A stretch of 64,000 bases of DNA from Trichosphaerium sp. ATCC 40318. Lineage: Eukaryota; Protista; Tubulinea. Position numbers and translations under genes: made by a program. Below are positions 1 to 64,000 of the stretch, piece after piece (positions within the stretch are counted from its first letter, which is position 1; each line of letters opens with the position of its first letter). The stretch lies in assembly GCA_038496445.1 (NCBI GenBank), contig JALMLS010000321.1:1-64000 (forward strand), in the 5' to 3' direction. Under the pieces are notes generated by a model, which had not been told where the DNA came from, searched no databases, and saw nothing but the letters and a program-made list of their open reading frames with translations.

Positions 1-1144
1 TTCGAAGATGAACCAGATGTACGAATACTGGATAAAAAAGCGCATTCAATAAGCTAAACTATCACAGTTCTTCGACTTTAGCGTAACAAAGGAGGAAGAA
101 AAGGAGCTAGAGGAAATTGAAAAAGAAATATTATCACGACCTAAATACACTGAGGTACGCATAAATTACCTCCCCAACAAACTGACGATGCGTACACGCG
201 CCTTATCACAACAAAAAAACCCTGGAAGGACTATTGTCAATTTGTTTTGTAGAATGTCTGTACGGCTTTGTTCTTCTAAACTCTTTCTTTGTAGCCAAGC
301 AAATGGGCTAAATTCAAATCATACCAAGAGAAGGAAGCTTTTATTACATCTGGTATAAAGATAAAACCAGGTAAAATGCTAGACGCTGCAATGAGAGAAC
401 GGTTTGTTCAAGAAGAAAAACCTTTGGATGATGTAGTTGATCCTGAGCGTGAAATCGGTTTTAGATGGCATACAGGTTTTAGGTATACAGTAGCTTTAGT
501 TTAATAGCATCCCTTTTTATAGTTGCTCTTTGTGTTGTAACAGTTCTAAATGTTTGCGTAGACGGAGCGGTTTACTTACTGTACATGTACCTACTCAAAT
601 GGCTTCTCCTGGACCTCCACTTGGACCTCTTCTAGGTATGCACGGTATTCCTACTGGTATTTTCGTTATGAGCTTTAACGAAGAAACAAAGAAATACCCA
701 GCAGGTACGCATACAACTGCAAAATTATCATTTTATGACATTCTCTTACTGTTAACAAACATTTTACTAACTTGGTGGTTTCTTTGCCTAGGTGTGATCG
801 TCACAGTACTTATTATGAAGAACAAAGATCCTAAAAACAAGCGTACAGTAAATTTCAAGATCATGGCACCACCTACGAGCGTATTGATCAAACGTGTTGC
901 TAAAAACTTTAAAATATCACAAAATGATCTAGCGCGTATTGCTCTATTTAAGTTCCCTGGACAACCTCTATGGAGTACTTATGGTCAAGTACGTGGTACT
1001 GCTCTTTCAATCAATGAGATTGCACTTTGTCCAGAGTACAATGAAGAAGATTTTGCAAAACAAAAGGAAATCGATAAAGAAATCGAACAATTGAGTCTTG
1101 AAGGAAAACTTAATAAGCGTTTGTTACCTAAGAAAGCTAAATAA
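1..1144 (+). CDS. MRPL11: Nuclear-encoded mitochondrial ribosomal protein uL11m with N-terminal extension; 5' end lies before the window; multi-exon
   Basis: L11 motif ASPGPPLGPLLGMHG...FNEETK...PPTSVLIK...QVRGTALS. Upstream exons (FFDFSVTKEEEKEL..., PSKWAKFKSY...WHTGFR) splice in frame through GT-AG introns. Confidence 0.8.
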
Positions 1145-1469
1145 TAATAAACCAAATAAAGACTCTGCATCTAGTATACTCAAAGCTGCTGTTGACGCCG
1201 TTTAGACGGAATGTCAAAAAAAAAAGACAAATCGAGTACATACGAAGTTTGTTTTCACTTTTGGTAGTTTTTCGCCTGTAGAAGGTTTTTAGTAGTATTG
1301 TACCATTGCTATAGGCTTGTTGTTGTGTTGAACATTTTTGTTCAAGACTTAATCCGGAAACGTTACATCATTTTGTTCTAAAAACAAACCTATTGTAAGA
1401 CCATCTCGCTAGTGTAGGTTAAAGCATACAGTATGTATAAGCTATAGATATCGCTTCTCAAACCATCTG

Positions 1470-4173
1470 ATGGCTTCTCCTGGTGCTAAAGATACGCAAT
1501 GCGTTGCAATAGAGTCGTACGCGCCCAGAATGGTTGGTCAAAATGAATTAGCCATCGCCAAAGGAGATCTGATCAAATTTTTGGAGAAGAGTGGTGGTTG
1601 GGCACGCGGAGAGCTAAACGGAGTCACTGGGTGGTTCCCTTATGATTACGTCCGCATTCTACACCAACCGGCAGAATTGACACCGCGAAGTGCAGCTGCG
1701 CGACCAACACTGCCTAATTTAAACGGAATGCAGCAAAGCATTAGTTTACCACAACATGTTGGCAGTCGTATTTCGCCACGCTTACCAATCAGCGATCGAA
1801 GGCAAACAGAAATGATCACAACGTTCAATCGTCACAACAGTTCATCTCCACAGGCTGGGCGTCGGGTGGTTGTTCCATTACCTCCAACAACAATACCACC
1901 ACTCCCTGAGATAGTCCCTGGGATGGCAAATGGCTTAGTGTCGCCAACTCGGGTAGATAGCGCTAAAAAAAAGGTATCTAGTGTACTACGTTTAAAACCA
2001 TCAGACTCAAGCCTATATAGAAGAAGAAACGCATTAAACGCTCTCGCAGGGGAAAATCGGAATCACCACGCGCAAACAACGCTGTACGCATACTCATATT
2101 ATATTGAACGCTTCTAAACGGGTTGTATAGGTTAACGTATTTGAAACATCTATTGTTGACTCTAAAGTACTCACAAGAGAAGCAATCAGCCAGTTTTTAG
2201 ACGAAAGGCCTTCTCTAGAAGAGCTAAAAAGTGAGTTGGAAAGAAACAAAATCCGTAAATTATTTTTTTCGTTGCTTGATTATTGATAACCAAATTAAAC
2301 TAACTGTGCGCTTGAAGGCAATAAAGAAGAGCGAACAGGACGCCTTGATCGATTATTGTTCAAGTGGAGACAGAAGAAAAAACAAAAAGCAAAACCCAGA
2401 AAGAGCATAGGTGAACCGTATAAGCCTATGCATCATGTTCATGTCAGTAACGATGGAAATGGTCTTGTTGTACGTATAAAAATCACAAGATTACACACGA
2501 GTAGCGACTACACAAAAATAAAACGCGTAGTGGCTTCCTTTAACTTTTTTCTCTTTGCGCTATAATTTACTTACGTTTTTAATAAAGGGTATGCCAGATT
2601 CTTGGACAGAAAGATTAACAGCTAGCGGATTTTCGAAAAACGAGATTGCAGAGAACAAACTGGAGCTAATGTCCATTCTACAAACTCAAGATTCTAATGC
2701 GCATCTCTCTAACAGAGATTTTCCAGACGAGGCGCAAGTAACTTGCAGTTTGAGTACGTGCAACCTCAGATTCAGAATTCGAAAGAAGTTGACTTTTTTT
2801 TTAAGGCGATTTAGTGTCGTTTGAAGATCCTCGGTTACGATTCCGTATTATTGATGATGGCCTTGGTGAAGGGTAAGATTTTTTTACTAGATGGTTTCTT
2901 ATCTGATATAGGGCTATGGGAGTTGTTGTATTAGCGGAGGATATGCTTGATAATGACAACAGAGTAAGCCTTTTTTATGTTTGATTACATTTTGAGGCAC
3001 ATCGACGTTTTTTTTTCAGTTTTGTTGTTAGTACTTGTTTGTTGCTCTATTCTGATACAAATACTTTAAGGTTGCTATTAAAAAAATGGTTATAAAGAGT
3101 GCTAATATGCAAGAGCTAAAAACAGAGATTTATATAATGAAAACGAGTAACCATAGAAATATTGTATCATATATTAATAGCTTTGTACTTGATGATATGT
3201 TATGGGTTGTTATGGAATATATGGATGGTGGTAGTCTTGCTGAACTCATAGAGTATCATGCTAGCGTACCTCTAAGTGAAGTTCAAATGAGATATATTAT
3301 TTTCAACATAATGAAGTGCGTTGCTCTGTTTTTTCTTCGTTCTCACAATTTTCTTACCTTTTTTCTCTTCAACGCTCTTTGTTAATTTTTTTTTCAGAGG
3401 ATTGAATTATATTCATGCTATGCATAGAATACATCGAGACATAAAGTACGTTGGGGAGGTTTTTTTCTCAAACGTGTAGCTGCGTTTGCTTTACGCGTTC
3501 ATTTCAAAATTATTCTTAAGTGCTTATGCTTGCTTTAGGTCTGATAATGTCTTGTTATCGCGAAGGGGTGATGTTAAAATTGCTGATTTTGGTGAGTCTT
3601 GAGATACTTTAGATTTAATGCTAACAAGCATAAAGGCTTTGCCGTACAGCTCACAAAAAAGCAACGCACACGCAAAACAACGCTTGGTACTCCATATTGG
3701 ATGGCTCCTGAGCTCATAAGAGGTAAAAAATATGGCTTGAAAGTGGATATTTGGAGTACGGGGATACTTACAATGGAGATGCTTGAGGTACTCAATTTTT
3801 TTTTTGGCTGCAAGTTGCTTATAAATTATCTAAGGGTGAACCACCTTATATTGAGTTACCATCACTCAAAGCGCTTCTTATGATAAGTAAGAAAGGCGCA
3901 CCGAATCTTCAGCACCCTGAAAAGTGGACAGATGTCTTTAAGGTACGAACAGCATTGAAGTGTTAAGGTGTTTATTTAATTTTTTTTTTTAAGGACTTTT
4001 TAAGCAAGTGCTTAATGAAGAAACCACGTGATCGTTCAACAACAGCTGAGTTGATGAAGCATCAGTTTATGCTACTAGCAGCAAATGATAGTCCAGCAGA
4101 TCTTTGTCCTGCTATTGAGAGCGTGTTTAAGATGAGAGAGTTAGTTAAATCTAACTTTAGTAAGCCTACATAA
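1470..4173 (+). CDS. p21-activated (PAK/Ste20) kinase: SH3 + Pro-rich + RPEL-like motif + CRIB + kinase; multi-exon
   Basis: SH3 (ELAIAKGD...GWARG...GWFPYDYV), CRIB ([20 protein letters not shown]), kinase motifs [22 protein letters not shown]; stop TAA at 4171-4173. Confidence 0.9.
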
Positions 4174-4974
4174 AAAGGCGTTGTTGGTTTTGCTTTTTTT
4201 TTTGAAAGAAAAAAAATTGAAACGAAAAAAAAAAGGAATGAGGGGGTTACAGTGCTGTTACACTGCAACTTTTTCTCTTTTTTTTGGTTTCTGTTAAATC
4301 CAGATTATTTGTACATTAGATTATTGTAAAGGAAATATCAATGGTGTTAACATAAAATATTATTTAAATGCCAAGTTGCAAACCGTTTTTTTTTTTTTTT
4401 GTTGTTGGTTTTAGGAAAGGTATTGTTGACGGGTTCAGTGTTGTTTGAGTATAACTGCATGCTGTTGATATGATTAGTAACAGAAGTAGTAGGGTAGATA
4501 TTGGTTGTTTTAAAAAGTGGCCGCTGGGCAAGAGCGTTGTACTTTTGCCTTTGAGAAAGCATGTCTTGAAAGACAATCCCTTTTTATTTATTACACTAAA
4601 CAAAAATTAACAAGTCAGACCACCACAGTTTAAAGAGCTATCGAAGCAGAAAAGTACTTGTTTTTTAGCTGTTAAAAGCCAGCGCGACTTGATATAGCAT
4701 AAGAACTTAATAGCAAAACCAACAACTTTTTATATGGCTTACTAAATGTAAGATAGAAGAGCGTTGGAACTGTCTAGCTAGTTGTAAATGCGGGAACCGG
4801 ACTTACACATCAAACACTTTCACAACGGATGACCTAGATCATTGATATCATGTGGGAAACCTTCCGCGTTTTTGTGCTCAAATACTCTTCCACTCACTAG
4901 AAAGTGCTGTAAACGAAAGCTAAGGCTGTAAATAAACTGGAATTCTATTGACAATCATATCACAAATTTTATTA

Positions 4975-5858
4975 TTACTTACATTGTCCGTCTTCATACC
5001 ATTCCTTACATTTACCATACTGTTTACCATCAACAAATGTGCATTGAAACCTTAATTGTCCATTATCGTACCATCCCTTATTTTCACCATGTTTTTTACC
5101 ATCAACCCACATGCACTGGTACTTTAGTTGTCCATTCTTATACCATATCTTACTTTCACCATGTTGTTTGTCACAAACCCGTAACTTGTGGTACTGAAGT
5201 TGCCCATTTTCATACCATCCTTTACTGTCACTGTGTTGTGTATCATCAACCCAAAAGCTAATGTCCTTAAGTTGTCCATTTTCATACCATCCCTTACTTT
5301 CACCATGCTGTTTACCATCAGCCCACATACATTGCTCCTCAAGCTGACCATTATCATACCATCCCTTACTTTCACCGTGCTGTTTATCATCAACCCACAT
5401 GCTTTTTTCCTCTAGCTGGCCATTTTTATACCATCCCTTACTTTCACCATGCTGTTTACCATCAACCCACATACATTGCTCCTCAAGCTGACCATTATCA
5501 TACCATCCCTTACTTTCACCGTGCTGTTTATTATCAACCCACATGCATTGACTCTTTTGGTGTCCATTTTCATACCATTCTACACTAAGGCCATTTTTTT
5601 ACCATCAACTGATACATACTGCCTCTTAAGTTTTCCACTCTCATACCATTGTTTACCTATCCCACTCATACAATATTTATGAAGCCTTACCTTACCACTT
5701 CTATACCATTGTATCCATACTCCTTTCTTTTGTAACGCTTCATCAAAATGTGTATTAGTTGCAGCTCTCTTTGATAAACTGTGGAACTTTGTGAATACTT
5801 CTTTGTTGAAAGTACAAATGTAAGTTTGAAGTTCACGTGGAATATCCAGTAAACTCAT
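4975..5858 (-). CDS. Intronless F-box-like + MORN-variant (YwqK-type) repeat protein; one frameshift in a T7 run at 5594-5600
   Basis: N-terminus SLLDIPRELQTYIC is F-box-like; 24-aa repeats WVDGKQHGESKGWYENGQL follow. Adding one base to the homopolymer joins ORFs 5580-5867 and 4975-5544 (VDGKKNGLSVEWYENGHQKSQCMWVD). Confidence 0.8.
4990..5720 (-). repeat. 72-nt coding tandem repeats, including a near-identical duplicated block (about 5285-5402 and 5429-5546)
   Basis: Recurring cataccatcccttactttcaccatg/gtgctgtttaccatcaacccac units. Confidence 0.85.
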
Positions 5859-7116
5859 GGAGTGCAAATTACTTTGTATTTTTTTATGCTTTGTGGTAGA
5901 CTATAAAAAAAAACTACTGTCAGCAAAACACAAGGAGAACAAAAGAATCTGTTGGCAATCAATGTTATCAAAAGTATAATGTCGGTTTTCGGTTTCGCCA
6001 TTCACCGTTATTCAAAAAAAAAGTAAACACGTTTGTATTGGCTATGGTGTAATAAAAGGCCATAAATAAGTGTTCAGAAACTGTACAATGAGCATACACA
6101 GATTTAGTGAGTTTTTGAAGCGAAATACTGACAGCTCGTGGGACACGTGACCCACAAAAAATTTCGAAGAACAGTGTGTTCATTTTACATTGATAATCGC
6201 GTTAAAATATAGCTGTACGTACCATAGGAATACCACCAATACGCTTATAATTTTAAACCTATCTACTGTCTGTTAAATAGTTCTTTGCAGCGTATAAATG
6301 AAAGTCCAGTCAGTTCTTTTCACCGAAATTAAAACACAAAACAGTCAAAAAAATTCAAAAAAACCTAAAGAAACAAAGCGTCCAAGGTACGAAGTTTGCT
6401 TTACGTTAAAGGGTTCTTAAATTTAATAAAACTAACATACGCACGTGTTTAGAGCGATTAGCGTACAAATGGAAGAAAAAGACAGGGATAATATAAACAA
6501 GCGCCTATTCGAGCTTACTGCGTTACCTACTGAAATAATAGTGCTTATTCTGAAACAAAGTGACTTGTACGCTCCGTTCAGCCCAAACATGTCACCTATT
6601 GCGAGATATTATTCACAAACACGTTGGATACGGCTGTATCCATATCAGAACTGAGAATGAAGCTCAGTTGCTTGCAGGCAGTCCATTACTCCAAAATACG
6701 ACCATTCACTTGAGCTATTGTTATTCAATCGCAGATGAGGTCATTGAAGCAATGAATGGTGTACATAAAATCGGCTTGTCATACAGTGCATACTATCGAC
6801 TTGTATAGTTGTTATTCAATAACAGACAAGGGTATTGCGGCATTGGCAGGTGTACATAAAATTATTTTATCACATACAAATGTTACAGATGAAGGATTGA
6901 AGGCGTTGGGAGGTGTACACACTATTTACTTGTTTTGTTGTAAGTCAATAACAAACAATGGTATTGCAGCATTGGCAGGTGTACATGAAATTATTTTAGC
7001 AGGTACAAAGGTAACTGATAAAGGATTGAAGAGATTGGTCAATCTTTTTCCATACCATCGTGGCAACTCCTCCCAAATAGACTCTAGGCATTAGCGTTAT
7101 CAACGTAAGTACACCT

Positions 7117-7998
7117 ATGAGCGAAAACAACGGAAGTGCAGCAACTCCACAGACAGGCAATGAAAAGTTGGCCGGACTAGTTAAAGGGCTAATTAGCTCT
7201 AATCCAATCTCTACTACGGTGTGGTTGGAAATGGTCGCAAAATACAAGCGGCTTCCCGACAAGGTCGTTAACGGACAAAAGCCCGTTAAAGACCGTGGTA
7301 CTACTGATCTCCACAAGATCGTCCTAGAAGATGATTATGATCGCAAACGCGATACTGTGTACGATATTACCTCTTGGGCGCGTAAACGCGCCTTTCCTCG
7401 CAATTACTGTGTTTTTACGTGGTTTTTAATTTTATTTCTCGCCTTTAGTTCTGGAGTCGTTTTCGAGCGTCAAAAGATTGGTGTGGAGTTTAAAACTGCC
7501 TTGAATCACGCGGTATCGCTACTTTTTACCGAACAAGCCAAACTCTACGGTGAATTTCTCTTGGGTGCAGATGTTACGCCCAAACATGTTAAAAAAGCCC
7601 TCAATAATGGGTATATCTATGAACTCCGTGATGAGTGGGTTCCTATTGCGTACGGCAAAGTCAAGTACTTTGAATTCAACAATTGGGTGTGGCGTATTGT
7701 CCCTCGTAAGCCGGCTGCTCAAACAGTCACTTTTGTCGGTATGCCTAGCCACATTGGCAACAATCAATTTCGTGAAGCTTTAATCCAAGCTTACGATGCA
7801 AGTATTTCTTACGTTGAACGAAAGTTTGATGTAGACGGTTTCGCACTGAAAATTTTCAAGGTCGCTCTATCAAAGAAGTGTGACGAATTATGGAATGGTG
7901 GCAAGCTCACTGTCTCTCTGGAACATGAAACGATTCATATACAGTATTATACGGCCGAGGCGCCTAAATCTTCAAAATCAAAAAAACGTAAACGATGA
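7117..7998 (+). CDS. Retrotransposon ORF1 (293 aa, basic C-terminus KSKKRKR)
   Basis: Lies inside the element immediately 5' of ORF2; its TGA overlaps the ORF2 ATG (ATGA 7995-7998). Confidence 0.8.
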   Translation: MSENNGSAATPQTGNEKLAGLVKGLISSNPISTTVWLEMVAKYKRLPDKVVNGQKPVKDRGTTDLHKIVLEDDYDRKRDTVYDITSWARKRAFPRNYCVFTWFLILFLAFSSGVVFERQKIGVEFKTALNHAVSLLFTEQAKLYGEFLLGADVTPKHVKKALNNGYIYELRDEWVPIAYGKVKYFEFNNWVWRIVPRKPAAQTVTFVGMPSHIGNNQFREALIQAYDASISYVERKFDVDGFALKIFKVALSKKCDELWNGGKLTVSLEHETIHIQYYTAEAPKSSKSKKRKR

Positions 7999-10900
7999 GT
8001 GTTAAACGTGTTAACATTGCTTGCTGGAACCCTTGTGGTCTCAGCACTGTTAAAAAAATCAATTTCATGCATAATAAATTTAACATCCATAACTTGGATG
8101 TGCTCGCTGTTTCTGAGACGCACTGGCGTAAAAAAGTGCCTCAAAAAATTCTTTCTCTAGGTTACAAGGTAGTTTGGTCTCCTCAACCTCACAGCAGTTT
8201 TTGTGGTACTGCTTTCATTTGTTCACCACGTGTTAAAATTTTTTCTCAAACCTCACACTCCTCTGGTCGTTTGAACACTGTTACATTTCGAGTAAGGGCC
8301 ACCACGCTAAAAGCAGGTGTTGTCTACGGTCCGTCTAATGCCAAAGACCGTGAGGCGTTTCTGTCAAAAGTCACTCCTCTTTTACTTGATTTAGATTTTC
8401 TTTTAGGAGACTTCAATGTTGCTCTCTCCCATAACCATCTGCCTATGCATGCTGGTAGCTCCGATGGACGCTTACGTGGTGCTACCGAATTGGCAGATAT
8501 ATTGGCAAACAACAACCTCACACAAAGCGATTTCAAGTCCAGACACACATGCTGGCGTACAAATTCTACTTCCAAACTGGACTATATCTTCACAAACGAG
8601 AAGTGGCTCCAAAATCTGCTCAAATTTGAGCTCGATCCTCCTATCAACAACTATGATCACTGCTTTTTGGTGGCTAGGTTCTCTAACCAAGACCGTGCCG
8701 AGATGGGTAGTGGTAGATGGGTTCTCCAAAACTTTATGAATGACGTAGAAATCTTGGGTGATATTGCGTCTAAATTTAAAACACGCATTGATGGTGTAAA
8801 CACAATCAAACAGTGGACGCTCCTCAAACGCCAGATTGTAGAGCATATCAAGTCCATCCAAATCGATCTGGTGGCTCATATAAAAAACAAGCGCTGTAGT
8901 ATTAAGGATGACATGCAATACCATGCCACCGACAGTGCAGAGTACTTGGCTCTTAAAAACCAACTACACCATTGCGAACGCAGCTTTACTGAAGCGCGAA
9001 TGCTTAAAACTGGTCTAGGTGACTTCACTATTGATGAAGTGCCACAAAAACTCCTCACAGCACGTTTAAAGGCACGTTCTAAAAGCGCAATGCTCATGAG
9101 CATGCGCGATTCTGCCGGTAAAGTTCGTACCGGTACGTCTAATATATCATTCATACTCACCCAATTCTATAAGAATTTGTTTGCTGCTAAACTTACCAAA
9201 CCCCGACGTCATGGTAGGTTCCTCCGTAATGCTCCTAGAAATATACCTCTTGAACTATTAGAAAAGATGGCTGATAGCTTCACTGACAAAGAAGTCACTA
9301 CTGCCATCAAAAGTATGAAGTCTTTCTCATCTCCCGGGATAGATGGAATTCCTGCTTTCTTCTACAAGAATAATGCTACGTTCACGGCCATGTTCCGTAG
9401 AATATTTAATCACCTTTTGCGGCATCCTAAGTCCATGCCTCCCCAATTTAAAAAAGGACTTCTTCTCACACTTTATAAAGGCAAAGGCGATGTCCGTGAT
9501 CCTCGTAACCGTCGACCTCTGGCTCTCCTTAACACCGACTACAAACTCCTCACCACTCTTCTTAACAAGCGACTCCTCCCAATACTGGTACATGTTGTTG
9601 ACTCCACACAATGTGGGTTTGTACCAGGCAGGGATATTGCCACTAACATCATCACCTTGGAGGAAACTATCCACCAGGCTATCATCTCTGAAGCAGTACC
9701 TATGTACGATTTTGCCTTTCTAGATTTTCAAAAAGCGTTTGACTCTGTATGCCATAAGGCTATCATACGCACACTATCACACTTCAAAGTTCCTAGGCCA
9801 TTTATGCGACTAATCCAAGCCTGTCTAAGTGACACATGGTTCCAAATCGTTGTAAATCGCACGCTTTCAGAACCCTTCCAGATTACTAGGGGTGTAAAGC
9901 AAGGAGACCCTCTTTCTCCTACGTTATTTGTTCTCACTATGGAACCCATTCTGGTAAAGTTTCGTGAGAGGCTTAGTGGAATAGCTCTCCACAAAAAGCA
10001 CATTTCTTCCCTTGGTTTTGCTGACGATGTAGCTGCCATTAGCATATCACCTGAGGAGTCTCTCATTATACAGGACGTTCTCAGAGGAGCTAAAGCAACC
10101 ATAGGTTTAATTGCCAACCGCTCTAAGTGTTTTTCCATTTCAAATTTCGACGGCTGTGCCTTTCAGTCTGTTAACGAGGTTAGGTACCTTGGTACATCTT
10201 TTTGCAAGTCTACAGGTCTCAAAAATACCGTTTGGGATGTTGTTAGCAAGATGAATACTAAGGTTAGCCGCTGGCGTTCAATGACGCGTACCCTCATCTC
10301 CAAAAAAACCATCTACTCCTCTTATACTATCTCTCTTTTTACTTATCAGTTCCGCTTTATTCTAGCCAACCAGTGGCAGATAGCTGCTATTGAGAGGGCA
10401 GCCTCGACGCTGTTTTTTCCCTCCAAAGCTACTTATCGTAAGCCCTCTAGGTTATTCAACCCTATACATTCCGGTGGCTTCAGTCTGTTACAACCTAAAC
10501 GTTTTAACCTAGCACTTTTAGCCTCCACTTGGGAAAAATTTATTTTTAGTTATGGATCTGAGCCATACCACGGCCTGTGGAATCTGTGGTTTAATTACCA
10601 CGGTTCTCATTGGTCGAAGGAGGTGGCTTCATACCATTACACTCAATGCCGCAATGCGTGGCAGTCCCTAAATTCTCCTTTCAAGGGCCTCACTGAGGCC
10701 CAGATTCTTGCCAAAGTTGTCAAAGGGCCTAGAAGCGCCCGTGATCTGTATGCTTTCACATTAGATGAAGTGAAAGATGACCTCACACCTACCATCAAAA
10801 AGATGCTTAAGGTCCATGGTGAGGCACTTCGTAAAACCTTCACACAATTACACTCTTCCAAAATTTTTGCAAAGTTTCCTCTGTTGCGTGACTATGTTCT

Positions 10901-11270
10901 GCGTGCTATCTTGCGTATGTTAAACTGCAGTTTCAAGTCCGAACAGGACCATCCTTCTTGGATCCTTTTTAAATCGCCACCGGCTGATTTAGCTCGTCTG
11001 ACGGTTAAGTCGTTACAGTTAGCTTTTCCTTATAATTCTGACACACTTCACAAACTGTCTTCCTTAAGCTTGTATAATCAGGTAGCTATGGCTATACTGA
11101 TCAAATGGACATGGAAGATTTACAATAACGCTACACATTCGAAAGGTCTGTTGCCAATTTCGGTTCATAGAAAAGTAATTAAAGATGAGCTCGATGACAC
11201 ATGGAAACAGATTCAACACATATTCAACAAAACTTACATTTATCGCTACAACCTTACAATTACCATTTGA
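7995..11270 (+). CDS. Retrotransposon ORF2: AP endonuclease + reverse transcriptase (1091 aa)
   Basis: APE motifs WN, SETH, GDFN, LDYIF, YDH; RT motifs SSPGIDG, RPLALLNTDYK, DFQKAFDSV, GVKQGDPLSP, FADD, YLG. Confidence 0.96.
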   Translation: MSVKRVNIACWNPCGLSTVKKINFMHNKFNIHNLDVLAVSETHWRKKVPQKILSLGYKVVWSPQPHSSFCGTAFICSPRVKIFSQTSHSSGRLNTVTFRVRATTLKAGVVYGPSNAKDREAFLSKVTPLLLDLDFLLGDFNVALSHNHLPMHAGSSDGRLRGATELADILANNNLTQSDFKSRHTCWRTNSTSKLDYIFTNEKWLQNLLKFELDPPINNYDHCFLVARFSNQDRAEMGSGRWVLQNFMNDVEILGDIASKFKTRIDGVNTIKQWTLLKRQIVEHIKSIQIDLVAHIKNKRCSIKDDMQYHATDSAEYLALKNQLHHCERSFTEARMLKTGLGDFTIDEVPQKLLTARLKARSKSAMLMSMRDSAGKVRTGTSNISFILTQFYKNLFAAKLTKPRRHGRFLRNAPRNIPLELLEKMADSFTDKEVTTAIKSMKSFSSPGIDGIPAFFYKNNATFTAMFRRIFNHLLRHPKSMPPQFKKGLLLTLYKGKGDVRDPRNRRPLALLNTDYKLLTTLLNKRLLPILVHVVDSTQCGFVPGRDIATNIITLEETIHQAIISEAVPMYDFAFLDFQKAFDSVCHKAIIRTLSHFKVPRPFMRLIQACLSDTWFQIVVNRTLSEPFQITRGVKQGDPLSPTLFVLTMEPILVKFRERLSGIALHKKHISSLGFADDVAAISISPEESLIIQDVLRGAKATIGLIANRSKCFSISNFDGCAFQSVNEVRYLGTSFCKSTGLKNTVWDVVSKMNTKVSRWRSMTRTLISKKTIYSSYTISLFTYQFRFILANQWQIAAIERAASTLFFPSKATYRKPSRLFNPIHSGGFSLLQPKRFNLALLASTWEKFIFSYGSEPYHGLWNLWFNYHGSHWSKEVASYHYTQCRNAWQSLNSPFKGLTEAQILAKVVKGPRSARDLYAFTLDEVKDDLTPTIKKMLKVHGEALRKTFTQLHSSKIFAKFPLLRDYVLRAILRMLNCSFKSEQDHPSWILFKSPPADLARLTVKSLQLAFPYNSDTLHKLSSLSLYNQVAMAILIKWTWKIYNNATHSKGLLPISVHRKVIKDELDDTWKQIQHIFNKTYIYRYNLTITI

Positions 11271-11481
11271 CTTGTCCGGTCAACTGGGAGTTGGTTTTCT
11301 CCTCTAACATTCAGGTGGAAAGGATGGGAAGGGTTCAAATCCCTTTTAACATTTTGGGCGGAAGTTCGTAGCTTCACGTTTTTGGTGCTCTGTTGGCGAT
11401 CGAAGGAACTATGTATCTTGTATGCAAATAATTGCTTGTAATCGTTGGCTCGGTGAGCCGTCCTTGTATAGTAAACCTAGA

Positions 11482-11516
<35 letters not shown>

Positions 11517-11764
11517 AGAGATTGGCAGGTGTACACACTATCGACTTGAACAGTTGTAATTCAATAACAGATTCAGGTATTGTGGCATTGGCAGGTGTAC
11601 ATGATATTGATTTGAGTCAGTGTATGTTGATTACAGATTCAGGTATCAAAGCACTAAAGGGTGTTCATACCATCGATTTAAGCTACACCAATATTACAGA
11701 TAAAGGTGTTAAATCACTTGCTGGTGTTCATACTATTTATATTCAAGGTACATCAGTTACAGAT

Positions 11765-13210
11765 TTTTTTTTTTTAGAATAAGAGGCAGCGCGCTAGCGC
11801 CTACTTTATTACATATGGTATTGTTACATTGTGTTGGTTACATTATGTTAATAAACTTAAAAATAAATTTAATGTGCAATAGGTTCCTTCTCAACAGTAT
11901 ACTGACGTAAAACTTAGAAAGAGTCATTAGAAGTAAGTAAAAAGATGTAAGAAAGGAAAAGAAGGGGGGTTGGGGGGGAAGTTTCCCCCCCAAATAAAAA
12001 AAAAAAATCTCTTCAAATTAAAAACCACACTAAGTGCGGTAACTAGGTACAGGGAGCGCAATCGGCTCCAAATTTGCAAAGCAAATTAGGAGGAAACGCG
12101 ACCCCTCAATGTTAATTATATATCGATCCTAATCTATAAACAGGTTTGGAAATTCGTTGTTCATTAGTAGGAGTTAAAAATTTACTTAGAATGATTGTAC
12201 CGTCTGGTAGAATTTGGTCGACTCCACTTCCAATAACAAATGCAGGTGTATTAATCTGTAATCTCCTTAGACTTTTATGTTCTGATATAACCTCTGAATA
12301 GTCCATCTGTACATTACACTTGAATCTATTTGTAGTCCATCTGTTTGTGTCTTCATTTTTGTATATCCAGTTGACATCATTTACAGTTCCATTATATTTC
12401 GCTAGGATCATCCAATTTATAAACTTATATCTAATCTGTTGTCCTGATAACCATTTTCCTGTAGGTACACCATGTTTAATGTCATTCCTAATGATCCAAG
12501 TAATCGCTAGAATTATTCCTATTTCCAAGAGGTGATGAACTGACTTGCAATTCTCTAAAGATGTTTTAAGTGATATACCTGGTTTGCAAAATAATAATAA
12601 ATCAAAAACTACTTCCATTATCTTATTAGGTACCGACCAATCATAAAATATTTCTTCATGTTTCTCTGGAGGAAATGCATCTTTTTTATGTGTTACTGGA
12701 AGACATCTCATAATAAATCTCCATAAAATATCTCTAATATAGCTTACACCTTTAAATTTGTTTAGTAGTTTGAGTATGGTTAAATTAAAAATAAGGTTTT
12801 TTCTAAAGTGGGGTTTTAGACGTGGGATGATTCTTTTTCTTAAGATTGATGTAAAAAATTTCACTTTTCTGAGCGATTGAGCTAAGAGAAAAACCTCCTT
12901 GAGAATGGAAGAGAAAGTTGAGACCAAGACACACAAGAATATTTCTTTTTCTTGTCAAAAACACGAGAAACATCCCACAGGAACCAATTACACATTAATG
13001 AGTTTAGCAGTTGCACTAGGAGGGATTGAGAGGTCTGGTGAAATAGATTAGTTGGGATTGGGCATACGATTTGAAAATATTAATTTTTTGACGAATTGTT
13101 TTACACAAAGGTTTCCACTTTACTAGTTGTACTGTTATCTTCTCTATAGTTCTGTTCCAATCAAAATTCAGTCCATCGTCACTCAAAGTAAAGCCTAGAT
13201 ACCTAATACT
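11765..13210 (-). mobile_element. 5'-truncated non-LTR retrotransposon of a second family, antisense, with 16-17 bp TSD
   Basis: TSD GTACATCAGTTACAGAT at 11748-11764 and 13211-13227; poly(T) to 11775; RT C-terminal remnant IRYLGFTL...KW...KINIFKSYAQSQLIY plus ORF 12112-12936. Confidence 0.9.
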
Positions 13211-14339
13211 GTACATCAGTTACAGATGAAGGTGTCAAAGCATTGCATGGAGTTCACAAGCTTGAAAAATAAAAAATGAATCATTGAATGGATTATGTGA
13301 GCATAAGTGATGACAGATAACATACAAATCGACATTAAATTGACTTAATGTATGTACACAGGGATAGTTGATATTGCTAGCATTTTTTACTTTTTAATCA
13401 GGTAAAACTTTCCTTTGTTAAAAGCCACCAATAAATACTCCAAATTATCACTTTGCGGCATTAGTAGTTTCAGACTAAAGTGAAGCCTCAAATGATAGAT
13501 GAAGTTTCAGAAAGTTATATATTGGCAAGTATCTTTTTTTTGTAACTATTAGTTGTTATCTATTGAACGAAGTCTCTGGCATTGACATGATACTAGTGTC
13601 GAATAAATAACAAGTAGCTCCAACCAGATGGGGTGAGATTAGATTCCATTTTACCCACTCGATTCAGGAACACGTGTTGAAGGCGTCATTGTCAGACCAC
13701 TTTGTTGTTTCATACAACAAACTCAAAGTCGTTTTGATTAAAACCCTTATTTCTCTGAGGTTATGATGAGGTATTGCTCGTGGAAATACGTATTCGATTC
13801 AGAGAAGGCAAAGGAGATGTCAAAAAGAGGCACAAGGTATTTCTTCATTTTTTTGGATTTTTTATTCGTTTTGTCTCGCTGAGTCTTGGAGGAAAAGGAT
13901 GTTGCCCCACATGGCTTATCGCTCACCAAGTGAGTCAAAGCAAGCTGTTATCATTTTCTCAGTTGACTTCGAAAAAAAAACAAGACAAATTCAATCTGTC
14001 ACTTCTCCTCTATTCAGTACGTTCTACATCTCGTAAAGAATCCTATGCAGTCAATAATAACTACTATGGGACGCGTGATCCACATGTATTCTCTCGAAAA
14101 TATCTTTGGTGTTTCTTGGGCTTCAGTTGTTCATTGGAAAGAAGGACAAGATGCCACAATTGATAACGGTAAATGGAGTGTGATCAAAAACTAAACAAAC
14201 AAAAATTGGGAGCCAAGGAAAAGTGGCTTGCAGTTTTTTGGTTTTTTTTGGTTTTTTTGCGTTTTTTTTAGTGCGGGTGATCGAAAGAAAGCTCCGATTT
14301 TTATCCCTTGAGATGTATAAATTCGCACAAAGAATTATT

Positions 14340-15253
14340 ATGGCTAGACGTCTCGCTGAATTATTTGGTACAGAACAAGATAGGTACTCGTTATGCTCAG
14401 ATGTTACAAAAAAGCTCTATGAATATCTACTGACTATTTTTTCGAATAAACACAGGGTGAACTGTCCTTTCCATTGGAAGATTGGATCTTGCAGATACGG
14501 TAATCTATGTACTAGGCTACACTGTAAGCCAAACGAGAGTCAGACGATACTGTTTCATCGATTGTACGAGAAGGAGCAAAGAAACTTCGGGGAGAAGTAA
14601 AAACTCTTTTTTTTTTTCCTCTTTTCAACAACTCACGTGCTATATACTTGTTTTAGGTTCTAATTTCTATTGTTTACTGAAGATATATTGATCAATATGA
14701 TCAATATGATTCTACAAATGGAAGGCCGTTATTTGATGAGGAATCCTCGCAAAAAGCGTTTGAACAGTTTTACATTGATATCTTTTCTGAGTTTGTGCAA
14801 TACGGACGCATTCTGGAACTTGTATGCTGTGCCAATATTTGTGACCACCACGTTGGTAATGTTTACGTAAAGTTCGAAAACGAAGAAGATGCTGCTGCAT
14901 TACTAGAAGCAAAGCAAGGATCGTTTTACAATGGTAACGTGTTTTGTGGTTTTTTTTTGGATGTTGTACAACAAAATTTCTAACACGTGCTTTATAGGAA
15001 ACGTTATAGTGGGTGAGCTATCTCCAGTTACTAATTTTAACGATGCCACTTGTAGACAATACATTGAGGGTAAGTAAATGATACATTGAACAAAAGTTGC
15101 TAATGGACCACAGGTAAATGCGTAAGAGGTGGATATTGTAATTTCGTACATGAGAGACTCATTCATCCTAAATTGGAGAGATTACTATACTCAATGCAGG
15201 ACAAACTATGGCGTAGAAGAGATGACAAGTCTAATGAAATGCAGGTCGCTTAG
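14340..15253 (+). CDS. U2AF1: U2AF small subunit (U2AF35) family protein, divergent, no RS tail; multi-exon
   Basis: [37 protein letters not shown] (ZnF1), UHM DHHVGNVYVKF, ELSPVTNF..ATCRQY...CVRGGYCNFVH (ZnF2). Confidence 0.88.
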
Positions 15254-15399
15254 ATGAATAGACCAAACTCGACCTTGCAACACCTGTACTTGCCATGACA
15301 ATACAAATAAAAGTCTTTTTAGTATTTTGTGTACATCTTAACACCGGTCCTTTGTCGCTCTTAGGCAAAGCAAGTAACCCTAGTCATAGCGTAATCTAG

Positions 15400-17605
15400 C
15401 TTTTTAATTAATGATATGTTACAGTTAAGTTTAGATCAAAGATATTGTAGTCTTAGGCATCACGTCATGGGTAAGTTACATTTTCTCCGCAGAGTTTGTT
15501 TTTGTCTTGCATGCAGTAGGAATTGAAGAGCTGTCAGGTGTTCTTGCGGAAAGATCCTTTTTAATAGAGTTCTTACCAGGGCGCATAAGCCAGAGTTGTA
15601 GCTAGAAAAGATGATCAGTAAGCTTACAATTTTCTTGTTTTTTCTGGAAACTTTTAACGTACTAAGTCCAACATTGTGCTCCACATGAAGTATGTGTACC
15701 ATACTATAGCATAAGATGAGGGTTTATCTGTACCACTCAATAATACGACGACAATATACACAATAAGTACAAATAAAGAAGCAGTAAGAGCACTTGTACG
15801 CCAAAACACCTGGAAGGAAAAAAATAAATAACGTTCGTTTTGTATTGTTTTGTCTTTGTCTTTCGTTAACAACGTACCCTACTTGCTTTTCGTAAAACTG
15901 ATCTACGTTCTTTTTTCTGATATATTATCTTAATAGACATAGCCATGATACAAAAGCAGTAAATAAAAGCAACAACAGTCATAATTATCTATTCGAAAAA
16001 GTCAACGTTAGTATGCTTTTTCTTTTTTTTTCTGAGTTTGGTTTTAACGTACTTCTATAAACGAAGCTAGTGTTCTAAAAGCAGGAACAGCTTTTATAAG
16101 ATCTCCTAATCCTTGTAGAAGAATGGCTACAAATTTTATAAAGATTACTGTGTAAATGATGTATTGTGTTATTGTTAGGACATATTTCACTTGTATGCTC
16201 TGAACAAGAATACGGTGCCTATTTTTACGTTATTGTAATGATAATATATTTAATTAGGTTGAATAATACCAGAATAATCCTATTAATAGAGAGTTCGAGA
16301 TACTAGGCGAGAGTTAAATCGTAAACATACAAAAAAGTAGAAAAAAATGAGAAAAAATGAGATGTGTCAAAACGTGCGTGAATGCAATGCTCAGAGAAAA
16401 AGCAAGTCGGACTATTGGAAATGGATACACTTTATGATATCCCATAGGGTCAACAGCTATAGAAAAATAAGATTAGTGGCTTCTAAAGGGCGTAGCAACT
16501 ACTCACCATGTAGAACTAATCTACAAAGTATAGATGATATTTCAAGCCAAATACTAACTGTGGGTATGCTTATAGAAAAACAAGTTCCGTTTCTTGATGC
16601 GTTTGTGTGTAGCCTAATATAGTTAGAATTGTAAAAGTAAACTTATTTTTAATCACGTGCCTTAGAAGAGCTACACCAAGAACAAAAAAATTTAGAAACG
16701 TGATGGAAATTTGCCAAACAACAAATTTCTCAAAAAGTTCCTCCCAATCATTCTCATCAGCATCTGCATCTACAATCTTTCCATTGTGCGGAAACTCATC
16801 AAAATTAATATCATCATCCTTGATTTCTGCCACGGGAATCTAAATTTTTTAATGAGTATCACGTGAAAAATGAAGTCCAAAAAAGGGTAAAAAATACTGT
16901 TCAAAAAAACAATTTGCAAGGTTCAGCGTGTTTTAGTAATACTCTTTCTGCCCTGAGTCCCAAGGTACAGTATGCCCTCAACTCTGTGAGCGAGAAATTA
17001 CTTTATTGATGTTATTGGGGCGAGAAAAAGACCTAAGATTTTCTGTACTTGCTCACTTTTATCCAAGTGCCATGTCTTTTTATGAAAATATTCGAAAATA
17101 AAATTAAAAAAATCACTAAAATAGGTAGTCCGAACCGCACTTTTATTTCTTCCGCTCCAGAGAAAAGTATATATTCACCACGACCGGGATTACTTGCTCT
17201 AATAAATACCCCTAAAGCTCCTTTGTCTTGAAAATCAATTATAACGCGTTCTTGTGGTATAGGACGTTCTTTAATGAGCACCAAGTTGCCTATTCAAAAA
17301 AGTTAAAACCATCAAACGGTTTTAAAGAATGAAAATATTAAAACGTCATGTAGTAATACATTACGACGCGAAGAGGCATGTTGTTAAAAAAAGAGTTGAG
17401 TTTTAAGATTGATCTTGCCTGTTATGTTATTAGATGTCTCTGGAACAAGTAAAGCCTGTTTAAACTCCCATTCAGCTTCGTTAGAAGGAAATTGAAGAGG
17501 AATAAGACTCATTTCGGTTGTTTCAACATTGTCGTATACTATAAGTTCCCCATAGGCTCCAAATGCCATGAGCATAACAACCACGTTGAAGAGGATACGA
17601 AGCAT
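15400..17605 (-). CDS. Signal peptide + PA-like extracellular domain + multi-pass membrane protein; 3' end approximate
   Basis: MLRILFNVVVMLMAFGAYG signal; NLVLIKE...FQDKGALGVFI...IPVAEI (PA-like); ENDWEELF followed by several hydrophobic helices. Confidence 0.6.
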
Positions 17606-17829
17606 GTTTAATCGTATGAAAAAGCGATAAATGGCACGTGATAGTACTTCTTTTCAATCAAATTGGTTCCGGAGCAGAATGCTGTTAGTATACACAAGAA
17701 AAAAGCCGGGGCTCTAAAATGTGTGTTCTTAGCCTAGTGAAGTTTGAGTTAGCTGGTTGAGGTCTCCACCTTTTTTGCTTGTTCACTTATTTGGCCAGCT
17801 AAGGCATAAATGGTAAATTGAAATAATCA

Positions 17830-19045
17830 AGGATGCAGTATGTGTGTGGACAGATGGGTCACGTATTCGTATAGCAGCTAGCAATAATGCTGGTGTTGGA
17901 GTTTTTTTCGGCGAAAACAATAGGTGTAATGTCGCATGCAGAGCGGTTACTAAACAAGATATTGACGCTGCTGAATTGGAAGCAGCTATCATAGCTATCA
18001 AAGTTGTGCCTGCGTATCATAAGGTTAGAATAATCACTGACTCCACATATGTAATCAAGGTTGCTACTGCAGATAAAGTGTGTCCGTTTTCGCCTAACGC
18101 AACTATTGTACAAGAACTTCGTGAAGCGATTAGTAATAGGCGTACTGAAGGAGGTATTGTGTCATGGCACAAAGTGCCTAGCCATTATGACAACAAGGTT
18201 AGAGCTTACAAAAGACGACCTAAAAAAATGAAGGCTTTACGTAAAGAAATGACAGAGCTGTAATATACGTAAGTATATAGATACCAAGCACAAAGAGAGT
18301 GCTACAGCTGAAATAGTTAAGCGTAGGCCTATCATGTGTGCAGTGGATATGGTATTGTCTACAATCAATGGCGGTGTAGCGGATTATTCTATGTCTAAAC
18401 ATGGTTTTGTTTAAAGCTAGAAACAATAAATTGTGCAGTCGTAGTATGATGCATAATCGAATTCGTCCTGGATGGAAAGGAGTTGATCCTAATAAGTACT
18501 CTGATGGTGTATGTGTCTTCTGTCCCTCTGAGGAAACCACTATGCATATTCTAGCGGACTGTGTTGAGCATGAACACATATGTGTACACAACGCTAAGCG
18601 TATTAAAAAGGTTATGGAAGCTAATCTTCCTGGAGTTAAGTACAAGAGGTTTTGGCCGTCCTCTAATGATCATGCCAGCTTTAAAGCTAGGCATGCACCT
18701 TCCGCTGAAGTGCGGGTGTTGGGTGCAAAGGCGTATATACCCGCTGGTCTCTCTGATAGCATTGTTGAGCAAGGTTTTAAAAAGAAAATAGTGACCAAAA
18801 CACTTAAAGAAGTGCAACACATTTTGGTTAACAACACGCATGATATATATATCAAGGTGTAAAAAGCGCGAGAGGAATGGTGGAAGTATAGCAATAGTGA
18901 ATATGTTGAATGTCCTGAATTGGACAGCATATATAGAAGGTTTGTAGAACCGCCTATTAAATAATTTATTAATTATAATTATACCGTCCTGGGGTGAATT
19001 TCGATCCATGGCATAAACTAAAGAAAAATAAAATAACAATTGTAC
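17830..19045 (+). mobile_element. Degenerate 3' fragment of an RNase H-containing non-LTR retrotransposon
   Basis: RNase H motifs WTDGS, AELEA, ITDS, WHKVPSH, then zf-RVT-like CVFCPSEETTMHILADC. Intronless, broken frame, A-rich end, no TSD found. Confidence 0.75.
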
Positions 19046-19213
19046 AGTTTTTTTTTTACAACACTGAATTTAACAACCGTCACTTCATAAGCCAGCCAGT
19101 GTTTAATTTTTTGTTGTAACAAGGCGACTCACGTGCTACCAAAAGTGCTGTGTGCGGTGTGTTCACCTGCATTCAGGTAAGGATTCAAAAATGTGTTCTT
19201 TCATGTGAAGTTG

Positions 19214-19516
19214 ACCAGCTTTTCTCATCAAGCTAACATCATTAACTTTATGGATCTCTTGTGACATTTCACAGAAGATCCGGGCAAAAGATTAAAGCCA
19301 TTGCATTCTGTAATGTCCTTCCTCGACAGCAACGTTAAAGAGTTGGGCATATGGGTGACCGCTTTGACATAAATTGTATTTCATTAAACTCACTGTTTCA
19401 CGTGATTTTTTTAAACGGCGGTTTCAAACGTTTTGTTTTGGACCTACCAGCTTTTCTAATCAAGCTAACATCATTAACTTTATGGATCTCTTGTGACATT
19501 TCACAAAAGATCCGGG
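19214..19516 (+). repeat. About 70-bp direct repeat (19214-19283 and 19446-19516)
   Basis: accagcttttct(c/a)atcaagctaacatcattaactttatggatctcttgtgacatttcaca(g/a)aagatccggg occurs twice. Confidence 0.8.
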
Positions 19517-19993
19517 GTAAAGTTTATGGGTTTTTACTGTTCTCATTCTTTTCCCTATGTACCCAATACAGATGAGGATGAATAACAGATTGACTAACTT
19601 CTGATTGGAACAAACTGTATTTTGCCAAATCATTTAATGTAATACGGCGAGAGCAGCTTTATAAAGTATTTATTACGTCGGGTCAACCCGTAAACATGAA
19701 AATAGGGCGCGACAGATTGTTGGGTTTTAGGACTGAGTTTACTAAATTATTTAAAGCCAATTGTACAGCTCTTTAAAAAGTGACTATGATCACACCAAAA
19801 AGGGTACCGATAATCTGAGTTTACCCTTTGAAGTCATCAATTTGTTTAAGAATCCCTGCTAAACGCTTATTCCAATGAAGCTACTTGGGTCAAAAAGCGT
19901 GTCTAATGTGCGAAAATACTTTAATAAATGTGCTTCTTTTTGGCGTTAAGTACTACCACCGTGGCTAAAACATGCCAATTCTAAAGCTAACAC

Positions 19994-20546
19994 ATGATGA
20001 CCGCATCTACTCTCTTTATAGTATTGTTAGGATTAATTGCTACATCTCTAGCTGATAAAAAACAAGTTCCAGTGCCACCAATACCTCCACTACCAAACAA
20101 CTTTCCAATACCTCCTTTACCAACCACAGGCTCCATTCCGATACCGCCAATACCAGGGAACTTTCCAATACCACCAATACCAAATACAGGAAACATTCCA
20201 ATACCACCAATACCAAACACAGGAAACATTCCAATACCACCACCAATACCAAATACAGGAAACATTCCAATACCACCAATACCTCCAGTACCACCTGTAC
20301 CAGTCATCCCAACGCCACCAATACCACCTGTACCACCTGTACCAGGAAACGTCCCAATACCACCTATTCCAGGTAACGTGCCAACTACGCCACCACCTAC
20401 TGTAACACCTGCTTCAGTTGTACGTTTTTTTCTCTTTTTTTTTTTTGGCCGTTTCGATTTCGAAACGCTAACTTCTTTTTTAGGCATCACAGCTCTATTT
20501 TTCTGCACTTGTACTTGTTGCTTTGTGTATTGCGCAGCTCTTGTAA
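19994..20546 (+). CDS. Secreted, probably GPI-anchored Pro/Ile-rich repeat surface protein (intron 20420-20483)
   Basis: Signal peptide; repeats PIPPIPNTGNI; the spliced C-terminus ASQLYFSALVLVALCIAQLL* resembles a GPI signal; branch point GCTAAC at 20467. Confidence 0.75.
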
Positions 20547-20609
20547 CACAATAAACTTCATAATTTTTCAAATAGTAAATCACGTGGTAATAATTTGAGA
20601 TTTAGTGAT

Positions 20610-21365
20610 TATTGTCTGTTTCATTCAAGTTTTACTAATATTTTCTAGAAAGTGAGTTTTTAGCACTTTTAGCAGATCTAGCAAGATCTGACACTTCTGT
20701 CAAATGGTGTAGATCTATCACAATGTGAACTATTTGTGTTACAATGTTGTCCTTCATTGTATGACTTGGGTACCTTACGGTAAGTGATAGCAAAATTATC
20801 AATGTAAGTTTCAACAGACCATGGAAGATGATCGCAGTATTTTACCTACGCAAACTGTACACGGTACACCACAGTGTTCATGCGCTAAAAGCGAATTAAA
20901 AAGGCATGATGTCCTACAAAGCTATCGCATTACCGCCAAACACGGTATGAATGCCTCAAACACTGTTTGCTTTATGTTTTGCTTCAAAAAATCAACGTAC
21001 GTGTATAACTTACTAGCGCTACGCTAGCGCCTACCCCATGCTAACAAAAGTGCTATGGCTGCATCCAAATAGAAAGGCAATGTAATAACGTTAAAACCTC
21101 CCAAAACACCACCAGCGTTGCTGTAGGCTTTGTAAACGCCACCAGGCGTCAAATATGTAAATAAAATTTTTTGCTATGGGTTTGTTAAATCACGTGGGTT
21201 TGAAATGGTTGGATCACTCGACAGGCGTGAGGGTAGCTCGCATTTAAAAAATGACAATTTGCAAGATCTGTCAGAAGTGTCAAATCCGTCAGATCTGACA
21301 GATAGGCAGAAACTGGATTTTTTTTGCTAAAAGTCAGTCTCAAAACTTGAATGAAACAGAATAAG
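20610..21365. mobile_element. Degenerate non-autonomous element with inverted ends
   Basis: ctgtttcattcaagtttt and gacacttctg (20615-20700) recur inverted at about 21270-21360; part of the element has a second copy at 36468-36765. Confidence 0.55.
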
Positions 21366-21699
21366 ACTCTCACTGCATTAGTGTATTTTTCGTGTAACTT
21401 GGTAGTTGTAACAATAAGAGCCTGAAATAAGTAGCCTATAACGACAGCCATACAAAATAAATAAACTGTTGTCACAGGAGCCCTTAGCTATGAAGTTGGG
21501 ATTTTATAAGTAGATGACTGATGGGGTGAGGTAGAAAGTATAAGTCGTTATCCACTCACAAGAACAAAGTAAACATATGTTATTCCAGCGTTTACACAAA
21601 GATCCACGTGTAGAAATAAAAATAATAAAAAAAGGGACCACATTTTAGAATATTCCAGTAATCGACATATTTATAACCATTCCATCACCAGTGGAAAGA

Positions 21700-23000
21700 T
21701 CCTTGATAAAAGTTAATTACAACACCAATATTGTCTAAGAAATATAGAAAGAAGATTGAAAAAAAAAAAGTTGTTGGAGTTTGATTGTAAACGGTCCAAA
21801 GGCCCTTATCTATTGACCTCACTGTGTGCAAACAAGGTGTACATTCGTGGCAGGAACCATTCGAAAACAACATAACCCAGATGAAACTATTTCTTTTTAG
21901 TATTCATTTACCTCTCCATGGTCAATCGATTCCATCAAAGGTTCCCTTGCTTCATCGCCCTCGAATTCCAGTTTAATTCCATGCAGTGCAAGCGTGAACT
22001 CTTTACTTTGTTCTCCGCGATTGTACAGGACGTTGTTATCAATATCTTGAGGCTTTATAGTGTAACTTGATAGCAGGATAACCTTCCTGAGAGCTCTCGG
22101 ATCGATGAATGAACGCGAAAAAAAACATCACAGTTTTTAGTAAGGAACATTTGGATTGCCTTAAGCTGGTTCGGCGGCATACCCTCACCTGTATTTTGAT
22201 ATACTCTAAAAGGAGATGCACTGTGATAATCGATATGATCTACTGAGACTAAAAACAAGGTGAGCACGAAAAAACGACATCAAGGGTAAACAAAGCACTA
22301 ACCCGTAAGAACATCAGTCTCGTTCAAAATCTTATCTTGAAGGATCTCTTCTAGAACGTCATCAAGTGTCACTATACCAATAGCACCAGTAACAGGTATC
22401 TCTCCACTCTATATGCACGATGGAGTTTAGCACTAGCAAACAGTGATTGTCGGCAATGGGGCAGCACAGTTTCTGTGTAATTTGTACAATTTGTACAACT
22501 TGCCAAATTGCTACCTAAAATTACAGAATTTGCGAAAATACCTAAATTTACAAGGTAGAAAATAAATTGGCAGCACTGGCAATACCTTTTCTCACCACTG
22601 CATTAACGAAATAATTTCTTACTACTTCACAGTACTCTATAGTATATTGTATACTCTGAGGTACAATCAATAGTACAACAGTGATTGCAGTGATGAGAAA
22701 TAGCATTGTAAAGGTTCCATAAAATGCAGTAAAAGTAGCAAATTGCCATATTGCGAATTTCTACAATTTCTGCAATTATTTTGACAAATTGTAAACTTTG
22801 TGCAAAAACTGTGCTGGCCCACTTACCATTTCGTTTTGAGTGACGATAGCAAAGTGAGATGCACCTGTTTTGAACTTTACCAATAATCTTTCTAGATTAT
22901 TACCAGCTCTCTCGCTGGCAAAATGAACTTCTTGTTATTAATAAACATGCCGAATGGCTACAATAACTATACTATTGTCACGAATTGACATTTTTTAAAA
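21700..23000 (-). CDS. CNNM/ACDP-like cytosolic region (CBS + CNBH-like); no transmembrane DUF21 seen; partial gene or pseudogene; limits approximate
   Basis: Exons LLVKFKTGASHFAIV / AIGIVTLDDVLEEILQDKILNETD / LKAIQMFLTKNCDVF..VLYNRGEQSKEFTLALHG match the CNNM pattern; frameshift in the A8 run at 22118-22125. Confidence 0.65.
22458..22820. mobile_element. Fold-back MITE-like element (about 360 bp) inside an intron of the CNNM-like gene
   Basis: Left end GGGGCAGCACAGTTTCTG, right end CAAAAACTGTGCTGGCCC; imperfect inverted symmetry continues inward (tttctcaccactgca vs tgcagtgatgagaaa). Confidence 0.7.
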
Positions 23001-23239
23001 GAGTGCACACGAAGTATCTCGCAACCATAAAAGGAAAATGTTTGGAAAAATAAGAAACAATTTCCAACTTTGTTATTCTCAACAGATTTCACGATGTTTC
23101 TCGGAAGATTTGATGATGCTTTTGTCAATCTAGGACTTGCTCTGTAAGCCAACCGCCCCAAACATTCGAATTTGTAGGCTTAAGATACACACGTTAACTT
23201 AAAGTCGTCACTACCTTTTTTAGGAAAGTTGAAAGCCAA

Positions 23240-25499
23240 ATGCAACAACGCTTCTATTTTGTTTTTATCGTCCTGGTTACGCTATGCGCACTAAATGCGT
23301 ATACGCAACCTACAGAGAAGTACAGTACGTGAAATAGTTTACTTCAATCCCTTTGTACTAACGAAACAGCTTGCAATCTATTCGTTGCGCCATGGGGCAA
23401 CGATAATAACGTACGCCTATCCAAAAAACACATTCTAGAAACAAGTCACCTAATCAAAGCTTAGACTTACGTAAATCGTACATCTCCTTTCCGTACAGTG
23501 TCTAAAGCACTGGAAATGGTGAAAGACGAAGTGCAACAAACAATTATATGTCTTGATGGTGAGCTGTAGTCTTTTTGAAAGTATTTTTTTTCAGAAAAGT
23601 CTTTTCGAAAACAAATCACTTTGTCACGTGCAACAACCACTTAGCTTTGATTACTTTTTTATAGGTGGAGACTATGAGCCAAGCGGTACCTATTATATGA
23701 CTGCCATGGGCGAGAGAGTAATAGCGCACCAACCATGGCAAAATATTGGTTCAGCAAAGAGAGTTAAAGTCATGGTATGTTCTGGACAACTTGTTAAATA
23801 TCTATTACTTACTTTGGTAAATACGAATAGTTTGAGTTCGATGGAGGTTTTCTTTTTACCATTGATGGATTAACAAACCCTGATCTGAACTTTAAGGTTA
23901 AGGATAATGATTCCATAATTAATCTAACAATTGTTGATACGGCAATAACCTCTTCAACCAGTACAAACAAAATCCTCACTAGTTGCAATTTTTGGTTAAA
24001 GTAGTTTTTTTAGATATAACATTAGGTGGTGGTTCTAACACTGTTGGAAGTGTAACTTTAACTAATTTGACTGTTACCAGCAATATGACGTTTTTAACTG
24101 CCTCTTCTTCTCATGTTTCAGTATTTGTGGAGAACTGTACGTTTGCATATAGCACTTATAAGATTCAAGGTACTGGCAAATAACAGAGACATTGAAACTA
24201 AAAATACCTTGTAGCAAGTTTTGTGAGTATCGTGGATAGCTATTTTAGTCTGGAGGAAATTGATAGATCTCTAGAGGTTACAAGCATAAACATTGATTTT
24301 AATCGGAACACTGTTTATGGTTGTGACTTTAATCCACTTTTTGTCGACATTCCAGTTTGTTTGTATTTCAACTCACCATCAAATATTTCCGGTTCTCTCG
24401 AAGTCACAAGTAACACTTTTATTGGATCAAACGCTTATTTTGCGTATGTAATACTTCCAGATGTTATACAATACAACGTTCTAGTAACTGAAAACAAGTT
24501 TGGATGTCTTGTAAGTGTATTTTTTTGTGCACTGTTAGAAATCAGAAAGTAACAATCTTTTCACTTCTAACGACCTCTGTAGGAAAAGAACAAGACTGAT
24601 TTTAGAGCTATTTATTTTTCAGATAATATAAAAAACCCAGATGTTTCGGATAACACTATAGAGTGCCAAAGTACGCTACCATTTCTTTTTTTTTTTTTTT
24701 TTTTGGGTTCTTTCAAAGTTGTTCTTATCAAAATTATAGTCAATTGCTCATCGTCATACCGTCAGAACGGTTCTGTTGCGTGTCTAATGTGTCCAAAAAA
24801 TGAATTTCAAAATCCAACCTATCCTACCATATGCTCTTGCCCACGTGGTGAGTTTTCACCTTTACAAGGTATATGTGCTCCGTGCCATTTTGGTACTGGT
24901 GGGTATGTAACTATATTACATTGCTAGCGTTAATTTGCATTCACAGAACATCAAATGGAACATGTGAATATTGTGTAGGAAATACATATGCTGATAGCAG
25001 CGGACTACCAAACTGTAAAATTTGCCCAAAAGGTCAACAAGGTGCTCATCGTGAAGGACAGAAGGGTAACACATTCTGTGAAGGCATTACTCCTTCAACA
25101 GCTTCGCCAACAACTGTTTCTCCAGCAGCTTCACCAACAACTGTTCCTCCAACAGCTTCGCCAACAACTGTTCCTCCAGCAGCTTCACCAACAACTGTTC
25201 CTCCAACAACTATTCTGCCGTCAAGTCCAATAACACACTCGCCAGCGGGTTCTTCCCCCACAGTTGCTCCCACTAATGGACCAACGAGTCCGTCAAGTAG
25301 AGACCCTGTACATAAAAAAGTGAACCCACTTATTTTCGTCGGTGCAGGCATAGCTGCAGTAGTCATAAGTAAGTATCTTTTCATTATCACGCTGCTTATC
25401 CTATTTTTATCAATCTAAACGAATTTAGTTACTCTTGTGATTGTTGGAGTAGTGTTTTTCTACCGCAGACAAACCTTCGGCTACACTCGTGTAGATTGA
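23240..25499 (+). CDS. Type I membrane protein: signal, beta-helix-like ectodomain, Cys-rich (TNFR/GCC2-like) repeats, S/T/P stalk, TM, short tail
   Basis: LFVAPWGND..SPFRTVSKAL; CLMCPKNEF, CEYCVGNTY, CKICPKG; ASPTTVPP repeats; TM; tail YRRQTFGYTRVD* with a YxxPhi motif. Confidence 0.7.
25096..25210 (+). repeat. 27-nt coding tandem repeat, about 4 units (xASPTTVPP)
   Basis: cagcttc(g/a)ccaacaactgtt(c/t)ctcca units. Confidence 0.85.
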
Positions 25500-26050
25500 G
25501 GTATTTAAATAACCAAGAAATAAAAAACCAAAATAAAACATTTCCGCTTGTGCCTTTGTCAAATGCCATAATTGGCCGAGTTTGATGCTTCAAAAAGGAC
25601 TACTGTGGTTTATATTTGATTTGAATACTCACATGTTTATTGTGTACGTAGTAATGCCTTGGAAAAAGCAGAACAAAAAACATGAAGTGATCTCAAACAT
25701 TACAAGTTTTTTAGTTTGGACTGTCAAAAAATAAAGCGACTACCAGTTTTAGCAATGTTGTAAGTCAGGTTTCGTTTGAGTAGTAGTTTACACCGCTTAG
25801 TATCTAAAATAATGCTATTTTGTGATAGCACTATGTATAATTTTCCAGGATGGGTTGTGAACATAGGTAGCCCATATCCCTACATGTATTTGTCTTATCT
25901 CACTACCCCAATCTATCTTTAATGAATGTTGTCAGATGTATTCCACTGCCTGATGCAGTTACCCTAGCACATATATTTGATAAGCCTTTGACTTGTTTTT
26001 TGAACAAAACAAACAATTCTTGATGTCTTTTCTTTATTTATTTACAGATA

Positions 26051-29000
26051 TTATGCTAATCCCGTTGTAGATGCATTTTTTATAACATCGGTAATACGTG
26101 GTTGTATTGCTTCAGGTGAACTTCGCTCAAAATGGTCGTAATAAAGTGCTTGGGCTGATTTTGCTATTTCAACGTGTATTTTAAGCTTTGGGCATTGATG
26201 GCGGAGGTCCCAGAAAAGAAACTTGCTTGTAATTTGTCTACAAAAACTAACATCGAGTGTTTCTAGTTGTACACATCTTTGTAATAATTTTTGAATACTA
26301 GTAATATACCATTAGACTCAACATACTTAATAAAAAGCAAAGCAAAAAAAAAAGAGAAAAAGTTTGTTTTTCTTGGACATTATCACGTGTTTGTTTCAGT
26401 TTCTTAATTTTACACGTACCTACTATTTCCAATAGTGCTCATATATGACATATTTAGTTCCTAGACGATTTTGAGTGTTAGGTTATTGTATATGAAAGAT
26501 CAACCCGGAGGTTGTGAGGTACCTTTAGATTTGTGCAGTGTTCGCTTAGGGCAATAACACTCATATTTGTTAGTGCTTTACAACGTGATATATACAAAGA
26601 CTCAAGCCCAGTTAGATCTTTAATCATAGCTGTGAACCCTTGAAAAGGAATTAAACAAAGCGGAGAGTAAAATTCACTGAAACGGAGATTATCCGCTTAT
26701 GAACCAAAAAGATTATTAGATTCGGTGGCGACAGGATTCGAACCTGCGAGCCACAAGGGCACTTGGTCTCAAATCAAGCTGCTTTAACCAACTGGCTACA
26801 CCACCGCTGTATGGATAAACAAGCGCTGTGGCGCAGAACACCCCAGAAAAAAAGCGAAACAACATGTACAAAGCCTGTGACTTTTTTTTTCTTTTTTTTC
26901 TTCGATTTTTGCGTACCAGAGTTAGTGGTGAGTCCACATTTACCCATTGCAAGAGTCTTAAGATTTGAAGCATAAGCACCAAGAGCAGCAAGAGATCTAT
27001 CTACACAAATTGAATTAACAAACAACCAAACAAACATTAGATCAGTGAAATAGTGTCGTACTTGAAATATTTGAACAACCAACAAATCCTAGTGTATCAA
27101 GAAGAGGGCATTTTCTTGCCAATGAAATTATAGTTACATCAGTAATCTTTTCACAACTATGCATTGAAATAGAACGTAGATTAAGTGGCTTCATATCAAT
27201 ATTATTCAAGAAAGCAAAGTTATGATTGCCAAGAGATCCATTGAATGATAAGATCAATGATGTCAACAGTGTACATCTAGTGAATAAATTCTCTAATGAT
27301 ACACCACTACAAACAATCAAAAGTCAAAAAAAGCAATAAGTTAGGTAGAAAAAAAATCACGTTTTTTTCCTTTGTGTTGACGTACAAATACTGATTGCAT
27401 TGTGTAAGATCTAACGCTTCTAATGCTGTACACTGCTGAGTGAGCATCTCAATAGCAGTATCCGTTACTTTTGTTGCTGTCAAGTCCAAGTCAGTTAGTG
27501 CAGGAGCATGTTTGAATAACATCATGATACTCTCATTGTTTACAGCCATACATTTGCGAACACAAAGGCGTTTTAAGTTTTTAGCATAAGGAGCAAAGAA
27601 GTGAATACATTGAGGTGATAGTGTAGGACATCCGCTTAAAGATAACTCTGTGAGGTGTAATGCTATAGCAGGTGTTTTCAACTTATAGCAAAACGTAGTA
27701 TTCATGGTCAAGTTTGCCCACATTCCCAACAATAAAGTCTGTTAAAGGAAATCAGATCATACACCTTTTCTGAGAATTACACGTGCCTTAACGTTAGGTA
27801 AATTCATATCTATACCCATTATTGAAGCATCTGTTATAAGACTACTCCCGGATAGCGTCAAATGTTGTATTGTCGTTAAACTTTTTGGTAAATTCAAAAA
27901 AGTGTCATCTGTAAAATTAGAATCTCCGGCAGTCAATTTTCTTCACACAGTAAGCAACAAATATTGATGTATTTACGGCAATAATGCGCACGTGAGTTTT
28001 TGCCACGGAGGCAATCGATCGATATTACCACAACCGGAGATATTAAGCTCTTCAAGTTGAGGCAAGAAAGTTGCAAGTTTTGACAAACCTAAATGGACCT
28101 CCATTTAGTTTCGTTGACTTCGTTAGCACTGCGAAAACTTAATTACCTTCATTATCAATCTCTGCATAAGGTATATCTAGTTTGGTTATATTTACAGAGA
28201 ATTGAGCCAAACTCAAAAGAGCAGGAACACTAAAGGGCGATGCATCATGGATAGTAAAAGAAGATAATTGACCAAGTTTTTTTGAGAGCACAGGGAATAT
28301 ATACATGTCATAGTGTGGTCCTCGTTTTAAAAATATCTAAGGCGCATGTGTTACGTCCACAATATTAAAATAAAGAGGCACTCATCTATATTACCTCAAC
28401 ATGAGCCAACAGTCTAAGATCGGAAGCTTGGTTTACACTATCAATTACTCTTTGCTTTAAGACATCATCTTGTACGCCCAATACTGTCTCATACAACCCA
28501 CCTACTCGTTTATACACTTTATGTGTGTCTTGCAGTTGTTTCACATGATCATTTCTATGTAAAGTGTATAACAGTCCCGTATCAAGCTTGTAAAGAATGT
28601 TAGTTAACAAGTGATTTTCAAGAAAAACCTGAGTGCTCTCTATTTTAAACAACTCTTACAACGTTAAAACAACAAGTTAAAGTTCTTTTTGCTATTGCTT
28701 GAGATTCAGTTATTGAGCTAAGGTGAAAACACGGCGCAACGTCAAAAAAGACAACAGCATTTACATCAAAACATGTCTTCGTACCGAGTAGTCAAGAAGT
28801 ATCTCTGCAAACTCTAAACTTGCTCCAGCATGTGTTTCATCTATAGACAGAGCTTGCTCTACTTTCTATTGATATATAAGCCACACAGACTTAACTCTAG
28901 ATTAACCGTACCTCCATTGCTTTTTTTAGAAACCAAAACTTTGTTGAAGAGTGATCTGACCTGAAATTCAGAGCAAATAAATGCAATGTACGACCCCACT

Positions 29001-31815
29001 CGTAAAATGCAAGTGTAGAGTTAGGTACTACTTTTACAGCTTGCTAAAGAAACACCATAAGAAGCAACCAAAGTACTACCCGAACCGTTTAAAGAACATT
29101 ACCTGAAAGCATCTGAACGCTCTGTAAAATAATCGCCTTGCTTCTGCTCCCTGAAATACATTAAATTATGTCTACACTCGTTGATTATATGTAAATTACC
29201 GTCCTTTGTTGAGCTTCAAGGCTAAGAGCCTACAACCAAACCTTAGTTGAAAGAAAAAAAAAATCAAAAAATTCATTCTCACCATGGCATCGCTTTGAGA
29301 AATAATGTTCATTGTTTTCACTAAAGCTTCGCGTTAAACTAGAAAACAAACAAACAATATAACGAAAATGCATTGATGAATAAATGCAATGAAGAGATTT
29401 ATACAAACAACAACATTTCAAGAAAATATTTTGGGATGCTCTTTTTAGGAATTACCTTTAACTCCAATTGAGACAATATCAGAATGTACTCTAACTTTGT
29501 TAGTAATCTTAAGCTTTAAGTATAGACGTACAGTAAGGTTGTTCCATATTCTAACACAACAGCTGCATCATCTTGTATTTTAATAGCTGTTAACACTTCC
29601 AATCGTTCAAGCAAGCTTCTAATTGAAATCAAGTCTAGCAGATTCACCTTGAAGGCATTAGCACGCATGATAGCATTTTGTTAATTCCTTACCTCTTCTA
29701 AACCTTCTGCTGATGACAAAGAGAATAGAAATTTAACCGAAACAAGCTGTTTAATTGTCTAGGAACATTAAACCACAAGCAAGTCGAGAAAAAAAAGTTG
29801 TTACCTTGGTCCAAAAAACTTGTCGGCTTTGAACAAATATCTGATTGTAGTAGTTCAATACAGACCTTATATACGGATCCTAAATGCTTTGAAATTAGAC
29901 TGATATTTAATAATACAAAGCATGTATTGCATACCGCACGTGGTACACAGATTTGTTTCATTTTTTCTCGTAGAATATATTTTAACTGATCTTTAAGTGT
30001 TCTTGCAACCATCTCAGTAAGTATCTGTTGTCGTTTTTGAAGTGATTTGATACCATATCTAACAAAACCCAAGTGACGTATATTAATCCCTTTCAATGAC
30101 TATCAGCTAAGAACAGATCGACTCTTTTTTTTCATACCCCTTCGATGAAGATTTTCTAGGATTTTATCAATACTCATGGACTTCCTGGCATCAAGCCATT
30201 TCGCAAACTCTGGTATAATTGTAGATAGCAACTTTCTACAAGCTTCTTTCACCTTTACAATATCAGAAAAAGCACAATAACCTAAACCGTGGCTAACCTC
30301 TGCATCATGAGTGCTTTGGTTCGGATCGTATCTACCCATTCCGCAAAGAGCATCAGAACTTAATGGACAAGAGTTAGATCTAACTAGTTCAGGTCGAAGA
30401 AGCTCGTAAAGGTGAGTTTTAGGGCCGCTACACAATTGTTATCCAAATAAGGCAGAATAGCGTACTCCTTTCTTATCTTGACTTGTGGAGGAAAAACACG
30501 TGCAAAATCAATGAGATAGTACTCGTTTGGGTTTGGTCCACAATGGCCCTTTTGAACATTAGTATTATCTCATACTGTGGTACGATACCTCAATATCAGC
30601 TGGTCCATAAATAGTAACTTGGTCTACACCAGCAACATGACGTTTTAAGTTAAGAACCTGTAAAAAAAATTAACCATAGCAACAAAAAGCAGTTTACCTT
30701 AGCTGCTTTTGACATAAGACTAGCAAACTCTTTGTCTTTCGAAACTACACCCTGGCCTTGTATAAATTTAATTAACATAAAATCCATCGTGGCAAGCACA
30801 AAATACTTACCTCCATCGCTTGAACCATAAATAAGTGTTTCATTGTTTATTGGCAACATGCTAACAGCCAGCACACGAAAACCTCGATAGTCAATAGAGC
30901 AAACAAGAGGTACATTTAAGTTTGGTATATGACAATTATAAAAGCAGTTACAAGCCTTTAATTCATGTGTTGCTGCTTTCATTGCGTTTTGATCTGAGCC
31001 ATATAAATTTTTAAGATCAAGTGCCACCTTTAAAAATGTTTAAGATATAATCAGGAAAAGTTTATCGCCCTCATACAGCACGTGAAAAAATTCAAATCAA
31101 AAATAGGTACCTTGAATAGTATGCCTTGACACATATACTTACGACCTACAAAGCATAACTTAGCTCAATGACAAGCAGTGTAAAGAATTTATAAATAATT
31201 TTTTTTTTCGCTCATTGAGCTAACTCTTACCTCCAGCAATCCCTGGCAAGTCTGCGCGGCTTATATTTTGCAAATGAGACGGTAAATATAACTCGGTTAT
31301 TATAATCCTAGCATATAGAGTAGCAGCGTAAACAAAATCGCGTCCGAGACTTGACAACGCTTGAAACTTTGCAATTGAGTCTGGCATCAATAGAATCTAT
31401 TAAAAACGTTAATTGAGGTACGGTATCAATACGCTAGTGCATTGTTATGGCGATGAAAGTAGCCTACAAACTATTAACGTACGTTTTGAAATTCTGCGTT
31501 CCAATCTTTCTCAAATTTGCCTGTGGCGGTATTATTTTCTGTTTCTAGCGTTTCACAGGCGTCGTAAGGTGAAAACACTGTTTGTTCTTTCTAAAATGTT
31601 TTAATACGCGTTTACGCCCTTAAATATCGTACGTTATTGACTTCGCTCACGTACATGTCGCTTGACGCATTTTCAACAGTTGAATTATAACTGTACAAAC
31701 AGTAATCTGGCGCGAAACTGCGTACAGGATCTTTTACAGGGTTGCTTTCCTCGTACGAGTATAAAGCACTCTGTTTCGCGTCATAGCCTCCAAAACCTTC
31801 TTTTTTATCCGCCAT
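26051..31815 (-). CDS. Clu-domain protein with helical middle region and C-terminal cysteine-containing LRRs; many introns
   Basis: RDWNAEFQ, GIAGG-RKY, YGSDQNAMKAATHELK, IDYRGFR, YGSSDGG, GPADIE, DFARVFPP, LYELLRPELV, LHRRGINIRHLG (Clu), then LRRs LTDLDLTATKVTD, CEKITD. Confidence 0.8.
26723..26805 (-). tRNA. tRNA-Ser(TGA)-like gene with long variable arm, inside an intron; atypical D arm
   Basis: Acceptor GGTGGTG/CGCCACC+G73, anticodon loop TTTGAGA, variable arm GCC..GGC, T arm GCAGG TTCGAAT CCTGT; T5 terminator shortly downstream. Confidence 0.72.
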
Positions 31816-32123
31816 GTGTTTTACTATGACACTAATCGCTACCACGAGGTCATACTAGCTAATTGGGCTACAGGTGTCAATGCACGTGATTAAGTGAGAG
31901 CGCATAAGCCGTGTACTCTTCTGCAATTCTACAGAGTAGTAATAACGGCATACTGCGCTAGATCATAAACATTAGCGCAACTAAGCCAATTTACATGAGG
32001 TTCTACACTTGTTGCAACTGAAGCTCGGCAAATACAAGATGTTTTGGAAGAATTTGTTTGTTTACTATTTGACATAGTTATTAAATTAAAACAGTAAAAT
32101 GATGAGTGTCTATTGTGGTTGTA

Positions 32124-32861
32124 TCAGATTGTAGAAAGTCCTAATTCTTTATACTTGATACCAGCTTCTTTAACAGCTTTCTTTGTGATGTTCCCTGTAC
32201 CCAGAGTAATTGTTTTAAGACTAGTCAAGTGTTTCAAGCAATCATTTGTTATACATCTACATCCATTGAGTTTGAGGTGTTCAAGATTGACTAAATGCTG
32301 TAGCCCAAAGTCTGTTATATTGTTACTGAAACTCATCAAAAGAGTATTGACATTTGTCAATTCCTTAATACCATCATCTGTCACTGAATGGCCATTCAAA
32401 ATATGGACTGTGTGTACACTACTTAGGTGCTTCAGCCATGAGTTTTTTGGATCTTCAAGGGTGATTTTGTGAACATCTTTTAGTGCCTTTATTCCATCGA
32501 CAGTTAAATAATCACAACCAAAAAGGTTTATTGTGTGAACACCGTTGAAATACTGAATTAAATCAGAAGTACCTTTACTGTATGTCAAGTTTATTCTGCG
32601 AACCCCATCAAGGCAGGCAACATTGTCCAAGGACAGGTTGCAACGATAACAATCGATTGTTGTATTTTTAAGCAACGGGCTGCCTTTGAGAACCTCAAAG
32701 TCAGATGGATTCTTTATAATAATGTATTCAAGCCCAATATTGTTTCGTATGATGTTATTGAAAAGGTGAGACACAATAGAAACGATAATACGTTGCTTTC
32801 TTGGTAATAACCGTAAAACATACGTTATTGTCTCTGGTGGTAGTTCATGAAGATTTTGCAT
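32124..32861 (-). CDS. Intronless F-box + LRR (VHTI-type) protein, intact
   Basis: LHELPPETITYVLRLL F-box; GSPLLKNTTI; repeats VHTINL..ITDDGIKEL; homologous to the gene at 6469. Confidence 0.85.
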   Translation of the reverse strand: MQNLHELPPETITYVLRLLPRKQRIIVSIVSHLFNNIIRNNIGLEYIIIKNPSDFEVLKGSPLLKNTTIDCYRCNLSLDNVACLDGVRRINLTYSKGTSDLIQYFNGVHTINLFGCDYLTVDGIKALKDVHKITLEDPKNSWLKHLSSVHTVHILNGHSVTDDGIKELTNVNTLLMSFSNNITDFGLQHLVNLEHLKLNGCRCITNDCLKHLTSLKTITLGTGNITKKAVKEAGIKYKELGLSTI

Positions 32862-32956
32862 TTAGCAGTCTACTGTTGAATGGGTTTGCACTTTTTTGGT
32901 GATGGTAGAAGGTCAAACGGGAGTCAACAATTTTCTATTTTTGTTTTCAGAAAGGT

Positions 32957-33400
32957 ATGACTCAACGAAAGGACAACGGAGATTCATCACAACACGTGAA
33001 TCTGCTATCTATGCCCATAGAGCTACACCATATGTGTATGGATATCGATAAATCTACAGCATATCAGTACTGGCCTTTATTATGTTACCATACAGCGTCA
33101 ATAACAAGATTTGATCACAATTTTCAAAAACATGGTGTTTGGTGTAATTACAAGAAAAGAGTACTTCGTGCTCAGTGTCGCTTTGAAAATGGTGTGAAAG
33201 TGGGGGTATTTAAGTGCTGGACTCAAGAAGGTAAATTATGGTGCGAAATGCCTTATGAACAAGGCAAGAAACATGGAGAACAAAAGCTTTGGATAAATGG
33301 AAAGGAAATAGTATACAAATATGTGAATGGTGTAAAACAAGAAAGTCGCAATAATGACCGCCGAAACACTGCCAGGGCCATGGATTACGATTACTGGTAG
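32957..33400 (+). CDS. Intronless F-box-like + short MORN-variant repeat protein
   Basis: LLSMPIEL...TRFDHNFQKHGVW...FENGVKVGVFKCW..YEQGKKHGEQKLW; homologous to the gene at 4975-5858. Confidence 0.78.
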   Translation: MTQRKDNGDSSQHVNLLSMPIELHHMCMDIDKSTAYQYWPLLCYHTASITRFDHNFQKHGVWCNYKKRVLRAQCRFENGVKVGVFKCWTQEGKLWCEMPYEQGKKHGEQKLWINGKEIVYKYVNGVKQESRNNDRRNTARAMDYDYW

Positions 33401-33475
33401 CATCTGGAATAGTATAAATCGTTGAAGCATGCAATGGTTTTTATTGAAGAATGTAAATAAGAGTATTCACTAAAA

Positions 33476-35647
33476 TTAGATTTGAGATATTAGAAATTTA
33501 GGCTCTGTTACAAACTTATGAATGGTAGAATACTTGTATGCCAAAGAATTTGGTTCTTCTGTTTCGGTCCACTTGAAATGTTGTACATAAGAAGTAACCG
33601 CTTTGTATAAAAGAGTCAATCCTATACGTTCTCCTGGACATCTTCTTATTCCTTGTCTAATACGTACAAGTTAATATTTTAAACTTAAAATGTATGGCTT
33701 GTTCTTGTTTGTTTGCTTACCCAAAAGGATTGATGTTACAAACAGGATCTAACCATCTTTTTGGATTGAACTCTGATGGATTCTCCCACTTATCACTGTG
33801 ACATTCGTTATGATGAACAAGATGTACAATAGCCTGTGTTTTTTGTCAGCGTATGAACAAAGTAAAAAGCACTCTTACTCCTTTCGGGATGGTGTATCCT
33901 GCCATGCTGATATCTTCTCTTGCTTTGTGAGGTACCAACATTGGTGCGATTGGTTTGAATCTGAATACTTCTTGTATAAAGTTCTTCAAACAAGGTATTG
34001 CTTGCAAGTCCTAGAAAGCAGGAACAACTATTAGATACAGGACGGACGTTTTCCCAAGCATTCAATACCTTAAGAGACATAATCTGAGCGTCTAATCCTT
34101 CCACGGACTCTCTTAGCTCAGCTTGAATTTCTGGATATTTGGCAAGCATTGTTACAGATCTAAAGAGAAACGTACATCAGATATTTTTGTATTGGTAGTC
34201 ATTGTACGTACGTTTGTAATGCATGTGCAGTTGTATCAAATCCCGCAGCTATTATCTCCATAAGAAAAGCAACAAGTTGATCCTCAGTGATATCAGGCAT
34301 TTCATTTCGTATGACATCAATCCAATGTCTTTTCTCTCCTTTGACATAGTTCTCACGTGTTTTTTTAATCAACTTTCTGTACAATCTATCTCTGTTTTCA
34401 ATCGTCTCTTTGAACTTACTCAACTAAGGCAATCGTTAGCTCCGTATTATCACAAAAACACTGCGCAGAATAGTGCAGAAATTGTTCACTTACTCTCTTT
34501 CCATCGAATACAGCACATGCAGGGAACAAGTCTTGTAGAAACGGCACCAAGAAACCTTCTACAACTTGGTCGGTGATTTTAAAGATATCAGAGATATCTT
34601 TGTCTTTGTGTTCGTATGCACGAATACCAAAAATTGTTTTTGAAATCATGTTGAATGTCAATCTGTATGAAATATCACTTCCTGACACGCTTTCTCCAGA
34701 TTCAGAACGTTTACTTAGCCACTCAATGGCATTGCTGACCTCGAAATTTATAATAGGCTCCATGGTCTGAATACACTTAGTATAATTTGAAGGCAATTAG
34801 TTCATGTACCTTCATTCCTTTTCCTGAAACAAGTTCGTTTTTGAATATCATTCTGTATGCTTTATGGTAGTCGTTATGATCAGACATTACGCAACCTATA
34901 TGTTACGAAGTTACTACTGATACGCAATACAAAGATGAAATAGTTACCTCCTTTAAGATCTGTTGAATAAATCATTCTTAATGCCAAGAAATCACTGAGT
35001 GGTCTTCAAAAGATGTTAGCTTAACTGCGGATTTGTTAAGTATTGAAGCTTACCTGTCCGAAAGTAACCGGCGATGCTTTGTTGCTGCTTCTTTGATGAG
35101 CTCAGGATCAGTGATAAATATCATCTAGTACACAATTTAAGCGCAAATTTACTCAGTTTAAAAATATGTTCACAATGAACGATCACATTAACTTAATGCA
35201 CCGAGCGATCACGTGATAATTTTAATACGCCTGTCTTACTTAACAATAACGTACAGTCTTGGCTCCAAAGTTCATACTGAATATACCGCCAAGTGTTTTA
35301 GAGTATTTCATTGTCGTCCTAGATTAAGAGTTCTTTAGTTATGTTCAAATCAATTCGAAAAAGTTTTGATCAAGCGCTAGAGTATTTGTATAAAAAAACG
35401 GAAACATTTTGGAGTTGTTTAGCACAGTACAATAGATTTTGTAACCGGATAATTTGTTCAGAAATGTTTTAGAAGATTTGTTGGCGTACTCGACCATTTT
35501 ATATGGATCTGTCCAAAGATGAAGGTGCCCAATCAAAGGGATACTGATTGGACTTGGTGGAAGGTTTAAAGCCTTATTTTTCAAGTTCTTGTTTACAGTC
35601 AGTGCTACGAATGCGCACAGCAATACGATAGATAAAAGTAGTATCAT
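33476..35647 (-). CDS. Cytochrome P450, copy A (apparently complete)
   Basis: N-terminal TM + PPSP..IPLIGHLHL; I-helix AGFDTT; ExxR (EVFRF); heme motif PFG-xGIRRCPG. Confidence 0.9.
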
Positions 35648-36467
35648 CGCTTGTTAACTCAAGGTGTTGTGTATTGGGATGTGATAGTATTTTGATTTCT
35701 TTTCTGTACGTCAAACAAAAGTTAAGAAGTAATGTGTGATTCATGGACAATTATTTTCCCGCACCAACAACACAACCTAACTGTATTGTATATAGCATAT
35801 AGCGTTTAAAGTACCCAACAGTTTTACCACGTGGTCCGTGATCTTCCCAAATAAAGTACCTAAGCAAAAGGTGTTACACTCATTGATGTACATATGTTTT
35901 AGCAAGCGGTGAAGGTCTACACAGAGTTGTCAACACAGCGTGTTATTCAGATAATTACGATGCCACAGTGGGCAAGTGAGGAATAACATGATATGAGCCT
36001 AGAACACATTGCTAGACCTACGTACTACATACATTTCACTAGCAAGGCCGAAAATTTCCTATTTGTTGTTGGTATCACACAAAACCAAAACTTCCCGAGC
36101 CTACACTAACATGTGATATTTAAAGCTACATCCGTGATAGTCAACAGCCCAGCAGAACCTGAATTGTGTAGTTCACAAGTTCTCTAAGTCTCCCCATTTT
36201 AAAAATGATTTGTTTAAGTTGTATCTACACAATGGGAACTGTTCCTAACAATAAATAGGATGGTGGTGCTTGTTATTCAGTCACGATTACATGTAGATTT
36301 CATTTTAAACAGGACATTTTAAGTATTGCAGGCCTACATCACTTAAACCAATTGTTGCTCTAAGAATTGGTACATTTTTCTGTTTTTCTGGACTTGCCAG
36401 CTACGAAATGATAGGTAATTGGGCGTTTAAAGTACCTTGCCGTCACGAAAATTTTGATGTTTTACTG

Positions 36468-36765
36468 TGACGGACTTGACATTTCTGACAGAACTTGCAA
36501 ATCAAGTATTTTAAAAGGTGCTATGCATGGAAGCAGGCGTCTAGCGAAAAAATTTATGAATCTTAAACCACGTGATTAAAAAAACCCAAACCAAATTTAT
36601 ATATGTCATATTTTGATACCTGGGTATTTACAAAGCCTATGGTAGCGTCAGTTTTACTGTTTTGAATTGTTGTCTGAGCTTTTCACGTTATCATCCTGTT
36701 GATGCCATGAGAGCGCTATTGATAGCGTAGTTAGGCGCTAGTTGTAGCGGTAGTAAATTTGCACT
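36468..36765 (+). repeat. Dispersed non-coding repeat; inverted homolog of 21005-21292
   Basis: Colinear blocks tgacgga.ttgaca.ttctgacaga, ccacgtgatt, tttacaaagccta, taggcgctag. Confidence 0.75.
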
Positions 36766-36950
36766 TACCTGTACAATACTTTACTTTTATTTGTCTGCGT
36801 TGCATCAAGCGACCCAATCGCAGGTTAACATACATCGGTGCCAACCAAGGGCTTACATAGGAGTTGCACCTACCGCTCTCAACGCGGGAAGAGACAGGAC
36901 GCCGCCTACTAGGCGGACCGTAATTGTGCGGTTATGACCCAGCCGCCTTG
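36762..36950 (+). ncRNA. Structured RNA candidate with U1 snRNA-like motif order
   Basis: ACTTACCTG, hairpin loops containing ATCA and TTGCAC, perfect hairpin 36902-36916, TAATTGTG, terminal stem GCGGTT/AGCCGC; several motifs are imperfect. Confidence 0.3.
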
Positions 36951-37016
36951 AAAAGAGTGATCAAGTCAAGCTGTAAAAGCTGACCAAGTTCGTTAATATG
37001 TTGTTTTTACACAGAC

Positions 37017-37096
37017 AAATAAATGGTGAAAACAAGAAAGTCAGAATAATGACCGCCGAAACACTACCAGGGCCATGAATTACGATTACTGGTAGT
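37017..37096 (+). pseudogene. Duplicated 3' tail of the F-box-MORN gene, co-duplicated with P450 copy B
   Basis: Near-identical to about 33320-33400 (aataatgaccgccgaaacact...ttacgattactggtag). Confidence 0.8.
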
Positions 37097-38409
37097 ATCT
37101 GGAATAGTATAAATCCTTTGAAGCATGCAATGGTTTTATTGAAGAATGTAAATAAGAGTATTCACTAAAATTAGATTTGAGATATGAGAAATTTAGTCTT
37201 TGTTACAAACTTATGGATGGAAGAACACTTGTATGCCAAAGAATTTGGTTCTTCTGTTTCGGTCCACCTGAAATGTTGGATGTAAGAAGCAACCGCTTTG
37301 TATAAAAGAGTCAATCCTATACGTTCTCCTGGACATCTTCTTATTCCTTGTCTAGATATGTACAAGTTAATAAATGACTTAATGGATTCTCCCACTTATC
37401 ACGTGACACTCGTTATGATGAACAAGATACACAATGGCATGTTTTTTTTGTAAGCAAATGAAAAACTAAGAAATCTTACTCTTTTTGGTATGGTATATCC
37501 TGCCATGCTGATACTTCCCTTGCTTTATGAGGTACCAACATTGGCACGATTGGTTTGAATCTGAATGCTTCTTGTATAAAGCTCTTCAAACAAGGTATCG
37601 CTTGCAAGTCCTAGAAAGCAGGCTTAGGTAGCAACGTTTTAAGACGTCCAAACATTTTAGTCTTTTGATTACCTTTACAGGCATGCCGGAACGTCTAATT
37701 CTTTCAATGACTCTCTCTTAGCTCAGCTTGAATTTATGGATATTTGGCAAGCATTGTTACAGATCTAAAGAGAAACGTACATCAGATTTTTTAGTATTTG
37801 TACATGTGCAGTTGTATCAAATCCCGCAGCTATCAACTCCATAACAAAGGCAACCAACTGATCCTCAGTGATATCAGGCATTTCATTTCGTATGACATCA
37901 ATCCAATGTCTTTTCTCTCCTTTGACATAATTCTCACGTGTTTTTTGAATCAACTTTCTGTACAATCTATCTCTGTTTTCAATCGTCTCTTTGAACTTAC
38001 TCAACTAACAATTGTTAGCTCCGACAGTTTACGGAAGATAACAGAAATTGTTTTACTTACTCTCTTTCCATCAAATACAGCACATGCAGGGAACAAGTCT
38101 TGTAGAAACGGAGGTATCTACACCAATTGCCCATTCTGTCTAGAAAGCAAATTAAAGGTACATCTACCGGAATAGAACGCAACAGATACAAAAAATGAAA
38201 CGGTTTTTAGGCCTCTTTCTATCTAAACGGTTGTTTGCAAACACAATCAATAAGCTAAACCGGGTATTTTCACATCTATACGAGCTGTTTTAACGCATAA
38301 TGTGACGATGGTTTACATTTTTTTGGTTTTATGTAAAATTTTTGTCAGCTGAGCTCAAAGTGTCAGAACAAATCACCGAGCCATCAACGGCAAAACCTAC
38401 AGCACCCAA

Positions 38410-40024
38410 CATGCGCGCTAGGTTTGCAGCTTCTTCATCCACAACATTCCGTCTTGCCAATACACGAACTCGCCGTGTTAGCAGCATAAAAGTGCCAAAG
38501 ACTAATAAAAGGCAAATACATACCTTGTGGAATACACAAAAGTGAGTATTAACGAAATAATGATATTCTTTTTGCTTATTATTGCGAAGAGTAAAGCCTA
38601 CAAGATTATACAAGGCGTTGAACAACAGATCTCCATTGGCGGTAAATGCGCAAAAGCTTGCTTTCCCATCAGTATTTGCAAGAAATTACGCCAGTGGACG
38701 CTTCAAACGGTACGAAAATGGCTTCTACCGAGCACTCTAAACCTAGATAGACGCTTCAAACGGTACGAAAATGGCTTTACCGAGCACTCTAAACCCTAGA
38801 TAGACGCGTTGAACAAAAAGAGGAGAAATGGCAAAAAAACAATGGATACGGCCAATTAACCGAGAACGAGCAACAACAACACCAACCAGTACAAAACAAA
38901 CCAATCAATAAACGTAACGACCTTAAACGGCTCAATAGGGAAAACAAAAGCAAGGAGGTGGTTGGTTCGATGGATTTAAACCAAATGAGACTACACACGG
39001 CACCCAAACAACAGAAGATATGCTGTAAGAATCCAAACCCTTTTTTGCCTTTTAATCTTATTCTTATACGATCTATAGCACTCCAGATATCAAGAAACGC
39101 CTTGCTAAAGGATACGCAGTTATGAGCGCTGCAATGGGAGTGTCAGCTTTGAGTACGTTTGCTTTTTTTTTAGTGGGTCAACTGAACTTATTTTTTCTGT
39201 TTTTTGGTTTCGCTAAGAATTCTACCTTGTACTAAATCAAATGTCATTCAGGTTATGTTGGCGCTATTAGCATGGGAATTATTTCACCAGTTGTTGGTAT
39301 TGGAGCGTCCATTGGGTACGAGATAATGAGAATGGTTATTTTTTTTGAAAACCTTGTATATTTTTTTGTACCTTCACGTTTTTTTGTGCTTACTTGTGTT
39401 CAAGCGTATTGAGGTGTTTGTTTGCTATAGCCACGACGAAAGATGAAGGCACCAGGCGTATACTAGCATACATCTTCGGTGCTCTCTTGGGTATTGGCAC
39501 AGCCACATTCGTGGCAATCGGTAAGCTTTGTCGTGTCTTGTAAGCAACAAAATCTCATGGACTTTTTTTCAATTAGTTGCTGCTGACCCTATGATTGCCG
39601 CGAATGCATTCCTTAGTTCTATCGCTATTTTTGGTGGTTTCAGTATTGCTGCTTTGCGTGCAAAGCGTGGAGCCTTCTTGGGGTGGGGAGGTGCTCTTAC
39701 TGGTATTTTACTATTCTTGGTAGCTCGTAGTCTCGCACACATGTTCCTTGAACATCTAGGATTCGGTGGACAAGTATTTTGGGCGGTACGTTATTGTTTT
39801 TAACCTCAGAAACAAAAACGAAAAGGAGAATTTGGAGTAATTTACAAACAGCTGCAACATTTTTTTGGAAAGTTTTTCCGTTCCAGAAATTTTTTTTGAT
39901 TATTCTTTAGACCTCTCATAATATACCTTTTTACCTTGGACTTGGACTCTTTACTATATTTATTGGACGTGATACTCAACGTGTGATTAAGTATGTTCAG
40001 GCTGGTATAAAGGATGTGACAGGA
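38410..40024 (+). pseudogene. 3'-truncated Bax inhibitor-1/TMBIM family gene (GHITM/MICS1-like, with mitochondrial presequence), introns retained
   Basis: MRARFAASSSTTFRLANTRTRR presequence; DPMIAANAFLSSIAIFGGFSIAALRAKRGAFLGWGGAL; YLGLGLFTIFIGRDTQRVI; cut before the last TM helix. Confidence 0.78.
38697..38805 (+). repeat. About 53-bp tandem duplication
   Basis: gacgcttcaaacggtacgaaaatggctt(c)taccgagcactctaaacc(c)tagata occurs twice. Confidence 0.85.
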
Positions 40025-41490
40025 GCACCAAGAAAGCTTCTATAACTTGGTCGGTGACTTTGAAGATATCAGAGATATCTTTGTCTTTGTGTTCGTATGC
40101 ACGAATACCAAAAAGTGTTTTTGAAATCATGTTGAATGTCAATCTGTATGAAATATCACTTCCTGACACGCTTTCTCCAGATTCAGAACGTTTGCTTAGC
40201 CACTCAATGGCGTCGTTGACCTCGAAATTTATAATAGGCTCCAGGCTCTAAGATAAAGGTTACTGAAGTACATTGCGTTGTTGTCATGTACCTTCATTGT
40301 TTGCTGAAACAAGTTCATTTTGAATATCATTCTGTAGTTCTTGTGGTAATCGTTATGGTCAGACATTACGCACCCTGTATGTTACAAAGTTACTACTGAT
40401 ACGCAATACAAAGATGAAATAGTTACTCCTTTAAGATCTGTTGAATAAATCATTCTTAATGCCAGGAAATCACTGAGTGGTCTACGACAGCTGTTAGCTT
40501 AACTAGTATCGCTGCTCACCTGTCCGAAAGCACACGCCGATGCGTAGTTGACGCTTCCTTGATGAGCTCAGGATCAGTGATAAATACCATCTACACAATT
40601 TAGCCATAAAAAAAAGTGCTCTGATGACGAATGATCACGTGATAATTGTAATAACCGTTACTTAACAATAACGTACAGTCTTGGCTCCAAAGTTCATACT
40701 GAATATACCACCAAGCGTTTTAGCGTATTTCATTGTCGTCCTAGATTCTTAAGTTATGTTCAAATCTTTTCCAAACAGAAAATGGATATCAGCTTTTGAA
40801 GTTGTTTAGCTGTACAACAGAGAGTTTGTGACAGGATAATTTCTACAGAAACGTTTTGAAGTTTCGTTGGCGTACTCGACCATTTTCTTTGGATCTGTCC
40901 AAAGATGAAGGTGCCCAATCAAAGGGATACTGATTGGACTTGGTGGAAGGTTTAAAGCCTTATTTTTCATGTTCTTGTTTACAGTCAGCACTATGAATAC
41001 ACACAGCAATACGATAGATACAAGCAATATCATCACGTCTTCTATGTTGTGTATTGGGATCTGATAGTATTTTGATTACTTTTTATGTGTCAAACAAAAG
41101 TTAAGCAATGAGTGTGATTCACGGACTATCGTTTTCCCGTCCAACAAAAATATCGTAGCTGTGATTGTACATAACATACAAGGAACATTTTTTGGACAAG
41201 AGCATAGAATTCATGAAAACTAGGAGCCTACAATCACTTAAACCCTTTTGTTGTACTAAGAAATGGTTCGTAATTGGGTGTTTTACAGGACGTTCACCGG
41301 ACCAACCCCCCAAAGAAAACTCATAATTTTGTGCTCTTAGTTAGTATTTGCTTTGTAGTTATGTACTACAACTGTAAAGAATACCTTGGAGTACACCTCT
41401 GTTCATTAAACGTCTCATTCCTGCTGGGAAAATGTACTGTTTTGTGCACTTAAGCTGCTTCTAATGGTAAAGTCATTTTTCCCACGTGCT

Positions 41491-44400
41491 ATGAAAACAA
41501 CTACGCTATTTTACTTTTTCTTTTTACTTTTCGCGTCACCTATTGTCCGCTGTGATGACTACGACACCTTACTAGCGAAAGCAAAAGAAAACTTACAGGA
41601 TCTTTCGAATCTAGTCCAAAAAGCTAATGCAGAAGGTATAGATACTCAATACGAACAAGCTACACAAAGTGTACGTTATTATCTTTTCTTTTTTGGTTAA
41701 ATAAGTCTATCTCCTAAAATTACAGAGAAGGTTGCTAAAGAATTTCTGGTTTGGGCGCCCTACGATTACAACAACAAAGATATCCTATATAATGCATACT
41801 CTAAGTATTACACTAAGAGTACCCATGCTGAAATTGAAGCAATGGTAACTGCACTACCTTTGAACGAACTCAAGAACACAATTCAAATATTGGACAACTC
41901 CATTTCAACTTTGAAGAAAGTCATTGCTAGGTACTTCCACACCTCTCCATGTCTAATAATATTCACAAACCAAATAGGCCTAACTCTAGACGCCCAGTGC
42001 CAAAGTGGAATTTAACTAGCGTTGTCCTTGACAAAGGTTAGTCCGTGTAGTAGTAATAAGTTACTAACAAGTTCTACGAAGGGTATTGGCGAATTGGAGC
42101 TGACCCACGATTTCCTTCAGGTTTCAATTTTGACTCACGTGATCGCTTGGTACAGCAAATTGAATACTTTTAATGACTTCGTACCTATACGTTTTAAAGT
42201 TAGGAAGCGGCTTGGGCACTGTTGCGCTTTCGGTGAGTACTACTTTCGAATCATACGGAAAGGTCAAACCTGGTTACTTAAAGAACTTCGCGCAAGAGAT
42301 GGCAACCGCTGAAAACGAAGACAAGCTAAAAGTGTTCTTTGTTATGAATAATATTCCATCATTTGCAAGTGAAAAATATCCAGGTAAGCCCGCTAGCAAT
42401 GGCAACATTGATCTGTTCTTACCATTGAAAAAGATATCTTCGATATTGGATACACTCATGGCTTTAATTTCGATATTTCTAACCCTGGATCGATGAACTT
42501 AGTTGATCAATTCTATTCTGAAACAGTACCTATTGCAAAGCAGTATAAGAGTACGGATACCCTTCTTTTTTTCATATTGTTATAAATCGTTTTTTAATCC
42601 ACTTTTTAGATTTGTTTGGGTACAGCCTTGCCAATGAACCACTTTTTCGAGATCCTGTATCAGCTCTGACATCTAAGAACTTTCACACTTCGCTTGAGAA
42701 GCGTTATGGATCCATTGACATGTTGAACAAGGCACGTACATCAAGATCTATCCACACTAGACGTCCACGTGTAACAACATTTTTAGCGATATGGTAGTTC
42801 GTTTGGAAATTTCTCAGATGTGCCACCAAGCCCAAAAGTGCAAGAAAATAAAGCTCAATGGTTAGATTGGGCACTGTACAACCAAGACAGGGTAACAAAC
42901 TGGTTCTCATTTGCTTGCAATTCTATAAAGAAATATGATAGTAATGCTAAGTGCACCATTAAAGTAATCAATAAAGGGACACTTAGTGATGTAGGTAAGC
43001 GATAAAACAACAACAAGTTTCTTGTTTTTTTCCTCATCCTCATTACATTACTTTTTAGGCCATCCTTTTGGAATTGATAGGCAGGCCTTGATAGATATCC
43101 AAGACCTCAACGGATGTGATACACGTATATGTAAGAATCTGAATAATATATCGTATGGTTTTGCTTATGAGATTTATAGTACCGTATCCTGCACCTTGTG
43201 AACTTTGTCATCAATGGCATAACAGTAGTATTTATCAAATTGTACGTCATGATAAAATCAATGTTCGTTTTTTCAACATTCAGCTAGGATTGGCTAGATT
43301 CTGCCAGCGCTTATAACTTCCAAAAGTCTATGGCCCCAATGAAACCTATATTTGATAGCGAGTGGCATGGTATATCAACAGAGCGTTTTCGACAAGCGAA
43401 CATGTCTTATAGTACAAACAAGGTTTAATTGCAACAATATAAACATTCACTTTAGACCATGTGAAGGCGGGACTGTGGTTAGCTCACACCCAAGGCGTTG
43501 CTGCGACTATGGTGTGGTATGAAGGCACGGTAATAGGAAAAGAGATTAATCATCTGATGTTTGTTAGGTAGGGATAGCACAGGAGAACCAAAAGCCAACG
43601 TACTCTTCTATAACTAAGAAATACTAATTTAACTCATAATTTAGTTCGCCAGTGGGTTTGCTGGATCTATTGATACGATTCCGCAAATTCTTGCAGCCTA
43701 CACGCATACTTTTATGCAGGTAAGGACGTACCAATTAAGTAACTTCAATGAGTATTAAAACATCTGTAGTTAAACTCTTTTTCAAATGAAGTTGAAGCTG
43801 TAGCAACTGGAGAAGCGCCGATATGTATACTATATTCTGAAGTATCATCTATTCAAGCACGTGATTAGTATGTCAACATGTAACAAAACTAATCAAACCT
43901 TCTCATCAGGATCCATACTATCAACAAGTCCAAGCTGATGTTTTCGAGGCTTTATTCTTTATTGGTTTGAACACAAAGTTTGTTACTGAGAGGAATATAA
44001 ATATGACTGGATCTTCATGCAAGGTCATTGTTGTACCCAATACAAGCCATGTCTCAGATGAAACTGTAACAACTTTAGAATCTCTATCACTTAGCAGCTT
44101 GTTCATCTTTGTCGGTAAATCTTCAGACCAGAAATTTTTGTAGTTGTTGTACTTATTACTTGTAGGAAATGCTTCACTAAAGTACAACTATTATGGAGAT
44201 ACAAGACCTTCTTCAATGCTCTCATGGATGAAGAAATGGCCTTTACTATCTCCTGGAAATCCGGCAGTACTTCTTGAGTCCGTTGAAGGAGCCATATTCA
44301 ACAAGCAAAATTCACCTACACGAGATACAAGGTGCCATGTCTTGCACAAGATAGAACGTGCTAACAAGATACCTTTAGATGTGTTGTTCCGAGTACACAA

Positions 44401-44656
44401 AAGAGTAAGTTCGGTTTAATGTGCAAGGTTGGTGTATTAGAAGGAAAGACATATATTACTGTCATAAACTTTCTAAGAACGAAAACCTCATTTTCTGTCT
44501 TACAAGGAGGTATGTGCATTTTGCCATTTTGATCACATTATTGACATACACTTTCAAGGTTCGGTTGCGAATACGAAGGACATTCTGGAGGATGAGAACT
44601 TTACTGGAGTAATTGATATTGATAGCGTTGCTGTGAAATTGCTTCAAATCCAATAA
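41491..44656 (+). CDS. Secreted clan GH-A glycoside hydrolase (GH42/beta-galactosidase-like, with trimerisation-like domain); many introns
   Basis: Signal peptide; YSLANEP acid/base motif; YGSIDMLNK..SFGNFSDV; WLDWALYNQ; PIFDSEWHG candidate nucleophile; KVIVVPNTSHVSD. Confidence 0.75.
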
Positions 44657-44788
44657 ACGGGAAGGTTTAGTACTTAATTTGGAAAGGATTCAAACACATC
44701 ATCTAAATAAATAGATTTGGCTCCATACGAATATTGTCTTGTTAGCTCACGATTTAAATTGATGCCAGTATTTGATTACATGCTTTAT

Positions 44789-46777
44789 TTACAGTGCTTT
44801 AGATACCAAAAATTTAGGCTCTGTTACAAACTTATGAATGGAAGAAAACTCGTATGCCAAAGAGTTTGGTTCTTCTGTTTCGGTCCAGTTGAAATGTTGT
44901 ACATAAGAAGTAACCGCTTTGTATAAAAGAGTCAATCCTATACGTTCTCCTGGACATCTTCTTATTCCTTGTCTAAATATGTACAAGTTAATAAATGACT
45001 TAATGTGTTTGTTTGCTTACCCAAAAGGATTGATGTTACAAACAGGATCTAACCACCTTTTTGGATTGAACTCTGATGCGTTCTCCCATTTATCATTGTG
45101 GCATTCGTTGTGATGTACAAGATACACAATAGCCTGTTTTATTTGTAAGAATTTGTGAACAACTAAAAAACCAGTCTTACCCCTTTAGGTATGGTGTATC
45201 CTGCCATGCTCACATTTTCTCTTGCTTTATGAGGTGCTAACATTGGTACGATTGGCTTGAATCTGAATACTTCTTGTATAAAGTTCTTCAAACAAGGTAT
45301 TGCTTGTAAGTCCTAGAAAACTACTTAGATATACATAAAAAACAAGGATAAACCGAAATAGGCGCACTCCAAGTGACATGGTTGACACATCCAATCCTTC
45401 AATGGACTCCCTTAGCTCAGCTTGAATATTTGGATATTTGGCAAGCATTGTTACAGATCTAAAGAGAAACGTACATCAGATTTTTTGGTATTTGTAGTCA
45501 TTGTACGTACGTCTGTAATGCATGTGCAGTTGTATCAAATCCCGCAGATATCAACTCAACAAGGAAAGCAACAAGTTGATCCTCAGTGATATCAGGCATT
45601 TCGTTTAGTATGACATCAATCCAATGTCTTTTCTCTCCTTTGACATAATTCTCACGTGTTTTTTGAATCAAATTTCTGTACAATCTATCTCTGTTTTTAA
45701 TCGTCTCTTTGAATTTTGTTTCCTAACGAATACCAAAGTCAGAGGTGGTCATATCTGAGTATTTTCTGGCACGCACTCTGTCACGATCGAATATTGCACA
45801 TGCTGGGAACAAGTCTTGTAGAAAAGGAACCAAAGCAGCTTCTACGACTTGATCTGAGATTTTAAAGATATCAGAGATATCTTTGTCTTTGTGTTCGTAT
45901 GCACGAATACCAAAAATTGTTTTAGAAATCATGTTGAATGTCAATCTGTATGAAATATCACTTCCTGACACGCTTTCTCCAGATTCACAACGTTTGCTTA
46001 GGCACTCTATGGCATCTTTGACCTCGAAATTAATAATAGGCGCCATGTTCTGTATTAGAGTAAGGTCGTTGAAGTATGTTGAGTTTTTTGTCAGGTACCT
46101 TCATTCCTTTTCCTGAAACAAGTTCGTTTTTGAAAAGCAATCTGTAGTTCTTGTGGTAGTCGTTATGATCTGAGAACACACATGCTATAATATCATTCAG
46201 AACTTAAGAAAACAAGAAGAAGTAGATTACCTCCTTTAAGGTCTGTTGAGTAAATCATTCTCAATGCAAGGAAATCTGCCAGTGGCCTACAACCGCATTA
46301 GCAAGATATATTTTTCAAAAATAAAGTGCGCTCTCATACCTGTCAGAAAGTAAATGGCGATGCTTTGTTGACGCTTCTTTGATGAGATCAGGATCAGTGA
46401 TAAATACCATCTAATACGCAATTAGTTAAAACCTTACTCTTTTGACGAGCGATCACGTGATAATTTTAATACGCCTTAATTTAACAATGACGTACAGTCT
46501 TGGCTCCAAAGTTCATACTGAATATACCACCAAGTGTTTTAGAAAACTTCATCGTTGTCCTATTAGATATAAGCTGAGATATAGCTCAGAATATAGTATT
46601 GCGCGAGCTTTTAACTTACTCGACCATTTTCTTTGGATCTGTCCAAAGATGAAGGTGCCCAATCAAAGGGATGCTGATTGGACTTGGTGGAAGGTTTAAA
46701 GCCTTATTTTTCATGTTCTTGTTTACAGTCAGCGCTATGAATGCGCACAACAATACGATAGATAAAAGTAGTATCAT
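44789..46777 (-). CDS. Cytochrome P450, copy C (apparently complete)
   Basis: Same exon series as copy A; AGFDTT, EVFRF, GIRRCPG. Confidence 0.9.
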
Positions 46778-47379
46778 CACGTCTTTCTCAAGGTGTTTGT
46801 TAGATGTGTAGGTTTTTCTTTTGCTCGACCTTTTTGAAGTATCACGTGAACGGCCGACAATTAAGTGAACATTAACAGTAAATTCAAAATCTAGGCTCCC
46901 GGTACTTCCTCCTTTTCAAATAAACAAGGAGCACTAACTGCCACGAACCTGCTATAACTTAAATTAACATTGCCACTAATTTGCAACTTGCAAACCTATC
47001 GCGCGAACCATAAACTTTCGGCTAATTCTTGTGAATTAGCCGATGGCCAGATTTTCATTGATTGGCAATATGCCTCCTGTTAAACGTTCTAAAGCTTCTC
47101 TGCGCTTCACCTTGTTATAATATTGCGGCGCTACCAGTCGTACAAGTGCTGTTGTTGTGTTTAAGTTACATTACTCTTCACGTGTTTTTTCTCCCTCCTT
47201 ACGCAACAAATATGCCTTTTCTTCTTCAATTGAGTTCGCTGCTGTAGTAGCCAATTATATAAATTAATTGGGCAAGTCAGACTAGTCTAGTTTAATAATA
47301 GCTCTACGTTATCGTAATACCTATTATTCTCCGAAAGAAAACTTTATTTTGGGCTTTTTTGTATTTTTTTTTTTTTTTG

Positions 47380-50300
47380 TTAGTAGATGTTGTTATTCAA
47401 CCCACCAAAATCTTGAGACAAATGACTTCTTATTGCCATACGAAATGCTTCAATAATATTTATGTTCCACTTTACTGTAGTTTCAACAGCATTAAGACCT
47501 TCTTGCGTACACAACGCCTTGAAAACTGTAAGATGGTTTTTCTCAGTTTTTTGTAAAGTACCTGTACTTTACGCCAAGGTACTTTTCTTTCTTCTACCAA
47601 ATCAACTTTTGTGCCAACTAAAACTTTTGTACAATCCAGGGGAGCATACCTTGCTATCTCCTCTAACCAATCCTTTACGTTTTCAAAAGCTAACAGGTAA
47701 AAAACAATTATTAGGGCACAAAGAAAAATGAAAAGAGTACATTGTTCATTTGTTGTATCGTAAAGGATCAATGCAATATCATTAGCCCGAAAGGGTGATT
47801 GTCCATAAAATGGCCTCATGTAACTTTCATTGTACCAAATATCATGCTGTTAATTGATTAAACAAAGGAAGTTGGATACAAACAATGAAACTGTTTCAAG
47901 GATAAAAATTGTTTCGTGTTTTCTTCTGTGATGAGCGACAGGTGTTTTTGTGGTTTTTTGTAAAAGTAAAACTCATAGCATACCACTCTAAGTTTTATCC
48001 GCCTTCCATATTCTATACAATGCCTATCTTTCTACAAACAAACAAAAAGTTAAGTTTTCTTTTTCTTAATTCTTTCTTACATATTCAAAAACACTTCGTG
48101 AACCAAATTCCCACTCACTATCGCAATATTTATTAATTAGACTCGTTTTTCCTAATAAAGGATTAGAGGGTATACATTAAAACTTAGAACAGAGAAAATA
48201 TAGCGTGCCTACTCCCGAGTTCCCAAAAACCGTTAATTTGAAACATAAATCAGCTTTTTCTTTTAAACTATTTCTTCTTGAGGAAGGCTTCTTTACACCT
48301 AAAAACTTTTTCTTCTTTCTTTTTTTATTAACTTGAATAGTTTCTTTCGGTTCTTTACCATCAGGGTAAATAAATCCCTCTGTTCGAAGAGCAAAGTCAA
48401 ACAAAAGCACGAAATCAACAGAATCAAAATTTTCTCTTTTCAAAAAAAACTCACCACGTGATAAAACGCCATCTACACCGTAATTTCTTGTTACTGTTTT
48501 AATACCGTCTAGTTCAAACGGAAGTAGTGTATGACAGCCAAGACATACTGGACGGATATTAACACAGAACGAAATACTGCTGCTGACTCTCTGTGAAAAA
48601 ACAAACTTACCGTTGGCAGAATAGAAACTTGGTGCAGTTCTGAGTATCGCGTGGAATGTCCGACAAGTCCATCTAATAGCCATTCTATCCACAGATTCTA
48701 GTTTATCAAATACAAGAAGCCAAGATTCTGGTGAAAGGTCAAACTCAGCAGAAGCTGTTCCAAGGTACTCTTCACAAACGCAAGTGAACAAAACGCTTTT
48801 TACAAAAGTAAAGATGTACCACAAATAACGCTAAGTGTTTCGTGGTGCCCATAACTTTTAGCCATCTCATACGGTGTACCATTAGGACCCTTATTGAAGG
48901 AATTAGTGAATTATTAAAGTACATAAGGACAAAGTTCTTACACTATCTCCAAGAAGCCTTTCAACATGTTTCTTTTTTCGAACATGACTTAGTAGACATC
49001 TTGCCATTCTGCTGTTATGTACACGTGCAGCCTAGTTAATCATCAATATAATAAATGGCTTGAAAGAGTACTAACATGATGGAATACCGTCTCTCCATAG
49101 CTAGAAAAAATTAAAACTATTAAACGAGTCAACAAGATTACCTGTTTTTATGGTTCAAGTGAGTTCCACATGCGATAAGAAACTTAACCGTCTCAACACT
49201 ACTTTTTAGTACTGCTCTGTGAAGTAGTGTATCGTCTCTCTTTGAATGCCTCTTGTTACAATCATACCCTTTAATAGTAACCAAGTTAAATCACAGCGAA
49301 TAAAGTGGTACTCTTACCCATATCGAAAACATAACGGAGTAGCATTTTCTGTATGTTCAAGTTCCTCTTACTTGGATTCCATGTCACTAAATGCATAGGC
49401 GCATTACCGACACCACTGAGTATAAGTTTTTTACTATCTACCATTGCTTGTAGTATAGTGATAATGGATTTGTTTTCTTTCAAATTTACCAAAACTGAAG
49501 CATGCTCCTACACTCAGGTTTTTTTATTGTCAGCATTGGTATCTTCAAAATATTTTAAGCTCATGATGAACTACGTACGAAGGGTGTACGACGTGCTTTG
49601 TCATACTCCTATAACTTGTCAAAAATCTGTATACATGTGGCCACATGTACCGGGGAAACGTACCAGATTTATATCAACTTTATCAAGCCAAGTATTAAAA
49701 ATTGAAATAAAACCTTTTTATAACACGTGTTAGCAAGTGCCACTTGTTTACACAATCAAATATCCGTAAAGAAAATAACGAACCTCCATCAATAGCTCCA
49801 AAGAGTAATAGCTGTTTTTCTCTAATAGAAAAAGACTTATAGTACTCTAAAGTTTGTTTTAAAGACGACTTATGAAGATATTACAAAAAGCTTACTAGTT
49901 ATTATAAACTCAACGACATTCGAAGGTACATCGTTTTTTCCTTGTGATTGACATATGAGCCTTGCAGCCACTTCATCTCCATTTAATATGATCCAATGTA
50001 AAGGAGAAATACCATCGCTAAACAAAGAAAAAAAGTCAAACACAAATCGTACATCGTTGGTCATACAAAAAAAACCAAAAGACACTCACTCATTTTTGAG
50101 AAGATACCCAGCATTCATGGCAAGCAACATAGCTATCAAGATATAGTTCTTACGAAACACACAAATGTGCAACGCTGTGTTCCCTATACGGTTTGTTTCA
50201 TCTACATCTACACCTGCGCATGTCATGTAAATAAATATAATCACGTGATCCCTTCGTTGAAGGTTCTACAAATAAAATAATTTCAAAAATATCGTTACCT

Positions 50301-50859
50301 CTTTTGAAAACAGCCGCAACAAGTTTCTCCGCAGCGTCTCTCTTATGCTTATACTTCGCCAAAGCATGTAATACAGTATTTCCTGTAATACCATCTATCA
50401 TTTTAACTTTACTACAGTTCACTAAATCCACAGCAAGACGTATATTCCCTTATGAAATGTCATCATCATTTCATCAAAAAAATAAAAAAAAAAAAATTAC
50501 AAACCCAAAAACAATCACGTGGAAGAGGAGAAGAAAAGTTTTCTTTTGTTTACCACAAAAGTACACAAGCAAGGGAAACAATTATGGCAATTTTAGTTTT
50601 TGTTCAGGTTTTTTTTAGGAGTATGTAAAGTGTTTTAGGTTTTAGACGTACCGTTACTTACAGCACGGTCCAGTAGTGTTTGTTTATTTGTCTTTGAGTT
50701 TAATAGGGTGCTTTCCACTTGTTTTATCTTATCACGTGCGCTTTTCTTCGTTAAAAACCCTGGGTTCGCTGCATAAGCCCAAAGTTGTGCGTATGGAGCT
50801 TCTCTTCTTAGTAGTGCTGGCATGTTATCAACTTCATCATTAACTCCATCACTTGACAT
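47380..50859 (-). CDS. Ankyrin repeats + F-box + degenerate Rab-like GTPase fusion; many introns
   Basis: GNTVLH, GNTALH, GISPLH ankyrin motifs; DLSPESWLLVFDKL...TCRTFH F-box; FKLTVFGNSGVGKT, SFENVKDWLEEI, VLVGTKVDL. Confidence 0.75.
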
Positions 50860-51207
50860 TAGATTTGGTTAGTGCGTAAGGGCCTTGGTCTGAGCAGCAA
50901 AAAAAAGCAGACAAACAGTCAATGAATTTAGTAACGAAAACGTAAAATGTGTCAAATAAAACAAAAGCGACCAAACAAAGATATCGACATCATTAGTATA
51001 CACGTGTTCCCACTTTACAGCTTCAGAAGGAAATGATTTTACATCCAAAAATGCCCAGCCATGCTTTAAACTACAACCCTTCCATTGAACAGCTATATAA
51101 TCTTTCTAATTTATGCTATCTTTGAAACAGGTTTTTTTTTGCTTGCGTTTCAACTGAACAGTTTTTAACGTTACAGTGGTATAAAATTTATTGTATATAG
51201 CGCAAAC

Positions 51208-52988
51208 TAGGTGTACATGGTCACGCGTGCTTTGGTTGTAAGTCTCTCCTTGTCCTTAATAAATAGTCTTAGCAACAAAAAATTATTTTATTTGCAAGAA
51301 ATACAAACCTTCGCAATATGTACGGTCTCATCAACGTGGTTAAGGCATTGAAGTCACCCGCATCAAGCAAATCAGAAAACTGATCCATAGACGTAAAAAC
51401 TGACGGATCCAGCAAGTGAAACAATGCAAACAACTCCTAAAAGCAAACTGTAGGCAACAGGTTTTCTGAATAGAAGAAATAAAAATAAATGATGTTTTGA
51501 AACGCACCCCCGTGATTTTGAATTGGTGTACCTGTAAGTAACAACCTTGTACACGCGTAATTATTGGTAATATGCTTGTATAATTTAGACTCTATATTCC
51601 TCAGCCTTACTGCTTCGTCAAGTACCATAAGACGCCATTGTATGCTACTTAGGTACTCACTATCTCGTATTGTCATTTCATAAGTAGTCACAAGAACATC
51701 AAACTAGTAATAAATATCTGGTTAATGCTCCACTGTAGTTGCTGTAAAGTCAAATATGAGTGAAGTACCTTAGGTTTAGTGGTTCCTGGATAGAAAAACT
51801 CTAATTGACGGATCACTTGCCTGCTATTTCTAGCACCCTTATTTCAGATTCAGCATTAGCATTAGAAACTTCAATCACTTTGCTTACATAATATTTAATA
51901 GTGTTCAAGTCTGTCCAAGATGTAAGCTCTTTTCCCCAGCTCATCATTGTTGACAATGGCACCACAATAAGGAAAGGTCCTTGAATGTTTCGTTTATAAC
52001 GAAGAATATCCAGAACACCTATTGTCTACCCAGAATTAGTTCAAAAAAAAAAGAACTCACCAAAAAAAGACATTCCACATAACACGTACTTGGATTGTTT
52101 TACCCAAACCCATTTCATCTGCAAGAATACAACTCCTTCCTTGTAAGAAATTATGAATGATCCAATTGACACCATCAAGTTGAAAGTATCTTAAACTTTT
52201 CCCATTCTTGAATGGCTTAAGCTCAGTTTCATGAGCAAAAACAGTATCTTCTTCACCCTAAGCTTAGAATTACTTCGTTTAAATACATCTTAGAAGTAAC
52301 ACACTATGTTTGGCTGTATACAACCCTTTTCATATTGGGTTATAAGCTCGTCATTATTGAGGTCTTCCCTTGTTTCAAGAGTTGAGTCAGCATATGAACG
52401 CTTATTCCATTTCACCAAGTACTTTACATTACCCTCTATGTCAGCGCTTTTAATGTCTTTCAAAAACACTAAAATATCTCATACGCATACCTGAAAGCTT
52501 TAGTATTGCTATAACTCTCTCTGGGATACAGTACTGCGACCAATCACGTGTTTCGGGCGGATTTTTAGCCTATATTTTCAGTTAAAAAGACAGAGTTGTT
52601 TGGTACACAAATGACAGTGTACGTGTTTCTTCATGTAGTTCGTAATCATTTTCGACTCTGAAGTACCAGTTTTACAGATTTCTGAAGCAGTACACCACGA
52701 GAGATGAAGATACGACCGATTTTTCCATTTTATCAAAAACTCATAATTTTCTGGTATTTCCGACACTGGGTTAGTTGATTGTTGTTTATAAGCCAACTGG
52801 CGTTCGCTGCCGGTCTCTTGGCACTGCTTATCACTTAATTCTGCTGTCTGTACGTTTTGTAAAAATATGCCGTTATCATTGATTTAAAAACGCACGATAG
52901 AAGATGCAATGCGATGTTGTAGTATTCTTTCAACTCTCACAGGAGTATTTTCGATGAACTGATCTAAAACAATACTTATATCCTCCAT
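51208..52988 (-). CDS. C-terminally truncated CHD-family remodeler (double chromodomain + SNF2 N-lobe only); possibly a pseudogene
   Basis: [57 protein letters not shown], then a stop; no HELICc before the next gene. Confidence 0.8.
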
Positions 52989-53240
52989 TACCTCCCTTCT
53001 ACGCCTGATTAATCACAATCACAACGTTTATGATACTAAATAGCAAATCTGAGACATTAACGCAAATGTCACGAGCAATTTGATCTAAAACGTCCACTAA
53101 TCCATTAAAAATGTTATATTACCTCAAATGAAGTCAGCAACGTGCTCCACAGTTACTTCTTGAGATTGTATTTGGAATTTCAAAGAACTCTACCAGAAAA
53201 GACGGTTATTTTCCATCAAAATAACTCAACACAAACAACA

Positions 53241-54897
53241 ATGCTAGCAACGATTCAAAACGAGCCTGATTTCAATTTTCCTACTATTCCAAAGGATTCA
53301 GAAGGATTTACACAGAGTTTTGGTTTAAACGAGCCAGAAGGCATAAAATCGGTACGCCAACGCTCCTTTTGACGTCTTGGACAAGTTTACCATGCTTTTG
53401 AGGAGTTGCCAAAACGAGACATTTGTTAAGCAATGGCATACGAGACATAAACAACAAAGTGCTGTGCTACCTATTTTTTGACAGTTTGATAGTTTTTCGA
53501 TACATACGGGTTTGTAGTAATTCGAGACATCCTCTCAGCAGCTGAGATACAAGCTAGTGTTAATGATATTTGGTACAATGTCCTGCAATTGATTGTTCTT
53601 CTAAGACTTTGTTTAGGAACTATGTTGAAACAGCTAGTTGGTGTGGAGGAGACCCAGCACTTCAAAATGTTGTGAATCGTGCTGATCCTAGCACGTGGAC
53701 CAAAGAGGTACCATCTTTTTTATAGTTTAGATTTGAACCATACTTGGAGTATCTTGCTGATCGTTACCAAAGCAATGGCCAGGTATGGAACGTGCCGGCT
53801 TCACCGATGATAATCCTGTACTCACAAATCAAGCTTTTTATATCAGGCAACATCCAAGAGTACGTTTTATCAACCAATAGTTGGCTAATCCAAAAAAAGG
53901 TGTATCACGCTTTTCGTACAGTGATTGGGAAGAAAAAATTGTGGGTAAACATTGACAGATACGGTCTCTTCCGACCAACAAGAAACGTACTGTTCCAAGA
54001 TGGCACAAGAGTACGTACTCTAGTGGAAAAAAAACCGCAAAGTTATTTTAAGCTAATGCTTGTTCAGAGGAATGTACCTTCGTGGAAAACCAATAATAAC
54101 ATACACTTTGATACTAATCCATGGGCGTATTGTGACGGTAAGATATTAAAAACTCTTTTTTGAGAAGTAATCCAACCTCACACTATCGTAGATCACATTA
54201 AACGCGCTGAAAAATCTAAGGTTCATATCTAACAAAAACAAGTTTTGTTTCCGTTACTCACACTCTACTTAGATAGTTTTTAACGATTATACATGGCTAC
54301 CAAAATTTTGTAGGGAGTACAACGCTGCAGGAAAGTTATCAGATTCAGAAGTAAAAGTACAAGGTAGCGTGCAATAATATCTATCTTGAAAACCAAAAAA
54401 CCCTGTAGGGCTTATAAACTTCATGGATAACAGAGAAGAGGATGGTGGATTCCAACTCGTACCGGGGTTTTTGAAACACGCAAAAGCTTGGACACAGGCA
54501 ACACGTGAAAATCTTCAAGAATGCTTCACGTCCGTGACTATTTTCCAATTGTTACTAAACGCACTCGTAGATCGTCATTACACCTTCAAATGCCACCTAA
54601 CAGCAAGCTATATAACCACGCTCAACGTGTTCCACTTCGTGCAGGACATATTTGTATCTGGCACGCTTTGATACCACATGGAAGTGCTCCAAACAACAGT
54701 GATAGACCAAGGTAAACATAGTGCTACAAAGGCAATTTACTAAGACAAAACACAGGCTAGCACAATTTATAAGAATGTTCCCAGAGCAGAAACGTAACCA
54801 ACCACGTGAAAAGACTCTGACCAACGCAATGTCAACATGTGGATTCACTCCTTCAGCCATTGGTAATCGCGTATTTGGATTTCAAAGATGGGAATAA
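53241..54897 (+). CDS. PhyH-like Fe(II)/2-oxoglutarate dioxygenase; multi-exon
   Basis: FFDTYGFVVIRDIL, HxD (IHFDTNPW), DGGFQLVPGF, IWHALIPHGSAPNNSDRPR. Confidence 0.8.
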
Positions 54898-55018
54898 AAA
54901 AAGAAAAAATACAAAACTAAACTCACCATTGCAAGAGACTTCATGATAATTTGAACAAACAGAGACTCACACTCTTAAACGTTTGATAGTTTGTTAATAA
55001 AAGCTAAAGTGTAAACTA

Positions 55019-55365
55019 GCGCCCTTCCGTTATGAATGAATAATTTGAATATTCAAATACAGCCTACATTCACAAATATTCACGACTAAAAAAATTCATT
55101 CATTATTCATGCGCAGAAAATTGTGCAATTTGATGGCTGATTTTGACTGGATTTGGGTTATGGTGTTCTGTTGACTATTCCGATTCGGTTTTCAAATGCA
55201 ACTTGTTGAATCTATCCATTAGGAACATTGCTAGGTGCTACAAACCAAAGCTCCTCAACATCCTGACTCACCAAACGCCCATGAATATTCATGAATGAAT
55301 ATTAATAAATATGGCTTACGGGACAATGAATATGAATATTGCTTGTATTCATAACGGAAGGGCGT
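55019..55365. mobile_element. MITE with 18-bp perfect terminal inverted repeats and a candidate 5-bp TSD
   Basis: CGCCCTTCCGTTATGAAT 55020-55037 / ATTCATAACGGAAGGGCG 55347-55364; AACTA at 55014-55018 and 55366-55370; subterminal TGAAT/ATTCA repeats. Confidence 0.85.
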
Positions 55366-55617
55366 AACTATGAAGATAAAATAATTCCAAAGTTTTTTTT
55401 TTTTTCAAAAGGTATCGACGCTTTAATCTACAATAACACCAATACTATAGTACATTTTAGGTGTAAGCAGATACCAACACGTAGCTTTAACTACACAATA
55501 GGATTCTAGAACAAAAGAGAATAAGCCCAAAAAATCAATAACATTGCAAAAAAAAACGTTTGTTCCGCCCACAACACGTACCCGTTAGCATTTTTTTAGG
55601 TTTTTCATAGATGAAGC

Positions 55618-56594
55618 TCATAAGAGCCTACAAATGCCTCCACCACGACGCTTCTTTTTGGCATCACTCTCTGCGTCTTCATTTTCGTCGCATAACTTTT
55701 CAATTTGTCTAATAAGGATATGGAAAATCTCCTCTACGTTAGTACGGTCTTTTGCTGATGTTTCAAGGAACTCAGCGCCGAATTTTTTTGCTTGTTCTTG
55801 ACCTTCTTCTGTTGGCACTTTACGCTTGTCTTCCATATCACACTTGTTTCCAATAAGAACGAGGGGTACCTTAGAGACGTTTAGAAGGAGAAAATATCGA
55901 CAAGCTTTTTGTTTTTGTAGAGCAACGTCAAAGGTGTTTATCTGTTTATATTAACCAAGTTTTGGCGATAAACAGTGCGATTTGAAGTATTAAAACGGGG
56001 TTTGACGTATACCTCCTTCTTGTTTTTTATACAAACTATTTGCTCCTGTATACCGCTCACTTCATTAAAAGTGGAACGTGATATTATACTAAAGAAGGTA
56101 AGTAACGCGTTTGTCATACGCTATTACGAATTTTGATTTTTCTCCGGTACAACATTGCCCGTCAAGTAAGTAAACGTTTATATGCCCGTACCTATAAACA
56201 AGTGCGAATCCTTGTCCTTCTCGTATGTAAAACGTTCGCATAGCCTCGAATTGCTCCTACGATATCACATAAGCCTATCAATCGTATTTAACGGGTAATG
56301 CGCACTGTTCCTGCTGTATCTGTTATTTCAACCATGTATGGTTTTCCATCTACAGCTAGTTGCTTCCTATAGCGGTCTTCGATTGTTGGGTCATACTAAC
56401 GTTGCTCAATTAACCAAAAAAAAAAAAACAAAATGAGTGCGTTACCTTGTCTACAAATATGCCTTGTGCAAATTGTATTGAAATTGCGGACTTGCCTTTG
56501 TGCTTTATAAGTACTTTTCTGTAAAGTACTAAATAAAGAACCCCGTACCAACACCTCCCGCTCCTAGTACGACAATTTTGCACTCTCTTGGCAT
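55618..56594 (-). CDS. Rap-subfamily small GTPase; multi-exon
   Basis: GAGGVGKS, YDPTIED, DTAGT (Rap signature T61), GNKCD, ETSAK, CaaX CRLL. Confidence 0.9.
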
Positions 56595-56805
56595 CGCAAG
56601 GTTGTTTGAACGTGTTTTATTTGACCAAAGTTTGAATTTAGTGTTTTTTTGGTTGTAAAACATTACTGGTAGAAAACAGCTTGCCTTACCTCGTTTCTTG
56701 GTAGTCATAAATCAAGCGTAAAGTTGACATAACACCAACGCCTGTCACTTTTACTGCGACCTAGATTATGCCCTTTGTGGTAAAGATATAGCCAATACAA
56801 CACGA

Positions 56806-59118
56806 ATGGCGGGTTGGGCAAGAAACTTGAGTTCAAAAGCGCGATTGAAACTACGTACGTCACCATTAGACCGACAGGCACTAACATGTCAAATAGGCGA
56901 CCCTACCAGATTTTTTGGGGAGCAACAACGCAAAAAAAAAGGCTACTGGAACGACAAGGAGAATCAAAGTCGTTGCATCGATGAGGTTGGACAACGTACA
57001 GTTTAAATTAAATTTACAACATGCCATTCTTATTTATCGGTAGAATTACGTATCTTCGTACTCAGTGATTGGTATAAAGCAAATACGCGTGACATACAGA
57101 CAAAAGGAGGCCAACAACTACTAAAAAAGTAAGTGAACCATTTAACATGCCTCTGGCGCTCTTAATAGTCGAGGCCTCTTTTGCAAGCCTATAAACTCAT
57201 ATTGTTATTGTCAGGTACGATAATTCGTACTCTACTGCTCTGGTAGCGCTTTATCCCGATTACTCATGGAATCCAAGCAAATTCGAGTACGTTGCGAGCT
57301 CTTTACGTCGTTTCATTCAGATTAAACAGCAAAAAATAGCTTTTTTGTTTGGGTTTTTTTTAATACCTTGTGCACGTTTCTCTAACATCACCATCAATTA
57401 GCACAGTACCAACATACTACTGGGATGATATAGCAAAACAAAGGGCTAAATTTGATCAAGTAGCACGTGATAATGGCGTAAAGTTATTCAGTGATTGGAA
57501 CAGATTCTCATGGGAAGATCTTTGTCATCGTGGATGTACAACAATTTTACAAAAGTGCGTTGATTGCTGTAAAATATTCTTTTCAATATTCACCGTTAAA
57601 CAAATCAAAGCCAAACATCAACTAGAAGTTCCCTATTGAGAAATGAAACAACCAAAAAAAAGAAGATTTCTTTCCATGTATTTTACTTCCCCAAGTGCCC
57701 TCCTTGTGATGTTATATTAAATTTACCTAGGTATAAAAACTCTATATCTGAGGCACTTGATACGTTATATCCGAAATCCGATTGGGCACAGTATGAGCTT
57801 GCGTATGTCTTCAGTTCTTTTTTCCTTTTTTTTTTTTTTATGACTTACTTATTTATCTAGTGTGGCTCAGCATAAACACGAAGCACTTCGTGCTCAACGT
57901 GAGGTAAAGCTTGATAGTGTAGGATATCAACATGGTATTAAAGTTCTTGATGATTGGTATAAGATTTCTGTTTTGGCGTCTGTAGCTCACTTGAAAAAAT
58001 GGTACCCTTTCTTTTTTTGTTTTGAACTAGCTTGATCAAATTGATGGTTAATTATTTACCTTTAGTTTTGATGGTAATCTTGTATCTGCGCTTAGACATG
58101 TATACCCTGATCATACATGGGAGGAATGGCGATTTAAGTATGTATAAGTGTAAAAACTTGTTTCAAAGAAAAAAAAACTTGTATTGATTATTTGTAGCTG
58201 TCCTAGCGGTTCTGTAGTAAATGACTATATGGCAAGGTTAGAAAAAATAGCTCAGAGTTTGGGCGTCAAGTATTTGGATGATTGGATTAATGTATCGAAG
58301 TCAGAAATGATACGAAGTGGCGGCCATTTCATTATGAAAAAGTACACAAAAAAAACCGATGTTGGTTACTTCAGCCTCGAAATTATTTTTCCAAAAGCAC
58401 ATAGATCTTGAATGTAAACCAATAGGTTTTATTTTAAGGATATTAAAACGACATTGAGTACCCCATGTGGCTACAAAATGTTAAAGGTTTTTTTGGGTTT
58501 TTTTTCAATGTCTAATTTTCTTTGAAGGTATGGCGGCTCGTTATCACGTCTTCTATCTGTACTGTACCCTGATTATGAATGGAATTTTGATCAAAAAGCT
58601 CCTCTTAATTACTGGACAGAGACAGCTAATGTTGCAGTATGGATGAGAGGTGCTGAACAAGAACTTGGTGTAAAACAACCATCTGATTGGTATCGAGTAT
58701 CAAGGAAGCAACTTGAAGATTTGAATGGTCGTGGTTTATCACATTACTTCCCTTCAGTTCTTAAACAGATATATCCTGAGTACGCATGGGATGATGCGTT
58801 ACTAGACAACGCCGACAGGCGTTCTATTCAGCGGTACGCATTTTTTATCATTTTTTTTCTTTTCTTCAAAACCCGATTTCTCTTCGAGCTTTTCAGCGAT
58901 ATACATATGTATATATCTCCTCGACTTAGCTCTGTATTCCTTCAAAATACTCTGTAACATCTCAGAACACTTGTATATAAAGCAATAAGCTATAGAAAAC
59001 CCGTCAAAAATCACGAACACTTGTGACCAATTTTTTTTCTTTTTCGAACCCTGACTTTATTTTGTGTTTGTTTAGCATGGTTGTTTTAAATATCAAGGAC
59101 CTATTTGCAATATCTTAA
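56806..59118 (+). CDS. Uncharacterised protein of about 65-70 aa repeats (YW..R..D..LGV...DWY...GG..L..Y..S..AL..LYP...W); start uncertain
   Basis: At least five repeat units spread over short exons; spliced end QRMVVLNIKDLFAIS*. Confidence 0.65.
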
Positions 59119-60038
59119 TATTGGTGATTTTTGATAGTATGTAAATACAACAAGAAAGAAATGAACGCACATTTAAGGAGATGAAGTCAACGTACATCAC
59201 CATTATTCACTGTGAGCGGAAAAGCAGCTTTCCTCACCTTCCGCTTGGTCTTTACTGGTGTCTTTAAACCTGATAATAGAATCACCTTGTTACTGATAGG
59301 TTCTGGGCTATCTCTAGCTACACGTGACAAACGGTATGGTTTTTTTTTTGAGACGATTGCTTCATTTGTATTAAATTTACTCTACTAAGTCTTGAATAGC
59401 TTGTCATTGAGAGTAATAGTCATAAGTGATTACCCTCACACGGTAGAATCAGCTCAGTATACAGTCTATCCTTTGTGTTCATGGCACCTATATGCCATCA
59501 TTGAATTACAAGGAAGCAATTAATCGAGGTTTGAACTTGGTATCTGGTGTAATACACCGAAACTAGGTATGACAGAAAAAAGACACTATTGACTTTTGGC
59601 TGTACTAGAAAAATAAAAACAGCAGTAGAAACAGATACTGTTGCTAAAAGAGCGTAATATAATATAAGGACCAAACAGGAATTGAAAACAAAGCGCCTCT
59701 CTACTAGGTGTTGACATGTTGGAATTTTCTATAAACTTGCCTGTTTTAACCAATGACACTACAATAAAAAATTGTCAGCTATACCTATTGTACTTCCTTA
59801 CACATTGTAGTGTTTTGTTGGTTTACATTCAATTATGACGGTCTACTCTATACCATAAACTTTGTGTGAAAGAATATGATGTAGTTGTATTATCAGCTGC
59901 ATGTTTCCTTCTTCAGTTTTTGTTGGTCAATGCCTTTACGGTTTTTCTGTCTTTAGATGTTTTGTATTACTCTACACCTTTCCACTTTTGTTGTGTGTTA
60001 CCTCTTCTTTAAAGGTAAGCCAAGACTTTTATTTTGTT

Positions 60039-60099
60039 GATTTGAACCAGTGACCTAGAGATCTACAGTCTCCCGCTCTACCAACTGAGCTATGGTGAG
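60039..60099 (-). pseudogene. 3'-truncated, intronless tRNA-Tyr(GTA)
   Basis: CTCACCA TAGCTCAGTTGGTAGAGC G GGAGA CTGTAGA TCTCT AGGTC ACTGG TTCAAATC, then unrelated sequence; the rest of the 3' T-stem and the 3' acceptor strand are absent. Confidence 0.8.
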
Positions 60100-60274
60100 G
60101 AGGTGATGGTGACAAATTACGACACCGCCTGTTCGACAACAGAACATCCACAGCTGTACAGCCATTCATACGGAAGATACCTTGATGCAAGATGTCAAAG
60201 GTACTCTCACTACTATACCTGATACACGTATACAACAATGTATGTAAGAATTCTATTTTATTCAAGTAGGATGT

Positions 60275-61110
60275 TCAAGCAGCATGTGATACAACACCAA
60301 TTAATGGGAAGTTATTACCAGTGTGTAAGAATCCTTCTACCCATACAGTAGCTATATCGTACTCGTTCAATCTCAAAGGGACCTAACACGTGATGAGAAA
60401 TCAAAAAAACAAAAGTATGTGGTTACTTTCAATACATCAACAACTTTGGTTCCATTTACAGTAGAAAACACCATGTCGCTGTAGGTCGGCACTGGAGCAA
60501 CAAAAACGACTGATTCTTGGAACTTTAAGGGGTAGATATAAAATTCTTCTTTAAATGAAACATAGGGAGCGCTATCAGGGCTTAGATTAACAACACGAAC
60601 TGCAGAGTGTCCCTACATATTTCAAAGTAAGCAACTTCAACTTCTTCAGATAATCGTGCCTGTTTATGTATGGTCACATTGTCAGGAAGAAGTGACAGTA
60701 TCGTCACAGGGCCATTATTAGCGGTATAAAGAGAATAATGCTTATCTGCTTCCACAATAAACCTTTAATTTAACATCAATAATTTCGCTACAACGCATTT
60801 GACGTACTTTCCACGTGTGAGGGTTTTGCCCGATTCTGGGAGCACAACTTCAAACTGGTGTTCCCCAGCTGGGATACTGCTATAGGAGCTCACGTTACCA
60901 TAGTATATGTTCTTAAATAGCTAAATGCAGATTAACACCAAAAGGCCAACAAGTAGCGTAGAAGGTATCACGTGCACGCACCGACTGTCCAGTACCATCG
61001 TAAATATTTACAGCAGGAAAAAAAGGTATAGCGTTAACTACTCGCAAGTGTTGGGCATTAGAGACAACAAAGGAAATTACAAGCAAAACTAAAGCGCAAC
61101 GCATTACCAT
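60275..61110 (-). CDS. Secreted DUF4397-like protein; multi-exon
   Basis: Signal peptide; HLRVVNAIP..PAVNIY; YGNVSSYSSIPAGEHQFEV; second unit AVRVVNLSPDS. Confidence 0.7.
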
Positions 61111-61397
61111 TTGTTTAAGTACTTTGTAGAAGTGGTGACTGCAGCTGACTTTAGAAAATTGAGTTAGTTGGTTCTTTAAGCTTCGAATTCGAATTGTTTT
61201 TGTATGAAGTCACGTGTTTTGCTTATGTTGTTCATTGTTGTGGTACAGTGGAGACATGTCCAATAGCTCAGTCGCATGAACAATAAGTTTATTTTTGAAA
61301 TTACAAAAAAAAAAGTAAGTCACGTGTCATAAAACACAACAAACTGCGGTATCACCTGACTTTCCTAAAACAAAAGTTTATACTTGTTGAAATATAG

Positions 61398-64000
61398 TCA
61401 AAAGGGACATACAGTAAAAAAGACCATTTCATCATACTGAGGTTTGATAGGCATGTCTTCATATGCATCCGCAAGTGCACTGTATGCTACTTCATTTACT
61501 CTATCGGTTTTTGGAACTACAGGGATGTAGTGACAGTCATAATTTTCAAAGCTACCATGTCCAGCAAGCAGTGGCTCATCACTTCTCACCTAAGTTCAAA
61601 GTAAACTAAAAATACAAACTAATGCGAAGCAGAAACTTGCTTCGACAATCTCATATTACACTTAACAAAGAGGACGTACAACTGGAAAAATATTACCAGC
61701 GATTGCTGTAATGAGAAGCATAGCTCCCTTTCCATAAACACGACCAGCATAGCCAGCTTGAAAAGCTCCTAAATCAACTGTTAAGCAGCAACAAAAAAAA
61801 AATAGGAATCATCAAAAGGTCATTCATTTCCTTCATGTGTACCATATATTCCATTACCAAAGAATCCTTCATCTGTCTTTGCAAGTGCTGCAAACCCTGT
61901 ATCTAATATAGAACCAATAGATCCTTTATCTGTACCATGCCATAGATGAAATACTTTAACACCACCATAAGTACCACTTGTTAGTCTATCCATTCTATCC
62001 ATTATACGTTGCCTTTGATTTACTGGTCTTCTTAGATGCCAGTTGGGCTCAAATACTTTATTATTAGATCTGTCATCTTGAATAAAATCAATACTGTATA
62101 CAAACAGAAAGACAGAGTCCAACAACAAAACAGTTTGTGTTGAACTAAAAATTTCGAACTGAAAATAACAAAGTTTGACTTATTCGTCAACAAGTTGCTT
62201 GCAACAAATATAAATAGTATTCTAAGAACACGTATTGATTACGAGTGGGCTCTTTTGGTTTTAGTTCACGCAATTGAAAAGATGGAAGGGACTTTGTTAA
62301 CTAATCCGAAAAAAACAAACAAAACTTCAAATGTAAAAAAGAGATTTTAACGTTTCCTCGTACCCAATATTGTTAACCTCTTGTTAAATGCACTAAGTAA
62401 TGTGTCATTCCTGACAGCATATAATGCAGTGATTTTCCAAGACCTCGGCGTAGTAGCATTAAAGTAGTCGGCCACAAAATTATAAGCAAGTGGAAAATTT
62501 GTTGAATTAATCCCGTCTTTTATCAACCGATGTTTAGAGTTGCTAGTCCACTCAGCCGATAGTAACTTATCCGAAAACTGCCACGTATTCTCGCTAGAAC
62601 CCATACCGCGTTCTAGTTTATATAAATTAACAATCACGTGGAGAGGATACCAAGTAATCGCTTTGCAAAGGAAAAAAGAGTAAAACAAGAATGTGGCGTT
62701 GACGTACTGACAATTGAAGAAATAGCCAAGTGACTTGGCAAACTACTTATGTAAGCACCTTGCTGTCCTCTTAGCAATGTTATATCAGTTTCTTGCTTTT
62801 GTATCTTATCAAGAAGACCCTTAATCGTTTCTTTTTGCTCTAGAACCTCAACCTTTAATATTGCTACTTCTTTGTTAAGCTCCTCATTCACTTGATCTTG
62901 CTTAGCCTTATCGGCAGCATAAGTATTCATAAACTTGTTCAAAGCATCCATTATTGCAGTATTGCTATTTGACCCACGTTCCTTCAATTTTCATTAATCA
63001 CGTGATAAGAACCGTCAACAACTTTTTTTTTGAGACAAAAAAAAATACAAAGAACAAGTGCGTACTTTATTTTGTTTTGTTTTTGGTTTTGACGCGTTAG
63101 ATCCGCCCCTCGTGTTCTAAGAGATGTATTCAGTAAATAAATCGTTTAAAAACCGAACAAACTAGACGTACAGTTGCCGAATTACCGCGTCGGCGTGGAG
63201 ATTGTTTTTTAACGTTTGCGGTAATCTGAGATAAACTTTTGCCTGATTTTAACTCATTTTTACACCAATCAATCTCTTCAGCTGTTGGATTATTAATACC
63301 CTTACAAAATACGAATTATTTTCATATTTACGTCAAAACACAGAAAGATTCGAGTTTTTGACGTTTATTCTTCATTAAAAATAGTCTGTACCATTTGTTG
63401 TAGCATCTGTGCTACTGTTGATCTATCTCTAGACATTGCCGAAGTATTTTTTACCTGGCTAATGGCAAAATTCTAATGTCTAAGTTTATAAACTTGATCA
63501 TTCAATGAAACTGGGTTCCTCAACTAAAACCAATTTGCTTTGTTCTTGCCATTGTATAGCTTTTTTCCTCATTTTAAACATACTCCAAAGTGCGTACACT
63601 AATATCCTATTGACTCCCTGTAGCTGTCCCAATGTGCCCTTCCTCTGAGATAACACAGTTTTAGAGTGCTCGCGGGCTTTGCATTGCTCTATATGTGTTC
63701 TTATCTACTGTAGAGTATGGACTAACTGGTACCATCATAGGGTGCCATACTTTACCTTCGGGAAATGGTTATGACTGTAAGTAAATGAGCGCTTGTACCT
63801 GTGCGTTCACGAAAGTTCATAGATTCTAGTTTGTTTTCTTGCGGAAAATCTATTGGTAGGTTTGGCTCATGGTATTTTAAAGTACACCCTAAGCTATGCA
63901 AGTCACCCTTCCACCTTTTTAAATGATAAGTAATAGAAAGTAAGCACAAAAGGCATACCAGAATGGTATAGCGACCAAACAAACACCTACAAAAAATTAG
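61398..64000 (-). CDS. Coiled-coil + C-terminal PARP-like ADP-ribosyltransferase domain protein; 5' end probably beyond the window
   Basis: LWHGT...GFAALAKTDEGFFGNGIYGT...YA..Y...GNIFPV...YDEMVFF (H-Y-E); heptad-rich region 62750-62960. Confidence 0.7.

Follow-up and report, generated by a model that had tools for sequence, protein, structure and literature searches.

Human FBXL2 and Skp2 represent the FBXL-type substrate adaptors of SCF ubiquitin ligases, in which an N-terminal F-box is followed by a solenoid of leucine-rich repeats (LRRs). Repeat families of comparable architecture and size occur in giant viruses, as F-box/LRR proteins in Klosneuvirus-type Mimiviridae and Pithoviruses and as MORN-repeat and F-box proteins in Orpheovirus, Pandoravirus, and Marseillevirus. 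Repeat-family expansion in amoebal viruses has been noted (PMC5753266), and F-box and MORN were the commonest domains among 1568 giant-virus-like gene models of Trichosphaerium (PMC10521059). MORN_2 repeats are also found in bacterial YwqK-type proteins, which carry the annotation of YwqJK antitoxin, and divergent repeat-containing genes separated by a short spacer are known as the head-to-head NLR pairs of plants.

Here, a head-to-head arrangement of one LRR and one MORN gene was found twice within a 64-kb window, which is the whole stretch of DNA that was analyzed. The GC content of the window (about 0.37) resembles that of the published Trichosphaerium genome (37.69%), which is intron-rich with 8.7 introns per gene (PMC10521059); the pairing is absent from the descriptions given in that genome paper (PMC10521059). 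The DNA comes from a marine protist that is probably this amoeba or a relative of it. We give a probability of roughly 0.6 to the reading that the two pairs in the window are old paralogous copies of a single divergent gene pair, with the arrangement recurring by duplication and adjacency kept by default.

Organization of the two gene pairs

The two pairs were located 26 kb apart, with 610 bp between the starts of the partners in pair 1 and 95 bp in pair 2 (Table 1). An earlier sequence-only reading of this DNA had reported the divergent pair as recurrent, with partners homologous across pairs and different in repeat number, and each of these points was confirmed. Pieces of LRR1 were 35-38% identical to LRR2, the N-termini of MORN1 and MORN2 were 28% identical (E = 1e-7), and MORN1 carried 8.3 repeat units of 72 bp vs approximately three degenerate units in MORN2. 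By family HMM search, the 64 kb contained exactly two MORN N-terminal domains, and no unpaired member of either family was found in the window. Between pair 1 and pair 2 there was no nucleotide similarity, their flanks showed no paralogy, and their spacers had no common k-mers or motif beyond shuffle expectation.

Table 1 Coordinates of the pair genes, spacers, and inserted retrotransposons within the window
Feature	Position	Strand	Description
MORN1	4975..5858	-	F-box-like N-terminal domain and MORN_2 array; ATG at 5858; one frameshift
Pair 1 intergenic region	5859..6468	.	610 bp, GC 0.34
LRR1	6469..13272	+	F-box-LRR gene; start at 6469; two retrotransposon insertions and frameshifts
Full-length non-LTR retrotransposon in LRR1	7039..11512	+	Pfam domains, poly(A), target-site duplication
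Retrotransposon ORF1	7117-7998	+	
Retrotransposon ORF2	7995-11270	+	Endonuclease and reverse transcriptase domains
Poly(A) tail of full-length element	11485-11512		28-nt A run
Target-site duplication of full-length element	7026-7038 and 11513-11525		13 bp
5'-truncated retrotransposon fragment in LRR1	11765..13210	-	Distant relative of the first element
Target-site duplication of truncated fragment	11748-11764 and 13211-13227		17 bp
LRR2	32124..32861	-	Intact F-box-LRR gene, 245 aa; ATG at 32861
Pair 2 intergenic region	32862..32956	.	95 bp
MORN2	32957..33400	+	Intact ORF, 147 aa; ATG at 32957; F-box-like N-terminal domain and ~3 degenerate MORN-like units

Pair 1 is decayed and pair 2 is intact. 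LRR1 had been read as one long intronless gene, which it is not: its own coding sequence comprised only ~0.9 kb spread over more than one frame, and ~5.9 kb of its span consisted of two inserted retrotransposons, both flanked by target-site duplications. At least one frameshift was shown by homologous HSPs that fell in different frames (tblastn with LRR2 and with P0001, a 354-aa relative of LRR2), and we infer a second. The LRR pieces matched Pfam LRR_6 (E about 1e-11); the first piece had neither a Pfam F-box match nor a BLASTP match to LRR2, and the missing F-box match is explained by the splitting of the N-terminus between frames. The larger insert was classified as a non-LTR (LINE-type) retrotransposon based upon an apurinic-type endonuclease (Exo_endo_phos, E = 8.5e-6) and a reverse transcriptase (RVT_1, E = 2.4e-31) in ORF2, together with its target-site duplication and a poly(A) tail identified using TRF. 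The truncated fragment has a poly(A) tail that reads as a run of T in plus-strand orientation, and its ORFs aligned colinearly (E = 2e-5 and 0.017) with the portion of ORF2 of the first element past the reverse transcriptase domain. The full-length element is apparently still intact, and the destruction of the pair 1 copy is attributed to it.

The repeat piece of MORN1 matched Pfam MORN_2 (PF07661, a unit of ~22-24 aa) in 6 stretches (E = 1.9e-34, 114 bits), TRF reported its array with a 72-bp period, and the gene was recovered by the family HMM at E = 1.7e-23. Its alignment to the MMETSP relative P0059 fell in two frames. The frameshifts in pair 1 could be long-read assembly errors, although the two insertions could not.

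In pair 2, LRR2 matched LRR_4 and, at 27.0 bits (E = 4e-6; cut-off 20.5), the Pfam F-box model PF00646, and its C-terminus aligned with that of P0001. The AF2 model of LRR2 (pLDDT 81.8) consisted of N-terminal helices followed by approximately eight strand-helix units, with pLDDT > 90 in the repeat part. MORN2 was recovered by the family HMM at E = 3.8e-25, and by itself scored below the Pfam MORN_2 threshold (15.7 vs 29.6 bits). A second copy of its last ~28 codons lies at 37015-37092, duplicated together with a neighboring P450 segment.

No intron was seen in any of the four pair genes, and the neighboring genes (P450 copies and an FBXL-like gene) were split over several exons. The earlier claim that all four genes are intronless among spliced neighbors therefore stands, except that most of the supposed length of LRR1 is retrotransposon.

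Two families of putative F-box adaptors

The Pfam LRR_6 and LRR_4 matches, along with the model of LRR2, identify the LRR partners as tandem-LRR solenoid proteins. P0001 matched the Pfam F-box and F-box-like models (E = 3.3e-6 and 3.1e-6), and the best natural match of the LRR-family profile in the PDB was FBXL2 (E = 1.3e-14), with internalins also matching. The narrow subfamily to which LRR1 and LRR2 belong had one further relative, a protist transcript, in a word search of 5.8 billion proteins.

An F-box had been proposed for all of the pair genes; in LRR2 it is supported at the sequence level, and for the MORN genes the assignment depends on the predicted fold. The MORN N-terminal domain had 46 relatives, which with few exceptions were transcripts of marine protists (MMETSP or 1-kb transcript contigs), and MORN_2 was carried by 39 of the 48 aligned family sequences. 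None of these 48 matched the Pfam F-box models (PF00646/PF12937), even at E <= 10, a PDB profile search with the family matched only MORN-like parts, and hhalign paired the domain with the LRR-family F-box over just 16 columns (probability 1.4%). Its AF2 model (pLDDT 87.9) contained three helices at residues 8-17, 19-28, and 30-36. When this model was compared to the PDB using Foldseek, the top six matches were F-box proteins (D3/MAX2), with Skp2 and cyclin F also among the matches listed, all of them weak (E >= 2.4). In a viral structure library, roughly 30 of the top 50 matches were annotated as F-box, again weakly (best E = 0.09), and the best match was to Orpheovirus MORN-repeat proteins (probability 0.99). 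These weak matches suggest a divergent F-box-like three-helix domain; as Pfam misses such a fold, F-box domain counts in genomes of this kind would be underestimates. MMETSP transcripts resembled each MORN copy more closely (43-46%) than the other copy did (29%), and in a family tree of only 55 columns MORN1 and MORN2 were placed on opposite sides.

The earlier description of F-box-type adaptor families, variable in repeat number and intron-less in an intron-rich setting, was supported. The partners would belong to two families of putative SCF substrate adaptors, both intron-less and expanded in this lineage, one F-box-LRR and the other an F-box-like three-helix domain joined to MORN_2. Judging from what is known of such families, the N-terminal domain would dock on Skp1 and the repeat domain would present a substrate for ubiquitylation.

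Origin of the arrangement

With two genes per family among 15-30 genes, independent placement would make both pairs head-to-head at a probability of ~6e-4 to 2.5e-3, and at a value near 1e-3 the arrangement is not random. The sequence-only reading had named chance adjacency of two abundant families as the finding that would undo it, and without duplication of a pair such adjacency is very improbable. Abundance does lend it something: in the part of Trichosphaerium Table S2 that was analyzed, MORN_2-type genes make up ~2% and F-box/LRR-annotated genes ~0.7% of gene models (PMC10521059), and if the source is Trichosphaerium, ~8 adjacent pairs, ~2 of them head-to-head, would be expected genome-wide from these partial frequencies. 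However, two pairs 26 kb apart with no unpaired member in 64 kb are improbable by chance, and the LRR partners come from the same narrow subfamily. Given that independent placement is unlikely, the recurrence is accounted for most simply if one ancestral pair was duplicated. An ancestral adjacent LRR/MORN pair would have been duplicated in inverted orientation, its tight adjacency would have persisted by default with no need for selection on a two-gene module, and pair 1 would now be decaying, LRR1 through two retrotransposon insertions and frameshifts, MORN1 through a single frameshift.

It is doubtful that the partners are instead held head-to-head by co-regulation from a shared promoter, acting together as adaptors on one pathway, for example, or in host defense. 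In the window the two copies both occur as divergent pairs, at the odds given above, and linkage remains despite deep divergence of the partners, which had been pointed out earlier; genes 95-610 bp apart stay linked by default, however, so linkage through divergence is not evidence of selection. The breakage of both partners in pair 1 speaks against strong selection for the unit. The 95-bp spacer of pair 2 may act as a bidirectional promoter, yet the spacers differ six-fold in length and share no motif, and the co-transcription that had been proposed is impossible for divergent genes. The defense or immune-receptor-like interpretation was not upheld, as no PADLOC defense-system model matched and no NB-ARC or other immune-receptor domain was present. 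Neither of the two outside loci with context around a family member had an LRR neighbor (L001 and L002, a tiny sample of one 11-kb metagenome contig, in which the member is probably fragmentary, and one 2-kb transcript contig); in L002 the head-to-head neighbor was a LYR-family ORF. In the part of the Trichosphaerium gene table that was analyzed, two rows hint at MORN-type genes beside virus-like or F-box/LRR genes, which could be further adjacent cases, but none of ~9 MORN-type contexts has an annotated F-box/LRR neighbor (four have unannotated neighbors; PMC10521059). These results do not establish a functional two-gene module.

Capture from, or exchange with, a giant virus, by integration of a viral fragment with adjoining F-box-LRR and F-box-MORN genes that was later duplicated, is unlikely as well. 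The pair genes are intron-less in an intron-rich genome (PMC10521059), and across its whole length the LRR2 model resembled LRR/F-box proteins of Harvfovirus, Hyperionvirus, Catovirus, Tupanvirus, and Barrevirus, of Klosneuvirus type (E down to 2.6e-11, 20-30% identity). Along with the Orpheovirus match of the MORN domain, these fall into virus groups that are also named as donors for Trichosphaerium (PMC10521059). Such best matches come from a library of viral structures only and are not comparative with respect to cellular structures, and the direction of transfer could be either way. A resemblance to giant-virus proteins was supported for both families. Against capture, IMG/VR pattern scans for LRR2, the MORN1 repeats, and a family member returned no close viral relatives (generic MORN parts only), the GC content of both pairs (0.36-0.40) equals that of the rest of the window, and the flanks consist of spliced cellular genes in which no viral hallmark genes were found.

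Partner and orientation have been kept despite MORN copies far apart in the tree, an observation that runs against duplication with default linkage; an old conserved unit would look alike. A further reading, which we regard as distinctly unlikely, takes the pair as a two-gene unit conserved since ancient times in corycid amoebae and perhaps exchanged whole with giant viruses; a bidirectional promoter would drive two cooperating SCF adaptors, and one living and one dying copy of the unit would be seen here. If that were true, the locus would be a rare protist example of ubiquitin-ligase adaptors in a fixed arrangement of two genes and a handle on the role of the F-box/MORN expansions common to amoebae and giant viruses. 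As the evidence stands, the locus mainly illustrates birth-and-death turnover in such gene families, through internal amplification of repeats, duplication of a pair, and the recent wrecking of one of its copies.

Comparison with described systems

The MORN1 repeats were 35-52% identical to hundreds of bacterial YwqK-type proteins. These bacterial and metagenomic relatives have other N-terminal domains (such as DUF5758 or DUF7666) or none, in contrast to the F-box-like domain of the pair genes. A YwqJK toxin-antitoxin system was considered and rejected, as the neighbors are an F-box-LRR gene and spliced eukaryotic genes, with no toxin partner and no PADLOC match. Compared to plant NLR pairs, the divergent layout and short spacers are similar, but no NB-ARC/NLR domain is present (Pfam shows only F-box, LRR, and MORN_2), one pair is decayed, and there is no evidence that either pair gene requires the other. 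LRR2 and P0001 share the domain order of FBXL-type proteins; LRR2 differs in being far shorter, intron-less, and part of a narrow lineage-specific subfamily with putative Skp1 docking. The giant-virus families are alike in architecture, size, and best viral-library structures, but identity is only 15-31%, and the pair genes have spliced cellular neighbors and the GC content of the host. The locus most likely represents an old duplication of a gene pair from families whose expansion in a marine amoeba and giant viruses is already known.

Condition of the two gene pairs

Both genes of pair 2 are intact. The only detectable relative of LRR2 is the 354-aa product of an MMETSP transcript (P0001), which was the single match of a word search. 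Because the C-termini of the two proteins align, LRR2 is full-length, with fewer repeats than P0001. The LRR2 AF2 model (pLDDT 81.8) consists of N-terminal helices followed by approximately eight strand-helix units. A stop-truncated reading of LRR2 was also considered, given that a gapped tblastn of P0001 overran the LRR2 stop; it was dropped because translation beyond the stop gives nothing LRR-like, and the two proteins align at their true C-termini. Truncation of MORN2 by the junction of a cytochrome P450 duplication was likewise rejected. Both its frame and a MORN-like pattern continue across the boundary and its last ~28 codons are duplicated in the second P450 copy, so the MORN2 end is native. 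Since that copy begins at 37015, the P450 duplication is later than the placement of MORN2. Exact look-ups of the LRR2, MORN2 and retrotransposon ORF2 proteins found none on record.

Features of the two gene pairs and their surroundings (positions in the window)
Feature	Position	Strand	Description
MORN1	4975-5858	minus	N-terminal piece and MORN_2 array (Pfam E=1.9e-34)
LRR1	6469-13272	plus	Own coding sequence only ~0.9 kb
Full-length non-LTR retrotransposon inside LRR1	7039-11512		ORF1 and ORF2 intact; ORF2 with endonuclease and reverse transcriptase
5'-truncated element inside LRR1, distantly related to the preceding element	11765-13210	opposite	17-bp flanking duplication
RNase H domain ORF and adjoining ORF	17844-18862		Pfam E=2.7e-12; together probably the 3' portion of a further retroelement
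Proline-rich low-complexity ORFs, and a cysteine-rich ORF	19987-20583; 24873-25418		Proline-rich ORFs on both strands; the other ORF cysteine-rich, then Thr/Pro-rich, hydrophobic at its C-terminus, and perhaps encoding a surface protein
Two further F-box-related genes, other types	27307-27732; 48177-48824	minus	One belongs as an exon to a spliced, FBXL-like LRR gene; the second is an ORF whose F-box match is weak (E=0.0086)
LRR2	32124-32861	minus	245 aa; Pfam F-box (E=4e-6, above cut-off) and LRRs
MORN2	32957-33400	plus	147 aa; start 95 bp from LRR2 start codon
Cytochrome P450 segment, three copies	33315-35800; 37015-38112; 40025-41178; 44798-46797		77-95% nucleotide identity

The broken genes of pair 1 were searched as separate, unjoined pieces wherever a frameshift or insertion intervened. 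In MORN1, the N-terminal piece and the MORN_2 array (8.3 units of 72 bp, 77% identity) are in different frames, which indicates one frameshift. The 5' part of LRR1 does not stay in a single frame; homologous HSPs in two frames demonstrate one frameshift, and the start-codon position points to a second. The full-length retrotransposon within LRR1 ends in a 28-nt poly(A) tail and is flanked by a perfect target-site duplication of 13 bp; its ORF1 was without a Pfam match. It looks like a recent insertion, and its family may still be active. Pair 1 therefore differs from its description in the sequence-only reading: LRR1 is split by two retroelements as well as the frameshift(s), and MORN1 by its single frameshift.

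The window is eukaryotic, with GC of ~0.37 throughout, multi-exon genes and retrotransposons; the draft genome of Trichosphaerium sp. has a GC content of 37.69% and 8.7 introns per gene (PMC10521059). This amoeba or one of its relatives is the probable source of the window. Given the two further F-box-related genes, several kinds of F-box genes are dense in the window.

Homology between the pairs and the MORN N-terminal domain

Pieces of LRR1 were 35-38% identical to LRR2, and the N-termini of MORN1 and MORN2 were 28% identical (E=1e-7). No nucleotide similarity was detected between pair 1 and pair 2, and the genes flanking them were not paralogous. The family HMM identified exactly two MORN-type N-terminal domains within the 64-kb window, and tblastn of the window recovered no additional LRR- or MORN-family member. 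Each MORN copy was nearer to MMETSP transcripts (43-46%) than to its counterpart (29%), and the two fell on opposite sides of a family tree built from only 55 columns; on both grounds the pair, if duplicated, would be old. Trichosphaerium is among the organisms sampled in MMETSP.

A word search with the N-terminal region of a MORN-family relative (P0059) matched only itself. Given that word searches were unsuccessful, a single large profile search was run on this domain, and 46 proteins were obtained at E<=1e-3. MORN_2 was present in 39 of the 48 aligned sequences of the family, and nearly all of the relatives looked up (n=20) were MMETSP transcripts or 1-kb JGI transcript contigs. Pfam F-box models had zero matches in this family even at E<=10, and no F-box signal was obtained by comparing its profile to PDB sequences or, using hhalign, to the F-box of the LRR family. 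The AF2 model of the domain was confident (pLDDT 87.9) and contained three short helices. Its structural matches in PDB were mostly F-box proteins (D3/MAX2, Skp2, cyclin F) and its viral matches mostly F-box proteins and MORN-repeat proteins from Orpheovirus, Pandoravirus and Marseillevirus; all E-values were weak, as expected with 57 residues. The modelled structure suggests an F-box-like fold that Pfam overlooks, while sequence comparison did not place the domain among F-box families.

Chance, duplication or a two-gene module

The recurrence of the head-to-head arrangement, as described in the sequence-only reading, is real. With two genes per family placed independently among 15-30 genes, the probability that both pairs are head-to-head is 6e-4 to 2.5e-3, making pure chance unlikely. 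At the family frequencies in the listed rows of Table S2 of the genome paper, a few such adjacencies would be expected genome-wide (PMC10521059). Duplication of one ancestral pair would produce the same picture from a single original adjacency. The recurrence is best explained as an old duplication of one pair, one copy of which is now decaying.

That reading had gone further and proposed a functional two-gene module, which is unlikely. A module would fit the distance between the MORN copies, each of which lies closer to MMETSP transcripts than to the other and on the opposite side of the 55-column tree, and it would fit two places among the Table S2 rows listed where MORN-type genes adjoin virus-like or F-box/LRR genes (PMC10521059). 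At one of these (TRSP10581/10582) a YwqK-type gene adjoins a 'Harvfovirus8_11'-like gene, and at the other (TRSP11227-11229) another YwqK-type gene is separated from an F-box/LRR gene by a small bacterial-like gene; both places may hold additional pairs of this type. Many neighbours in the listed rows are without a BLAST hit (PMC10521059). Against a module, both genes of pair 1 are broken, the 610-bp and 95-bp spacers share no common motif above shuffled expectation, and defence models had no match.

Sequence context outside the window was available at only two loci, and an LRR neighbour was found at neither. One locus is on a 2-kb transcript contig (L002:722-1992) of a JGI sample derived from MMETSP. 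There the closest relative of MORN2 (P0144) is head-to-head with a Complex1_LYR-family ORF located 240 bp away; the presence of two opposite ORFs on the same 'transcript' points to overlapping transcripts or to carry-over of genomic DNA. The other locus is on a eukaryotic metagenome contig of 11 kb (L001:1586-2362), where a bacterial-style gene call joins a MORN-family N-terminal domain to an MCM exon. This family member has almost no MORN repeats and is probably a remnant beside an unrelated gene.

Known relatives of the two families

The Trichosphaerium genome contains 1568 giant-virus-like gene models, which mainly match the same virus groups as the LRR2 model does and in which F-box and MORN are the commonest domains (PMC10521059). 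Along its whole length, the LRR2 model matched LRR proteins and F-box proteins from Harvfovirus, Hyperionvirus, Catovirus, Tupanvirus and Barrevirus (E down to 2.6e-11), and the best natural solved protein for its sequence profile was FBXL2. No close viral relatives were found by DNA-pattern scans of IMG/VR. Of the alignments, two (A2, A3) yielded no patterns owing to their diversity; a third (A4) was usable, and its pattern recovered nothing but generic MORN parts in either the viral or the metagenome collection.

Both families are known, and the window genes are new members of them. The repeats of MORN1 resemble those of YwqK-type MORN_2 proteins from bacteria and metagenomes, which number in the thousands, but these have N-terminal domains other than the F-box-like one of the window genes. 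Many top metagenome MORN_2 matches (P0003, P0005, P0010) carry DUF5758 in its place, and MORN_2 arrays therefore appear to be joined to different N-terminal heads by lineage.
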